From an uncultured Chloroflexia bacterium (GTDB lineage Bacteria > Chloroflexota > Limnocylindria > Limnocylindrales > CSP1-4), in contig CAWEAL010000003.1 in the NCBI GenBank assembly GCA_963807035.1, forward strand, positions 238,716-302,715: a DNA stretch of 64,000 nucleotides, read 5' to 3'. The notes below the pieces were generated by a model, which had not been told where the DNA came from, did no database searches, and saw only the letters and a list, made by a program, of their open reading frames with translations. Below, one piece after another: positions 1 through 64,000 of the stretch. Position 1 is the first letter of the stretch, and each line of letters opens with the position of its first letter. The translations under genes and the position numbers were made by a program.

Positions 1-600
1 GTCAAGGCCGGCGACACGCTCGATTCGATCGCGGCCCAGACAGGCATGTCGGCCGGCGACATCTACACCTACAACAACCTGACCGATCAGACCCTGGTCA
101 TCGGCCAGGTCCTGATCGTGCCCGACGCCCTGGGCAAGCCGATCCCGACCCCGGCCGCCACGCCCCGTCCGGTGACCAACACCTCCGGATCGGGCACCCG
201 GGCCAAGGCCCCGGCCAGTTACTCGGGCGGCGCCTTCGCCTGGCCCGTACCGGGCGGCTGGATCAGCCAGTACTTCCACGCCAGCCATCCGGCGATCGAC
301 ATCGCCGCGCCCGAGGGGACCCGGGTCCTGGCCGCAGCCGCCGGGACCGTGATCTGGGCCGGCTGGAAGGACAACGGCGGGGGCTACCAGGTCTGGATCG
401 CTCACGGCAGCGGCCTGTTCACCACCTACAACCACATGTCGGCCGTCCTCGTCTCGGTGGGCCAGCACGTCGGTCGGGCGCAGCAGGTGGGCCGGGTCGG
501 AATGACCGGCAACGCGACCGGGCCGCACTGCCACTTCGAGGTGTGGAAGGGGATGGTCTGGGGCGACGGCGTTCGGGTCAACCCGCTGCCGTACTTCTAG
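1..600 (+). CDS. LysM-domain / M23 family metallopeptidase, 5' end outside window
   Basis: Frame is open from nt 1 (VKAGDTLDSIAAQTG.., LysM-like). M23 signatures follow: HPAIDIAAPEGT and GNATGPHCHFEV. Stop at 598-600. Confidence 0.85.
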   Translation, partial: VKAGDTLDSIAAQTGMSAGDIYTYNNLTDQTLVIGQVLIVPDALGKPIPTPAATPRPVTNTSGSGTRAKAPASYSGGAFAWPVPGGWISQYFHASHPAIDIAAPEGTRVLAAAAGTVIWAGWKDNGGGYQVWIAHGSGLFTTYNHMSAVLVSVGQHVGRAQQVGRVGMTGNATGPHCHFEVWKGMVWGDGVRVNPLPYF

Positions 601-670
601 GCCGGTTCGCGCGGGCGCCGATGGCCGGCGCCGGGCGCGGACCAGCCATGGGTGTGCGACGATCGCCGCG

Positions 671-1966
671 ATGTTCCTCGACCGCGTCCGAATCCTGGTG
701 CGCGCCGGTGACGGCGGCGACGGCGCCGCGACGTTCCGGCGAGAGGCCCACGTCCCCCGCGGTGGGCCCGATGGCGGCGACGGTGGCCGGGGCGGCTCGA
801 TCGCGTTGCGGGTCGATCCGGGCCAGACGACCCTGCGCGATTATCGCGAGCATCGCCAGTTCAAGGCCGGCTCCGGCGGACGCGGCACGAGCTCGAAACG
901 CCACGGCCGGGCCGGTCCGGACCTGAGCCTGTCGGTGCCACCCGGAACCGCGGTCTACGACGATGCCAGCGGGGCCCTGCTGGCGGATCTCGTCAGTGTC
1001 GAGCAGGTGACCGAGGTTGCCCGGGGCGGCCGCGGCGGCCTCGGCAACGTCCATTTCACGACCGCCACCCATCGCGCTCCAAAACACGCCCAGAAGGGCG
1101 AGCCCGGTGAGGAGCGCTGGCTCCGCCTCGAGTTGCGCTTGTTGGCCGACGTTGGCCTGGTCGGCCTGCCCAACGCCGGCAAGTCGACCCTGCTGGCCGC
1201 CCTGACGGCCGCCACCCCGAAGATCGCCGACTACCCGTTCACCACCCTCGAGCCCAACCTCGGGGTCCTCGACTTCGGGATGGACGATGGCCGCCGACCG
1301 ACGATCGCCGACGTCCCCGGCCTGATCGAGGGTGCGAGCGCCGGAGCCGGCCTCGGTCATGCCTTCCTGCGCCATGTCGAGCGGACGCGGGTCCTCGTCC
1401 ATGTCGTGGACGGCTCGTCGCGCGATCCCGAGTGGGACCACCGGGTGATCCGCGACGAGCTCGCGGCCCACGACCCGGTGCTGCTCGAGCGGCCGATGCT
1501 GGTCGCCTTCAACAAGATGGACCTGCCCGCGGCGGTGGCCGCCTGGCCGGCATTCCTCGCGGCCCGTCAGCGCGACGGCACGCCGGTCGTGGCCGTGGCC
1601 GCGGCGCGCGGCGACGGACTGGACGAGCTGCGGGCGGCGCTCGCCCGGATGCTCCCCTCGGCCGCCGAGCTGGGCATCCCGCCCGAGCCGGCCGGTGTCG
1701 TCGTGCACACGATCGCCGGGATGGACGAGGGCTTCAGCGTCGACATCGAGGCCGACGGCGCGTTCCGGGTCCGCGGCCGCCGGATCGAGCGGATCGCCGC
1801 CCAGACCGACTTCGAGAACGAGGAGTCGGCCGAGCGGTTCCAGCACGACCTGGCCCGCCTCGGGATCGAGACCGAGCTGCGCCGGCGGGGTGTCGTGTCG
1901 GGCGACACGGTCCGGATCGGCCGGGTCGAGCTCGAATGGGACCGCCAGCCGTGGGAGTCCGCTTGA
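671..1966 (+). CDS. obg: GTPase Obg
   Basis: Obg fold MFLDRVRILVRAGDGGDGAATFRRE..GGPDGGDGGRGG. G motifs GLPNAGKST, DVPGLIEGA, NKMD. C-terminal OCT-like domain. Confidence 0.95.
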   Translation: MFLDRVRILVRAGDGGDGAATFRREAHVPRGGPDGGDGGRGGSIALRVDPGQTTLRDYREHRQFKAGSGGRGTSSKRHGRAGPDLSLSVPPGTAVYDDASGALLADLVSVEQVTEVARGGRGGLGNVHFTTATHRAPKHAQKGEPGEERWLRLELRLLADVGLVGLPNAGKSTLLAALTAATPKIADYPFTTLEPNLGVLDFGMDDGRRPTIADVPGLIEGASAGAGLGHAFLRHVERTRVLVHVVDGSSRDPEWDHRVIRDELAAHDPVLLERPMLVAFNKMDLPAAVAAWPAFLAARQRDGTPVVAVAAARGDGLDELRAALARMLPSAAELGIPPEPAGVVVHTIAGMDEGFSVDIEADGAFRVRGRRIERIAAQTDFENEESAERFQHDLARLGIETELRRRGVVSGDTVRIGRVELEWDRQPWESA

Positions 1967-1983
1967 CCGGCGCCGATCGGCCG

Positions 1984-2595
1984 ATGGGGGTGCTCGGCGG
2001 GACGTTCGATCCGATCCACTACGGCCACCTGGCGATCGCCTCGATCGCGCGCGCGGCCCTCGACCTCGACGGGGTCGTGTTCATCCCGACGAGTCGCCCG
2101 CCACACAAGCCCGGGCAGCAGATCAGCCCGGCCGAGGACCGGCGGGCGATGGTCGCCCTGGCGATCGCCGATGAGCCCGCATTCAGCCTGAGCACGATCG
2201 AGCTCGACCGGCCGGGTCCCTCATACTCGGTTGAAACGCTCGCCGAGCTGGCCGGGGCGGGCTCGGCCGGCAGCCCCCGGCGACCCCTCGAGTTCATCCT
2301 GTCGGCGGAGGCCTTCGCCGGGTTCCCGAGCTGGCGCCAACCGGGCCGGATCCTCGAGCTCGCCCGCCTGGCCATCCTCCCGCGAGACGGCGCCCCGGCG
2401 CTCGACACGGACTGGCTCGATGCCAACCTGCCGAGCTGGCGGGACCGGGTGGACTTCGTCGAGGGGCCGCTCGTGTCGATCTCGGCCTCGACGATCCGCA
2501 ACCGGGTCCGGGCCGGCCTGCCGCTCGACGGGCTCGTGCCCCCGGCGGTCGCGCGCTATATCCATGATCATCGTCTCTACACCAAGACCGACTGA
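1984..2595 (+). CDS. nadD: nicotinate-nucleotide adenylyltransferase
   Basis: GGTFDPIHYGHL nucleotidyltransferase motif and ISASTIR near the C-terminus. ATG 1984; an alternative TTG at 1963 overlaps the obg stop. The upstream part of the tracked 387-aa ORF is out-of-frame obg. Confidence 0.9.
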   Translation: MGVLGGTFDPIHYGHLAIASIARAALDLDGVVFIPTSRPPHKPGQQISPAEDRRAMVALAIADEPAFSLSTIELDRPGPSYSVETLAELAGAGSAGSPRRPLEFILSAEAFAGFPSWRQPGRILELARLAILPRDGAPALDTDWLDANLPSWRDRVDFVEGPLVSISASTIRNRVRAGLPLDGLVPPAVARYIHDHRLYTKTD

Positions 2596-2608
2596 AGGAA
2601 TTGCCGCG

Positions 2609-3082
2609 ATGCCCAAACCCGCCCATGCCGCCGCTACGCCAGCCCCGGAAGCCATGCCCGAGGCAGGGCGGGCGGGGCCGGCCCCCCGGAGCATCGGCCT
2701 GCCCAGGCGGCCACGCCCGAGGCGCAGGGCCGGAGCCAGGTCGTCGCTCGACATGGCCCGCCGGATCGTCGAGCTGGCGGAGGACAAGAAGGCGGCCGAC
2801 ATCCTCCTGCTCGACCTCGAGGGCCTGACCAGCCTGGCGGACGCGTTCGTGATCTGCTCGGGCGGCTCCGAGCGCCAGCTCGAGTCGATCGCCGAGGGGA
2901 TCGTGCGGGGCATGCGCGACGAGGGGATCCGGCCGATCGGCCGCGAGGGGCTGCCCGCATCGCACTGGATCCTGGTCGACTTCGGAGATGTGATCGTGCA
3001 CATCTTCACGCCCCCCGAGCGCGACTACTACGGCCTCGAGAAGCACTGGTCCGAGGCGAAGGCCGTCCTCCGCGTCCAGTAG
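2609..3082 (+). CDS. rsfS: ribosome silencing factor RsfS (iojap-like)
   Basis: Core AADILLLDL..ADAFVICSGGSERQ..WILVDFGDVIVHIF..ERDYYGLE. The N-terminal ~48 aa are low complexity, and ATG 2753 is an alternative start. Confidence 0.85.
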   Translation: MPKPAHAAATPAPEAMPEAGRAGPAPRSIGLPRRPRPRRRAGARSSLDMARRIVELAEDKKAADILLLDLEGLTSLADAFVICSGGSERQLESIAEGIVRGMRDEGIRPIGREGLPASHWILVDFGDVIVHIFTPPERDYYGLEKHWSEAKAVLRVQ

Positions 3083-3210
3083 CAGGCGCGCCCGGCCAGC
3101 AGGCGGTACCAGGCCGGGCGGTACTGCCGGGTCATGTCGGCCGGTTCGTCCGGCAGCGAGCATCGGGGCCCACGGACGCCGCGAGCGTCTCAACCCCGAG
3201 GTCCTGGATC

Positions 3211-3465
3211 GTGTCTCGACTCCGCGAACGCTGTCCCGTCTGCGAACACAAGCTCGTCATCACCCGGTTCGACACGACCTTTCGGCTGCCGGACCGGACC
3301 GAACGCCTGTGCTTCGGCATTCCCGCCGGACTGTGCGAGGACTGCAGCCAGCTGTACATCGACCCGGACCTGATCGAGCTGCTCGACCTCGGTGAGAGCC
3401 GCTGCGTCTTCGCGATCGAGAGCGACCTGGTCGTCCAGGAGCAGGCCTGGTCGAGCGCCGAATAG
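3211..3465 (+). CDS. YgiT/MqsA-type zinc-ribbon protein (hypothetical)
   Basis: CPVCEHKL...22 aa...CEDCSQLY two-CxxC arrangement. GTG start with GAGG 9 nt upstream. Confidence 0.55.
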   Translation: MSRLRERCPVCEHKLVITRFDTTFRLPDRTERLCFGIPAGLCEDCSQLYIDPDLIELLDLGESRCVFAIESDLVVQEQAWSSAE

Positions 3466-3468
3466 GCG

Positions 3469-4518
3469 TCAGCCCCGGATGACGAACTCGCTCAGCCAGA
3501 GCGAGAAGCCGAGTTGACGGGCCCGTTCGCCTGAGCCGCCCGTTCCGGAGCCCTTGACCGTCGCGTCGAGCTCCAGCAACCCGCCGAGCGCCGCCTCCAG
3601 CTCGGCCGGGGTCCAGCGCCGGGCCTGGGTCTCGAGCGTGCGCGCGCGGAACTCATGGAGCTTCATCGCCCGCGCCGCGACCTGCAGGCTGGCACCTCCC
3701 GCCAGCCGATCGGCCAGCTCCAGGAGCTCTCGGATCCGACGATGGAGGAGGACGATGAGGACCGGCTCGGGATGGGCGGCCAGGGCCCGATCGAGCTGGT
3801 CGGACGCGTCGGCGCGGCGCATTCCGACCGCGTCGGTCAGGGCCCAGCGGGAGCTCGGGATCACCTCCGGCACGAGCGCCCGGATGTCCTCCGGGCTGAT
3901 CTCCGCGTCGAGACGATAGAGCCCCGCCTTGGCCAGCTCGCCGGCGGCCAGCTGGCCAAGGCGATCGTGGGTGACGTCCCCGTCCCGGACGAAACCGCCG
4001 ATCCGCTCCGCGAGCGCCTGGGCCGCACCGCGTCCGAGCCGCACGCCGGTCACCTTCGCCCGGTCCTCGATGAACCGGGTCAGGCTGCCCTGGGTGAGCG
4101 CCGGCACGAGCCGGAACTCGCCTCCGGCCGCGATGATCGCAGCCCGCAGCGCCGACCGACTGGCGTCAAGCGGCTTCCTCTCGGAGGGCAGGTCGTCGAC
4201 CTGGTCGACGAACGCGAGGGCATTGCCCGGCGCGACGACGTCGACGAGGGCGAGCAAGGCCGCCCGACCATCCTTCGATCGGAGATGGGCCGAAGGGTCA
4301 ATGACCGCAAGCGTCCCGCCACCGAACATCGCGCCGGTCGAGACGCGCTCGCTGATCGCGTCGATCGTCGTGTCCGAGGCGTCCCTCGGCTGCCAGCGCT
4401 CGAGCGGCTCTCCCTCCGGTCCGGCCGCCCGCCGGCCCAGGCCGTCGGCCGCCGCGTCCAGCTGGAACCGGTCGACGCCATGGTAGTAGGCGAGCGGTGC
4501 CGTCGGGCTGGCGGTCAC
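3469..4518 (-). CDS. holA: DNA polymerase III delta subunit
   Basis: 349-aa ORF directly downstream of comEA-comEC on the same strand. Delta-like length and helical C-terminal half. The call rests largely on conserved synteny. Confidence 0.65.
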   Translation of the reverse strand: MTASPTAPLAYYHGVDRFQLDAAADGLGRRAAGPEGEPLERWQPRDASDTTIDAISERVSTGAMFGGGTLAVIDPSAHLRSKDGRAALLALVDVVAPGNALAFVDQVDDLPSERKPLDASRSALRAAIIAAGGEFRLVPALTQGSLTRFIEDRAKVTGVRLGRGAAQALAERIGGFVRDGDVTHDRLGQLAAGELAKAGLYRLDAEISPEDIRALVPEVIPSSRWALTDAVGMRRADASDQLDRALAAHPEPVLIVLLHRRIRELLELADRLAGGASLQVAARAMKLHEFRARTLETQARRWTPAELEAALGGLLELDATVKGSGTGGSGERARQLGFSLWLSEFVIRG

Positions 4519-5177
4519 CGCCGGCCTCCGCTCTCCGGGGTCGCGTTCAACGCCTCGTCGGGGGTCGCCCGGGCAGCCCGCAGGGCGGGGCCGGTCCAGG
4601 CCAGCCGGCGGACCTCGTCGGGAGCCACGCCCGCCGCCCGGCAGATGTCCGACTCGAGGCGCCGGGCCCGCTGCAGGGCCAGCCCTCGCTCGGCACCGCC
4701 CCAGCCCCGCCCCTCGCCGTAGCGACGCTCCCAGTCGGCGAAGCGGGCGGCCATCGGGCCGAGTCGTTGAGCGGCCCGCTTGTCAGCGTACGCGACGATC
4801 CGCTCTTCGCGCCCGGCGAATGCGGACCAGGTCCGGTAGCGCTCCTCGTCGACGAGCCGGGTGGCGGGATGGTTGGCCACGAGGCGGGCGAGCTCGGGGT
4901 AGCCCTGCTCGGTCAGCCAGGCCGCGCTGCCGTCACCGTGGGGGAGGGCGCGGATCGGGTGGTCCCACGGGAGCCGCTTTCGAACGATCTTGTCGATGTC
5001 GTGGAGGAGCGCCGCTGCCTCGACGGCGGATCGGTTGACGGCGATGCCCCGGCGATCGATCCGGAGCGCCAGCCAGCCGGCGACCTCGGCCACGGCCCGC
5101 GCGTGCCGCAGGGCGCGCGGCGACGGGCTCGTCGAGAGCAGGAGCGCCGCGGCCTCCTGCCGGGTCGGGATGGACAT
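4515..5177 (-). CDS. HD-domain phosphohydrolase
   Basis: MSIPTRQEAAALL.. start. HD signature AALLHDIDK plus downstream YADK. Its stop overlaps the holA GTG as GTGA. The longer tracked ORF (to 5666) is Arg-rich out-of-frame comEC. Confidence 0.75.
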   Translation of the reverse strand: MSIPTRQEAAALLLSTSPSPRALRHARAVAEVAGWLALRIDRRGIAVNRSAVEAAALLHDIDKIVRKRLPWDHPIRALPHGDGSAAWLTEQGYPELARLVANHPATRLVDEERYRTWSAFAGREERIVAYADKRAAQRLGPMAARFADWERRYGEGRGWGGAERGLALQRARRLESDICRAAGVAPDEVRRLAWTGPALRAARATPDEALNATPESGGRR

Positions 5178-6309
5178 CCACCCGATGGTACAGGCCGTCA
5201 TCGGCAGGCGCGGGCGGCCGTTCCGGCGCGGGGGCGGCCGCGACCGTGCCGAACGAAGGCGCCGGGATCCCGCAACGGTATGCCGCCGTTGCCGGGGGGT
5301 CCGCCCGGTACGGACCGGTCGATCCGCCCGCAACGATCCCGCCCGGTCCGGCCGCCACGATCCTGCCCGGCGGTCCTGCGGCCTGGCCGGCCGTTGCTGC
5401 GCCCCCGCGCTCTGCCTGGATGGCCAGGCTATGGCCGTCGAGGACGGCTTCGACACTCCCGTTCCGATCCGTCCGATAGAGCCGTGCGCCGCGCGCCTCG
5501 ATCCGGGCGAGCGTCTCTGGCGCCGGGTGGCCGTATGGATTGACCGCACCGACCGAGATGATCGCCACCCGTGGCCGCACGGCGTCGAGAAAGGCATCGG
5601 TCGACGACGTCCGGCTGCCGTGGTGGGCAACCTTGAGCAGGTCGACCCTGGGCAGGCCGCGGGCAAGGAGGATCGGGTCGATCTCCTGCTCGATGTCGCC
5701 GGTCAGCAGGAAGCGCTGCGTGCCGAACGTGCCGAGCAGGACGATCGACACGTTGTTGATCGAGGTGCCGCCGTCAGGCGGATCGCGCGGCACGGCCGAT
5801 CGATCGGGCCACAGGACGCGCAGGCCGACCGAGTCGAGCTGCAGGCGGTCGCCGGTCGAGAGGAGCGCGGGCGTGCGGGCCTCGAAGTCGAGATCCGATC
5901 GGAAGGCCCGGTAGGCGGGCCCCGGCCCGAGCATCCCCGGCTCGAAGATCCGGCCGATCCGGTAGCTCTGGACGAGTCGGGGCAGCCCGCCGGCATGGTC
6001 CTCGTGCGGGTGGCTGAGGATCAGGACGTCGATCCGCCGATCCCAGGGCGGGAAGCGGGCGTCGAGCTCGAGGATCAGCCGATCGGGGTCCGGCCCGCCG
6101 TCGACCAGCAGCCGGCTGCCGGCGTCGCCTTCGACCAGGATCGCGTCGCCCTGGCCGACGTCGAGCACCGTGATGTGGACTGCCCCGTCCGGCCGCGCGG
6201 CGAAGCCCGCGCCGAGGATGGTCAGGGCCAGGGCGAGCCCGGCGAGGCCGGCACCGACCAGCCGGCCCGGGCGTTCCACCCGCCGTTCCGGTGAGGCTCG
6301 GCTCGTCAT
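4933..6309 (-). CDS. comEC: ComEC C-terminal half: one TM helix plus metallo-beta-lactamase domain, as a separate ORF
   Basis: MTSRASPE.. start. TM helix LVGAGLAGLALALTILGAG. MBL motifs VLDVGQGDA, SHPHEDHAGG, KVAHHGS. The ATG overlaps the upstream stop as ATGA. The last ~80 codons overlap the HD gene. Confidence 0.8.
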   Translation of the reverse strand: MTSRASPERRVERPGRLVGAGLAGLALALTILGAGFAARPDGAVHITVLDVGQGDAILVEGDAGSRLLVDGGPDPDRLILELDARFPPWDRRIDVLILSHPHEDHAGGLPRLVQSYRIGRIFEPGMLGPGPAYRAFRSDLDFEARTPALLSTGDRLQLDSVGLRVLWPDRSAVPRDPPDGGTSINNVSIVLLGTFGTQRFLLTGDIEQEIDPILLARGLPRVDLLKVAHHGSRTSSTDAFLDAVRPRVAIISVGAVNPYGHPAPETLARIEARGARLYRTDRNGSVEAVLDGHSLAIQAERGGAATAGQAAGPPGRIVAAGPGGIVAGGSTGPYRADPPATAAYRCGIPAPSFGTVAAAPAPERPPAPADDGLYHRVDVHPDPAGGRGAPALDEPVAARPAARAGRGRGRRLAGAPDRSPGHRRQPIRRRGSGAPPRHRQDRSKAAPVGPPDPRPPPR

Positions 6310-7850
6310 CCGCTCCTCCCCGACGGGACGCCGCCGCGCCCGAGGAGGTGACCGGCAGCGACCGAGCCGAGCACGATCGCCGCGGCCAGCCCGGCGCCGG
6401 CGAGGTTCCACGGCGGTGGCAGCGTCACGCTCGCGAATGGCAGCTGCGCCGCGAACCGGACGAGCCAGATCATCGCGCCGAGCGCGGCCCAGGCGGGCAG
6501 CCCGAGGACCGTCACGACCAGCTGGGGCAACCCAATTCCGCCGAGCCAGCCGGCCGCCAGGGCGACCGCGCCGGCCGCCATGGCCACGGGCACGAGCGGG
6601 ACGATCACGAGGTTCGCGAGCGGCGCGACGAGCGCCAGGCGACCGAACGTGGCCAGGACGACTGGCAACGTCGCGGCCTCGGCCGCGATCGAGATCGCGA
6701 GGCTCTCCGCCAGCCAGGCGGGAGGTCCGGTGCCTTCGAATCGAACCCGACCGAGCCGCCCGGCCAGTGGCGCCGACCAGGCAATCAGGCCCGCCGTGGC
6801 CAGGCCCGACAGCTCGAAGCCCGGGTCGGCCACCGTGCCCGGATCGATCAGCAGCAGGGCGGCGATCGCCCAGCCGAGCGCCCCCAACGCGGGACCGGAC
6901 CGGCCGTTGGCCCGGGCGGTCAGCCCGATCCCGGCCATCACCGCAGCCCGGTTCACCGACGGTGACGCGCCGGCGACGAGGGCATAGGCCACGATCGCGC
7001 TGAGCGTCACGATCGTTCGCGTCCGTGCCCCGGCCCGGCCGAGCAGGGCACCGACCAGGGCAGCCACGATCGCGATGTTCCAGCCCGAGATCGCGACGAT
7101 GTGGGAAACCCCGGCGGTCGTGAAGGCGGCCGCCAGCTCACGGTCGACCCGCTCCCGGAGTCCGACGAGGATCCCGCTGGCCAGGCCGGCCTGCGGCTCG
7201 GGCAGCGCCCGGGCGAGCGCCGCGGCCGAGCCTTCCCGGATCCCGTCGAGAAGACCGACCACGCCGGCCGGCCCCGACAGTCGCACGAGGATCGGTGAGC
7301 GGAGCGAGCCGGCTGCCCCGATCCGACGGAGGTAGCCGCCGAAGTCGTCGTCACCCGGCGCCCGGACACCGCCGCTCACCGCGATCCGGTCTCCCGGGCC
7401 GATCTCCGGGTAGCGCGGCAGGAGCGCCTCGACCGGCGATCCGCTGGCGGCGCCGGGGTCGTCGAGCTCGATCAGGGCGATCTGCTCGGCTGCCTTGGGC
7501 GAACCGACGCTGTCCACCGTCGCTGTGTGTCCGCCCGCTCCCGCGAGCCCGGTCGGGTCGGGCCTGGCCTGGAGCGCGACCGTGGCCTGGTTGGTCATCA
7601 GGGCCGTCCGCCCGAACATCATCAGGGCGCCGATTGCCAGGAACAGGCCGGCCCGGACTGCTCCGGCTCCAGCGCTGCCGGCGCGCGATCGGCCGAGCCG
7701 AAGGCCGGCGATCGAGCCGGCGAGCAGCAGCCCCGCCAGGGCGGCGGCAACGCTCACCGGGCCGCCCCCGGCATCCCCCAGGACAGCGCCGGACACCGCG
7801 CCCAGGGCCAGCCAGCCACTCCGTGGCAGGCGCGCGGGATCGTTCACCAA
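6306..7850 (-). CDS. comEC: ComEC N-terminal half: DUF4131-like plus Competence (Rec2) polytopic membrane domain
   Basis: Many TM segments. Core FTTAGVSHIVAISGWNIAIV is typical of the ComEC channel domain. It sits 3 nt downstream of comEA. Confidence 0.8.
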   Translation of the reverse strand: MVNDPARLPRSGWLALGAVSGAVLGDAGGGPVSVAAALAGLLLAGSIAGLRLGRSRAGSAGAGAVRAGLFLAIGALMMFGRTALMTNQATVALQARPDPTGLAGAGGHTATVDSVGSPKAAEQIALIELDDPGAASGSPVEALLPRYPEIGPGDRIAVSGGVRAPGDDDFGGYLRRIGAAGSLRSPILVRLSGPAGVVGLLDGIREGSAAALARALPEPQAGLASGILVGLRERVDRELAAAFTTAGVSHIVAISGWNIAIVAALVGALLGRAGARTRTIVTLSAIVAYALVAGASPSVNRAAVMAGIGLTARANGRSGPALGALGWAIAALLLIDPGTVADPGFELSGLATAGLIAWSAPLAGRLGRVRFEGTGPPAWLAESLAISIAAEAATLPVVLATFGRLALVAPLANLVIVPLVPVAMAAGAVALAAGWLGGIGLPQLVVTVLGLPAWAALGAMIWLVRFAAQLPFASVTLPPPWNLAGAGLAAAIVLGSVAAGHLLGRGGVPSGRSG

Positions 7851-7853
7851 GGG

Positions 7854-8657
7854 TCAGCCGACCGAGACGAGCTTCTTGATCTTGGCGAACTCGGCCGCCC
7901 CGACGAGCTTCCGGCTGAGCAGGTCGTCGACCGAGCGAAACGCATGCGCCGTGCGCGAGGCGATGATCTTCGCGACGGTCACCGGCCCGACACCGGGCAG
8001 CGCGTCGAGCTCCTCGGCCGTGGCGGTGTTCAGGTTGACCGGGCCGGCCCGGACGGGGGCGCTCGAACCCGGCTGGGTGAGAGACGATCCCGACCCCGCC
8101 CCGGCCGGGTCGTCCCGGGACGGGACGAGGATGCGGTCGCCGTCCGCGACCCGGGCCGCAAGGTTCAGCTCCGCCGTTGCCCGGGCGATGTCGATCCGGG
8201 GGCCGTACCCGCCCGCCGCCGCGATCGCGTCGGCGACCCGCGCGCCTGCGGCCAGGTGGTACAGGCCGGGGCGGGCCACGGCGCCGGCCACCTCGACCAC
8301 GATCCGGTCAGGTGGGTCGGAAGCAGCGGCTCCGTCGCTGACCGTCGGCAGCTCGCCCGACGGATCGGGATTCTGGCCCGTCGAACCGCCTCCATCGCCA
8401 CCAGCCACGACGCTCCCCGGGCCATCGCCGGGCGAGAGCGCCGGGCTGTCGCCGCCGGCGGCGTTGACGCTGACGACCGCCGACCCGCTCGACCCGAGCA
8501 GGACGACGACGCCGGCCAGGGCGAACGCCGCGGCCAACGCGCCGGCCAGCAACCAGCGGCCTTCCGGCCGGAACGGCTGATCACGCGCCGGTTCCCCGGT
8601 CGCCGCTGAGCCGCCCGGATCCTCGAGGGCGCGCCACGGCGAAGTGGTTCGATCCAC
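7854..8657 (-). CDS. comEA: ComEA DNA receptor (TM anchor, SLBB-like domain, helix-hairpin-helix)
   Basis: TM WLLAGALAAAFALAGVVVLL. VVEVAGAVARPGLYHL. C-terminal LNTATAEELDALPGVGPVTVAKII. GTG 8657 is preceded by GGGGAGAGG. The extension of the tracked ORF to 8891 is Pro/Arg/His junk. Confidence 0.8.
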   Translation of the reverse strand: MDRTTSPWRALEDPGGSAATGEPARDQPFRPEGRWLLAGALAAAFALAGVVVLLGSSGSAVVSVNAAGGDSPALSPGDGPGSVVAGGDGGGSTGQNPDPSGELPTVSDGAAASDPPDRIVVEVAGAVARPGLYHLAAGARVADAIAAAGGYGPRIDIARATAELNLAARVADGDRILVPSRDDPAGAGSGSSLTQPGSSAPVRAGPVNLNTATAEELDALPGVGPVTVAKIIASRTAHAFRSVDDLLSRKLVGAAEFAKIKKLVSVG

Positions 8658-8701
8658 GGACCTCTCCCCGGCGGGATCGAGGCGGGTATGGCGGCGGACA
8701 G

Positions 8702-8766
8702 TGCGAGTGGGTGGGCGTGGCGAGTGGGCGTGGCGAGTGGGGGCGGCGAGTCGGCCCGGCGAGTGG
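8702..8766. repeat. degenerate 13-nt tandem repeat (GCGTGGCGAGTGG), about 5 copies
   Basis: Read directly: cgagtgggtgg gcgtggcgagtgg gcgtggcgagtgg gggcggcgagtcg gcccggcgagtgg. Confidence 0.6.
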
Positions 8767-9092
8767 TGCGACGGCCCTATCGCGGCCGGGATGGGGGCAG
8801 GCTCCGGGCGGGTATGTCGGCGACGAGCCGGCCGGCTGAACGCTGCCCGGCCAGCCCGACGGGGATGATGCATCCACTGCGGCGGGGGCACTTCCGATCC
8901 GCAGTGGATGTGGTCGGAGACTAGCCCGGCCCGCTTAGCTGCGGCTTATCTGGGGGCCAGTTGGACACCGGATCTTGTCAGATCGTCCGCTGGCGAATGA
9001 CGGCGCACGCTCGGCGGCGTCGCGCTCAGCCTGCCCCGCCGGCCACCCCTGCCGCCGCAGGGCCATATCACCCGAGACCGTAGACTTACCGG

Positions 9093-10028
9093 ATGACAAG
9101 TCTGAAGTTCGGCGCGCTGTGCTGGAACCAGTACGGAACCTGGCCCGAGCTGCTCGAGGCCGGCCGGCGGGTGGATCGGCTCGGCTACGACAGCCTGTGG
9201 ACGTGGGACCACCTCTATCCCATCGTCGGCTCGCCCGACGGGCCGATCTTCGAGGGCTGGCTGACGACTGCCGCCTGGGCCGGTGTCACGAGCCGGGTCC
9301 GACTCGGGCTGATGGTCGGGGCGAACACGTTCCGGGAGCCGGCCCTGACGGCCAAGATGGCCACGACCCTCGACCACATCAGCGGCGGCCGGGCGGTCCT
9401 CGGGATCGGCGCGGCCTGGTTCGAGACCGAGCACACGGCGTTCGGGCTGCCCTTCGGCGATGGTGCGCCAGAGCGGTTGCGCTGGCTGGGCGAGGCGCTG
9501 CCGATCATGCGGGGCATGCTCGACGGCACGGCTCCGACGGCGGCCGGTCCGCGCTACGCGGCGAGGGCCGTCCGGAACGAGCCGCCGCCGGTCCAGCGGC
9601 ACCTCCCGATCCTGATCGGTGGTGGAGGCGAGAAGGTGACCCTCAAGCTCGTCGCCCGCTATGCCGATATCCACGACGTGGGCGGCAGCCTCGAGGCGGT
9701 CAAGCGCAAGGACGACATCCTGCGCGAACACTGCGCGGCGATCGGCCGCGATTTCGACTCGATCGAGCGGACGCATGGCCTGGGCGTCGTCGTGATCCGC
9801 GATTCGCGCGACGAGGCGCGCACGGTCGCGTCGTCCCTGTTCGCCCACAACGGCGGCGCCCGCGAATGGCAGAATCAGCCGGTCGGGACGCCCGAGGACG
9901 TGGCCGAGCAGCTCGCCCCGTTCGTCGAGATCGGCCGATCTCACCTGGTTGGTGGCTTTCCGTCGCCCTACGACGAGGAATCGATGACCCGCCTGATCAC
10001 GGACGTCAAGCCGCTTCTCGAGCGATGA
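9093..10028 (+). CDS. LLM-class (luciferase-like) F420-dependent oxidoreductase
   Basis: KFGALCWNQYGTWPELLEAGRRVDRLGYDSLWTWDHL.. and GGRAVLGIGAAWFETEH are typical of the LLM F420 family. Confidence 0.85.
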   Translation: MTSLKFGALCWNQYGTWPELLEAGRRVDRLGYDSLWTWDHLYPIVGSPDGPIFEGWLTTAAWAGVTSRVRLGLMVGANTFREPALTAKMATTLDHISGGRAVLGIGAAWFETEHTAFGLPFGDGAPERLRWLGEALPIMRGMLDGTAPTAAGPRYAARAVRNEPPPVQRHLPILIGGGGEKVTLKLVARYADIHDVGGSLEAVKRKDDILREHCAAIGRDFDSIERTHGLGVVVIRDSRDEARTVASSLFAHNGGAREWQNQPVGTPEDVAEQLAPFVEIGRSHLVGGFPSPYDEESMTRLITDVKPLLER

Positions 10029-10468
10029 CGCAGGATGACCCGGGGATGACCTCGGGCACGCCACCGACCGGGATCGCCGCGGTCGCCCGAGCCGGCGATC
10101 GACTCGACCGGTTCTGGGTCGGCGCAGATCGCGCCCTCATGCATGCGATCTTGAAGGCTGGGACCTGGTCCGAGCCGGAGAACCTCGGCGGGGAGCTCGC
10201 CTCGGGTCCGGCGGTCACCGCGTGGGGCGACGAGCCGATGGAGGTCTTCGCGATCTTCGACGATGGCGAGCTGTGGGATCGTTACTGGGACGGTTCGAGC
10301 TGGCACCCCTGGGAGTCACTCGGGGGTGAGCTCCAGCCCGGTTCGATCCCGGCCGCTGCCGCCGCCGGCCCGGACCGTCTCGACGTGATCGCCGTCGGCC
10401 GCGACGGCCGGACGTGGCATCGCTGGTGGGACGGCAGCCGCTGGGTGCCCTGGCAGACGAGCGGCTAG
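10025..10468 (+). CDS. three-repeat Trp-rich beta-propeller-blade protein (DUF346 / tectonin-like repeats)
   Basis: Three ~45-aa repeats with W..W(S/H)(E/P)(P/W)E(N/S)LGGEL. The ATG overlaps the LLM stop as ATGA. The upstream part of the tracked 497-aa ORF is out of frame. Confidence 0.65.
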   Translation: MTQDDPGMTSGTPPTGIAAVARAGDRLDRFWVGADRALMHAILKAGTWSEPENLGGELASGPAVTAWGDEPMEVFAIFDDGELWDRYWDGSSWHPWESLGGELQPGSIPAAAAAGPDRLDVIAVGRDGRTWHRWWDGSRWVPWQTSG

Positions 10469-10475
10469 GTCATCC

Positions 10476-10838
10476 TCAGCCGGGCTCTTCGTCCTTGCCC
10501 GAATCCTTCGTCCAGCCGATGTGCTTGCGCAGCCAGCCGACCGAGGCGAGATGGTAGGTCGCCTCGTCGAGGTAGGTGGGCAGGCGTTCGATGTCGGTCG
10601 CGCCAAGGTCCGTTTCGACCCGGGCGGCTGTCAGCAGGGTGACGTGCTCGGAGCCGAGCATCACGTCGCGCTGCTCGCCCTTGAGGCCGACCCGGATCCC
10701 GTGGAAGATGTCTTCGCTGTCCGAGCCGAGGACCTCCCGGACCTCGCCGACGACCTGTCCACCGGCGGCCGCGACGGGCGTCCCATAGATGACTGCCCGC
10801 CAGGCGATCGGGGTCGGGTCGGCCACGGCATCGGTCAT
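10476..10838 (-). CDS. hypothetical protein, PRC-barrel/DUF2171-like
   Basis: MTDAVADPT.. start preceded by GAGAGGTGA. Normal-looking composition, unlike the upstream extension of the tracked ORF. Confidence 0.6.
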   Translation of the reverse strand: MTDAVADPTPIAWRAVIYGTPVAAAGGQVVGEVREVLGSDSEDIFHGIRVGLKGEQRDVMLGSEHVTLLTAARVETDLGATDIERLPTYLDEATYHLASVGWLRKHIGWTKDSGKDEEPG

Positions 10839-10887
10839 CGCGTTCACCTCTCTCAGTTGCGCCGCGGTCCCGCGCCGCTCACCTAGC

Positions 10888-11142
10888 CTAGCCCTCCATG
10901 GCGGAAGGCGCCCCGCCGGCATCGGCGACGCACCCGTCCAGGGCGCGAGCGAGCCGGAGCGACTGCCGACCGACGGCCACGGCGACCCTCGCGGCGGACC
11001 GCCGAAGCCGGCCGGACGAGGCCGCCGGCTCGTGGCTGCTCCGGTAGAGCGTCGCTGCCCGAGCCAAAGCGGCCGCTTCGGCCTCACGACTGCGTTCGGC
11101 GGCCAGGCGTCGGGCTTCGAGGTAGTAGTAGTTCGGCCACAT
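10888..11142 (-). CDS. hypothetical 84-aa protein (YYYLEARRLAAERSREAEAAAL helical N-terminus)
   Basis: The ATG shares one nt with the stop of the upstream micro-ORF (TGATG). Confidence 0.45.
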   Translation of the reverse strand: MWPNYYYLEARRLAAERSREAEAAALARAATLYRSSHEPAASSGRLRRSAARVAVAVGRQSLRLARALDGCVADAGGAPSAMEG

Positions 11143-11303
11143 CAGAGGCTGCCTCCAACGCTGTTGTGGTGATTCGGGAAGCGGCTTTCGTCCTCACCGA
11201 AACCCGGACGGCTGTCGGCGCCTGCCGTGGCGGCACCCCAGCCGAGCAGCAGGAGCACGACGACGATCGCGCCGAGCGTCGCCAGATCAGAGAACACGGC
11301 CAT
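11142..11303 (-). CDS. 53-aa single-pass membrane peptide (not in the supplied ORF track)
   Basis: Hand translation: MAVFSDLATLGAIVVVLLLLGWGAATAGADSRPGFGEDESRFPNHHNSVGGSL. AAGGAG lies 8 nt upstream of the ATG. The stop is coupled to the next ORF. Confidence 0.5.
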   Translation of the reverse strand: MAVFSDLATLGAIVVVLLLLGWGAATAGADSRPGFGEDESRFPNHHNSVGGSL

Positions 11304-11317
11304 CGAAGCTGCTCCTT

Positions 11318-11398
11318 GCTAACCAATATCCGTTGCTTAAGTGGTTACCGGAAGACTAGCCTCTTGCGCGTAACCTGTCAAGGCATGTAGAGTGGTTA
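11318..11398. promoter_or_regulatory. divergent intergenic region with two TAACC(A)-N16/17-TGGTTA dyads and a TTGCGC-N18-TAGAGT promoter-like element
   Basis: GCTAACCA 11318-11325 pairs with TGGTTACC 11342-11349. TAACC 11371-11375 pairs with TGGTTA 11393-11398. TAGAGT 11388-11393 lies 9 nt before ATG 11403. This is the most AT-rich stretch in this part of the window. Confidence 0.4.
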
Positions 11399-11402
11399 TC
11401 CG

Positions 11403-12041
11403 ATGATCGAACCTCCGACAATTCCCCGGGTCGACCTCGAGACGACGGTCGACTTCATCAACACCTCGGGCCTGTCCCGTGGGCGCCAGTTCGACGACTT
11501 TGGTACAACCCGCGAGGCGATCGACTGGTTGCACCAGCGGACCCGCCTCGAGCCGGCCAGTGTGCCGGACTCGCCGGCGGCGCTGGCTCGGATCGATCGG
11601 GCTCGCGCAGCGTTCCGCGAACTGTGGGATGCGACCGTGGAGCGGCGCGCGGCGGATGCCGCCGCGATCCGGGAGGTCAACCGGATCCTGCGCCATCGCT
11701 CGGTCCTCGAGCTCCAGGCCGGTGCCGGTGCGCCGAACCCGGCGGGCCTGCGGCTGGCGAGCCGATTCACCGGTGACGAGGTCGACTGTGCGCTGGCCGA
11801 GCTGGCCGAGCCGCTCGTCCGGGCGATCGGTGGCGGGGACGCCCAGCGTGCCCGGATCTGTGCCAACGACGAGTGTCGCTGGGTCTTCTTCGACAAATCG
11901 CGAACGCACCGGCGGCGCTGGTGCGAGATGTCGAGCTGCGGCAACCGGGCCAAGGCGGCTCGGCATCGGGCACGCCTCCGGGCGGTCGATCAGGCGGCCG
12001 GGTCTGCCGCCGTGGCGAAGGGCACGCTCCCGAGGGCCTGA
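11403..12041 (+). CDS. CGNR zinc-finger (ABATE-domain) putative regulator
   Basis: C-terminal CANDECRWVFFDKSRTHRRRWCEMSSCGNRAK is the CGNR zinc-finger signature. Confidence 0.85.
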   Translation: MIEPPTIPRVDLETTVDFINTSGLSRGRQFDDFGTTREAIDWLHQRTRLEPASVPDSPAALARIDRARAAFRELWDATVERRAADAAAIREVNRILRHRSVLELQAGAGAPNPAGLRLASRFTGDEVDCALAELAEPLVRAIGGGDAQRARICANDECRWVFFDKSRTHRRRWCEMSSCGNRAKAARHRARLRAVDQAAGSAAVAKGTLPRA

Positions 12042-12056
12042 CCCGTCAGGCGCGCC

Positions 12057-14597
12057 TCAGGCCCCGCGCACGACGATGTTGACCAGCCGCCCGCCGGCAT
12101 GGATCACCCGGTCCGGGGCTCGGCCGGCGAGGATCTCGCGGATCCGATCGCGGGCGAGGACCAGTCGCTCGAGCTCGGCCAGGTCAATCTTGGCCGGAAC
12201 CGTGACCCGATCGCGGACCTTGCCGTTCACCTGGATCGGGACCTCGCGTGTCTCGGTCGCGACCGCCACTGGGTCGACGGCCGGCCACGCCTCGGCATGG
12301 ATCGACGATTCGGCCGCGCCGGCCAGGGCGCGCCGTCGGTTCCACAGCTCGTCGGCGATGTGGGGCGCGGCCGGTGCAAGCATCAGCAGGAGCAGCCCGA
12401 CCGCCTCGTGCCAGGCCGGACCACCGGCGATCTCCGTGCCCCGGTAGCGGAAGAGGGCGTTGGCGAGCTCCATCAGGTGGGCGACCATGGTGTTGAACCG
12501 GAAGCCCTGGTACTCCTCGGTGACGGCTCGCAGGGTCCGGTGGGCAGCCATCCGAAGCGAGCGTTCGGCGGCCGCCCGGTCCTCCCCGGCCGGCAGCTTG
12601 CCGGCGTCCGGGTCGCCGCCCTCGAGCCCGGTCGGGTCGACAGCGAGGGTCCACACCCGGTTCAGGAAGCGGTGGACGCCGCCGATCCCGGTCGGGCTCC
12701 ACGGGCCACCCTGGTCCCACGGCCCCATGAACATCAGGAACAGGCGGACCGTGTCGGCGCCGTAACGCCGGACGAGCTCGTCCGGGTCCTGGACGTTGCC
12801 CCGTGACTTGCTCATCCGCTCGCCGTCGGCGCCCAGGATCTGGCCCTGGTTGAACAGCCGACGGAACGGCTCGTCCTGCTCGACCAGGCCGATGTCGCGC
12901 ATCATCTTGGTGATCTCGCGCGCATAGAGCAGATGCATGACCGCGTGCTCGGCCCCGCCGGTGTACTGGTCGACGGGCGTCCAGCGGGCGACCATCGCCG
13001 GGTCGAACGGGCCGTCCTCCTTGTGGGGCGACAGGTAGCGGAACCAGTACCACGACGAGTCCATGAACGTATCCATCGTGTCCGTTTCGCGCTGGGCGGG
13101 ACCGTCGCAGCTTGGGCAGCTGACGTTCAGGAACGCCGGGTCACGGGTCAGCGGGTTGACGCCGCTGCCGGCGTAGTCGACGGTCTCGGGCAGCAGGACC
13201 GGGAGTTCGGCTTCGGGCACGGGCACGGACCCGCATTGCGCGCAATGGATCACGGGGATCGGCGTGCCCCAGAAGCGCTGGCGGCTGAACCCCCAGTCAC
13301 GGAGGCGGTAGGTGACGGTCGGCTGGCCCTCGCCACGCTCCTCGAGCCAGTCGACGATCTCGCGGAATGCCTCGGCAGCCGGCCGGCCGCTGAACTGGCC
13401 GGAGTTGACGAGGACCTCGCTGTCCGAGTGTTCGACGAACGCGTTCGTCAGGGCGGCATCCGGATCGGCGTCGGAGGGGATCACGACCTTGACGATCGGC
13501 AGCCCGAACCGGGTGGCGAAATCGAAGTCGCGCTGGTCATGGGCGGGGACGGCCATGATCGCCCCGGTCCCGTACGAGCCCAGGACGTAGTCGGCCACGA
13601 AGATCGGGATCCGCGCCTGGTTCACGGGGTTGATCGCGTCCGCACCCAGGGCAACGCCGGTCTTAGCACGATCCGCCGACAACCGGTCGATCTCCGTCCG
13701 GGCCGCGGCCTGGGCCAGGTAGGCGTCGACCTCGGCCTTGCGCTCCGGTGCCGTCAGGGCGGCGACGAGCGGATGCTCCGGGGCAAGGACCATGAACGTC
13801 GCCCCGAACAGGGTGTCCGGCCGGGTCGTGAAGACACGCAGCGGCTCGCCGCCGGCATGATGCGCCGCCGGGGCCGTCGTGAAGGTCACCTCCGCGCCCT
13901 CGGAACGGCCGATCCAGTTCGTCTGCATGATCCGGATCGGATCCGGCCAGCCGAGGCCTTCGAAGTTGAGCAGCTCGTCCGCGTACTTCGTGACCCGCAA
14001 GTACCACTGGTCGAGCTCCCGCTTCTCCACCCGGGCGCCGCAGCGCCAGCAATGGCGGTCCGTCCCTTCGACCTGCTCGCGGGCGAGGGTCCCGTCATTG
14101 GGACACCAGTCGACCGGCGACTTCTGGCGATAGGCGAGGCCCGCCTTCAGGAACTGCAGGAAGAGCCACTGGTTCCAGCGGTAGTAGTCCGGTTCGCAGG
14201 TGACGACCTCGGCGCTCCAGTCGAACGAGGCACCCATGCTCCGCAGCTGCTTGCGCATCTTCTCGATGTTCTGCATCGTCCATGCCCGCGGGTTGACCCG
14301 GTTCTTGATCGCGGCGTTCTCGGCCGGGAGGCCGAAGGCATCGAAACCGATCGGCATGAAGACGTTCTCGCCATGCATCCGGTGGAAGCGGGCGATCGCA
14401 TCGGTCGGCGTCTTGATGTACCAGTGGCCGATGTGCAGATCGCCCGACGGGTAGTCGTACATCGTCAGCAGGTAGAACTTCGGGCGGGTCGTGTCGGCCA
14501 GGTCGGACCGGTGCAGGCCGAGCTCGTCCCAGCGGGCCTGCCAGCGGGGCTCGATCTCGGTGGGCTGGTAGCGGTCGATCCTGGCGCGCTCGTTCAC
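12057..14597 (-). CDS. leuS: leucine--tRNA ligase
   Basis: HIGH-type motif YPSGDLHIGH, KMSKS, and class I editing-domain length (846 aa from GTG 14597). The tracked ORF start at 14723 runs into the tRNA gene. Confidence 0.95.
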   Translation of the reverse strand: MNERARIDRYQPTEIEPRWQARWDELGLHRSDLADTTRPKFYLLTMYDYPSGDLHIGHWYIKTPTDAIARFHRMHGENVFMPIGFDAFGLPAENAAIKNRVNPRAWTMQNIEKMRKQLRSMGASFDWSAEVVTCEPDYYRWNQWLFLQFLKAGLAYRQKSPVDWCPNDGTLAREQVEGTDRHCWRCGARVEKRELDQWYLRVTKYADELLNFEGLGWPDPIRIMQTNWIGRSEGAEVTFTTAPAAHHAGGEPLRVFTTRPDTLFGATFMVLAPEHPLVAALTAPERKAEVDAYLAQAAARTEIDRLSADRAKTGVALGADAINPVNQARIPIFVADYVLGSYGTGAIMAVPAHDQRDFDFATRFGLPIVKVVIPSDADPDAALTNAFVEHSDSEVLVNSGQFSGRPAAEAFREIVDWLEERGEGQPTVTYRLRDWGFSRQRFWGTPIPVIHCAQCGSVPVPEAELPVLLPETVDYAGSGVNPLTRDPAFLNVSCPSCDGPAQRETDTMDTFMDSSWYWFRYLSPHKEDGPFDPAMVARWTPVDQYTGGAEHAVMHLLYAREITKMMRDIGLVEQDEPFRRLFNQGQILGADGERMSKSRGNVQDPDELVRRYGADTVRLFLMFMGPWDQGGPWSPTGIGGVHRFLNRVWTLAVDPTGLEGGDPDAGKLPAGEDRAAAERSLRMAAHRTLRAVTEEYQGFRFNTMVAHLMELANALFRYRGTEIAGGPAWHEAVGLLLLMLAPAAPHIADELWNRRRALAGAAESSIHAEAWPAVDPVAVATETREVPIQVNGKVRDRVTVPAKIDLAELERLVLARDRIREILAGRAPDRVIHAGGRLVNIVVRGA

Positions 14598-14674
14598 GTC
14601 GGGCCTCGAAATGCCACACCCCCCGGTGGGCCGCCGCCCGCGTCGAGGGGTGAGCTGATAACGGCGGAGATCGT

Positions 14675-14750
14675 TGGTGGAGCTACGGGGGTTCGAACCC
14701 CGGACCTCTTGCATGCCATGCAAGCGCTCTGCCAGCTGAGCTATAGCCCC
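14675..14750 (-). tRNA. tRNA-Ala (anticodon GGC), CCA encoded
   Basis: Reverse complement GGGGCTATAGCTCAGCTGGCAGAGCGCTTGCATGGCATGCAAGAGGTCCGGGGTTCGAACCCCCGTAGCTCCACCA. Cloverleaf parses cleanly with the G3:U70 Ala identity pair. Confidence 0.95.
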
Positions 14751-14858
14751 GCCGTGGAGCGGCAGTATAGCAGCGGCCCCGGCCCGGACTGGCCGTGCCT
14801 GCCTGTCAGGATCGCTTCAGGGCAAATCGGTAAACTGCCGGGCCATGAGCGCTCTGTC

Positions 14859-16421
14859 TTGACCGGGCCTGGCTGGTCCCGCCGCCGCTTCCTGAAGGCC
14901 GGCGGTGTTGTCGCCGTCGGCGCCGTCGCCCTTGGAGCGATAGCGATCGGGATCGAATCCGAGGGACCGGCGGCCGCCGCATCACCAGCAGCGTCCGGCT
15001 CTCCGGCCCCGGTTGCCCGCCGTCGCTACCGCTCACGCCCGGATCTCACCTCGGCGCCGGTCGTCGTCGCGAGCCCGCTCGGCGCCGTGGCACCCGGCCT
15101 CGTCTTCCTGACCCCGAACAACGGGTTGGCCCCGGACGGCCTGCTCATCACCGACAACGCCGGCAAGCCGATCTGGATCCGGCCCGACACGGGGTCCCAC
15201 GCCGTCGACCTGCGGATCGTCCAGTACGGCGGCAAGCCTGCCCTGGCCTGGTGGGAGGGCAGCGTCAACGGGGGCTACGGCTCGGGCCAGGTCGTGATCG
15301 CCGACGAGACCTACAACGAGCTCGTGCAATTCGGCGCCGGCGCAGGCCGCAAGGCCGACATTCATGAGTTCCAGATCACGCCAAACGGGACGGCGCTGCT
15401 CCTGACTGACCGCGCCGTGCCGGTCCCCGCCGGATCGACGCCGCCGCCCTGGCAGAACTGGGACTGCATCGTCGTGGAGCTCGACATCACGACCGGAGCG
15501 GTCCTGTTCGAGTGGCACAGCGCGGACCACATCGACCCGAGCGAATCGGTCCTGGCGGCCCCGTCGGCCGCAGCCAGCCCGACACCCGCGGGGAGCCCGT
15601 CCACGCATGCGACGACGGCCCCCAAGCCAACCGCCGAGTCCGGCCCCCCGGTCTACGACTCGGCCCACGTCAACTCGATCGAGCTCGACAAGGACGGCAA
15701 CCTGCTCGTGTCCGCCCGCAATACCTCGACGGTCTACAAGGTCGACAGGTCGACCGGCGCGATCCTCTGGCGTCTCGGCGGCAAGCGGACCGACTTCAAG
15801 ATGGGTCCGGGCGCGACCTTTGCCCTCCAGCACGATGCCCGGCGCCTGGCGGATGGCACGATCTCGATCTTCGACGACGAGGCCGCTCCGACTACGTCCC
15901 GGGCGATCGTCCTCGATGTCGACGAGACGGCGATGACGGCCAACCTCGTCCGGGCCTACCCGCATCCCCACGGCAAGCAGGCGACGAGCCAGGGCAACGT
16001 CCAGGTCCTGCCCAATGGCAACGTCTTCGTCGGCTGGGGCAGCACGGGCTACGCCTCGGAGTTCACGAGCGATGGGGCGCTCCTCCTCGACGCGGACTTC
16101 AGCGGCTCGGTCCAGTCGTACCGCTGTTTCCGCTTCCCGTGGGTGGGCAAGCCAGCCGGCCAGCCCGCGCTCGCGGTCGACCCGTCGTCCGGCGGCCTGG
16201 TCAGTGCCCACGCCAGTTGGAACGGTGCCACTGAGGTAACTGCCTGGGAGGTGATGGGCGGGGCCGATCCCGGCTCTCTCACCTCCCTCGGGACGTTTCC
16301 CCGAACGGACTTCGAGACGACCCTGTCGGTCAAGCCCAAGGGCTCGCTGCTTGCCGTCCAGGCGCTCGACGCGAGGCAGGCCGTCCTGGGCATCTCGCCG
16401 ACGGTGAAGATCCCGGAGTAG
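14859..16421 (+). CDS. arylsulfotransferase (ASST) family protein with Tat-type signal
   Basis: SRRRFLKAGG twin-arginine signal. ASST-like blades (HEFQITPNGTALL, DSAHVNSIELDKDGNLLVSARN, ILWRLGGK). The TTG 14859 start is tentative. The first ~640 codons of the tracked ORF are antisense to leuS. Confidence 0.75.
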   Translation: MTGPGWSRRRFLKAGGVVAVGAVALGAIAIGIESEGPAAAASPAASGSPAPVARRRYRSRPDLTSAPVVVASPLGAVAPGLVFLTPNNGLAPDGLLITDNAGKPIWIRPDTGSHAVDLRIVQYGGKPALAWWEGSVNGGYGSGQVVIADETYNELVQFGAGAGRKADIHEFQITPNGTALLLTDRAVPVPAGSTPPPWQNWDCIVVELDITTGAVLFEWHSADHIDPSESVLAAPSAAASPTPAGSPSTHATTAPKPTAESGPPVYDSAHVNSIELDKDGNLLVSARNTSTVYKVDRSTGAILWRLGGKRTDFKMGPGATFALQHDARRLADGTISIFDDEAAPTTSRAIVLDVDETAMTANLVRAYPHPHGKQATSQGNVQVLPNGNVFVGWGSTGYASEFTSDGALLLDADFSGSVQSYRCFRFPWVGKPAGQPALAVDPSSGGLVSAHASWNGATEVTAWEVMGGADPGSLTSLGTFPRTDFETTLSVKPKGSLLAVQALDARQAVLGISPTVKIPE

Positions 16422-16528
16422 GCTCGGAAGGCCTCCATCTCGCCTGCCGGCGACGCCGTGTTCCGGGCGGGGCGCTTCCTCCGCAGGATCGATGTGAGAG
16501 GACCCCTTCCGGAGGAGTCGTTCGCCCG

Positions 16529-17398
16529 GTGCGCCATGTGGCACCATCCGCGGGTGATCGCGCCGATGGACGCCCCGTGAGCAGCCGGACCGAGGAAGCC
16601 GCCCAGCTGGCCCTGCCCGGCGGCGCGCTCGACTACATCCTCCGACGCTCGACCCGGGCGCGTCGAGTACGGGTGACCGTCGACCCGCTGCGCGGGGTGA
16701 TCGTGACCGTGCCCGCCCGGCGGCCGGGTGCCCGCGACGCCCTCGCCTCGGTCGAGCCCTTCCTGCGCCAGCGAGAGGCGTGGATCCGGACCCACCTCGG
16801 TCACCATGCCCGGCAGCGCGCACGGGTGGCGGACCTGACCGCCGGCCTCGACTCGGGCCAGCTCCGCGATGGCGCGCTGCTGCCGTATCGAGGCCGAGCC
16901 CACCGGATCCGGATCGTGGGCCCGAACAAGGCGCTCGTCCGGTCGGTGGTCAGGGTCGAGGACGCCGATGTGCTCGGCACGAGCCGGACGATCATCCTCG
17001 AGCTGGCCAGCCGCGATCGGCGCCGCCCGGCCCGGATCCTCGAGGCCTGGCTGCGCGGCCGGGCCGCGATCCAGATCGACGCGGCGATCGCCCGCCACGC
17101 GCCTGGCCTCGGCGTGCATCCCACGTTGGTGGTCGTCCGCGACCCTCGCAGCCGCTGGGGAAGTGCCTCGCGGACGGGCCGGGTGGCCCTCAGCTGGCGG
17201 CTCATCCTCGCTCCGCCAGAGGCCCTCGAGACGACCGTGGTGCACGAGCTCTGCCACCTGCGGGTCTTCGGTCACGGGCCGTCCTTCTGGGTCCTCGTCG
17301 AGTCGCGCCAGCCGGATCACCTGCGCTGGCGCCGCTGGCTGCGGGACCACGCGGTCGAGCTCCACGCGGTCCTGGCCGAGTCTCCCGAGCTCGGTTGA
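16529..17398 (+). CDS. M48-family / YgjP-like (DUF45) metallopeptidase
   Basis: HELCHL...GH zinc motif near the C-terminus and YgjP-like architecture. Exact start uncertain. Confidence 0.7.
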   Translation: MRHVAPSAGDRADGRPVSSRTEEAAQLALPGGALDYILRRSTRARRVRVTVDPLRGVIVTVPARRPGARDALASVEPFLRQREAWIRTHLGHHARQRARVADLTAGLDSGQLRDGALLPYRGRAHRIRIVGPNKALVRSVVRVEDADVLGTSRTIILELASRDRRRPARILEAWLRGRAAIQIDAAIARHAPGLGVHPTLVVVRDPRSRWGSASRTGRVALSWRLILAPPEALETTVVHELCHLRVFGHGPSFWVLVESRQPDHLRWRRWLRDHAVELHAVLAESPELG

Positions 17399-17407
17399 CG
17401 GGCTCCG

Positions 17408-17549
17408 CGCCGTCCGCGCCGTCCGCACCGTCCGTGCCCCAACGGGCCGCCGCACTCGACCTCCTCGGCACCGCTGCCGGTTCGGGTCCTGCTTCGGTCC
17501 TGCTTCGGCCCAGCTTCGTTGGGCTGTCGCCGGTTGCGGCCCGGCTTCG
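17408..17549. repeat. short GC-rich tandem repeats (9-nt CGCCGTCCG x3; 11-nt GGTCCTGCTTC-like x3-4)
   Basis: Read directly between the M48 stop and the left end of the IS. Confidence 0.5.
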
Positions 17550-18963
17550 TCGGAATGTCGCCGGCAGACGCACTACGGCAGGTCCCTGGTGGGTTCGGAC
17601 TCCAACCCATGCACCAGGTATGGGTGTCGTGCTCAGCCAGAAGGTGAATTCGGCCGGTCCAGGCGGATTCCGAGGACCGCCTGGCCATACCGCGGGCGGT
17701 CTCAGTCGGTCATCGCAACGATCTTGGCGAGCGCCTCGGATGGTTTCATCGAACCGAGCGTCTGTCGAGGCCGGCCGTTGAGCTCGCGGGCGACGTCGTC
17801 GAGATGCTCCTGGCTGTGGACCGAGAGGTCGGTGCCCTTGGGGAAGTACTGGCGCAGCAGGCCGTTGGTGTTCTCGTTGCTGCCCCGCTGCCAAGGGCTG
17901 TGGGGATCGCAGAAATAGACCGGCAGGCCGGTCTCGACCGTGAACGCGGCGTGCTGGGCCATCTCCCGGCCGCGGTCCCAGGTGAGGCTCCGGCGGAGCT
18001 GCTCGGGCAGGCGCACGATCTGGCTGGCGAGCGCTGCGCGGACCTGGTGCGCCAGGTGGCCCTCGGGCAGGGCGAAGAGGATGACGAAGCGGGTCTGGCG
18101 CTCGACGAGGGTGCCGATCGCGCTGCGGTTGTGGGTGCCCGCGATCAGGTCGCCTTCCCAGTGGCCGGGGACGGCGCGATCGTCGGCCTCGGCCGGCCGT
18201 TCGCTGAGCAGGATCATGTCGCGCATCGAGCCAACCGGGCGGAAATGGCCGAGTGGCCGGCGGCGGGTCTGGCCCCGGCGCAGGCAGCGGGTCAGCTCGG
18301 CCCGCAGGGCGCCCCGGCCCTGGACGAAGAGCGATTGATAGATCGTCTCGTGGGACACCCACCGCTCCGGCTCGTTGGGGTGATCGTGACGCAGGCGAGC
18401 TGCCACCTGCTGGGGCGACCAGCGTGCGGCCAGGAGCCGCTCGACGGCGTGGCGCAGGCGCGGATCGCGGGCGAGCTTGGTGGACCTCGGTCGGCGGACC
18501 CGCCGCGCCGCCCGGGCCTCCCCAAGGTACGCCCGATAGCGCCGCCGGCCGCCATTGGCCCCGACCTCGCGCGAGACGCTCGAGGCTGCCCGGCCCAGGC
18601 GGGTCGCGATGTGGCGGAACGATTCGCCGGCCCGCAGGCCGCGGCTGATCTCCTCACGCTCGGCCACCGAGAGGCGCAACGCCGAGCGGCTCATCGGTCG
18701 CGGTGGGATCCCACCTGAACGACGCAGGACCCGTTGCACGGTGCGCCTCGTGCGGGCCATGACCGCGGCCACTGACGTGATCGTCTCGCCGGACGCCACC
18801 CGCCGGCGGATCTCGAGCTCGACTGCCCGGGTCACCCTCTCATTGCCAGGTTTCCCACTCACCCTGCCACCTCCTCGACGCCAGTTCAGCCGTGGTTCGC
18901 TCGTCGAGGATGATGCGTTGATGGCTTGAGCCCGCAGCGCCTGCCAGCGACATTCGTACGAAG
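17545..18963 (-). mobile_element. IS30-family insertion sequence (about 1.4 kb)
   Basis: Single transposase ORF. Imperfect terminal inverted repeats CTTCGTCGGAATGTCGCCGGCAGACGC (17545-17571) and CTTCGTACGAATGTCGCTGGCAGGCGC (reverse complement of 18937-18963), about 22 of 27 identical. No clear target duplication seen. Confidence 0.7.
17702..18862 (-). CDS. IS30 family transposase
   Basis: N-terminal HTH region. DDE core with HWEGDLI, ..LTWDRGREM.., ..PWQRGSNENTNGLLRQYFPKG is typical of IS30. Confidence 0.95.
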   Translation of the reverse strand: MSGKPGNERVTRAVELEIRRRVASGETITSVAAVMARTRRTVQRVLRRSGGIPPRPMSRSALRLSVAEREEISRGLRAGESFRHIATRLGRAASSVSREVGANGGRRRYRAYLGEARAARRVRRPRSTKLARDPRLRHAVERLLAARWSPQQVAARLRHDHPNEPERWVSHETIYQSLFVQGRGALRAELTRCLRRGQTRRRPLGHFRPVGSMRDMILLSERPAEADDRAVPGHWEGDLIAGTHNRSAIGTLVERQTRFVILFALPEGHLAHQVRAALASQIVRLPEQLRRSLTWDRGREMAQHAAFTVETGLPVYFCDPHSPWQRGSNENTNGLLRQYFPKGTDLSVHSQEHLDDVARELNGRPRQTLGSMKPSEALAKIVAMTD

Positions 18964-18978
18964 GTGGGGTGGAGATGT

Positions 18979-19084
18979 GCCGGACGGGCGGGGATCGAGA
19001 TATGCGCAGGACGGCGGGATCGAGATATGCGCCGGACGGCGGGATCGGGAATGCGGGCGCACCGGACGTGGATCGGGGATGAGA
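18979..19084. repeat. degenerate ~26-nt tandem repeat (CCGGACGGCGGGATCGAGATATGCG), about 4 copies, abutting the tRNA 3' end
   Basis: Read directly between the right end of the IS and tRNA-Ala(CGC). Confidence 0.55.
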
Positions 19085-19160
19085 TGGTGGAGATGAGGGG
19101 ACTCGAACCCCTGGCCTCCGCGATGCGAACGCGGCGCTCTGCCAGCTGAGCTACATCCCC
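19085..19160 (-). tRNA. tRNA-Ala (anticodon CGC), CCA encoded
   Basis: Reverse complement GGGGATGTAGCTCAGCTGGCAGAGCGCCGCGTTCGCATCGCGGAGGCCAGGGGTTCGAGTCCCCTCATCTCCACCA. G3:U70 present and anticodon loop TTCGCAT. Confidence 0.95.
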
Positions 19161-19376
19161 ACCGAGGGTCGAACCGGGCGGCGAGTCGGACTCGCCCCGG
19201 GACCGGCGCCGAGTGTAGCAGAGGGTCCGTCCTGACTCGTCGCCCTGCGCCTCGTTGCGATACGAGCCATCGATCACCACGACGATCACCACGACGAGCT
19301 GCCTGGTGCCACCACCCTGCTGCCGGAGCTTCTCGAACATCGCTCCGTGGACCCACGCCGCGGGGGGCGGGAAACC

Positions 19377-19405
19377 TTGACAGAACAGAACGTTTGTTCG
19401 ATCAT
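19377..19405 (+). promoter_or_regulatory. imuA' promoter (TTGACA-N17-GATCAT) with a LexA/Cheo box AGAACGTTTGTTCGA in the spacer
   Basis: GAAC-N4-GTTC at 19388-19399. Near-identical layout to the dnaE2 promoter at 22679. Confidence 0.8.
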
Positions 19406-19490
19406 CGATGGCCCATGGCGAGCCTCTCCCCGGACGTTTCGGCCGCTCTCGCTTCCCTTCGGACGCGCTGGGGAGCGGCAGCTCCCGCGG

Positions 19491-20660
19491 GTGATCGGCT
19501 CGCTCGCGATTTCCCCTGGGCTGGACGCCGAGGCGCTTCCCGACGGGCTGCCGGCGGCCCTCACGGGCGGCCTGCCGGCCACGTCGTTCGGCGGCCTGCC
19601 ACGGCCGGTCGACTCGGACCGAGTGATCACGACCGGTTTCGTCGCGCTCGACGCGATCCTCGGACCGGGCGGGGTGCCCCGCGATGCGGCGGTCGCCCTG
19701 TGCGGCGATCCATCGAGCGGTCGGACGACCCTCGCCCTGCGGCTCGTCGCCGGGGCCCAGGCCAGCGGCTCGATCGCCGCCTGGGTGGACCTTGCCCGGA
19801 GCCTGGATCCGGTCGAGGCGGTTGCCCGGGGAGTTCGCCTGGAATGGCTCGTCGTCCTCGAGCCAGCCTCGCCCGACGAAGGGATCGCGATGGCCGGATC
19901 GCTCCTCGCCGGGCGGTCGGTCGACGTCCTCGTGGTCGACCTGCCGGAGGACGCCCGGGCGCTCGCACGCAACGATCTGCCGCCAAGGGAGGGTCCACCA
20001 CGGGACAGCCATCCACCGAAACGCTCACCGAGCCTGGCCAATCGCCTCGAACGCCTGGCTGCGCTCGCCCGGCGGGCCGGTGTCCTGCTCATCGTCCTCG
20101 AGCCGCCGGGGCTCGAGCGGGAGCTGGCAGCCGCCGTGGGCTCGTCGACAGCGCTCCGGCTCGAGCTGGCCCGTCGATCGTGGATCCGGCTCGGCCGGGA
20201 TGTCGTCGGCCAGCGCACCGAGGTGGTCGTCGGTCGGAACCGGTTCGGCCCAACGGGCCGTCGCGTGGAGCTCCGGATCCTGTACGCGGAAGGCGGGAGC
20301 CGGGACGCCTGCCTCCGGCGCGATTCGCTCCTCGTCGATCTCCTTGGCCCGGCCGTACCCGGTGCCGTGCCAGCTTGCATGGCCGTGCCCGGGGCGATCG
20401 CTCCAGGCACGGCCACCACCACCTACGCCCCCATCGGCCTGCCATCACGGATTCATGATCGTGCGACGTCTCCACCTCCTCTGGACACACTTGCCACTCC
20501 GGCTCGCCCGGGCCCGCTCCGCCTCGTTCCCGACCGGGCCGGTGATCCTGGGCGGCCAACCCTGGGCGGCCGGGACCGTCCTCGACGCGAGCCCGGCGGC
20601 GACCGAGCTCGGCGTCAAGCGGGGGATGCCGCTCGGGAGCGCGCACCGGCTCGCGCCTGA
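19491..20660 (+). CDS. imuA: ImuA' (RecA/SulA-fold mutasome accessory protein); 5' end ambiguous
   Basis: TTGFVALDAILGPGGVPRDAAVALCGDPSSGRTTLALRL..AWVDL..VDVLVVDL RecA-like core. GTG 19491 is the first start in this frame. A near-leaderless ATG at 19415 lies in the frame one nt back and would need a +1 correction near 19484. The 3' end overlaps imuB by 206 nt. Confidence 0.75.
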   Translation: MIGSLAISPGLDAEALPDGLPAALTGGLPATSFGGLPRPVDSDRVITTGFVALDAILGPGGVPRDAAVALCGDPSSGRTTLALRLVAGAQASGSIAAWVDLARSLDPVEAVARGVRLEWLVVLEPASPDEGIAMAGSLLAGRSVDVLVVDLPEDARALARNDLPPREGPPRDSHPPKRSPSLANRLERLAALARRAGVLLIVLEPPGLERELAAAVGSSTALRLELARRSWIRLGRDVVGQRTEVVVGRNRFGPTGRRVELRILYAEGGSRDACLRRDSLLVDLLGPAVPGAVPACMAVPGAIAPGTATTTYAPIGLPSRIHDRATSPPPLDTLATPARPGPLRLVPDRAGDPGRPTLGGRDRPRREPGGDRARRQAGDAARERAPARA

Positions 20661-21708
20661 GGCGACCTTCCTCGAGCCCGACCGGGATCGGGATGGCGCG
20701 GCGATCGAAGCGGCACTCGAACGGCTGGCGGCGTTCAGCCCGGGGGTCGCCGGGGCCGCCGACCCGGCCGACCCGACCTTCGGCCTGCTCGAAGTCCAGG
20801 TCGACGGCCTCGACCGGCTGTGGGGCGCGGAGCCGGTGCTTGCCGTCCGCCTCGTTGAGGTCCTCGTGCCGATCCTGCCCGGCCCACCCAGGGTCGGGAT
20901 TGCCGGGACGCGTTTCGCCGCGACGATCGCGGCCGCCACCGCCGCACCGAGGGCTGGCTCGACGATGATCGTCGGGCCCGGCGACGAGGCGCTCTTCCTC
21001 GGGCCGCTGCCGGCCGGCCTGCTCACCCCCGATCCGGACATCCGGGCCCGGCTCGGAAGATTCGGGCTGCGCCGGATCGATGCCGTGGCTCGCCTGCCTC
21101 GATCGTCTCTCATTGCCCGGTTCGGGGACGAAGGTGCCCGGATCCACGCCCGGGCGACCGGCGAGGAGCTCGAGCCGTTCCGTCCGCGCCGCGCGCCCGA
21201 ACGGTTGTGCTTGGGGATCGGCCTGGAACCGCCGATCGAGGAGCTCGAGCCGCTCCGGTTCGTCCTCCATCGCCTGACCGCGGCGCTGGCCGACCAGCTG
21301 GTTGCCAGGGGAGCGGCAACCGGCCGGGTCAGCCTACGGCTCAGCCTGGATCCGGCGTTCGCCATATCCGGCAGCCCGACGGAAATGAGCGTGGAGCAGC
21401 GCCTGCCGGAGCCAACGTCGGATGCCGAGGCGGTCGAACGCCTCCTGTTCGCCCGCCTCGAGCGCGAGCCACCGCCGGTCGCCGTAGCCCGCCTCGAGCT
21501 GGAGCTGGCCGAGGTCGCCCCGGCCGCCGGCCAGCAGCTGGCCCTGTTCATCCCCCAGGCGAACCGGCTCGCCCGGCTCCGCTGGCAGCTCGCCCGGCTC
21601 GCCCTGGCCTTCGGCGACGATCGCGTCGGCCGGGTCGAGCTGGCAGATCCCGAGGCGCCCCTGGCCGAGGGACGCTGGACCTGGCATCCGGTCGAGGTGG
21701 GCCCGTGA
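20455..21708 (+). CDS. imuB: ImuB (inactive Y-family polymerase-like), core ORF ending at a stop next to a frame break
   Basis: N-terminus RRLHLLWTHLPLRLA..GVKRGMPLGSA. Y-family palm-like layout without the catalytic acidic triad. QLALF beta-clamp-type motif. Confidence 0.85.
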   Translation: MIVRRLHLLWTHLPLRLARARSASFPTGPVILGGQPWAAGTVLDASPAATELGVKRGMPLGSAHRLAPEATFLEPDRDRDGAAIEAALERLAAFSPGVAGAADPADPTFGLLEVQVDGLDRLWGAEPVLAVRLVEVLVPILPGPPRVGIAGTRFAATIAAATAAPRAGSTMIVGPGDEALFLGPLPAGLLTPDPDIRARLGRFGLRRIDAVARLPRSSLIARFGDEGARIHARATGEELEPFRPRRAPERLCLGIGLEPPIEELEPLRFVLHRLTAALADQLVARGAATGRVSLRLSLDPAFAISGSPTEMSVEQRLPEPTSDAEAVERLLFARLEREPPPVAVARLELELAEVAPAAGQQLALFIPQANRLARLRWQLARLALAFGDDRVGRVELADPEAPLAEGRWTWHPVEVGP

Positions 21709-21712
21709 GCCG

Positions 21713-22036
21713 GTGTGCGATCGAGGTTCCACCCTTGCCCGACAGCCCGCCGCGCCTGCCCGAGAGCTCGCCCGGGGTTCCGCCGCGATGACCCGGCTGC
21801 TGCGCGAGCATCCCTCGATCGACGTCGAGCTCGATCCGGCCGGCCGCCTCGTCGCGATTCGCTGGGCCGGCCGGCGGGAGGCTGTCGAGGTCTGCAATCG
21901 CTGGCGGGTCGACGAAGCCTGGTGGCGCCAGCCGATCGCCCGCGATTACTTCAAGGTCGTCGGACCGCGCTGGCTGGCCCTGGTCTACCTCGACCGGCTC
22001 AATGGCTCATGGCACCTCGAGCGAGTCTACGACTGA
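21713..22036 (+). CDS. ImuB C-terminal-module-like ORF (detached; conserved part starts around ATG 21788)
   Basis: RWRVDEAWWRQPIARDYFKV..GPRWLALVYLD..SWHLERVYD resembles the tail I recall at the end of full-length ImuB proteins. It lies in the +1 frame relative to imuB. Confidence 0.6.
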   Translation: MCDRGSTLARQPAAPARELARGSAAMTRLLREHPSIDVELDPAGRLVAIRWAGRREAVEVCNRWRVDEAWWRQPIARDYFKVVGPRWLALVYLDRLNGSWHLERVYD

Positions 22037-22420
22037 CGCACCGCTGCTTCGGGGTCGCCCGGGGGCAGGGCCTCGCCCGACCGCCCCGCCTGGACCGATT
22101 TGGGGGCTCCGACCGACCATACGGCGGCTGCTGGCGGAATCTGGCACAAACCGTGGAGGCCCCCCGGCGCGCCGCCCGACGCGGGCCCGACGCGCCGCGC
22201 AAGCGCGGACCGTGGTCGTGCCGCCCGACGCGGGCTCAACGTGCCGCTACTTCGGGATGTTGCCCGCGACGAACAGCACAACCAGCCCGATCAGCACGCA
22301 GGCGAGCACGCCCGCCCCGATCACGTCGCGCAATCGCAGATCCATTGCCGCCTACTGTACCCGCCGGCCTCGCGGAACGCCGAGACACCCGATGCGAATC
22401 CGAGACCCATCCCGGCATTG

Positions 22421-22458
22421 CACGAGGCCCCATCGCACCCATGCGACGGGGCCTCGTG
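22421..22458. other. 17-bp inverted repeat (hairpin) in the imuB-dnaE2 spacer
   Basis: CACGAGGCCCCATCGCA-ccca-TGCGACGGGGCCTCGTG with one mismatch. No U-tract on either strand. Confidence 0.5.
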
Positions 22459-22678
22459 GGCTCCTGCGCCCGTGCTCGAGCAGCAGGGCGGGTCGGCGGA
22501 CCGGCTGACGGGGTCGGTCGCCGCCAAACACAGACGCGAACCCCCAGGTGCGCATCCGATCTGGCTTGCATGAGTGACGCCGGAGCCCTCTGAAATGTTG
22601 CGCCCTGGGCGCCTGATCTTTTGCCGGCCGGGGCGGTTGCGACCGTCCGCTCCGGACTCCCGCTCCCGACCCGCGGCA

Positions 22679-22708
22679 TTGACACAAACAGAACGGATGT
22701 TCGATCAT
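22679..22708 (+). promoter_or_regulatory. dnaE2 promoter (TTGACA-N18-GATCAT) with a LexA/Cheo box AGAACGGATGTTCGA in the spacer
   Basis: GAAC-N4-GTTC at 22691-22702. ATG 22714 lies 5 nt after the -10-like hexamer, so the mRNA is probably leaderless. Confidence 0.8.
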
Positions 22709-22713
22709 TGGCC

Positions 22714-25700
22714 ATGGCCTACGCCGAACTCCACTGCCACACGAACTTCTCGTTCCTCGACGGCGCGTCGGCCGCCGACGAGCTGGTCGAACGGGCGCTG
22801 GCACTCGGCCTGACCGGGCTGGCAGTCACCGATCACAACGGCCTCTACGGGGTCGTCCGCTTTGCCGCGACCGCCCGCGAGGCGGGGCTTCGGCCGGTGC
22901 TCGGGGTCGAGATCGAGCTGCTCGATCCGTTCGTGCCGGATCCCGAGCGGATCGTCGTCCCGGCCCGCCGCCGGCCTGCCAGCGGGGCGCGACGCCACGG
23001 CCAGGGGCGCACCTCCGATCCGGCGGTCGTCCCGATCGAAGGCGTGCCGGCCCGACCCCGACCGGAACGGGCCCGGTTGCCCGGCCGGCGAGAGCCGGTC
23101 AAGGAGGACCTGCGCGGGATCGGTGCCGGCTCACGCGGCCCGCATCTCGTCCTCCTGGCCCGCGATTCGACCGGCTACCGGAGCCTGTGCCGGCTGATCA
23201 GCCGGGCGAACCTGGCCGGGACGAAGGGCGTGCCCCGCTTCAGCCAGGCCCTCCTGGCCGATCACACGGAGGGCCTCCTGGCCCTCTCCGGCTGCCGCGA
23301 CGGGGAGCTTGCCCGACGGCTCCGGGTGGGCGACCGGGATGGAGCGCGGCGGGTCGCCGAAGGCTATGCGACGCTTTTCGGCGGGAGCACGTCGAAGGGA
23401 CAGACCGGACGGGCCGGGGCTCAGGCCGGTGGCGCCGCGGCGGCTGGTTTCATCCTCGAGCTCCAGCACCACCTCCTGCCCGAGGACGACTGGCTGGTCG
23501 CCGAGACCACCCGCCTGGCCGAGGAGCTGGGCCTGCCCTGCGCCGTCACGAACAACGTCCACTACGCCCTGCCCGAGGGACGCGAGCTGCAGGACGTGAT
23601 CAGCGCGATCCGTCACGGCCGGACCCTTGACACGCTGGCCGATCTGCGCCGGCCCGACGGTGAGTCGTACCTCAAGTCGGAGGTCGAGATGCTGGCCCTG
23701 CCACCGGGCGACCGGGCCGCCCCGGATAATGACCTGGGCAACGACTCGGACCATGATCCGCGGACCGCCCGGGCGTGGGCCGCCGGGGTGGCCACGGCCG
23801 CCGAGATCGCCGCAGCCTGCACCGTCGACCTCGGCTTCGAGCGCTATCGCTTTCCGGGCTTCAGCGTCCCCCCGGGCGAGACTCCGTTCAGTCACCTGGC
23901 CGAGCTGTGCCACGCTGGCGCCCGGCGGCGCTACCACCCGCTCACCCCGGCCGTCCTCAGCCAGCTCAGCCACGAGCTCGCGGTCATCGAGCGGACCGGC
24001 CTGGCCGAGTTCTTCCTGATCTGCTGGGACCTGATGCGCTTCGCCCGGGAGCGGCGGATTCCCGCCCAGGGCCGGGGCAGCGCCGCCGATTCGATCGTGG
24101 CCTACGTCCTGGGGATCACCCGGGTCGACCCGATCCGCCACAACCTCCTGTTCGAGCGGTTCATCAACGAGGGCCGGACGACCTACCCGGACGTCGACAT
24201 CGACTTCTCGTCCGAGCGCCGGGAGGAGATCATCCAGTACGTCTACGGCAAGTACGGCCCCGAGCACACCGGGATGGTCTGCAACGTCGTCACCTATCGG
24301 GCCCGCTCGGTCGTGCGCGAGGTCGGCGTTGCCCTCGGATTCCCCCGGCCGCTGGTCGACCGGGTGGCCAGGGCCCTCGAGACCTACGACTCGGTGATGG
24401 TCCGGCGCGACCTGGAGTCGGACGGCGGATTCGCCGAGTTCTTCCGGCGGCCGGCCGAACCGGCCGGTCCGGCGGCTCCCATAGCCGAGCGGCACGGACT
24501 GGCCGATCGGATGGGCCGGCTCAACCTGCCGGGCAAGCCGGCGATCCGGTCCGGCAGCGCCACCGACGACAAGGGAGGTCCGGGTGACTCTCCGGCGAGC
24601 GTCGCCTGGCTCCAATCCGGACGCGGCACCGGCCGGCTCGACGGCCGTTCGATCGATCCTGAGAGCGGCGTGCTCCTGCCCGCCGAGCGGCGAACCGACA
24701 AGCTCGGCCGTCCGAATCACTGGGCCGGCGATGGCCCGATCGCCGCCACGTCCCGGGCCGGCAGCACGGTCGGCCTGTCGGACTGGGAGCGCTGGCTCGA
24801 GCTCTGCGCCCGGATGGACGGTTTCCCCCGCCACCTGAGCATCCACAGCGGGGGGATGCTGATCACGGCCGCGCCCCTGATCGACATCGCCCCGCTCGAG
24901 CGGGCGACGATGCCCGGCCGGGTCGTCGTCCAGTACGACAAGCGCGACGTCGAGACGATCAAGCTGATCAAGCTCGACCTGCTCGGCCTGGGGATGCTGG
25001 CGGCCATCGACGAGACGGTCCAGCTGATCGAGCACGACTGCGCCGTGTGCCTCGACCTCGATCGGCTGCCCGAGGAGGTCCCCGAGGTCTTCGGGATGCT
25101 CCAGGCCGCCGACACCGTGGGCGTCTTCCAGGTCGAGAGCCGGGCCCAGATGCAGACCCTGCCGAAATCGCGCCCGAACTGCCTCGACGACCTCGTGGTC
25201 GAGGTGGCGATCATCCGGCCGGGCCCGATCCAGGGCAACGCCGTCCATCCCTACCTGCGCCGCAAGCAGGGTCTCGAACCGGTCACCTACCTCCACCCGA
25301 GCCTGGCCCCGATCCTGGCCGACAGCCTCGGGGTGATCCTGTACCAGGAGCAGGTGATGCGGATCGCGATCGACGTGGCCGGCTTCAGCGCCGGCGATTC
25401 CGACGGGTTCCGGCGGGCCATGGGGACCTGGCGCTCGACCGCCGAGATGGAGAAGCTCCACGCCCGCTTCGTCGACGGTTGCGTGGCGGTCCAGGGCATG
25501 CCCTGCGACGATGCCGAGGAGCTCTTCCGGCGGGTCGCCGGGTTTGCCTCGTTCGGCTTCGCCAAGAGCCATGCCGCCGCCTTTGCCCGGACCGCCTACG
25601 AGTCGTCGTTCCTCAAGCTGTTCTATCCCGCCCAGTTCCTGGTCGGCCTGATCAACGCCCAGCCGATGGGCTTCTACCCGGTCGAGGTGCTGGTCAACGA

Positions 25701-26697
25701 CGCCAAGCGCCACGGCGTGGCGGTCCTGCCGGTCGACATCAACGCCTCGAGCTTCCGGACGACGACCGAATGGGTCGGCCGCCCGGGCTGGGCCGTCGCC
25801 GGACCGGGCGATCCGCTGCCGGCGGGCCTCGGGATCACCGGCCGCCCGGAGCCGGTCCGTTCGCCGGCCTGCATCCTGCCCGGTCCGGCGGCCCGCGAGC
25901 GCTGGTCCGCCGAGAGCGCGGTCGGCTGGGGCGTCCGGCTCGGCCTCGGGCTGGTCAAGGGGATCGGCGAGGAGCACGCCGAGCTGCTCGATGCCGAGCT
26001 CGCCCGGGGCCCGTACCTGCGCCTGGGCGACGTGGTCGAGCGGACCGGCCTGCCCGAAGAGACACTCGAACGGCTGATCCGGGCAGGCGCCTTGGATTCG
26101 ATCGGGCGGCCGCGCCGGGAGCTGCTCTGGCAGCTCCACGAGGTGGCCGCACGGCGGAGGGCCGGGCCGCCGGGCCGCGCGGCGGGGCGTCCGCTCGACC
26201 TTCGCCTGCCGGCAACGGACGTGCCGGCACTGCCGCCGCTCGCGGAGGTCGAGCGGCTCGGCGACGCTTACGCGGTCCTCTCGCTCGACGCGGGCCAGCA
26301 GGTGATCGGCCTGTTCCGGGTTGCCCTCGACCGGCTGGGCGCGGTCCCGAATGCGACCCTCAATGAACTCCGGCCGGGCCCGGTCAGGATCGGTGGGCTG
26401 GTCGTCACTCGGCAGCACCCGATGACTGCCCGGGGGACCGTCTTCCTGGCCCTCGAGGACGAGACCGGAATGGTCAACGTCACGCTCTGGCCCGATGCTT
26501 GGGAGCGTCTCCGGGGGGTCGTCCGTCGTCACGCCCTGCTGCTCGTCGAGGGGCGGCTCCAGCGCGAGGGCGACGTCGTCAACGTCATTGCCCAGGAAAT
26601 CCGGCCGCTGCCCGACGCGGCGTCACGAGTCGGCGGCCCGGCCCGGCCCGTGGGCGTCCACCAGCTCGGCTACGCCGGCGGCCGTCGAGCCGGCTGA
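22714..26697 (+). CDS. dnaE2: error-prone DNA polymerase III alpha subunit DnaE2
   Basis: PHP domain MAYAELHCHTNFSFLDGAS, polIII alpha core, OB fold at the C-terminus. LexA box and imuA'-imuB lie upstream. 1327 aa with several low-complexity insertions. Confidence 0.95.
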   Translation: MAYAELHCHTNFSFLDGASAADELVERALALGLTGLAVTDHNGLYGVVRFAATAREAGLRPVLGVEIELLDPFVPDPERIVVPARRRPASGARRHGQGRTSDPAVVPIEGVPARPRPERARLPGRREPVKEDLRGIGAGSRGPHLVLLARDSTGYRSLCRLISRANLAGTKGVPRFSQALLADHTEGLLALSGCRDGELARRLRVGDRDGARRVAEGYATLFGGSTSKGQTGRAGAQAGGAAAAGFILELQHHLLPEDDWLVAETTRLAEELGLPCAVTNNVHYALPEGRELQDVISAIRHGRTLDTLADLRRPDGESYLKSEVEMLALPPGDRAAPDNDLGNDSDHDPRTARAWAAGVATAAEIAAACTVDLGFERYRFPGFSVPPGETPFSHLAELCHAGARRRYHPLTPAVLSQLSHELAVIERTGLAEFFLICWDLMRFARERRIPAQGRGSAADSIVAYVLGITRVDPIRHNLLFERFINEGRTTYPDVDIDFSSERREEIIQYVYGKYGPEHTGMVCNVVTYRARSVVREVGVALGFPRPLVDRVARALETYDSVMVRRDLESDGGFAEFFRRPAEPAGPAAPIAERHGLADRMGRLNLPGKPAIRSGSATDDKGGPGDSPASVAWLQSGRGTGRLDGRSIDPESGVLLPAERRTDKLGRPNHWAGDGPIAATSRAGSTVGLSDWERWLELCARMDGFPRHLSIHSGGMLITAAPLIDIAPLERATMPGRVVVQYDKRDVETIKLIKLDLLGLGMLAAIDETVQLIEHDCAVCLDLDRLPEEVPEVFGMLQAADTVGVFQVESRAQMQTLPKSRPNCLDDLVVEVAIIRPGPIQGNAVHPYLRRKQGLEPVTYLHPSLAPILADSLGVILYQEQVMRIAIDVAGFSAGDSDGFRRAMGTWRSTAEMEKLHARFVDGCVAVQGMPCDDAEELFRRVAGFASFGFAKSHAAAFARTAYESSFLKLFYPAQFLVGLINAQPMGFYPVEVLVNDAKRHGVAVLPVDINASSFRTTTEWVGRPGWAVAGPGDPLPAGLGITGRPEPVRSPACILPGPAARERWSAESAVGWGVRLGLGLVKGIGEEHAELLDAELARGPYLRLGDVVERTGLPEETLERLIRAGALDSIGRPRRELLWQLHEVAARRRAGPPGRAAGRPLDLRLPATDVPALPPLAEVERLGDAYAVLSLDAGQQVIGLFRVALDRLGAVPNATLNELRPGPVRIGGLVVTRQHPMTARGTVFLALEDETGMVNVTLWPDAWERLRGVVRRHALLLVEGRLQREGDVVNVIAQEIRPLPDAASRVGGPARPVGVHQLGYAGGRRAG

Positions 26698-26864
26698 TCA
26701 GGCAATGAAGATGGACGCGCCCGGCGACCGGTCGGTGCAGGGGACGGACCGTCGTTCGGTCCGAGCCTCCGTTCGGGATCCGCCACCTCGGCCGACGATC
26801 ATCCGGAGCGCGTCCTGAAGTTCATTCGTCGAACCGGGACGATCGGATTGCGAACGACCCGAGG

Positions 26865-27548
26865 TCAGCGCCGGCGGCTTGCCGGCTTGGCGCCGCGGGC
26901 CGCCGGTCTGGCTGCCGCGTTGGGATTGGCCAGGCGCAGGAAGCGCCGGTAGAAGCCCGCGAAACCGCCCACGGCCAGCCCGGTGATCGGCGACACGACG
27001 AGCGCGTAGGCCGCATTCTCGACCCGGACATCGCTGCTGACCAGGGCGCCGTTCGCCGCGGTCAGGTTTGCCGTCAGGACGTAGATCGCGAACAGGACGC
27101 CGGCCACCAGCCCGACGATCCCGCCGGCCAGATAGCTCGAGCGCTGGGTCAGGATTCCGGCCAGGAAGGCAGCCGCCAGGGGCGGCGGGAAGACGAACAG
27201 GTTGAAGGCGAGGGCCTGCACGCTCTGGTTGGAGATGTTCGCGCCGGACGCCTCGAACAGGGCGAAGATGACGATCGTGATCAGGACCGGCACCCAGATC
27301 GCGAATGTCCGGGTGGCGAGGCGGGGAAGGTCGAGCAGGTCGTCGCGCAGGTGAACCGGCCGGATGGCGGTCCGGAACGAGCCGAAGATCCCCGGTCGAG
27401 CCCCGTTCTGCTGGGTCGATCCGCCGGACGCGGCGCGCGCCGGCGCCGAGGCGGCAGCGAGCGATGGACTCTCGGCGACGGCCGCCGCCGTGGCCGCCCG
27501 GTGGCGGCGACGGGCTTCGGCGCGAACGGTGCTCTTGGCGCGGGCCAC
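26865..27548 (-). CDS. hypothetical polytopic membrane protein with a basic N-terminal tail
   Basis: GTG 27548 preceded by AGGAGGGA. Four or more TM segments (FAIWVPVLITIVIFALF, LAAAFLAGIL, GGIVGLVAGVLFAIYVL, LVVSPITGLAVGGFAGF). Confidence 0.65.
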   Translation of the reverse strand: MARAKSTVRAEARRRHRAATAAAVAESPSLAAASAPARAASGGSTQQNGARPGIFGSFRTAIRPVHLRDDLLDLPRLATRTFAIWVPVLITIVIFALFEASGANISNQSVQALAFNLFVFPPPLAAAFLAGILTQRSSYLAGGIVGLVAGVLFAIYVLTANLTAANGALVSSDVRVENAAYALVVSPITGLAVGGFAGFYRRFLRLANPNAAARPAARGAKPASRRR

Positions 27549-27765
27549 GGTCCCTCCTGCATTGCTAGGATCAAGCGGACCGGCGGCGAACTCGGGCCGG
27601 CTCAGGTCCGGGCGCCATCGTAGACGAAAGCGGGCTCGATCGACCGCCGCAACGCCGACGGCCTGCTCTCGAGATAACCCTGAGATGAGGCTCAGGTGAC
27701 CCGCAGCCAAGACCGACCGGCTACAACAGGGACCCGCCTCGCGAGTCCCCGCCGGGAGGTCGTCG

Positions 27766-30049
27766 ATGGTTCGAGCCCGGCGTGCGGCGATGGCCGCATT
27801 CGTTCTGCTCTGGTCGGTCGCAGCCCTGGCGCTCGCTACGGCGCCGCCCCCGCTCTCGCTGGCAGGCGCGCAGGGCGCTATCCCGGCGGTGTCCTGGCCG
27901 ACGTCGGCCGGCCTGCTGATCGCCGAGGTCGTGACCGGCGGCACGTCTGGGTCCGATGAGTACATCGAGCTCACGAACGCCGGACCCGACTCGATCGACC
28001 TCAACGGGCTCGAGGTCGCCTACGCCTCCTCCACCGGCACGAGCGCGGTCCGGCGGACCGGCTGGACCGTGGCCACCCCGCTCGATCCGGGCCGCCATCT
28101 CCTGATCGCCAACTCGGCCGGCATCTATGCGGTCGGCGCCGACGCCACCTACACCGCCGGGATCGCCGCGACGGGCGGGGCAATCGTCGTGCGCCCGATC
28201 GGTGGGACGCCGATCGACGCGGTCGGCTGGGGCGACGCAACGAACGCGTTCGTCGAAGGGCTGGCCGCCCCTGCCCCACCTGCGGGCTCGAGCATCGAAC
28301 GCCGTCCGGGCGGCCCGGACGGGAACGTGACCGACACGAACGACAACGCCTCCGATTGGGCGATCAACCCGGCTCCGGACCCGGAGAACCTCGGCACCCC
28401 GCCGCGCCCGGCGCCCGGCGCGACGGCGACCCCGACTCCGAAGCCCTCGGCGACGCCCACTCCCGTGCCGACGCCCACTCCGGTGCCGACGCCCACTCCG
28501 GTGCCGACGCCGACTCCGGTGCCGACGCCGACCGCGACTGCCACGCCGACAGCTTCGCCAACGCCGGCACCCAGCCCCACGCCCACGTCCACGCCCACGC
28601 CCGCCCCGACGCCGACCCCAGCCCCGACGCCGACCCCAGCCCCGACGCCGCCGTTGGCGCCCACGCCAACGCCGACGCCGGCCCCTACCCCAACGCCCGT
28701 TCCGACGCTCGTGCCAACCCCGACGCCCACCACCACGCCGGCACCCACGCCAACACCGACCTCCAGCCCGTCGGCGATTGCGATTGCCCAGGCCCTCGTG
28801 CAGGGTGGGACGGTGACCGTCGAGGGGATCGAGACGACCGGTCCCACCCTGATCGACCCGAGCGGCCGTCTCGTCGTCATCCAGGACTCGAGCGCCGCCG
28901 TCGAGATCCGCCTGCCCGCTGCCGGCAGCAAGGCTGCGGCCGGCATGCTCGGACACCACCCGACCGTGGGAGCACTCCTCCATGTGACCGGGACGATCGG
29001 GCGAGCCTTCGGCGCCCCACGGCTGACCGTCGCGAGCGTGAGTTGGCTCGGCAGCGCGACGCCGCCACCGGCCGTCGAGATCGTCGCCGCTCCGGGCCAG
29101 GGCCTCGAATGGCGCCTCGTCAGGATCGCCGGTCGGCTCGATGCCATCCACAAGCTCGGTGACCGCTGGCGCGCCGAGCTGATCGTCGGATCGACGCGGA
29201 TCCCGCTCGTCGGGCTGACCGGGGCCCGGATCCCCGTGGGGAGCCTGACTGCGGGTCGCCGGGTCACGGTCGTCGGCATCGTCCGGCGCGCCTATCCGAC
29301 GGCGATCGACCAGCGGTTTGCGATCGAGCCGCGCTCCATCTCCGACCTCGCATTCGCCGACCCGGCCCGCCCCGGTCCCACCGGCAAGCCGACGGCCGGG
29401 TCGGCGGGCGTCGACGTGGGCACCGGACCGGGAGCGGCCCCAGGCGGCTCCCCGGCCGCGGTTGCGTCCGGCCGGCCGATCGTCGACCTGCGCGACCTGG
29501 CCGCCCATCGCGGCCAGACGATCCGGGTCGCCGGCCTCGTCACCTCCGTGGCAGGGGCGGTCATCTCGCTCGACGATGGGACGTCATCGGGCCGGCTGAT
29601 CCTCAGCGGTCCGGCCGCCCCGTATCTCGACCTCGTCGAGGTCGGCGATCCGCTCGACGTCGTGGGGCTCGTGGAGATCGACGCAAGCGGCCCATACCTG
29701 CTCGTGACCGACCCGGACGGAGTCGCCCGGGCCGGCGACCCGAACGCCGCTGCCCAGGAACCGGCCAGTGGCGATCCCTCGGCCGGTGCCTCGCCCGCGA
29801 CGGCCGGCGTCGCTGCGGCCGGACCTGCCTCGAGCGAGCCCGGCCCGATCGTCGGTGCGCCCGGATCACCCGGCGCCACGGCAGGCTCGATCGGACCGCT
29901 GGCGGAGCTCGGCCTCGTCCTGCTCGGTGCGCTCGCGGCCATCGCCGTCGTCCTGCCCTTCGTCCGGCGTGGAGTGCGATTTCGGACGGTCCGCTTCGTC
30001 AGCGGTCCATGGCCCGGCCGCCCCGGATCCGGGCGCGGACGGATCCTGA
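27766..30049 (+). CDS. secreted, C-terminally anchored protein: signal peptide, lamin-tail domain (LTD), ~120-aa Pro/Thr linker, three OB-fold-like barrels, TM helix; 3' end needs a +1 correction
   Basis: LTD block [38 protein letters not shown] linker at 28430-28775. [20 protein letters not shown]. As written the frame stays open to 31059. A +1 correction at CCC 30013-30015 ends it at TGA 30047-30049. Confidence 0.7.
28430..28775 (+). repeat. coding tandem repeats for the Pro/Thr-rich linker (18-nt GTGCCGACGCCCACTCCG-type units)
   Basis: Repeated [12 protein letters not shown] units are visible in both DNA and protein. Confidence 0.8.
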
Positions 30050-30244
30050 ACCCCGGCTCGCGAGGTCGACGCCGAGCTTCGAACTGCCCCGGAGCGGTTC
30101 GCCGGCCGCCACGGGGCACCGCGCCGACCTGCCCGATGCGGGCCGCCCGCACGGCCCACGCTCGGACCGAGTTGACGCTCGTTCGAGCGCGGGGCTATCC
30201 TCGCCCGAGTTTCGCGCCAGCGAAGCGCTACGCGAGCGAGGGAC

Positions 30245-31059
30245 TTGGTCTTGCCGAACGCGGATCCCCGCGTCGCACTCCCGGCCGGAGAACGGCAGTA
30301 CCACATCGGACTCGGCCCGGGCGACCTGGCCGAGTACATCCTCCTCCCCGGCGACCCCGATCGGACCGCACGGATCGCCACACGCCTCGAGAACGTCGAA
30401 GGCTCGTGGCAACACCGGGAGTTCGCCTCGGTCACCGGGACGTACCGCGGCGAGCGGGTCTCGGTCGTGTCGACCGGGATCGGCAGCGACAACGTCGAGA
30501 TCGTCGTGGCGGAGATCCTGGCGATCACGAATCGTCCGACCTTCGTCCGCGTCGGGTCGTGCGGCGGGCTCCAACCGGAGATCGCGATCGGCGACCTGGT
30601 CATCTCGACCGGCGCGGTCCGGCTCGAGGCGACGACCGGCTTCTTCGTCCACGACGGCTATCCCGGCGGTCGCCGACTACGAGGCGGTCGCGGCACTCGT
30701 CGAGGCCGCGGCGCGAGCTTGGGCACCGGGCGCACGTCGGCATCACGGCGACGGCCCCCGGGTTCTTCGGCGCGCAAGGTCGTCCGATCCCGCAGCTGCC
30801 CATCCGGTACCCTGACCTCGCCGAGGAGATGGCGCGCCAGCGCGTCCTCAACTTCGAGATGGAGGCATCGGCATTGTTGGTCCTGGCCGGGTTGGCTGGC
30901 AGTCGGGCCGGGGTCGTCTGCGCGGTCTACGCGCACCGACCGTCGGGCGACTTCGCAGTCGGCGAAGCCAGGAGCCGCGCTGAGGACGGCCTGCGTCGAG
31001 ACCGGGCTCGAAGGGCTCCGGATCCTCGCCGCGATGGATCGCCAGAAGGCGGGGCGTAG
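30245..31059 (+). pseudogene. PNP/UDP-family nucleoside phosphorylase (Udp-like) with at least three +1 frame breaks
   Basis: Conserved segments lie in three frames. ..[36 protein letters not shown] runs to ~30664. [15 protein letters not shown] runs to ~30710. [33 protein letters not shown] runs to ~30990. [16 protein letters not shown] follows. No clean stop. Confidence 0.8.
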
Positions 31060-31159
31060 GGGCGGACCGCTGGCGGCCCTCCCTGTGGACCGGAACGTAA
31101 GGGCGGATACGGAGCGAGCGCTCCGTAACGCCAGGTATTCGTGGAGGAGGAGATCAGGA

Positions 31160-31300
31160 ATGGCCGAAGCCTATTGCGTCAAGGACAAGAAGAAGGTCGA
31201 AGTCAAGAACCCCCAGCACATCACGATGAAGAACGGCAAGCCGGCGATCAAGGGCACCTGCCCGATGTGCGGCGGCAACGTCTTCAGGATCGGCGGCTGA
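31160..31300 (+). CDS. DUF5679-like zinc-ribbon protein (46 aa)
   Basis: MAEAYCVKDKKKVEVKNPQHITMKNGKPAIKGTCPMCGGNVFRIGG. GGAGGAGGAG lies upstream. Confidence 0.8.
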   Translation: MAEAYCVKDKKKVEVKNPQHITMKNGKPAIKGTCPMCGGNVFRIGG

Positions 31301-31323
31301 CCTTCGCGCCAAAGCGCAATCTC

Positions 31324-31354
31324 GAAGCCCCCGTCGAACGCCGGCGGGGGCTTC
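31324..31354 (+). terminator. intrinsic-terminator-like hairpin
   Basis: GAAGCCCCCG-11 nt-CGGGGGCTTC perfect 10-bp stem, 24 nt after the stop. Weak U-tract (GTGCTGT). Confidence 0.55.
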
Positions 31355-31490
31355 GTGCTGTCCGGACCGGCGACCGGCGGGCCCTTGCCGGCTCCGCGGA
31401 CAGCGGCGCCGGTCGATCCGCGCAGCCTGTCGGGGCTTGCTAGAGTTGGCCATCCGATCCCAGCCGAGCGAGTGAAGGGACGACAGCCTG

Positions 31491-32558
31491 TTGCAGCGAC
31501 CCGTTCTGGCCCTGGATCTTGGCGGCACCCAGGTTCGCGCCGCGGCCATCCTGGCCGACGGCAGCCGGATCGCCCGGCACGCCACGTCAACGCCCAGCGA
31601 GCTCGGTCCGGAGGCCGTGATCAAGGCCTGCGTCGCGATGCTCGCCGCCGCGCTGGCCGAGACGCCCGAGGAGATCCGCGCCACGATCGCAGGGATCGGC
31701 GTGTCGGCGCCCGGGCCGATCAACCCGTGGACCGGGGTGATCGTGAACCCGCCCAACCTCGGGCACGACTTCCATGACATCCCGATCGCGGCCGAGCTCG
31801 AGTCGGCCCTCGGCCTGCCGACCTACCTCGACCGTGACACGAACGTCGCCGCGCTCGGCGAGCACGCCTTCGGAGCAGCCCGCCGGGTGGACGACTTCCT
31901 GTACCTCACCGTGTCGACCGGGGTTGGCGGCTCGATCGTCACCGGTGGCCGGCTCTATCACGGACCCGACGGAACGGCCGGTGAGCTCGGTCACGTGTCG
32001 GTCGAGCTGAACGGCCCGCGTTGCGGCTGCGGCGGAACCGGCCACCTCGAGGCGCTCGCGAGCGGCGTCGCCCTCGCCCGGGATGCCCGGGCCGCGCTGG
32101 CTCGCGGCGAGTCTCCGTACCTGGCCGCCCGGGCCGCCGCGCTGGTCGCCGCCGCTCCGGCGACCGGCACCGACGGCGCGGCCGAGCTCGAGGCCCGCGA
32201 CGTCGCCGAGGGCGAGGCTGCCGGCGATCCTGCCTGCGCCGCGCTGATGGCCCATGCCCGGCGGGCGTTCGCGATGGCCTGCGCCGGCTTCGTCAACGCG
32301 TTCAACCCGGAGCTGCTCGTGATCGGCGGCTCGATCGCCGAGCACCAGGGCGACCGGCTCCTCGGTCCGGCCCGCGACGAGATCCGGCGGGGCGCCTTCA
32401 AGGTTCCGGCCGATCGCGTCCGGGTCGTGCCCGCCGAGCTCGGAGCGGACGTCAGCCTGGCCGGCTGCCAGCCGCTCGTCCACGGCCGCCTCGACAACGA
32501 TGGCTGGCGGGCCGGACGGGCCAAGCTCCCGCCCCGAGGGCCGTCCATTCGCTCGTGA
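31491..32558 (+). CDS. ROK family sugar kinase (glucokinase-like)
   Basis: LALDLGGTQVR, DRDTNVAALGE, GVGGSIV, ELGHVSV..GPRCGCGGTGHLEA ROK zinc motif. TTG start. Confidence 0.85.
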   Translation: MQRPVLALDLGGTQVRAAAILADGSRIARHATSTPSELGPEAVIKACVAMLAAALAETPEEIRATIAGIGVSAPGPINPWTGVIVNPPNLGHDFHDIPIAAELESALGLPTYLDRDTNVAALGEHAFGAARRVDDFLYLTVSTGVGGSIVTGGRLYHGPDGTAGELGHVSVELNGPRCGCGGTGHLEALASGVALARDARAALARGESPYLAARAAALVAAAPATGTDGAAELEARDVAEGEAAGDPACAALMAHARRAFAMACAGFVNAFNPELLVIGGSIAEHQGDRLLGPARDEIRRGAFKVPADRVRVVPAELGADVSLAGCQPLVHGRLDNDGWRAGRAKLPPRGPSIRS

Positions 32559-32725
32559 GGCCGTGGCGTCGTACGATGCGCTCACGTGCCGGACGTCCCG
32601 TGATCCCGATGACCCATGGCGGTGGTCGACGGGAGCGTTCGCGCCGCACACTTCACCGATGAGCTGAGACCCAGCCCCGGTCGGGGCCGCGCCCGTCGCC
32701 GGCGCACTTCAGGAGGTATCCCACG

Positions 32726-33749
<1,024 letters not shown>

Positions 33750-33762
33750 GCGAGCGACCGAC

Positions 33763-36875
<3,113 letters not shown>

Positions 36876-36878
36876 GCG

Positions 36879-37853
36879 TCAGTCGCTCGCGTAGCCGGAC
36901 ATCCGGCGGAGGAGCGCCGCCGGGCTGACGCTCGGCGAGACCCGCAGGCGGGGAACCGTGAAGCGGGCGGCCCAGGTTTCGATGACGCCATCCCTGGTCG
37001 TGACGGCCATGCCCAGGTCGGCGGCCTGGACGGCTTTCGCAGCCTCCGGGCTCCACTCGCCGGCGGGATAGGCGAAGGTCGTCGGGGCCCGTCCGGTGAT
37101 GTCCTGGATCGCCCGGCTCGCCGTATCGATCTGCCAGGCGAGCGCCGCGCCGTGGAGGCGCATGACGTCGACGTGGTTCATCGTGTGATTGGCGATCTCC
37201 ATCCCGGCGTCGGCCAGGCTGACCAGGTCAGCCGGGCCCAGGTAGTTCGGGTCGTTGATCCGGCCCATGATCACGAAGTAGGTCGCCACGAACCCGAACC
37301 GCTGCAGGATCGGCAGTGCGTTCGTGATCCCGTCGCGATGGCCGTCGTCGATCGTGATCACGAACGTGCGCGGGGCCGGCCGGCGCCCGGCGGCGAGATC
37401 AGCCTGGAGGGTGGCCAGGGTGATCGTGTGCCAACCGGCCCCGGCCAACAGGCCGAGCTGCGCCGCGAAGAGGGCCGGGTCGACCACCAGCCCGGGCAGG
37501 GACAGCCCGGCGTCCACCGGGCTGACGATCCGGTGGTACATCAGGACCGGGACGTGCAGGACAAGCGCCGGGTCCGGCGTCGACAGTGCGGTCGGCGGCC
37601 AGTCGGCGCCGGCCAGGTGGATCGGCGGGGTGCTCGGTGTGAGCGAGGGGACATCGGCGACCGGTGATGGGGCGGTCCCGCCCGGCGGGCTCGACGGCGC
37701 CGTGGTCTGGGTGGGCGCCGCCGGCCCGCCCTGGGATGGGGCTGCCTGGCGACTCACCGGCCGCTGGACGACCGTCGCCGGCCCGCAGCCGGCGACGATG
37801 AGCGCCGCGAGGAGGCTGAGCAGGGCGACCGGTCGAACGACCCGCTGGGGCAT
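36879..37853 (-). CDS. polysaccharide deacetylase (NodB-type) lipoprotein
   Basis: Lipobox LIVAGC. NodB motifs TIDDGHRDG and ANHTMNH. GGGGGA lies upstream of ATG 37853. The upstream part of the tracked ORF is junk. Confidence 0.8.
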   Translation of the reverse strand: MPQRVVRPVALLSLLAALIVAGCGPATVVQRPVSRQAAPSQGGPAAPTQTTAPSSPPGGTAPSPVADVPSLTPSTPPIHLAGADWPPTALSTPDPALVLHVPVLMYHRIVSPVDAGLSLPGLVVDPALFAAQLGLLAGAGWHTITLATLQADLAAGRRPAPRTFVITIDDGHRDGITNALPILQRFGFVATYFVIMGRINDPNYLGPADLVSLADAGMEIANHTMNHVDVMRLHGAALAWQIDTASRAIQDITGRAPTTFAYPAGEWSPEAAKAVQAADLGMAVTTRDGVIETWAARFTVPRLRVSPSVSPAALLRRMSGYASD

Positions 37854-37890
37854 CGAGACGTCCCCCTGGCCGCCGTTGGCCGACCGGGCG

Positions 37891-38592
37891 CTATTCGGAC
37901 TTCTTGGCGGCCTTGGCCGGGGACTTCGCCGTCGCCTTGGCAGCGGGCTTGGCGGCTGCCTTGGCCGTGGTCGGCCTGACGGCAGCTTTTGCGCCGGCGG
38001 ACCTGGCGGCCGACGGCCTGGTTGCGCCCGATTTCGTCGGAGCCGGCCGGGTCGCCGTCCCGCGGGCCGGCTTGGCGGCGGCCTCGGCCATCGTCTCGGC
38101 CTTCGCTGCCGCGGCAGCGGCGCTGGCGGCCGCCTCGGCCCGGGCGGTCTTGCTGAGCGCGGCACGGGCCTTGCCGGCAGCGGTCTGGGCGCCCTTCGCC
38201 TTGTCGGCCTTGGCCAGCGCGATCCGGGTCTTGGCCGCCTTCACCGCGGCGGCCTTGCCGGTCGTCTTGGTCAGCTTGGCCGACGTCTGGACGTGCTCGC
38301 CGCCGAGGGCAGCGTTGACCTTGCGGGTGAGCCGCGACTTGCGGCGGGCCGCCGCGTTGGCATGGATCGCGCCGGCCTTGGCGGCCCGGTCGAGGGCGCT
38401 CAGGGCATCGCGCAGGGCTTCGGTCGCGTCACCGGCCAGGCCGCCGGTGGCTACCTTGACGGCCTTCGAGACGAGGGTCTTGGCGGCGCTCCGGCGTGGT
38501 TGGTTGACCTCGGAACGGCGCTCGGCCGTGCGGACGCGCTTCAGCGCAGAGGGAGTTCGAGCACCGGTCCAGCCGCGGGGCTTCCTGGCCAA
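37891..38592 (-). CDS. rpsT: 30S ribosomal protein S20 with a ~140-aa Ala/Lys/Pro-rich C-terminal extension
   Basis: S20 core SALKRVRTAERRSEVNQPRRSAAKT..ALDRAAKAGAIHANAAARRKSRL. Then AKAAAKPAAKATAKSPAKAAKK-type tail. TTG start with GAGG upstream. Confidence 0.8.
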   Translation of the reverse strand: MARKPRGWTGARTPSALKRVRTAERRSEVNQPRRSAAKTLVSKAVKVATGGLAGDATEALRDALSALDRAAKAGAIHANAAARRKSRLTRKVNAALGGEHVQTSAKLTKTTGKAAAVKAAKTRIALAKADKAKGAQTAAGKARAALSKTARAEAAASAAAAAAKAETMAEAAAKPARGTATRPAPTKSGATRPSAARSAGAKAAVRPTTAKAAAKPAAKATAKSPAKAAKKSE

Positions 38593-38800
38593 GTTCAGAC
38601 CTCATGGGTTCCAAGACGGACGGCGGGCGCGTCGAGGCGCAACCCGACAGGGAGGGCGAATCCTACCAGAAGGCCGCCCGGAGGGCCAGATCGTGGCCGA
38701 ATCACGGCGGAATCGCGGCTGGTGAGCGACCTCGGGCGATCGCGGTCTCGCCAAGCCCGTCTCTCCGGCCAACTCCGGCCCCGGCCGGCCTCGGGTCGGC

Positions 38801-39736
38801 ATGGCGTCGACGCTCGCCCGACGCCATGCTCGGCGGCTGAGCGCCGCGACCGTCTCGTCCGTCACACTTGGCGCGATGACCCCCATTCTCGGCGGTCTTG
38901 GCGCCGCCCTGATGTTCACCGTGTCCGTCCTGGCATCGGCCCGGGCGAGTCGCCTGATCGGCGCGCCGTCGACCGTGGCCTGGGCGATGGCCGTCGGATT
39001 CGTGCTGACCGTTCCCGTCGCCATCGTCGCCGCGCCGGCACCCGATTTCGGGCACGGCGCCCTGGCCTGGTTCGTCGTCGCCGGCGTCGGCAACGTGACC
39101 GGCCTGCTCCTGACCTATGCTGCCTACCGCGTCGGCGCCGTGGCCGTCATCGTCACGATCGCCTCGACCGAGGGCGCGATCGCGGCGATCCTGGCCGTCC
39201 TGGCCGGTGAGACCATCGCTCCGGGAGCAGGAGCGGTCCTCGTCCTGATCGCGGTCGGCGTGGCCGTCACTGCCGCCGGCACGACCTCGGGCGCCGAGGG
39301 GGCTCCGATCACGCCGGACCGCGAGCTGCGGGCCGTCCTCCTCGCGATCGGCTCGGCCGCCGCGTTCGGCATCGGCCTGTACGCCTCGGGCCGGATCAGC
39401 AGCCTGCTGCCGATCCCCTGGGCGATCCTGCCGCCGCGGGCGGTCGGCGTGCTGCTCGTCGTGCTGCCCCTGGTCGCGCTGCGGCGGATCCACCTGACGC
39501 GCGAGGCGGCGCCCTTCGTCGTCGCGGTCGGCCTGGCCGAGGTGTTCGGCTACATCTCCTACACGATCGGAGCCCACGAGGCGATCGCGATCGCGGCGGT
39601 CCTGGCCACTCTCTTCGCGCCACTGTCGGCGATCGCCGCCTACATCCTCTTCCACGAGCGGCTGACCGTCCGCCAGGTGGCCGGGATCAGCCTCGTCGTG
39701 ATCGGGGTCACCCTGCTCGGCATCGTCCAGGCCTGA
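38801..39736 (+). CDS. EamA/DMT family transporter
   Basis: Ten TM-like segments in two EamA-like halves. Confidence 0.7.
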   Translation: MASTLARRHARRLSAATVSSVTLGAMTPILGGLGAALMFTVSVLASARASRLIGAPSTVAWAMAVGFVLTVPVAIVAAPAPDFGHGALAWFVVAGVGNVTGLLLTYAAYRVGAVAVIVTIASTEGAIAAILAVLAGETIAPGAGAVLVLIAVGVAVTAAGTTSGAEGAPITPDRELRAVLLAIGSAAAFGIGLYASGRISSLLPIPWAILPPRAVGVLLVVLPLVALRRIHLTREAAPFVVAVGLAEVFGYISYTIGAHEAIAIAAVLATLFAPLSAIAAYILFHERLTVRQVAGISLVVIGVTLLGIVQA

Positions 39737-39819
39737 CCGAGCGGCCCGGCCACCGGCCGGCCCGGCAGGCGGCGCCCAACCCGATCATCAGGTCCCGGGT
39801 CATCGAGACCCGCCGATGA

Positions 39820-39855
39820 GGTGGCGCCCGTCCCGCGGTATCGCGAGGCGCCACC
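39820..39855 (+). terminator. terminator-like hairpin
   Basis: GGTGGCGCC-18 nt-GGCGCCACC perfect 9-bp stem, 84 nt after the EamA stop. No U-tract. Confidence 0.4.
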
Positions 39856-40026
39856 CGGTACACTCCCGCCCCGTGACGATCAGTCGCGTCTGCGCTTCAG
39901 CCTACCGTGACCATCGCGCTGGCATGGGCGGCGATCGATCCAGATTGCGGGCATGATCCCGTGCGACGGCCATGGCGGCCCGGAGTGGCCGAACGAGGGC
40001 TCGAACCAGCGCGTGGAGGCTCATCT

Positions 40027-40242
40027 GTGCACAGCCGACGCCTCTCCTTCGTGGGCGTGAAGACGGAGCGTTTCGACGTGATGGCCGCCTTTGCTCGCGA
40101 CGTGCTGGGGCTGACGCCTGGACACCAGGACGACGGCTGGGCAGTCTTCCAGCTCGAGTCGGGGGACCGCGATCTGCTCGAGGTCTACGGGTTGCAGCAG
40201 GACCATGCCCCACCGGCCTCGACGGATCGAGGCAACACTTGA
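40027..40242 (+). pseudogene. N-terminal remnant of a VOC/glyoxalase-family gene
   Basis: [52 protein letters not shown] is about half of a VOC domain. It then degenerates and ends in TTGA with the lepA start. Confidence 0.35.
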
Positions 40243-42065
40243 ACGCTCCGATCGCGCAAGAGCGCCTGCGCAACTTCTCGATCATCGCCCATATCGATCA
40301 CGGCAAGTCGACCCTGGCCGACCGCCTGCTCGAGGCGACCCACACGATCGAGGCCCGGCTGATGACCAGCCAGGTCCTCGATTCGATGGACCTCGAGCGT
40401 GAGAAGGGGATCACGATCAAGGCCCGCGCCGTCCGCCTCGACTACGCGGCGCGGGACGGCCAGACCTACGGCCTGAACCTGATCGACACGCCCGGCCATG
40501 TCGACTTCTCGTACGAGGTCAGCCGCTCGCTGCAGGCCTGCGAGGGCGCGATCCTCGTCATCGACGCCGCCCAGGGGATCGAGGCCCAGACCCTGGCCAA
40601 CGTCCATCTCGCCCTGCGCGAAGGCCTGACGATCATCCCGGTGATCAACAAGATCGATCTACCGAGCGCCCAGCCGGAGGTGGTGATCGAGGAGCTCGAG
40701 AACGTCCTCGCGATTCCCCGCGAGGAGGTGCTCCTGGCCTCGGCCAAGGAGGGCATCGGGATCGAGGAGATCCTCGAGGCGGTCGTCGCCCGGATCCCGG
40801 CGCCCAAGGGCGACCCGGCCGGCCCGCTGCGGGGCCTGATCTTCGACTCGCACTACGACGCCTACAAGGGCGTGGTCGTCTACGTCCGACTGGCGTCGGG
40901 CACCCTCCACGCTCACGACACGATCCGGCTGATGGCCTCCGGCGCGGAATCCGACCTGCTCGAGCTGGGCGTCTTCCGGCCCCAGCTCGTGCCAGTGGCG
41001 GCCCTCACTGCCGGCGAGGTCGGCTACGTGGCAACCGGCCTGAAGAGTGTCCGCGATGCCCAGGTCGGCGACACGCTGACGAGCGCCGCGGCCCCGGCCG
41101 ACAGCCCGCTGCCCGGCTACAAGGAGGCCAAGAGCCTCGTGTTCGCCGGGATCTACCCGCTCAGCGGCGATGACTACCCGCTCCTGCGCGAGGCGATCGA
41201 GCGGCTCCACCTCAACGACGGCAGCTTCACCTACCAGCCCGAGAGCTCCGTGGCGCTTGGCTTCGGCTTCCGCTGCGGCTTCCTCGGGCTGCTCCACATG
41301 GAGATCGTCCAGGAGCGACTCGAACGCGAGTTCTCGCTCGACCTGATCGCCTCGGCGCCGTCGGTCCAGTACCGGGTCGTGCTCACCGGCAACCGCGGCA
41401 CGCTCAGCGTCGACAACCCGGCCCTGTTTCCCAACGCCGGCGAGATCGAGGCGATCGAGGAGCCCTGGGTGAGCCTGTCGGTGATCACCCCCGCGACCTA
41501 CATCGGGCCCCTGATGGAGCTTTCGACGAGCCGGCGCGGAACGTTCATCGGCCTCGAGTACCTCGATCCTCAGCGGGTCCAGATCCGCTTCGAGCTACCC
41601 CTGGCCGAGCTGATCATCGACTACTTCGACCAGCTCAAGAGCCGCAGCCAGGGCTATGCCTCGATGGACTACGAGGAGATCGGCTACCGCCCGGCGAGCC
41701 TGGTCAAGCTCGACATCATGGTCGCCGGTGAGCCGGTTGACGCCCTCAGCCTGATCGTCCACCGCGATCGCGCCGCGTCGACCGGCCGGCAGCTGGCGGA
41801 GCGCCTCAAGGAGCTGATTCCGCGCCAGATGTTCGAGGTCCCGATCCAGGCGGCGATCGGCGGCAACGTCGTGGCCCGCGAAACGGTCCGCGCAATGCGC
41901 AAGAACGTCCTCGCCAAGTGCTACGGTGGCGACATCACCCGGAAGAAGAAACTGCTGGAGAAACAGAAGGAGGGGAAGCAGCGGATGAAGCGAGTCGGAT
42001 CCGTCGAGATTCCCCAGGAGGCCTTCCTGGCCGTCCTCCGGACGGACGAGAGCGGACCGCGCTGA
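40239..42065 (+). CDS. lepA: translation elongation factor 4
   Basis: [34 protein letters not shown] and the LepA C-terminal domain. TTG 40239 gives 608 aa. The tracked ORF start at 39972 adds junk. Confidence 0.95.
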
Positions 42066-42075
42066 GTCGCGGCTG

Positions 42076-42849
42076 ATGGACGAGCTGATTCGGCCGTTCG
42101 GGCTGCTCATCGCCCTGGCCTTCACGATGCTCCTGGTCATGCTCCGCTTCCAGGCGGCCCTGTTCGGGGTGGCCGAATACGTGGACGTCGGCCCCGACGG
42201 CCACCCGACGCGCCTGCGCCGGCGGCTGGGCTGGTACCTGGTCGGCCTGCTGATCGTGCTGGCAATCTTCGTCGTCGATCCGAACGCTCCGCTCGACCTG
42301 TACGTCGGACCGGGTGATCGGAGCGCGGCCGTCCTGCTCGGGATCGCCTTCGGGGTTTCCGGCGCGGTCCTCGCCGTCGCGGTTGCCTGGCTCCGCTACC
42401 GGCACCTCCGGTTGCCGCCCGTCGGCTCGTACCCGGTCGCGCTGCTCAATGCCCTGGGCACAGCCTTCATCGACGAGATCACGTTCCGGGGCGCGGTCCT
42501 CGGCTTTCTCGTCCTCGTCGGCCTGAACGGCTGGCTGGCGATCGTGATCCAGGCTCTGCTCTACGGCCTGGCCACCCGGCTCGGGGCGCCGGGCCGCGAT
42601 CGCTCGATCTTCGTCCTGGCACTCGTCCTGGCCGTGGCCACCGGCTGGGCGACGATCGAGACCGGCGGGATCGGGGCGGCCTTCATCGGGCACACGATCG
42701 CCCGCTTCGCGATGTTCCTGACGACCGGCCATGCCGGCCAGCCGCTGCCGGCAGGGCGGGAGGTCGAGGAGATCGAGAAGCGCCGCCGACCGCCCGATGG
42801 TTGGAGCATCGTCGGCGCCGTCCGGGACTCGATCAGCCGCGAGCGGTGA
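42076..42849 (+). CDS. CPBP family intramembrane glutamic endopeptidase
   Basis: DEITFRG motif, later LLYGL and FIGHTIARF motifs. Multi-TM. Confidence 0.75.
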   Translation: MDELIRPFGLLIALAFTMLLVMLRFQAALFGVAEYVDVGPDGHPTRLRRRLGWYLVGLLIVLAIFVVDPNAPLDLYVGPGDRSAAVLLGIAFGVSGAVLAVAVAWLRYRHLRLPPVGSYPVALLNALGTAFIDEITFRGAVLGFLVLVGLNGWLAIVIQALLYGLATRLGAPGRDRSIFVLALVLAVATGWATIETGGIGAAFIGHTIARFAMFLTTGHAGQPLPAGREVEEIEKRRRPPDGWSIVGAVRDSISRER

Positions 42850-42869
42850 GCACGGGGGAGGGCAGTGAC

Positions 42870-44096
42870 ATGGAGGGGAGCATGCGAGAGCCGGCCTCGC
42901 CGGTCGGCCTGTATGTCCACATCCCGTTCTGCGTGTCGATCTGCCCGTATTGCGACTTCGTCGTGTACGCCGGGGCAGACGCCCGTGGTCCGCGCAACCG
43001 GATCGAGGACCTGGTCGATGCCCTGACGGTCGAGATCGCGCTGCGGGCCGAAGCCGACCGGGCCGATCCCGCGACCCGTCCCCTGAGCACGGTCTACCTC
43101 GGTGGCGGCACGCCCTCGCTGCTGCCCCCGGCGGCCCTCGGGCTGATCCTCGACGCGATCCGGACGAGCTTCGGGATCGCGACCGGCGCGGAGGTGACCC
43201 TCGAGGTCAACCCCGGACTCGACGAGCGCGGCGACCCGGCCGCCCAGAGAGAGGCCGGGGTCACCCGGCTGAGCATCGGTGCCCAGTCCTTCACACCGAG
43301 CGAGCTGAAGCGACTCGGCCGGCGGCACCTGCCGGGAGATATTGGGCTGGCCCTCGTCGCGGCCCGGGAGGCGGGAATCGCCTCGATCAACCTCGACCTG
43401 CTGTACGACGTCCCGGGCCAGACGCTGACCAGCTGGGCCGACAGCCTGGAACGGGCGGTCGGCCTCGGCCCGGACCATCTCTCGCTCTATGCGCTGTCGC
43501 TCGACGATCCCGAGGCCGAGGGCCTGACCGGCGTCAGCGGCGATCACCTGCCCCCGACCGCCGGCGCCCGGCGTTGGCGGGACCGGGCCCGGCCCGAGCA
43601 GGACGACGACCGGGCCGCGGCGATGTACCACCTCGCCACGCACCGCCTGCGGGAGGCGGGCTTCCGTGGCTACGAGCTCTCCAACTGGGCCGCTCCCGGC
43701 CACGAATCGCGCCACAACCTGGGCTACTGGGAGCGCCACTCGATCGAAGCGGTCGGGCCCGGGGCGCACGCCTTCGACGGCCGGATCCGGCGCTGGAACG
43801 CGGCCCGGCTCGACCAGTACGTCGGGTCGCTCCGGCCGCCCGACGGCGGGCCCGCCCGCCTGCCACCGGGCGGCGAACAGGTGATCGACGCGGCAACTGC
43901 CGCCGCCGAGACGGTGATCCTCGGCCTCCGGCTCGACCGCGGCGTGGCCCTCACCACGCTCCTCGAGGCGCCCTTCGTCGACGCCTTCGACTGGGCGGTC
44001 TCGGCCGGCCTGGTCGAGGAAACCGAGGGCGCCCGGGTCCGCCTGACGACGCGCGGCCGGCTCCTCTCGAACGAGCTTTTCGCCCGCCTGATCTGA
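42870..44096 (+). CDS. hemW: radical SAM heme chaperone HemW (HemN-like)
   Basis: LYVHIPFCVSICPYCDF CxxxCxxC motif and the HemN-like C-terminal domain. Confidence 0.9.
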   Translation: MEGSMREPASPVGLYVHIPFCVSICPYCDFVVYAGADARGPRNRIEDLVDALTVEIALRAEADRADPATRPLSTVYLGGGTPSLLPPAALGLILDAIRTSFGIATGAEVTLEVNPGLDERGDPAAQREAGVTRLSIGAQSFTPSELKRLGRRHLPGDIGLALVAAREAGIASINLDLLYDVPGQTLTSWADSLERAVGLGPDHLSLYALSLDDPEAEGLTGVSGDHLPPTAGARRWRDRARPEQDDDRAAAMYHLATHRLREAGFRGYELSNWAAPGHESRHNLGYWERHSIEAVGPGAHAFDGRIRRWNAARLDQYVGSLRPPDGGPARLPPGGEQVIDAATAAAETVILGLRLDRGVALTTLLEAPFVDAFDWAVSAGLVEETEGARVRLTTRGRLLSNELFARLI

Positions 44097-44123
44097 GCCC
44101 GGTGCACGCGCCCACCCCGGGTC

Positions 44124-44240
44124 GGCCACCCGGCCCGGGGTTCGTGGCCGCGGCCGGCCACCCGGCCCGGGGTTCGTGGCCGCGGCCGGCCACCCGGCCC
44201 GGGGTTCGTGGCCGCGGCCGGCCACCCGGCCCGGGGTTCC
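44124..44240. repeat. 32-nt GC-rich tandem repeat, 3.6 copies
   Basis: Unit GGCCACCCGGCCCGGGGTTCGTGGCCGCGGCC at 44124, 44156 and 44188, plus a partial copy at 44220. Each unit contains GGCCAC/GTGGCC and the GGCCGCGGCC palindrome. Confidence 0.9.
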
Positions 44241-44241
44241 C

Positions 44242-44426
44242 GGCGAATATTCCTCCCCGTAGTGCTGAGGAAGAACTCATCCCGGATTGGGCCCGCTTCG
44301 GGCCGGCCACCTTGCATCGACGGCTCGAGTCGTGCGTGGACTCGCCCGGATCGACCCGCCTACCGCGCGTCTCGCCCGGATTCGGGCCCTGGCACTCCCC
44401 CCGCAATACCTGGGCTAATAATCGCC
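44242..44426. repeat. copy 1 of an IR-bounded ~165-185 bp AT-richer element (GGCGAATATT...AATAATCGCC)
   Basis: Shares with the copy at 59987 the terminal GCGAATAT(T)C, CGTAGTNCT, internal TCGTGCGTGGA and A(T/A)TCGG(G)CCC blocks, all in the same order. Confidence 0.55.
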
Positions 44427-44575
44427 AGGAACGGGGCTCGCCCAGCGGACTCGCCAGGAACGGGGCTCGCCCAGCGGACTCGCCGAGCGGGGACTGACCG
44501 AACCGGGACTCGCCGGTCGAGTGTCGAAGGTTCGCCCAGCGGACTCGCCGAACCGGGGACTCGCCCGGCCAGGCG
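44425..44575. repeat. 29-nt direct repeat x2 followed by degenerate GGACTCGCC-containing units
   Basis: CCAGGAACGGGGCTCGCCCAGCGGACTCG at 44425 and 44454. GGACTCGCC recurs at least 5 times up to the hrcA promoter. Confidence 0.7.
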
Positions 44576-44580
44576 AACCG

Positions 44581-44609
44581 TTGACACTCGACCGGCGTGG
44601 CTGTACGAT
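44581..44609 (+). promoter_or_regulatory. hrcA-grpE-dnaK promoter TTGACA-N17-TACGAT
   Basis: Consensus-like -35 and -10 hexamers, 12 nt upstream of CIRCE. Confidence 0.75.
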
Positions 44610-44621
44610 GCCCGCATCGCG

Positions 44622-44648
44622 TTAGCACTCTGGCAGTGAGAGTGCTAA
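44622..44648 (+). promoter_or_regulatory. CIRCE operator (HrcA binding site)
   Basis: TTAGCACTC-N9-GAGTGCTAA, a perfect match to the CIRCE consensus. Confidence 0.95.
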
Positions 44649-44668
44649 CCGGAAGGAGCAAAGTCCCC

Positions 44669-45748
44669 GTGGCGCGACGCATGCGACCCACCAGCGGCCC
44701 CCTGGATTCCCGCGCGAAGGCGATCCTCCAGGCCGTCATCGACGATTACGTGACGACCGCGAGCCCGGTCGGCTCCCAGGCGCTCGTCGAGCGGTACAGC
44801 CTCGGTGTGAGCAGCGCCACCGTGCGGGCGATCCTGGCCGACCTCGAGGCCGCCGGCCTGCTCACCCATCCACACACCTCCGCGGGCCGGGTACCGACCG
44901 ATGCCGGCTACCGCAGTTACGTCGAGACGATCGTCGACCTGGGCGCTCCCCCGCCCGCGGTCGAGCAGCTGATGATCCGCCACCAGTTCGGCCAGGTCGA
45001 GTTCGCCAGCGAGCAGTGGTTCCGGCTGGCTGCTACGACGCTCGCCTCGATGACCCGGTCCGCCGGGCTTGCCACCGCGGCCAAGCCCGCCGCCGCCCGC
45101 GTCCGCAGGATCGACCTGGTCGCGATCCAGGATCGCCTCGCCAGCCTCATCCTCGTCCTGCGCGAGGGCTCGATCAAGCAGGGCCTGATCGCCCTCGACC
45201 TGCCGGTGACCCAGTCGGACCTGACCCGGGTGGCCAACCTCCTGAACGACCGCCTCGCCCAGCTGACCGCGACCGAGATCGTGGCCGTCCTGCCCCGCCT
45301 CGAGCGGGCCCTCGGCGGCGACGAGGAGACGCGCGGCCTGACCCGCAAGATCGCCGAGCGGATCATCCGGACGGTCGCCGAGTTCGACGCCCTGCGCGTC
45401 GAAGAGGTCTACAGCGACGGCCTGCTCAACGTGATGGAGGCGCCCGAGTTCGCCCAGAGCGAGAAGCTCCGGCGAGTCTTCACCGCCCTCGAGAACCGGG
45501 CCTACCTGGCCGACCTGATCGCGATCGTGACCGAGACCGGTCGGATCCACGTCTTCATCGGGCGCGAGAATACGCCGGCCGAGATGGGCGAGGTCTCCCT
45601 CGTCCTCGCCCCGTACGGCCGTCCCGGCCGGGCGGTCGGTGTGGTCGGCGTCCTCGGCCCGACCCGGATGGCCTACGCCCAGGCGATCGGGACGGTCGGC
45701 TTCGTGTCCGGCCTGATGAACGAGCTGGTCGACCACCTCTACTCCTGA
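44669..45748 (+). CDS. hrcA: heat-inducible transcription repressor HrcA
   Basis: [71 protein letters not shown] lies upstream of GTG 44669. Confidence 0.95.
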
Positions 45749-45777
45749 TCCAACCACCGAGGACCTAGTTCAGCCAC

Positions 45778-46386
45778 ATGCCAGAGCCAACCCACATCCG
45801 CCACGACCGACATCGAACCCGGGCCGAGGAGCGGCTGGACGAGATCGACATCTCGCCGGCGAAGCTGCTGGCCGACATCGAGGCGCTCAAGGCCGAGCGC
45901 GACGCGGGGCAGGCGCAGGCCGCCGACTATCTGCTCGCCCTGCAGCGCGAGCGGGCCGAGTTCCAGAACTTCAAGCGGCGGACCGCCGAGGAGCGCGAGC
46001 GCGAGGCGGGCCTCGCCAACGACTCGCTGATCCACAAGGTGCTCGTCCTCGCCGACGATTTCGACCGGGCGATCGAGGCCCGACCGGCCAACCTGCCCGA
46101 TGGCGACGCCGCCGCCTGGGCCGAGGGCGTGGCCGCCATCGACCGCAAGCTGCGGGCGCTGCTCGAGAGCGAAGGGGTCCGCCGGATCGAGGTGAAGCCC
46201 GGGATGGCGTTCGATCCGCGCGAGCACGAGGCGCTGGTCAACGTCCCGGCGACCGAGCATCCCGAGGGCACGGTCGTCGCCGAGCTCCAGCGAGGCTACC
46301 GGATCCGCGACCGGATCCTGCGGCCTGCCCGGGTCGCGATCGCGGCGGGCCAGGAGGCCCCGGACCCCGCCCAGCCACTCAACTGA
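45778..46386 (+). CDS. grpE: nucleotide exchange factor GrpE
   Basis: [41 protein letters not shown]. Confidence 0.95.
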
Positions 46387-46436
46387 TCAACGACCACCCC
46401 GACCGAACAGACGAACGTCAAGGAGAACCATCAGCG

Positions 46437-48377
46437 ATGGGCAAGATCATCGGAATCGACCTCGGCACGACGAACTCGGTTGTCGCGGTCATGGAAGGCG
46501 GGGAGCCGACCGTGATCGCCTCGGCTGAGGGTGGCCGGACCGTGCCCTCGGTTGTCGCCTTCACCAAGACCGGCGAGCGCCTCGTCGGCCAGCTGGCCAA
46601 GCGCCAGGCGGTCACCAACCCGACCAACACGATCTACTCGATCAAGCGGTTCATGGGCCGTCGCTGGGACGACCCCGAGACGAAGCGCTCGATGGAGCTC
46701 GTGCCCTACAAGGTCCAGAAGGACGCCAAGAGCGACGGCCTGGTGGTCCTCGCCAACGACAAGCCGTATACCCCGCCCGAGATCAGCGCGATGATCCTCC
46801 AGAAGCTCAAGGCGGACGCCGAGGCCTACCTCGGCGAGAAGATCACCGAGGCCGTGATCACCGTCCCGGCCTACTTCGACGATACCCAGCGCCAGGCGAC
46901 CAAGGATGCCGGCCGGATCGCCGGGCTCGAGGTCAAGCGGATCATCAACGAGCCGACCGCCTCGGCCCTCGCCTACGGCCTGGACAAGAAGCACGACGAG
47001 AAGATCGCCGTCTACGACCTGGGCGGTGGCACCTTCGACATCTCGATCCTCGAGCTGGGCGACGGGGTCTTCGAGGTCAAGGCGACCAACGGCGACACCC
47101 ACCTGGGTGGCGACGACTTCGACCAGCGGGTGATCGAGTGGCTCCTGGCCGAATTCAAGAAGGACCAGGGGATCGACCTGCGCAAGGACCAGCAGGCCCT
47201 CCAGCGCCTCAAGGAGGCGGCCGAGAAGGCCAAGATCGAGCTGAGCTCGACCAGCCAGACCGAGATCAACCTGCCCTACATCACGGCCGATGCGAGCGGC
47301 CCGAAGCACCTCGTCATCTCGCTCTCCCGGGCGAAGCTCGAGGACCTCGTCTCCGACCTGATCGACAAGACCCGTGAGCCCGTCCAGAAGGCCCTCAAGG
47401 ACGCCGGCCTCAAGCCGGGCGAGATCGACGAGGTCGTCCTCGTCGGCGGGATGACCCGGATGCCGGCAGTCATCGACGCGGTCAAGGCGATGTTCGGCGG
47501 CAAGGAGCCCAACCGGGGGGTCAACCCCGACGAGGTCGTGGCCGTCGGTGCGGCGATCCAGGCCGGCGTCCTGGCCGGTGACGTCAAGGACGTCCTGCTC
47601 CTCGACGTCACCCCGCTGTCGCTCGGCATCGAGACCCTCGGCAGCGTGATGACCCGGCTGATCGAGCGCAATACGACGATCCCGAGCTCGAAGTCGCAGA
47701 TCTTCTCGACCGCCTCGGACAACCAGAGCCAGGTCGAGATCCATGTCCTCCAGGGCGAGCGCGAGTTCGCCCAGGACAACAAGACCCTCGGCCGGTTCAT
47801 CCTCGACGGGATCCCGCCCGCGCCCCGGGGCGTCCCCCAGGTCGAGGTGACCTTCGACATCGACGCCAACGGGATCCTCGACGTGAAGGCCAAGGACCGG
47901 GCGACCGGCAAGGAGCAGCAGGTCCGGATCACGGCTTCGTCGATGCTCTCCAAGGACGACGTGGACAAGATGGTCCGCGACGCCCAGGAGCACGCCGACG
48001 AGGACCGCAAGCGGCGCGACGAGGTCGAGGCCCGCAACCAGGCGGAGGCCCTCACGTTCCAGGCCGAGCGGACCCTCAAGGACCTCGGCGACAAGGTCTC
48101 GGCCGAGGATCGGGCCGACGCCGAGCGGAAGATCGAGGAACTGCGGACGGCCCTGAAGGGCTCGGACGCCGCCGCGGTCACGGCCGGCGGGACGGCTCTG
48201 GCGGAGACGCTCAGCCGGATCTCGACCGCCGCCTACCAGGCGGCCCAGGCCGAGGCTGCCGCGACCGGCGAGGGACCGGGCCCGGATGGGTCCTCGTCCT
48301 CCGACGGGACGTCCACCGGGGAGCCCCCCGCGGGCGACGCCGGCGAGACGGTCGAGGGCGAGTTCAAGGAGGTCTAG
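46437..48377 (+). CDS. dnaK: molecular chaperone DnaK
   Basis: [25 protein letters not shown] and the full Hsp70 architecture. Confidence 0.98.
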
Positions 48378-48378
48378 G

Positions 48379-48397
48379 TCCGGGCGCTTGGCCCGGA
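48379..48397 (+). terminator. weak terminator-like hairpin after dnaK
   Basis: TCCGGGC-gcttg-GCCCGGA starting 2 nt after the stop. No U-tract. Confidence 0.3.
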
Positions 48398-48694
48398 ATC
48401 CGACGGCTTGTCGTTCGTCCTCGGGCCCGCCCGGCTGGACAACCCGCGGCGGGCTCGTCGTAGCTCCTGTGCGGGTTCCCGGGGAGTCGGGGGCGGCGGA
48501 CCACGTCGGTTGCTTGCACCAGCTGCAAGTCCAGGTCCGCCTCCGGTTCGCGTTCGGCCCGCCTCCGCTCCGAGTCCAGGTCGCGGGCACAACCAACCGG
48601 GGCCGGCCCTGGCTCCGGAAGCGGCGACGCGAACGGGAAGTGGCCGGGTCGACTGTCGCGTCGGACGGCGCGCGGCGGTACCATTCCCGTCCCG

Positions 48695-49753
48695 ATGACG
48701 TCCGCCCAGCCCATCGTCGCGCCTGACTCCGCCGGGCCCTCGCCCGAAGGCCGCTCCGCGCCCGGCACACCCGCTGCGCCCGGAGCCTCGACGACGGCCC
48801 CCGACACCACGGTCGCGGCCAGCGATGCCCGCCGGAGCCTGATCCGGGCCCGCGGCCTGACGAAGCGGTTCGGCGGGTTCACCGCGGTCGACGCGATCGA
48901 TTTCGACGTGGCGCCCGGCGAGTCATTCGGGTTCCTCGGGCCGAACGGGGCCGGCAAGACCTCGACGATGCGGATGATCGGCTGCGTTTCGCCGGTCACG
49001 GCCGGCGAGCTGACCGTCCTGGGGATGGATCCGGCCACCGACGGTGCCCGGATCAAGGCCCGTCTCGGGGTCGTGCCCCAGCAGGACAGCCTGGACATGG
49101 AGCTGACCGTCCGAGAGAACCTGATCATCTACGGCCGCTACTTCGACCTCACCCGGCGCGAGGCCGGCCGGCGGGCCGACGAGCTCCTCGAGTTCGTCCA
49201 GCTGAGCGACCGCGCCCGCGATCACGTCGAGCCGCTGTCGGGCGGGATGAAGCGCCGCCTGACGATCGCCCGGTCGCTCGTGAACGAGCCCGACCTGCTC
49301 CTCCTCGACGAGCCGACCACGGGCCTCGACCCGCAGGCCCGCCACCTCCTCTGGGACCGCCTCTACCGCCTGAAGCAGCGCGGCGTGACCCTCGTCCTCA
49401 CGACCCACTACATGGACGAGGCCGAGCAGCTGTGCGATCGGCTGGTGATCATGGACAAGGCCCGGATCGTGGCCGAGGGCTCGCCCCGCAAGCTGATCGA
49501 GCAGTACTCGACCCGTGAGGTCCTCGAGCTGCGCTTCCCAGTCGGCGTCCAGGAGACGCTCGAGGCCGAGTTCGACGGGCTGGCCGAGCGGATCGAGCGG
49601 CTACCCGACCGGGTCCTCCTGTACACCGACGACGGGGAGGCAGCCGCCGCGGCCGCCCATGCCCGCGGGCTTCGGCCGGAGACCGTCCTTGTCCGACGCT
49701 CCAGCCTCGAGGACGTCTTCCTGCGCCTGACCGGGCGCAGCCTGATCGAATGA
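48695..49753 (+). CDS. ABC transporter ATP-binding protein (DrrA/NodI-like)
   Basis: Walker A GPNGAGKTS, signature LSGGMKRR, Walker B LLLLDEPT. Low-complexity N-terminus, so the start is uncertain. Confidence 0.9.
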   Translation: MTSAQPIVAPDSAGPSPEGRSAPGTPAAPGASTTAPDTTVAASDARRSLIRARGLTKRFGGFTAVDAIDFDVAPGESFGFLGPNGAGKTSTMRMIGCVSPVTAGELTVLGMDPATDGARIKARLGVVPQQDSLDMELTVRENLIIYGRYFDLTRREAGRRADELLEFVQLSDRARDHVEPLSGGMKRRLTIARSLVNEPDLLLLDEPTTGLDPQARHLLWDRLYRLKQRGVTLVLTTHYMDEAEQLCDRLVIMDKARIVAEGSPRKLIEQYSTREVLELRFPVGVQETLEAEFDGLAERIERLPDRVLLYTDDGEAAAAAAHARGLRPETVLVRRSSLEDVFLRLTGRSLIE

Positions 49754-50583
49754 GGGCCGCCCTCCCAGCCGCCAATCGTGGCCCCGCGGCGAGCATTCGG
49801 CGGCCCGTGGCGCGGGGCGCCCGCCAGGTCTTCGAATACCGGGCGATCGTCTATCGACGGGTCTGGCGTGGCTCGATCTTCTCGACCTTCCTCTCGCCGA
49901 TCCTGTTCCTCGCGGCGATGGGAATCGGCCTGGGTGGCTTCGTCGACCACGGCAGCGCGATCGCCTCGCTCGGCGGGGTCTCGTACGCTGCGTTCCTGGC
50001 GCCCGGCCTGCTGGCCGCCCAGGGGATGCAGACGGCGACGTCCGAGGCCACCTGGCCGGTGATGGGCGGGTTCACCTGGGATCGCACGTTCCACGGGATG
50101 TATGCCACCCCGGTCTCGGTCGCCGGCATCGTCGCCGGCCACCTCGCCTGGATGGTGGCCCGCCTGACCCTGGTCGCATCCGTCTTCTTCCTCGTGATGC
50201 TCGCCTTCGGCTTTGTCGCTTCGCCGCTCGGCATCCTGGGCATCGGCGCGTCGGTCCTGACCGGGTTGGCCTTCGGTGCGCCGATCACGGCATTCTCGGC
50301 GGGCCAGAAGAACGACAGTGCCTTCAGCGCGATCAACCGGTTCATGATCACGCCGCTGTTCCTCTTCTCGGGGACGTTCTTCCCGATCGAGCAGCTGCCC
50401 GCGATCATCCGCCCGATCGCCTGGCTGACCCCGACCTTCCACGGCGTCGCGCTCGCCCGCGGGCTCTCGCTGGGCACCCTCGACGTGGCCGGCGCGATCG
50501 TCCACCTGGCCGTCCTCGGGGCGTACGTCGCGGTCGGCATCGGCTGGTCGCTGATCGCGTTCCGACGGACCCTCTCGAGGTAG
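49750..50583 (+). CDS. ABC-2 type transporter permease
   Basis: Six TM segments and ABC-2 family-like sequence. 4-nt overlap with the ATPase gene. Confidence 0.8.
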   Translation: MRAALPAANRGPAASIRRPVARGARQVFEYRAIVYRRVWRGSIFSTFLSPILFLAAMGIGLGGFVDHGSAIASLGGVSYAAFLAPGLLAAQGMQTATSEATWPVMGGFTWDRTFHGMYATPVSVAGIVAGHLAWMVARLTLVASVFFLVMLAFGFVASPLGILGIGASVLTGLAFGAPITAFSAGQKNDSAFSAINRFMITPLFLFSGTFFPIEQLPAIIRPIAWLTPTFHGVALARGLSLGTLDVAGAIVHLAVLGAYVAVGIGWSLIAFRRTLSR

Positions 50584-50591
50584 CCGGCGGA

Positions 50592-51389
50592 ATGATCGCG
50601 ACCTGGATCCTGCCGACACGGTCCTTCGCGCCACGGGCCGACCGGCTGGTCGAGCGCAACGTGATGAACTACCGGCGGACCTGGCTGATGCTGGTCTCGG
50701 GCTTCTTCGAGCCGCTCTTCTACCTGCTCGGGATCGGGTTCGGGATCGGGGCGCTCGTCGGCACCGTGAGCGGGCCCGACGGCAACCCGATCCCGTACGG
50801 CGTCTTCGTTGCCCCGGGCCTGCTCGCGTCGTCCGCGATGAATGGGGCGATCTACGACTCGACCTTCAACATCTTCTTCAAGCTGCGCTACGCCAAGACG
50901 TACGACGCGATCCTGTCGACCCCGATGGGGATCAACGACATCGCCGTGGGTGAGATCACCTGGGCCCTGATCCGGGGCACCCTCTATGCGATCGGCTTCC
51001 TGGCCGTGATGGTCGTCCTCGGGCTGGTCCGCTCGCCCTGGGTCGTCCTCACCCTGCCGGCGGCGCTCCTGATCGGGTTCGCCTTCGCCGCGGTCGGGAT
51101 GGCGGCCACGACCTGGGTCCGGAGCTGGACCGACTTCGACTACATCTTTGTGGTCACCCTGCCGCTCTTCCTGTTCTCCTCGACGTTCTATCCCCTGAGC
51201 GTCTACCCCGAGCCCCTCCGGACGATCGTCTCGCTCACGCCCCTGTCGCGCTGCATCGACCTGCTCCGATCGCTGGCCCTTGGCCAGCTCAGCCCGGTCC
51301 TGCTTGTCGATATCGGCTACCTGTCGGTGATGGGCGCGGTCGGCCTGTGGGTGGTTTCGCGCCGGCTCGACAAGCTCCTGATGAAGTAG
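50592..51389 (+). CDS. ABC-2 type transporter permease (second subunit)
   Basis: Paralogous layout to the preceding permease. Confidence 0.8.
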   Translation: MIATWILPTRSFAPRADRLVERNVMNYRRTWLMLVSGFFEPLFYLLGIGFGIGALVGTVSGPDGNPIPYGVFVAPGLLASSAMNGAIYDSTFNIFFKLRYAKTYDAILSTPMGINDIAVGEITWALIRGTLYAIGFLAVMVVLGLVRSPWVVLTLPAALLIGFAFAAVGMAATTWVRSWTDFDYIFVVTLPLFLFSSTFYPLSVYPEPLRTIVSLTPLSRCIDLLRSLALGQLSPVLLVDIGYLSVMGAVGLWVVSRRLDKLLMK

Positions 51390-51395
51390 CCGGCC

Positions 51396-52106
51396 GTGGG
51401 CGATCAAGCGGGACTGGCCGCGCTCGAGGCCGAGATCGTGGCCTGCCGGCGCTGCCCGCGCCTGGTCGAGTGGCGTGAGCGGGTCGCCCGCGAGAAGGTC
51501 GCTCGCTACGCCGACGAGCCGTATTGGGGCCGGCCGCTGCCCGGTTTCGGCGACCCGCAGGCGCGCATCCTGATCGTGGGCCTGGCCCCGGCCGCCCACG
51601 GCGGCAACCGGACCGGGCGGGTCTTCACCGGCGACCGGTCGGGCGACTTCCTGTGGACCGCGCTGCACGAGACGGGCCTGGCCGATCGGGACAGCTCGCG
51701 CCGGGCGGACGACGGCCTGACCCTGACCGATGCCTGGATTGCCGCCGCCGTCCGCTGCGCCCCACCCCTCAACCGGCCGACGAACGAAGAGCGCGACAAC
51801 TGCGCACCGTTCCTCGTCCGCGAGCTCGCCCGGCTGAGCAAGGTCCGGGTCATCGTGCCGTTGGGCGGCTTCGGCTGGGAGGCGGTGCTGCGCACGCTCG
51901 CTACGCTCGGTCACCCGACCCCCCGGCCGAAGCCTCGGTTCGGCCACGGGGCGGAGGTGGAGATCGGGCCGTATCACCTCGTCGCCTCGTTCCATCCGAG
52001 CCAGCAGAACACATTCACCGGGCGGCTGACGGCGTCGATGCTGGCCGCGGTGATGGCCCGTGCGACGTCACTTGCAGGCGGCCCGGATCGGCCTACACTC
52101 ATCTGA
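51396..52106 (+). CDS. uracil-DNA glycosylase, family 4/5 type (GLAPAAHG motif suggests family 5 UdgB)
   Basis: CRRCPRL, GLAPAAHGGNRTGRVFTGD, SFHPSQQN. Confidence 0.8.
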   Translation: MGDQAGLAALEAEIVACRRCPRLVEWRERVAREKVARYADEPYWGRPLPGFGDPQARILIVGLAPAAHGGNRTGRVFTGDRSGDFLWTALHETGLADRDSSRRADDGLTLTDAWIAAAVRCAPPLNRPTNEERDNCAPFLVRELARLSKVRVIVPLGGFGWEAVLRTLATLGHPTPRPKPRFGHGAEVEIGPYHLVASFHPSQQNTFTGRLTASMLAAVMARATSLAGGPDRPTLI

Positions 52107-52108
52107 GC

Positions 52109-52555
52109 GTGATCTACATCGTCTGGCTCGTCCTGGGTGTCGGCCTGCTTCTGGCCGAGCTCCATACGGCGGCGTTCTACGCCATCTTCCTCGGTGTGGG
52201 GGCGCTCGTCGCGGGCGTCCTGGCCTTCGTCCTGCCCGACAGTCCGATCTGGCTCCAGGCCTTCCTCGCCCTGGCCGTCGCGGTGATCGGCGTCGCGATC
52301 GTCCGGCCGCGCTTCGCCACCCGCTTCCTCCGGCACCAGGGTGGGGCCGCGTCGCGCGGCGTCCACGGCGGCTTCGTCGGCGAGCGCGCCCTGGCTACCG
52401 ACGCGATCGGCGACGAGCTCCATCCGGGTCATGTCCGGCTGGCCGGGGAGAGCTGGTTGGCGATCTCTCACGATGGTTCCGAGATCGGGGGTAACGCTCC
52501 CGTGATCGTCACCGCAGTTCGGGGAACGACGCTCGTCGTCCGCCCCGCCGGCTGA
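52109..52555 (+). CDS. NfeD family membrane protein
   Basis: Three TM segments then an OB-like C-terminal part (GHVRLAGESWLA..VRGTTLVV). GTG 52109 lies 2 nt after the UDG stop. Upstream of an SPFH gene, as is typical. Confidence 0.75.
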   Translation: MIYIVWLVLGVGLLLAELHTAAFYAIFLGVGALVAGVLAFVLPDSPIWLQAFLALAVAVIGVAIVRPRFATRFLRHQGGAASRGVHGGFVGERALATDAIGDELHPGHVRLAGESWLAISHDGSEIGGNAPVIVTAVRGTTLVVRPAG

Positions 52556-52581
52556 GCCGGCCTCGCCTGGAGTCGCCCGCA

Positions 52582-53538
52582 ATGGACAATGCCAATATCG
52601 CCGGGATCGTCGTCCTCGTCCTGATCATCCTGATCATCGTCTTCGCCCTCAACCTGCTCCGATCGGTCGTCAACCTGGTCCAGCAGGGGTCGGTCGGGGT
52701 GGTCAAGCGGCTCGGCGAGTTCCGCGGCATCCACGACCCGGGCCTGGTCCTGATCATGCCCTTCATCAATTCGATCGTGATGGTCGACATGCGCGAGTTT
52801 CCTCGTCCTGGCGATCGCCAGGAGGTGATCACCAAGGACAACGTGGTCGTCGCCGTCAACGCCACGATCTTCACCCAGGTCGTTGACGCGAAGCAGGCCC
52901 TGTTCAGCATCGCCAACTTCGACGTCGCGATCGACGCCCTCGCCCGGACCGCGCTCCGGTCGGTCATCGGCACACTGTCGCTCGACGAGGCGCTGTCGGA
53001 GCGCGAGCGGATCAACGTCGACGTCCAGCAGCAGATGGAGGCGGTCACCGACAAGTGGGGGATCCGGATCAACCGGATCGAGATCGTGGAGATCACCCCA
53101 CCGCCCCAGATCCTCCAGGCGCTCGCCCTCCAGAAGCAGGCCGACCAGGAAAAGCGGGCCAAGATTCTCCAGTCGGAGGGCCTCCAGCAGTCGGCGGTCA
53201 ACGTGGCCGACGGCAACCGGCAGGCCGCGATCAAGAGCGCCGAGGGCGAGCGGCAGTCGGCGATCCTGCGGGCCGAGGGCAACCGGCAGGCGGCGATCCT
53301 CGAGGCGGAGGGCCGCGCACAGGCGATCAAGACCGTCTACGACGCGATCACCGCGGCCGCCCCTAGCCCGACCCTGGTCGCGATCCTCCAGCTCGACACG
53401 CTCTCGAAGTTCGCCGCCAGCCCGAATGCCAAGCTGATCATCCCGGCCGAGTCCTCGGCCCTGCTCGGCGCCGCAGCGGCGCTGCGCTCGGTCTTCGGCG
53501 AGGTGCCGACCGAGATCATCACCCCGCCGTCGGCCTGA
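52582..53538 (+). CDS. SPFH/band-7 (stomatin-like) protein
   Basis: N-terminal TM then the SPFH core VVKRLGEF..GLVLIMPFI..ITKDNV..RSVIG and a coiled-coil tail. Confidence 0.9.
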   Translation: MDNANIAGIVVLVLIILIIVFALNLLRSVVNLVQQGSVGVVKRLGEFRGIHDPGLVLIMPFINSIVMVDMREFPRPGDRQEVITKDNVVVAVNATIFTQVVDAKQALFSIANFDVAIDALARTALRSVIGTLSLDEALSERERINVDVQQQMEAVTDKWGIRINRIEIVEITPPPQILQALALQKQADQEKRAKILQSEGLQQSAVNVADGNRQAAIKSAEGERQSAILRAEGNRQAAILEAEGRAQAIKTVYDAITAAAPSPTLVAILQLDTLSKFAASPNAKLIIPAESSALLGAAAALRSVFGEVPTEIITPPSA

Positions 53539-53587
53539 TCCGGGCGGGGGACGCCCCGCGGCCACCTCTCGTATCCTTGGCGATCGA

Positions 53588-54706
53588 ATGGTGACCGAAC
53601 GCGACTACTACGAGATCCTCGAGCTCGACCGGACGGCCGACGACGCCGCGATCAAGCGCTCGTTCCGGCGGCTCGCCCAGAAGTGGCATCCGGACGTGAA
53701 CGCCGAAGCCGGCTCGGAGGTCCGTTTCAAGGAGATCAACGAGGCCTACCAGGTCCTCTCGGATCCGACCAAGAAGCAGGCCTACGACATGTTCGGCAAG
53801 GCCGGCGTCGACGCTGGGGCGGCCGGCGCCGGGTTCGGCCAGGGCTTCGGCGGCTTCGGCGACATCTTCGACGCCTTCTTCGGCGGGGCGGCGGCCGGCG
53901 GGCGCCGGACCGGACGGTCGAACACCGGCTCCGATCTCCGCTACGACCTGCGGATCACCTTCGCCGAGGCAGTCCTGGGCACCGAGAAGGAGATCGACTA
54001 CCCGGTCCTCGACCGCTGCGAGACGTGCAGCGGAACGGGGGCGAAGCCGGGCACGAGCGCGTCGACCTGTCCCCAGTGCAACGGGCGGGGCGAGATCCGC
54101 AGCGTCCGCCAGACGATGCTCGGCCAGATGGTCAACGTCCAGCCCTGCCCGCGCTGCCGGGGCGAGGGCCGGATCGTCGATACGCCGTGCGAGACCTGTC
54201 GGGGCGATGGCCGCGTCGAGCGCCGCAAGAAGCTCCGGGTCAGCGTCCCGGCCGGAATCGACGAGGGCCACCAGATCCGGCTGTCAGGCGAGGGTGAGGT
54301 CGGACCGCACGGCGGCCCGCCGGGAAGCCTGTACGTCGCCGTCCATATCCAGGCCCACAAGACGCTCAAGCGCGAAGGCAGCGAGCTCTTTCTCGAGCGC
54401 GAGATCTCGATCGCCCAGGCCGCCCTCGGGACCCGCCTGACGATCCCCACGATCGAGGGGGACGAGCAGGTCGAGGTCAAGCCCGGGACCCAGCCCGGCG
54501 CCGAGATCCGGCTGCGGGGCAAAGGCGTGCCCCACCTCCGCCGGGCGAACGTCCGGGGCGACCTGCACGTCTTCATCAAAGTGGCCGTGCCCACCCGGCT
54601 GACTCGCAAACAGCGCGAGCTGCTCGAGGCGCTCGCCGCCGAGTCGGGCGAGGTCGTGGCCTCGCCGGGCGGGATCCTCGACCGGGTGAAGGACGCGCTT
54701 GGCTGA
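53588..54706 (+). CDS. dnaJ: molecular chaperone DnaJ
   Basis: J domain with HPD (KWHPDVN), G/F region and four CxxCxGxG zinc motifs. Confidence 0.95.
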   Translation: MVTERDYYEILELDRTADDAAIKRSFRRLAQKWHPDVNAEAGSEVRFKEINEAYQVLSDPTKKQAYDMFGKAGVDAGAAGAGFGQGFGGFGDIFDAFFGGAAAGGRRTGRSNTGSDLRYDLRITFAEAVLGTEKEIDYPVLDRCETCSGTGAKPGTSASTCPQCNGRGEIRSVRQTMLGQMVNVQPCPRCRGEGRIVDTPCETCRGDGRVERRKKLRVSVPAGIDEGHQIRLSGEGEVGPHGGPPGSLYVAVHIQAHKTLKREGSELFLEREISIAQAALGTRLTIPTIEGDEQVEVKPGTQPGAEIRLRGKGVPHLRRANVRGDLHVFIKVAVPTRLTRKQRELLEALAAESGEVVASPGGILDRVKDALG

Positions 54707-55704
54707 CGCCCGGCCGCCGGCCGATGACGCAGGCGTGCCCGAGGACGAGGGCCTGAGCGCCGGGGATACCTGGATCGAGCTGTCCGTGCGGGCCGACCTC
54801 GAGGCAGTCGAGGCGGTCAGCGAGATCCTGTCCCGGTTCGCTCGCGGCGGTACGAGCGTCGAGCCCGGCTTCGAGCTGGTCGAGGACGGGCTCGGCGCCA
54901 GGATCGATCCCGACCCGGCCGGCGATCGTCCGGGCCTACCTGCCCGGACGTAATCGGAGCGCCGCGCGGACCGCCGTCCGGCAGACGCGCGAGGCGCTTG
55001 GCCACCTCCAGGCGTTCGACCTGCGGCCGATCAGCGAGCTCGAGGTGTCGGTCGTCCACGAGGCCGACTGGGCCCACGCCTGGAAGGCCCACTTCCCGGT
55101 CCTGCGCCTCGGCCGCCGGCTCGTGATCCGGCCGACCTGGCGCCGGCATCGGAGGCGGCCCGGCGACGTGGTCCTGGCGCTCGATCCAGGAATGGCGTTC
55201 GGGACCGGCCTCCACCCGACGACCCGGCTATGCCTTGTCGGCATCGAGCGGTGGGCCGAAGCCGGGCTCGTCGACGGCGCCCGCGTCCTCGACGTCGGCT
55301 GCGGATCGGGGATCCTGCTGATCGCCGCCGGGCTGTTCGGGGCGGGCAATCCGGCCGGCCCCGGCGGGCTGGTAGGCATCGACACGGACCCGATCGCGGT
55401 CGAAGCGACGACGGCGAACGCGGCGCGCAACCATCTCCGGGTCGACGTCCGCGCCGGCAGCCTGCCGAGCCGGAGCGGGCCGTTCGACCTGGTCGTAGCC
55501 AACCTGATTGCCAGCCTGCTGATTGCCCTGGCCGGGGAGCTGCGCGACGAGCTGCGCCCCGGTGGACGGCTGCTCGCGTCGGGCATCTTCATCGACCGCG
55601 AGGCCGATGTCCGGGTCGCGTTCGAGGCGCTCGGGCTGCGGCTTCTCGAGCGGACGGGCGAGGGAGAGTGGGTCGCTCTCGACTTCGAGCGCCCGGCGGG
55701 CTGA
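54699..55704 (+). CDS. prmA: ribosomal protein L11 methyltransferase, interrupted by one +1 frame break at 54909-54917
   Basis: WIELSVRADLEAVEAVSEIL..ARIDPD in one frame. RPAIVRAYLP..HEADWAHAWKAHF..LDPGMAFGTGLHPTT..VLDVGCGSGIL continues in the next. Confidence 0.85.
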
Positions 55705-55843
55705 GGGGTCGGCCGGAGTCCCGGATTGAGCCGGCGTCGGCCGAGCTCGGGACCGCCTGGCTCGCGTCGTGCCGGGGCCCGCGAATGGCCGAGCTCGGTG
55801 GCCACGAATGGCCGCGCTCCGGGCCGAGGCTACAATCCGGATC

Positions 55844-56302
55844 GTGCCACTCTGGTTCCCGATCCTGCTGATCAGCCACATCGCGCTGGCGATCAGCCTG
55901 CTGCTGCCCTCGCTGCTCCTGCCATTCGCCCTGCGAACCCGCCGGGCGACAGTCGAATCGGGCAACCCCGTTGTCCAGGCGCTGCTCCGGCTGCAGAGCG
56001 GCGGCACGCTGATCCTCGGGCTGGGCGTCGCCGTGACCGGCCTCGGCCTGATCCTCACCCTCGGCTACCAGCTGGTCGCCCAGACGTGGCTGCTCGTCGC
56101 ACTCGTGATCTACGCGCTCGACCTGCTTCTTGCCTTCTTCATCCAGCGTCCGAACCTCGGCCGGCTGGTCGGGATCCGGGCGGCCTGGGACGACGAGGCC
56201 TGGCGTACCCGGGCGCGCCGCCAGCGCTACGTCTCCTACGCAATGGCCGGCCTGGTCGGGGCGATCGGGTTCCTGATGGGTACGAAGCCGGTGCTGTGGT
56301 GA
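55844..56302 (+). CDS. DUF2269-like membrane protein
   Basis: Four TM segments. GTG 55844 lies 7 nt after TACAAT (55831-55836), suggesting a leaderless mRNA. Confidence 0.6.
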   Translation: MPLWFPILLISHIALAISLLLPSLLLPFALRTRRATVESGNPVVQALLRLQSGGTLILGLGVAVTGLGLILTLGYQLVAQTWLLVALVIYALDLLLAFFIQRPNLGRLVGIRAAWDDEAWRTRARRQRYVSYAMAGLVGAIGFLMGTKPVLW

Positions 56303-56658
56303 GCCGGACGGCTGATCCCGAGTGCCTCTTCTGCCGGATCGTCGCGGGCGAGATCCCGGCGACCCGGGTGCACGACGACGACGTCGTGATCGCGATCCGG
56401 GACATCGCCCCACGGGCGCCGACCCACGTCCTGTTCCTGCCTCGCGCGCACATCGCGTCGGCTGCCGACCTGACCGAAGCCGATGGGCCGATGCTCGGGC
56501 GGCTCTTCGGCGCCGCCGCCGCGTTCGCCCGGGCGGAGGGCCTCGCCGACGCCGGCTACCGGATCGTCATGAACGTCGGCGAGTGGGGTGGCCAGACGGT
56601 CGACCACCTCCATCTCCACCTGCTCGGCGGCCGGTCGATGACCTGGCCCCCTGGGTGA
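56299..56658 (+). CDS. HIT family protein
   Basis: CLFCRIVAGEIP and the histidine triad HLHLHLLGG. GTGA overlap with the upstream gene. Confidence 0.9.
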   Translation: MSRTADPECLFCRIVAGEIPATRVHDDDVVIAIRDIAPRAPTHVLFLPRAHIASAADLTEADGPMLGRLFGAAAAFARAEGLADAGYRIVMNVGEWGGQTVDHLHLHLLGGRSMTWPPG

Positions 56659-57221
56659 GCGCGCTGACCGAACGCCGGCCGCGGCCGGTCCTGCGCGGGC
56701 GCCCCCTCGCCGGCGTGGCCCTCGTCGCCCTCCTCGTCGCAGGCTGCGGGATCGCCGCCAACGGCGGACCCGTCGCAACGGCCGCGGTCACTCCCCAGGT
56801 GACCCTGAGCGCGACCCTCCAGTTGTGTCGGAACCAGCTGAGCGCGACGCTCCGCGCGGCCGGGTTCGACCTCGTCCAACCCGCGTCGGCGGTCCGGCCG
56901 GCCGAGTCGCCCCTGCTGACGGCGGCGCCTCGGACGGTCGGCCAGGTGCTCCTGCCGGGCGATCCGGGCCACGGCTTCATCGTCCTCTACGAGTTCCCCG
57001 ATCCCGCGACTGCGTACACCGCGGCCGAGCAGGAGGCGACCTACCTGGCCGGCGGCGAGGGCAAGATCCAGTTCGTCCCGGACACGCGCTTCACCCTGCG
57101 CCAGGACGGGTCGTGCGTCCTCTTCTACAGCTGGTCGCCGTCGAACTCGACCGACCCGCGATCGCCGGCGATCGAGACGACCCTCGACACCTTCGGCGTG
57201 GCGATCCCGATCCCGGGCTGA
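56655..57221 (+). CDS. hypothetical lipoprotein
   Basis: Lipobox LLVAGCG. GTGA overlap with the HIT gene. Confidence 0.6.
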   Translation: MSALTERRPRPVLRGRPLAGVALVALLVAGCGIAANGGPVATAAVTPQVTLSATLQLCRNQLSATLRAAGFDLVQPASAVRPAESPLLTAAPRTVGQVLLPGDPGHGFIVLYEFPDPATAYTAAEQEATYLAGGEGKIQFVPDTRFTLRQDGSCVLFYSWSPSNSTDPRSPAIETTLDTFGVAIPIPG

Positions 57222-57236
57222 TCGCGTCGGGCAGGG

Positions 57237-58949
57237 TCAGTCCAGGCGGACCGGCAGCGGCTCGTCGACGGCGGCCCAGGCGCGGACCCGATCGCGCTTC
57301 ACCTTGAACGTGTGGGTCCTGGGGAAGTCGGCCTCCGGCCAGAGCCGCCACGCGACGACCCGCTGGTGCGCGGCGAGGGTGGCGTTGGCGGTCCGCACGG
57401 CCGCCTCGATCGTCGCCCGGATCGCGGCCGGATCGGCCGCGCCCAGCGGCCCGCTCGCGTTGCGCACCGGAATGTCGCCGCCCTGGGGCAGCGCGTGGGA
57501 GCCGGGCGCGAGGAGGATCGCCTCGATCCGGCCCGGCCGGGTCTCGACCACGACGCTGTCCCGGATGCCCGCCACCCGCAGCGCGTTCTCGATGTCCTCG
57601 GGATACACGTTCAGGCCGTTGGGCAGGACGATGATGTCCTTCGTGCGGCCCATCAGGATCAGGTGCCCGCTCGGATCGTGGCGGCCGATGTCGCCGGTCC
57701 GGTACCAGCCGTCGGCCGTGAATGCCGCCGCGGTCGCCTCCGGTTCCCGCCAGTAGCCGGAGAAGAGGGTCGGCCCGCTGACCTGGATCTCGCCGTCGTC
57801 GGCCAGCCGCACGTCGATCGGCGGGATCGTCCGGCCGACCGTGCCCAGGCCGTGGTCCTCCTTGGTCGTGACCGAGGCCATCCCGCACTCGGTCGCGCCG
57901 TAACCCTGCATCACGACCACCCCGAGATCCTCCCATGCCTGCTGGAGCTGGGGCGGCAGGAAGGCCGCCGCGCAGACGAGCAGGTTGAGCCCGCCACCGA
58001 GCCGGGCGTGGACCTGCCGGAAGATCAGCCGCCGGGCGCCGTACGGGAGGTGCCGGGCGATCCGGCGCAGGCGATCGAAGCTGGCCGTCCGCCCGGCGGC
58101 CTCGACCTCCCGCTCGACGGCACTCCAGAACAGGTCGAGGATCTGGGGCACGACCAGCATCGTCGTCACCCGGTGGTCGCGGATCGCCTCGAAGATCACC
58201 CGCGGATTGCGGCTCCGGACGTACAGGATGTCGCCGCCGACGGTCAGCGCGTAGAACAGGGCCGCGACCTGCTCCATCAGGTGGGACAGCGGCAGGAGCG
58301 AGACGACGCGGTGGACCTGGGGCGGGATCACGTCGTGGATCGCCTCGATGGTCTCGCAGATGCAGCGGTGGGTCAGCATGACCCCCTTGGGGTTGCCGGT
58401 CGTGCCGCTCGTGAAGATGATCTCGAACAGGTCCTCCGGCTGGGGTCGCGGCCAGGCGACGACCTGGGCCTCCCAGTCGTCCGGGAAGGCGACCCCCGAA
58501 TCGCCCTCGCCGACCTCGGCCGCGAGCGCCTCGACGGTCGTCGTCGGGAAGCGCTCGAGCCGGGCGTCACGGGGGTCCGGCGCGTCGCGCCCGGTGCCGA
58601 TCGCCAGGCGCGTCGCATCGGCCCGCACGGCGATCCGCTCGATCGCGTCGGGCGCCATCCGCAGGTCGAGCGGGACGACGACGACACCCGCCCGGATCGC
58701 GCCGTAGTAGACGGCCGGCAGCTCGGGCGTTGAGGGCGACCAGGTGAGCAATCGATCGCCCGCCTTCAGGCCGAGCGCCCGGAGGCGCCAGGCGACGAGC
58801 CGGGTCCGCCGATCGAGCTCGCGGAAGCTCCAGTGCATCGAGCTGCCGTCGTCGCGGCGCAGGCCGAGGGAGGGTCGATCGCCGTAGCGGGCGACGGCGT
58901 CGTCGAGGATGTCGAGCAGGGTCGACCAGCTGGGCGAGGGGTCGGTCAC
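57237..58949 (-). CDS. AMP-dependent synthetase/ligase (long-chain acyl-CoA synthetase-like)
   Basis: AMP-binding motif IFTSGTTGNPKGV, YGATE, TGDIGR. GTG 58949 gives 570 aa. The upstream part of the tracked ORF is junk. Confidence 0.9.
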   Translation of the reverse strand: MTDPSPSWSTLLDILDDAVARYGDRPSLGLRRDDGSSMHWSFRELDRRTRLVAWRLRALGLKAGDRLLTWSPSTPELPAVYYGAIRAGVVVVPLDLRMAPDAIERIAVRADATRLAIGTGRDAPDPRDARLERFPTTTVEALAAEVGEGDSGVAFPDDWEAQVVAWPRPQPEDLFEIIFTSGTTGNPKGVMLTHRCICETIEAIHDVIPPQVHRVVSLLPLSHLMEQVAALFYALTVGGDILYVRSRNPRVIFEAIRDHRVTTMLVVPQILDLFWSAVEREVEAAGRTASFDRLRRIARHLPYGARRLIFRQVHARLGGGLNLLVCAAAFLPPQLQQAWEDLGVVVMQGYGATECGMASVTTKEDHGLGTVGRTIPPIDVRLADDGEIQVSGPTLFSGYWREPEATAAAFTADGWYRTGDIGRHDPSGHLILMGRTKDIIVLPNGLNVYPEDIENALRVAGIRDSVVVETRPGRIEAILLAPGSHALPQGGDIPVRNASGPLGAADPAAIRATIEAAVRTANATLAAHQRVVAWRLWPEADFPRTHTFKVKRDRVRAWAAVDEPLPVRLD

Positions 58950-58997
58950 GCCAGACAGGGTAGCGGGCCGGGCGGCCGCGTGGCCTAGACTCGGCGC

Positions 58998-59882
58998 ATG
59001 CCTGCTATCGACCGTGCCATCGGTCGCGGTAGCGACCCTCCCGGCGTCGAGGCCGACCCGCGCTGGACCGCGCTCGGGCCGGCCGGCGCGCCCCTGGTCG
59101 TGTTCGTCCATCCGACCCGGATGAACCGGACGTTCTGGACGCCCCAGGTCGAGGCGCTGTGCGAGACGCATCGGGTCGTCGCCGTGGACCTGCCCGGTCA
59201 CGGCCGCCTTGCGGACGAGCGGTTCACCCTGCCCGGTGGCATCGCCGTCGTCCGGGCCGCGATCGAGTCCGAGCGAAACGCGGCAGAGGCGTCCGACTCG
59301 CACGTCCCGACCGTGATCGTCGGCCTGTCGCTGGGCGGCTACGTCGCGATGGCCCTGGCGGCCGAGACGCCCTCGATCGCCGACGCCCTCGTCCTGGCCG
59401 GCGCGACCGCCGAGCCGACCGGACGGCGAGCCCGGCCGTTCCGGGCGCTGGCCCTGGCGTTCGATCGGGCGAATCACCGGGCCTTCGACCGGATCACGGC
59501 CGCGTTCATCCGGCGCCGCTATCCGGGCGGCCTCGGTGACCTGATCGTCGCGTCGGGCTTCGCCTACCGCGGCGGTTCCGAGGCGCTCCGATCGCTCGCC
59601 GGCGAGCCGTTCCTGCCGCGACTGGCTGCCTATCCCGGCACGGTCGTCCTGGTCAACGGCCGGGGCGACCTTGCGATGCGACCGGGGGAGCGCCGCTTCC
59701 TGGCGACCGCCCGCCGTGGCCGCCTCGTCCACGTGCCTGGCGCCTTCCACCTGTCGAGCCTCGATCGGCCGAAGGAGTTCACCGCGATCGTCCGGTCCGC
59801 GGTCGACGAGGCGGTTGCCGCCGCCGAGGCGCGTGCCGGGGCCGGGGCCGGGGCCGCTGAGGGGCCGGGCAGCGGCGGCTGA
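58998..59882 (+). CDS. alpha/beta hydrolase
   Basis: Nucleophile elbow GLSLGG, a C-terminal His region, and alpha/beta-fold length. The stop lies inside the second unit of the downstream tandem repeat. Confidence 0.8.
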   Translation: MPAIDRAIGRGSDPPGVEADPRWTALGPAGAPLVVFVHPTRMNRTFWTPQVEALCETHRVVAVDLPGHGRLADERFTLPGGIAVVRAAIESERNAAEASDSHVPTVIVGLSLGGYVAMALAAETPSIADALVLAGATAEPTGRRARPFRALALAFDRANHRAFDRITAAFIRRRYPGGLGDLIVASGFAYRGGSEALRSLAGEPFLPRLAAYPGTVVLVNGRGDLAMRPGERRFLATARRGRLVHVPGAFHLSSLDRPKEFTAIVRSAVDEAVAAAEARAGAGAGAAEGPGSGG

Positions 59883-59964
59883 GGGGCCGGGCAGCGGCGG
59901 CTGAGGGGCCGGGCAGCGGCGGCTGAGGGGCCGGGAGGGGCGGCTGAGGGGCCGGCCAGTGGCG
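59856..59964. repeat. 22-nt GC-rich tandem repeat, 5 copies, each unit carrying TGA
   Basis: Unit GCTGAGGGGCCGGGCAGCGGCG at 59856, 59878 and 59900. A 21-nt variant at 59922 and another variant at 59943. Confidence 0.9.
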
Positions 59965-59986
59965 GCTTCCCGCTACCCGAGAACAA

Positions 59987-60148
59987 GCGAATATCCACGA
60001 GCGTAGTCCTAGATCCGTTATGGGCGTGGAGCGGTGGTCGCGGGACCGGACCTGGGCCAATTTCGTGCGTGGAATGACAGGAGTGTTCCCTCAAGACCGA
60101 CAAATCGGCCCAGAACCTCCGCCTAGGACTACGTCCACGAATATTCGC
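59987..60148. repeat. copy 2 of the IR-bounded AT-richer element (GCGAATAT..CGTAGTCCTAG ... CTAGGACTACG..ATATTCGC)
   Basis: Outer 8-bp and inner 11-bp perfect complementary blocks bracket about 110 nt. Related to 44242-44426. Confidence 0.6.
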
Positions 60149-60204
60149 CGGAAAGAAGGCGGACGCGGCACGGCAGTACGAGCGGACCAGCGCCGCGAGC
60201 GTGG

Positions 60205-60233
60205 TTGACCGACCGAAGGGGCTCGTCTATGCT
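60205..60233 (+). promoter_or_regulatory. rpsU promoter-like TTGACC-N17-TATGCT
   Basis: Read directly, about 110 nt upstream of the rpsU start. Confidence 0.5.
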
Positions 60234-60345
60234 CCGCCAGCCGTTCGACGAGCGTGCCGGGCACGCCGCCGAAGCCTCCTCGGGCCCCTCCGGCCACGAG
60301 CCCGAGGGGCTCATCTGACCCTGGCCGTGGGAGGTGATCCGGGAA

Positions 60346-60531
60346 TTGGCAGAAGTCCGCGTGGGTGAGAACGAGACCTTCGAGAGCGCCCTCCGCCGCT
60401 TCAACAAGAAGATCCAGCAGAGTGGGATCCTTGCCGAGGCTCGCCGTCGCGAGCACTACGAGAAGCCGAGCGTGAAGCGCAAGCGCAAGGAAGCGAAGCG
60501 CAAGAAGGCCGCCCGCACGTCGCAGAGCTAG
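60346..60531 (+). CDS. rpsU: 30S ribosomal protein S21
   Basis: [50 protein letters not shown] 60346 is preceded by GGGAGGTGA. Confidence 0.9.
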
Positions 60532-60584
60532 GTCGACACGACCTCGCTCCGCACCGGGCGACCAGCCCGAGGTGCCAGCAACCG

Positions 60585-61037
60585 GTGACCCTCAAGGAAC
60601 GCCTCCAGTCCGAGACGACCGCAGCGATGCGGTCGGGTGACGCGCTGCGCCGCGACACCCTCCGGATGGTCCAGAACTCCGCCTACAACCTCGAGAAGAA
60701 GAGCGGCACGCCGTTGACCGAGGACGAATGGCTGGCTGTCGTCTCGCGCGAGGTGAAGACCCGGCGTGAATCGGTCGAGGCGTTCCGGAAGGGTGGCCGC
60801 GAGGACCTCGCCACGAAGGAAGAGGCGGAGATCGCGATCCTCGGCGAGTTCCTGCCCGCCCAGCTGAGTGAATCTGAGCTGACGGCTCTCGTCGACGACG
60901 CCGTCCAGGCGACCGGCGCGACGTCGCCGCGCGACCTCGGCAAGGTAATGGGCTGGCTCGCGCCGCGCACCCGTGGCCGGGCCGACGGCCGGCGCGTCAG
61001 CGAGCTCGTCGGCGCGCGCCTGGCCGAGAGCCACTGA
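60585..61037 (+). CDS. GatB/YqeY domain protein
   Basis: LKERLQSETTAAMRSGD..RDTLRMV..EIAILGEFLP..DLGKVMG. Confidence 0.85.
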   Translation: MTLKERLQSETTAAMRSGDALRRDTLRMVQNSAYNLEKKSGTPLTEDEWLAVVSREVKTRRESVEAFRKGGREDLATKEEAEIAILGEFLPAQLSESELTALVDDAVQATGATSPRDLGKVMGWLAPRTRGRADGRRVSELVGARLAESH

Positions 61038-61044
61038 CGCCGGG

Positions 61045-63237
61045 ATGATCGGGATGCTGGTCCAGCGACCGGTGCGGGTCCTGCCGTTCACGCGGCGCGA
61101 CCTGGTCCGACTGCTGATCGCGTCGATCCTGCTGATCGTCGCGCTGACGTCGGTCCTCGCCTCGGACATCGTCCCGAATCGCCTCGGCGTGAGCGTCGGG
61201 CAGGTTGCCAGCGCCGACATCGTGGCCCCGCGGGCGACAACGTACGTGAGCCAGACGCTCACCCAGCAGGCCCGCGACGCCCAGAGTGCCGCTGTTGCCC
61301 CGCAGTACGACTACACCCCGGCCAAGGCCGACGCTGTCGCCCAGGCGGCGACCGTCCAGCTGAACAGCTCGATCGCGCCGGTCGACGCCGCCTTCTCTGC
61401 GACGCTCACCGACGCCGCCCGGATGGCTCTCCTGAAGAACGCGATCCCGGGTCTGTCCGAAGAGTCGCAGGCGACCCTGCTGGCGATGCTGCCATCGCGT
61501 TGGCCGGCCGTACGTGACGAGGCCCGCCGGCTGCTCGACCAGCTCGAGCGTTCGGAGCTGCGCGACTCGAACCTTGACACCACCAAGGCGAACGTGGCCG
61601 GCCTCGTGCTCGGCGGACTGCAGGCATCGGAGCGGCAGCTCGTCGCGGAGCTCGTTGCCCCGGTGCTGACCCCGAACTCCTCGTACAGCGCCGACCTGAC
61701 CCAGGCGGCCCGGCAGCAGGCCGCCTCGGCCGTCGTTCCGGTCTCGGTCAGCCTCAGCCAGGGCCAGGTGATCGTGCGCAAGGGCGACCCGATCAGCCCG
61801 CTCGAGCTCGAGCAGATCCAGGCGTTCGGCCTCACCGAGGCGCGTCTCGACTACGCGAAGCTGGCCGGCTGGGCCCTGCTGTCGATCCTGATCGTCGGCC
61901 TGCTGCTGGCCTGGGTCTGGCGGTTCCGGCCGACCTTCTGGCACCGGACAAACGTCCTCGTGCTGATCGGCCTGCTTCTCGTCTTCACGACCCTCGCCCT
62001 GAAGCTGACCGCCGGACGATCGGTCCTGCCGTTCTTCGTGCCGACTGCCGCGGCCGGGATCCTGATCGCGATCCTGCTCGACGCCAGCGCGGCGATCACC
62101 CTGACTGCCGTGATCGCGGTGCTCGGCGGGGCGGTCAACGGCAACTCGCTCGAGATCACCGCCTACATCTTCCTGGGCGGCCTGGCCGGGATCGTGGCGG
62201 TCCGGCGAGGTGACCGGCTGAATGCCTTCGTCCAGGCGGCGGCGGCGATCTTCGTGGTCAACGCCCTGGTCGTGTCGACCTTCTCGCTGCTCGGCGAGCG
62301 TGACGTCACCGGCGTCCTCCAGCTGTACGGCGCCTCGGCGGCGTCCGCCGGCGGCTCCGCCATCGCAGCGGTCGGCAGCTTCGCCGTGATCGGCAACCTG
62401 TTCGGGATCCTGACCGTCTTCCAGCTGCTCGAGCTGGCCAACCCGTCCCAGCCGCTCCTGCGCAGGCTGCTGATCGAGACGCCCGGCACCTACCACCACT
62501 CGATCATGGTCGGCAACCTGGCGGAGCGGGCCGCCGAGGCGATCGGGGCCGATCCGCTGATCACGAGAGTGGCCGCCTACTACCACGACGTCGGCAAGCT
62601 GGCCAGCCCGACCGCGTTCATCGAGAATCAGAGCGGCGGGGACAACGTCCACGACGAGCTCGATCCGGAGGTCTCGGCGGCAATCCTCAAGCAGCACATC
62701 GGCGACGGAATCGAGATCGCCTATCGGGCCCACCTGCCCAAGCCGCTCATCGCATTCATCCCCCAGCACCACGGCACCGCCCTGCTCAGCTTCTTCTACG
62801 CGAAGGCGCGCGAGGAAGCCGCGGCCCCGTACGGCGGGCTCGAGACGTCCGAGGGCGAGAAGGCCGCCGACGCGGTCGACCAGCGGACGTATCGCCACAA
62901 CGGCCCGAAGCCGCAGACCCGCGAAGCGGCCCTGTTGATGCTCGCCGACGGGGTCGAGGCATCCGTCCGGTCGCTCGCCTCGCGCGACGAGGCGGCGATC
63001 CGGGCGATGGTCAACCGGATCATCGAGGACCGCCTCCAGGACGGCCAGTTCGACGAATGCGACCTCACCCTGCGCGACATCGAGCGGATCCGCGAAGCAT
63101 TCGTGGCCCAGCTCCTCGGGATGTACCACCAACGGATCGCCTACCCGCAGTCAAAGATCGTCGAGCTCGAGGCTCGCCGGGCCGCGGCCGGCGGCGGTTC
63201 CCCGGGGAGCGGCGGCTCGCGCGGCGATGGGGCGTAG
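61045..63237 (+). CDS. 7TM-HD membrane phosphohydrolase (PgpH/YqfF-like, HDIG domain)
   Basis: Extracellular N-domain, 7 TM segments, then HHSIMVGNLAE..YYHDVGK..QHHGT HD domain. Confidence 0.85.
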   Translation: MIGMLVQRPVRVLPFTRRDLVRLLIASILLIVALTSVLASDIVPNRLGVSVGQVASADIVAPRATTYVSQTLTQQARDAQSAAVAPQYDYTPAKADAVAQAATVQLNSSIAPVDAAFSATLTDAARMALLKNAIPGLSEESQATLLAMLPSRWPAVRDEARRLLDQLERSELRDSNLDTTKANVAGLVLGGLQASERQLVAELVAPVLTPNSSYSADLTQAARQQAASAVVPVSVSLSQGQVIVRKGDPISPLELEQIQAFGLTEARLDYAKLAGWALLSILIVGLLLAWVWRFRPTFWHRTNVLVLIGLLLVFTTLALKLTAGRSVLPFFVPTAAAGILIAILLDASAAITLTAVIAVLGGAVNGNSLEITAYIFLGGLAGIVAVRRGDRLNAFVQAAAAIFVVNALVVSTFSLLGERDVTGVLQLYGASAASAGGSAIAAVGSFAVIGNLFGILTVFQLLELANPSQPLLRRLLIETPGTYHHSIMVGNLAERAAEAIGADPLITRVAAYYHDVGKLASPTAFIENQSGGDNVHDELDPEVSAAILKQHIGDGIEIAYRAHLPKPLIAFIPQHHGTALLSFFYAKAREEAAAPYGGLETSEGEKAADAVDQRTYRHNGPKPQTREAALLMLADGVEASVRSLASRDEAAIRAMVNRIIEDRLQDGQFDECDLTLRDIERIREAFVAQLLGMYHQRIAYPQSKIVELEARRAAAGGGSPGSGGSRGDGA

Positions 63238-63799
63238 GCCCGTCGCGTCGTCGCGTTCGATCTACCGGGGGCCGTGGCGGATCGACATCACGACTCGGGC
63301 CGGGGTGCCTCGGCTGGCCTCGTACGCGCTCCTGGCGCGGTCGATCGGGGCAGCCCTCGACGCTGCCGGGGCGGCTGCGCCGGCCTCGGTCGGGTTGATC
63401 CTGGCCGACGACGCCGAGCTGGCCGGCCTGAACGCCATCCACATGGGCAAGGATGGCCCGACCGACGTCCTGTCGTTTCCGCTGTTCGCGCCCGAGGTGT
63501 TCCCGGCACACCCGGGCGGTCCCGCCCGGGTGACCGACGCCGAGGCACGAGCGGCCGCCGCCTTCGCCCTGCCGCCGGGCCGACGGCCCCACATCGGCGA
63601 GATCGTCGTCTCGGTCGAGCGAGCGATCGACCAGGCCGAGGCCGGCCGGGGCGGCCAGACGGGTGACGTCCGCTGGTCGGCCGCCGACGAGCTGCGCCTC
63701 CTCGTGACCCACGGCACCCTGCACCTCTGCGGCTGGGACCATGCCGAGCCGGCCGAGGAGGCCTCGATGCGCGCGCTGGAGCAACGACTTCTGCGTTGA
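63227..63799 (+). CDS. ybeY: rRNA maturation endoribonuclease YbeY
   Basis: PTDVLSFPL and the zinc motif HGTLHLCGWDH. Overlaps the preceding gene by 11 nt. Confidence 0.9.
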   Translation: MGRRPVASSRSIYRGPWRIDITTRAGVPRLASYALLARSIGAALDAAGAAAPASVGLILADDAELAGLNAIHMGKDGPTDVLSFPLFAPEVFPAHPGGPARVTDAEARAAAAFALPPGRRPHIGEIVVSVERAIDQAEAGRGGQTGDVRWSAADELRLLVTHGTLHLCGWDHAEPAEEASMRALEQRLLR

Positions 63800-63894
63800 T
63801 GGCTATTGACGGTAGCCATGAAGGCGAAGTATCGTAGCCTTCGAACCGAGGTGAGCGCAGGTCGCGCTCGCGGGCGGCTGGAGGCGCGGAAGCG

Positions 63895-64000
63895 ATGACC
63901 GGGTTGACCGGTGCTGTGACGGGCATGCCCCGGATCTGGCTGCGGCTCGAGGGAGTCGCAATCCTGGGGGCAGGAGTGGGGCTGTACCTCCATCTCGGCG
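63895..64000 (+). CDS. membrane protein, 3' end outside window (DUF4260-like start)
   Basis: MTGLTGAVTGMPRIWLRLEGVAILGAGVGLYLHLG. Only 35 codons are visible. Confidence 0.35.
   Translation, partial: MTGLTGAVTGMPRIWLRLEGVAILGAGVGLYLHLG

Follow-up and report, generated by a model that had tools for sequence, protein, structure and literature searches.

Several otherwise conserved genes of a soil member of the Limnocylindria (Chloroflexota) can be read to their ends only if a single nucleotide is skipped, which raises the question of whether the surplus bases belong to the organism or to its assembly. The window, that is, the whole 64,000-nucleotide stretch of DNA analyzed here, has a GC content of 72%. 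A first-pass annotation, made from the letters alone, had listed about ten +1 breaks and offered two explanations: homopolymer over-calling in the assembly, which it preferred, and real recoding. We compared the window with 80 syntenic loci of relatives, found through pgk and comprising 33 loci from MFD metagenome-assembled genomes (MAGs) and 47 loci from other MAGs. These relatives cover the window from 19 to 64 kb, and none covers 1 to 19 kb. Each break was judged by three-frame translation, by alignment to the relatives, and by restoration of the ORF upon deletion of one base. The sites are collected in Table 1.

Table 1. Surplus bases and gene junctions in the window (window coordinates; the surplus base stands apart from the codons or in square brackets)
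Feature	Position	Strand	Context and comparison with relatives
imuA' break	19484..19487	+	GCT CCC G CGG (CCCG), one surplus base
imuB end and next ORF	stop 21706..21708; spacer ~80 nt; ATG 21788 of a separate 82-aa ORF (21788-22036)	+	no break
LTD-domain protein, tail break (probable)	29979..30010	+	C-terminal motif and stop sit in the +1 frame
nucleoside (uridine) phosphorylase, break 1	30664..30665	+	TAT CCC G GCG, surplus G (or C); absent in 10/10 close relatives
phosphorylase, break 2	30714..30715	+	GCG GCG C GAG, surplus C flanked by Gs; absent in 10/10 relatives
phosphorylase, break 3	30986	+	GAG G[A]CG GCC, surplus A; absent in 10/10 relatives
phosphorylase, break 4	31047..31049	+	CAG AAG G CGG, surplus G; absent in 9/10 relatives
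intergenic surplus G	31146	+	Shine-Dalgarno-like stretch GGAGGAGGAG upstream of DUF5679 gene; absent in 10/10 relatives
gap (GAPDH) break	33059..33062	+	CTC GAC C GCC GGC, one surplus base
eno break	35234..35235	+	CCC GAG C CTG; GAG CTG or GAC CTG in relatives
prmA break	54908..54911	+	ATC GA[T][C] CCG ACC; in relatives, CCG follows GAT or GAC

The +1 breaks proposed for gap, eno, and prmA held, and in each gene three-frame translation and alignment to the relatives bore out one surplus base. Deleting one base per site gave full-length Gap, Eno, and phosphorylase ORFs. In prmA, the surplus base can equally be read as an additional C in CCC. Residues 1 to 316 of the corrected PrmA aligned with the relatives as one segment; the nearest intact orthologues found are 81 to 83% identical, and a homologue search with the PrmA N-terminus returned nothing closer than 86%. 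The product of the broken prmA is an 84-aa fragment that is already present in a public protein collection (P0201). The imuA' break, which had been entered as tentative, was also confirmed because the joined N-terminus fits the relatives exactly over the junction. Removal of either a C or the G gave ...AAAP RVIGSL..., and the merged N-terminus, MASLSPDVSAALASLRTRWGAAAP|RVIGSLA, is the invariant N-terminus of the relatives (100% query coverage, 75–81% identity).

In the nucleoside phosphorylase gene, all three breaks reported earlier were found, but the total is four; the one at 31048 had been missed, and it must be corrected to reach the conserved C-terminus (...DRWRPSLWTGT, then the stop). 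The corrected protein covers 99% of the 281-aa homologues and is 93% identical to the closest intact orthologue found, the search having returned nothing closer. The breaks are clustered, with seven in 5.3 kb and four of these in 390 nt of the phosphorylase gene.

Two further proposals fared differently. A tentative break near the C-terminus of the LTD protein probably represents a single +1 break, but its site could be fixed only to about 29980 to 30010. The protein is colinear with a 762-aa relative up to 29979; its main frame then stays stop-free until 31059 and passes through the next gene, and the tail in the +1 frame resembles the end of another relative (...AAPDPGNDAP and stop, L009). 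A DNA alignment intended to place the surplus base failed in this region, which is too divergent from the relatives; the base possibly lies in TTT. A frame detour at 28401 to 28778, suggested by codon-usage segmentation, was rejected because alignment of the LTD protein stays in a single frame. The break assigned to imuB (21699–21708) was not upheld, and imuB is colinear in one frame to its stop. The imuB product of a relative (L083) aligned with it in a single frame over residues 1 to 413 of 415, ending no more than two residues before the stop. The 82-aa ORF downstream is itself conserved, with products of L083 and L086 aligning over residues 1 to 82 at 89 to 93% identity, and imuB and the 82-aa gene are called as two separate genes in the relatives too. 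A frame switch at 20441, again from codon-usage segmentation, proved to be the imuA'/imuB overlap, which the relatives share.

At each window site, close relatives carry one base fewer. Once corrected, the window proteins are stop-free and show no further signs of decay. The earlier statement that no plus-strand break needs a −1 shift holds over the 19 to 64 kb covered by relatives. Minus-strand breaks numbered 0/8, with minus-strand genes making up about one quarter of the coding sequence (P about 0.12, an estimate from codon-usage segmentation) and lying mostly at 1 to 19 kb, the part without relatives.

Breaks are unevenly distributed over the 80 loci. The 33 MFD loci contained 50 +1 and six −1 well-supported breaks in 691 kb, whereas the 47 loci from other MAGs contained one break in 644 kb (56 versus 1, Fisher p = 4e-15), and the ratio of +1 to −1 breaks departs strongly from equality (binomial p = 1e-9). 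Among the closest relatives, MFD and non-MFD loci are interleaved; within this one clade, how often breaks occur depends on how the genomes were sequenced and assembled and not on phylogeny. The breaks of the relatives sit at mostly different positions. None of the window breaks was found as a conserved frameshift site in the relatives, or in the non-MFD relatives, including species with 95% identical Pgk. The MFD MAGs were assembled from Nanopore reads only, with Flye and one round of Medaka polishing (PMC12313526), and Nanopore assemblies are known to carry frameshift errors, more so in soil data (PMC9262707, PMC13087279). The truncated prmA product of the window is on record at NCBI and ENA from one contig of 751,075 bp, a length usual for long-read MAGs. 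Judging by this contig size, its error signature, and the assemblies it groups with, the window assembly is most likely also Nanopore-only, made with metaFlye plus Medaka. Two contigs of the same strain were recovered from Logan via GrpE; both are short (L081 and L082; window 44986–46466) and lie outside all break sites.

As far as sequence comparison can tell, the breaks are very probably single-base insertion errors in a long-read MAG consensus and reflect neither the organism's DNA nor its gene expression, because the broken genes become full-length orthologues upon removal of one base, and because such errors are common in Nanopore-only MAGs and nearly absent from the others. This resembles the indel errors that IDEEL-type tests bring out in Nanopore-only assemblies: single-base indels split intact conserved genes in long contigs, at a frequency that depends on the MAG, and they are gone from the short-read MAGs of the clade. 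The gap, eno, prmA, imuA', and phosphorylase genes are almost certainly intact in the organism.

The assembly explanation favored in the first-pass annotation is strongly supported by the 56 versus 1 breaks, but homopolymer over-calling, the form it was given there, is not the best description. The textbook Nanopore errors are deletions or miscounts in long homopolymers, whereas insertions dominate here, the runs at the window sites are one to three bases long, and the surplus base is usually unlike the neighboring one and lies at a variable site. The claim that all breaks fall at short C/G runs holds only in part. Most sites are C/G dinucleotides and do not extend a run: the surplus bases in the window include C, G, and A, with the A at 30986 standing between G and C and the C at 30714 between Gs.

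We examined the signature of the surplus bases in 52 real sites against simulated random insertions (n = 220; n = 200 for CG-type sites). A site was taken to show a tandem-allele pattern when the surplus base and its neighbor corresponded to the two alleles of one variable site among the relatives, so that differences between species stood in for those between co-assembled strains. The pattern was found at 33 of the 52 real sites (63%) and at 68 of the 220 simulated ones (31%; p = 2e-5), and at CG-type sites the counts were 22/27 and 91/200, respectively (p = 4e-4). It was absent in 19/52 sites. The commonest two-for-one pairs were CG (16) and GC (9), compared with CC (2) and GG (1). As to codon phase, the placement rule skewed the simulated set to third positions, which limits any such comparison.

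Within the artefact reading, these results incline us slightly to the view that many insertions mark SNPs between co-assembled strains or between reads that cross-map from related populations. At such a position, the consensus step would retain both alleles next to each other, for example turning GAG and GAC into GAGC, as an error model that penalizes deletions only lightly would fit the reads better by tandem alleles than by mismatches. The surplus C and G bases would correspond to third codon positions in a genome of 72% GC. Tandem alleles would explain the dominance of insertions, the surplus base that is usually unlike its neighbor and mostly C or G, and the concentration of errors in highly conserved genes. 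The smaller part of the sites may be ordinary over-calls of short runs, such as CCG read as CCCG. There is about an even chance that the writing of strain SNPs as tandem alleles is a systematic fault of the consensus in Nanopore-only metagenomes that has so far been little described. It would give a strong +1 excess in the best-conserved genes of high-GC MAGs throughout a catalogue that exceeds 15,000 species.

Among the alternatives, plain homopolymer over-calling, in which the basecaller or polisher lengthens short C or G runs independently of strain variation, fares best, and we still regard it as rather unlikely. Indels in homopolymers are the error classically associated with Nanopore data (PMC9262707); prmA and imuA' can be read as CCG extended to CCCG, and the fourth phosphorylase site as G extended to GG. 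Run-compatible sites nevertheless amount to only 8/52, rarer than the 66/220 among random insertions (p = 0.04), and the excess of CG and GC over CC and GG pairs speaks against lengthened runs. The surplus A at 30986 lies outside any run, as does a surplus T that another Nanopore MAG locus (L079) carries at the window's gap position, where the window has C. In addition, runs as short as those at the window sites are reportedly read accurately by R10.4-type chemistry (PMC9262707).

Genuine frameshift mutations, in the organism or in a sub-population that dominates the reads, would make the broken genes young pseudogenes, and we consider this very improbable. The breaks are present in the deposited sequence, and frameshifted prmA fragments were found in many long contigs. 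The gap, eno, prmA, and phosphorylase genes otherwise match intact orthologues closely (90% identity or more, with 81 to 83% for PrmA) and, once corrected, are free of stops and of further lesions, and four independent hits in one 850-nt gene without other damage are unlike decay. The 50:6 excess of insertions and their restriction to one data source point to the method and not to biology.

Real +1 recoding, either by a ribosome shift (for instance of tRNA-Pro on CCC-G) or through polymerase-slippage transcripts, would keep the genes functional, and could draw on the +1 direction of all window breaks and on their conserved, stop-free flanks. Slippage of tRNA-Pro on CCC-N is established when m1G37 or EF-P is limiting, and the first-pass annotation had placed CCC at six junctions or within one codon of them, in five cases as in-frame CCC-G. 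We found in-frame CCC-G at only 3/9 junctions (imuA', phosphorylase site 1, and prmA), with a CCC one codon upstream of the eno junction. Given that CCC-G makes up 1.1% of codons, this is an excess over random codons (p = 1e-4), as tRNA-Pro slippage would predict, but the excess falls to p = 0.05 if the sites are assumed to lie in four-fold codon boxes. As a general hallmark, CCC-G was rejected, since CCCG overlaps just 4/52 sites of the whole set. Re-pairing of the P-site tRNA is impossible at 6/9 junctions (GAC-C, GAG-C, GCG-C, G-A-CG, AAG-G, and the LTD site), and transcript slippage needs about seven or more A or T, far from the short runs present. Known tRNA-Pro slippage shares the +1 direction and the CCC-G of three window sites, but it is a translation error on in-frame genes, whereas here the extra base is in the DNA, a slippery codon is missing from most sites, and no site is conserved. 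The programmed +1 shift of prfB (RF2) likewise skips one base for a full protein, but it occurs at a single conserved site, which bacteria have retained together with an in-frame stop and a Shine-Dalgarno-like stimulator upstream. The window sites are dispersed and not conserved and, as far as the alignments show, lack such elements. With four shifts required within 390 nt of the phosphorylase, reliance of the central enzymes Gap and Eno on inefficient shifts, a different surplus base at the same gap position in L079, itself Nanopore-only, and breaks that track the sequencing project, recoding is scarcely credible.

If the breaks are consensus errors, gene calls, pseudogene counts, completeness estimates, and protein databases derived from such MAGs include truncated or out-of-frame products, of which the prmA fragment is an example, and the errors favor the conserved housekeeping genes that serve as markers. 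Should the tandem-allele mechanism be true, a search for two-for-one columns where sites are polymorphic would allow the errors to be detected and repaired without short reads, and polishing tools could be adjusted to mixed populations.

A by-eye check of the contexts found no common methylation-type motif, such as GCCGGC or CCGCGG, beside the insertions. The window also carries one surplus base outside coding sequence, the intergenic G at 31146, which may be of the same error type or a natural indel.

The reading frames of gap, eno and prmA each passed into the +1 frame at the sites proposed in the first-pass annotation (33059-33063, 35229-35236 and 54909-54917, respectively), and three-frame translation and alignment with relatives showed one surplus base in each gene. 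Full-length Gap and Eno were recovered after one base was deleted from each, and the corrected PrmA matched its relatives in a single segment (residues 1-316). In the nucleoside phosphorylase, the three sites claimed were present but the count was too low: four deletions were needed, and the corrected protein covered 99% of 281-amino-acid uridine phosphorylases with identity of up to 93%. The tentative site in imuA' also proved right: MASLSPDVSAALASLRTRWGAAAP is encoded in the frame with the ATG at 19415, and the RecA-like body comes after it in the +1 frame. Joined, the two match the relatives' invariant N-terminus exactly through the junction, located in CCCG (19484-19487). The LTD protein was colinear with a 762-amino-acid relative as far as 29979; past this point its frame has no stop until 31059, crossing the next gene, and the +1 frame carries a short tail similar to that of the related locus L009. 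From these two features a +1 break is probable in the LTD tail, as had been proposed, located to the tail rather than to an exact base. In the Pro/Thr/Ala-rich linker of the same protein (28401-28778, plus strand), the codon-usage model changed frame and returned, and the protein is colinear with its relatives; this detour is a caution for frameshift detection by composition.

Surplus bases (in square brackets) and a conserved small ORF in the window
Feature	Position or sequence	Relatives	Strand	Basis or context
gap break	CTCGAC[C]GCCGGC	GAC-GCC	+	one surplus base, alignment with relatives
eno break	CCCGAG[C]CTGGTC	GAG-CTG or GA-CCTG	+	one surplus base, alignment
prmA break	ATCGA[T][C]CCGACC	GAC-CCG or GAT-CCG	+	one surplus base, alignment
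Nucleoside phosphorylase, four surplus bases	30665 (G), 30714 (C), 30986 (A), 31048 (G)		+	alignment, ORF correction
Conserved 82-aa ORF (MTRLLREHP...WHLERVYD)	21788-22036, ATG 21788		+	between imuB and dnaE2

The break claimed in imuB (21699-21708) was rejected. Residues 1-413 of the 415 in ImuB of the related locus L083 aligned without a frame change, as far as the stop at 21706-21708, and the ORF that follows in the next frame is a conserved gene of its own, encoding 82 amino acids; relatives possess the same two genes. The small ORF is 89-93% identical in L083 and a second related locus, L086, in both of which it is called separately. It had no Pfam match, and with it the imuA'-imuB-dnaE2 cassette of this clade may have a fourth, undescribed member. 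The imuB start (VRRLHLLWTH..., 20461, plus strand) precedes the imuA' stop (20660) by approximately 200 nt, and because this long overlap is implied in L086 too, it is not a break. Thus, eight of the nine proposed sites stood, imuB fell, and one further phosphorylase site was gained.

Using the phosphoglycerate kinase (Pgk) of the window in a search of one genome per species, we retrieved 80 syntenic loci, all from uncultured Chloroflexota and for the most part from Limnocylindria; Pgk of the closest relatives was 95-96% identical at best, with nucleotide identity of about 84%. Thirty-three loci belong to "MFD..." MAGs, with contigs of up to megabases, which were built from Nanopore reads only by Flye assembly and one Medaka round with no short-read polishing (PMC12313526). 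The non-MFD loci are for the most part from short-read MAGs (k141, NODE, palsa, SMAG and Chersky names). Each locus was compared by tblastn with the ORFs of the remaining loci, and a frame change within one protein counted as a break if ten or more other loci supported it; the gap/pgk and pgk/eno boundaries were excluded because gene boundaries there imitate breaks. The 33 MFD loci (691 kb) contained 50 +1 and 6 -1 breaks (binomial p = 1e-9), whereas the 47 non-MFD loci (644 kb) contained one (56 versus 1; Fisher p = 4e-15). Since MFD and non-MFD loci interleave among the closest relatives, phylogeny does not explain this difference. Mapped to the window, the relatives' breaks fell mostly at other positions, with dnaE2, gap, eno and lepA the genes mainly hit, and no non-MFD relative was broken at any window site. 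With nine breaks in 64 kb, the window has a break rate of similar order to the affected MFD loci. The first-pass observation was thus largely correct, and its preferred reading, an assembly artefact, named the right kind of explanation, though not the right mechanism.

That mechanism had been homopolymer over-calling, at short C/G runs. The surplus bases in the window were C, C, G, C, A, G, and C or G, the relatives add T and A, few of them extend a run, and homopolymer-compatible sites were depleted (8 of 52, versus 66 of 220 simulated), which argues against over-calling. For each site, we sought a placement with two target bases opposite one base of the relatives and then read the relatives' bases there. 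At 33 of the 52 sites the two bases differed and both were present among relatives, as in GA[G][C] CTG in eno (relatives GAG or GAC), T[A][T]C in locus L004 (TAC or TTC) and CC[C][G] in locus L010 (CCC or CCG). Among random single-base insertions simulated in non-MFD loci, 68 of 220 showed this tandem-allele pattern (p = 2e-5); for C-to-CG or G-to-GC insertions only, it occurred in 22 of 27 real and 91 of 200 simulated cases (p = 4e-4). In L079, a locus of another species from another MFD sample (MFD02159.bin.2.67), a surplus T (L079:9303) stands at the exact position of the surplus C in the window gap, and a surplus G (L079:11474) lies at most 5 bases from the window eno site. Both positions resemble hot spots of error at variable codons, and a different base at the same variable codon fits an error tied to variable positions, not a conserved recoding signal.

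Taking between-species variation as a stand-in for within-sample variation, we infer that reads of co-assembled strains or closely related populations would differ by a SNP at the break positions and that the consensus would retain both alleles. Keeping both would be favored by an error model that scores a deletion in half of the reads as cheaper than a mismatch in half. This mechanism would account for the excess of insertions, for the bias toward C and G (91% of third codon positions in the window are C or G) and for the concentration in conserved genes, where relatives' reads can cross-map. It is well documented that indels cause frameshift errors in Nanopore consensus sequences, which is why these are polished with short reads (PMC9262707), and in soil data assembled with metaFlye and nanoMDBG, frameshift errors are reported to be commoner with Nanopore than with HiFi (PMC13087279). 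By contrast with the usual description, insertions dominate here, at non-homopolymer positions; a limited literature search found no paper describing the tandem-allele pattern.

Genuine mutation and real +1 recoding were weighed against an assembly error. In-frame CCC-G stands at three of the nine junctions (imuA', phosphorylase site 1 and prmA). With CCC-G at 1.1% of codons, this is more than random codons would give (p = 1e-4) and would suit recoding. However, the excess is modest if errors are taken to occur in four-fold codon boxes (Pro 9.5% of these; p = 0.05), and CCCG overlaps only 4 of 52 sites in the whole set. P-site tRNA re-pairing is impossible at the six other window junctions (GAC-C, GAG-C, GCG-C, G-A-CG, AAG-G), the absence of long runs at the sites speaks against polymerase slippage, four shifts would be required in one 850-nt gene (the phosphorylase), and a surplus base of the same kind as the genic ones occurs in intergenic DNA (31146). 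On these grounds genuine mutation is very improbable, and recoding, the biological interpretation offered earlier, is unsupported and even less credible.

The window has 67-75% GC along its whole length, and from 19 to 57 kb almost every gene is on the plus strand. Within the relatives' coverage (19-64 kb), no additional well-supported break and no -1 break were found; this census rests on conservation, so its coverage is poor for genes of low conservation and for the first 19 kb, where there are no relatives. As stated earlier, no break was found on the minus strand, but this strand carries about a quarter of the coding sequence and the chance of zero among eight breaks is about 0.12, so the absence is not significant. 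At three intergenic positions (32561, 32607 and 38649), the window differs by a single base from nearly all close relatives (one insertion, two deletions); these may be natural indels or the same type of error. In the first 19 kb, codon-usage segmentation flagged comEC alone, which is two ORFs on the minus strand. The terminal TGA of its Competence-domain ORF (7853-6309) overlaps the ATG of a metallo-beta-lactamase ORF as ATGA (6306-6311), with GGAGGAG just upstream, and the split is either natural or a -1 type error. The metallo-beta-lactamase ORF extends about 240 nt, stop-free, into the next HD-domain gene (4933-5171, minus strand).

Two Logan contigs, L081 (run ERR12035932; 100% identical over 1471 nt) and L082 (run ERR11523645; 99.9% identical, one mismatch in 1055 nt), together match 44986-46466 and, judged by this identity, place the same strain, or one almost identical to it, in both public runs; they span none of the break sites. 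The 84-amino-acid prmA fragment of the window is on record as protein P0201, from a single 751,075-bp contig (NCBI, ENA), which fits a long-read MAG. Other PrmA products of 120-170 amino acids (P0122, P0140, P0151, P0163, P0173 and P0210) lie on contigs of 100 kb to 3 Mb and are therefore cut by frameshifts, not contig ends. Several short products stop directly after RPTWRRHRR, and P0121, from a 2.4-kb JGI contig, loses the PrmA frame at the same place. The genes gap, pgk and eno stand side by side (32726-36309, plus strand) with no tpiA between pgk and eno, an order also found in L083 and L086.
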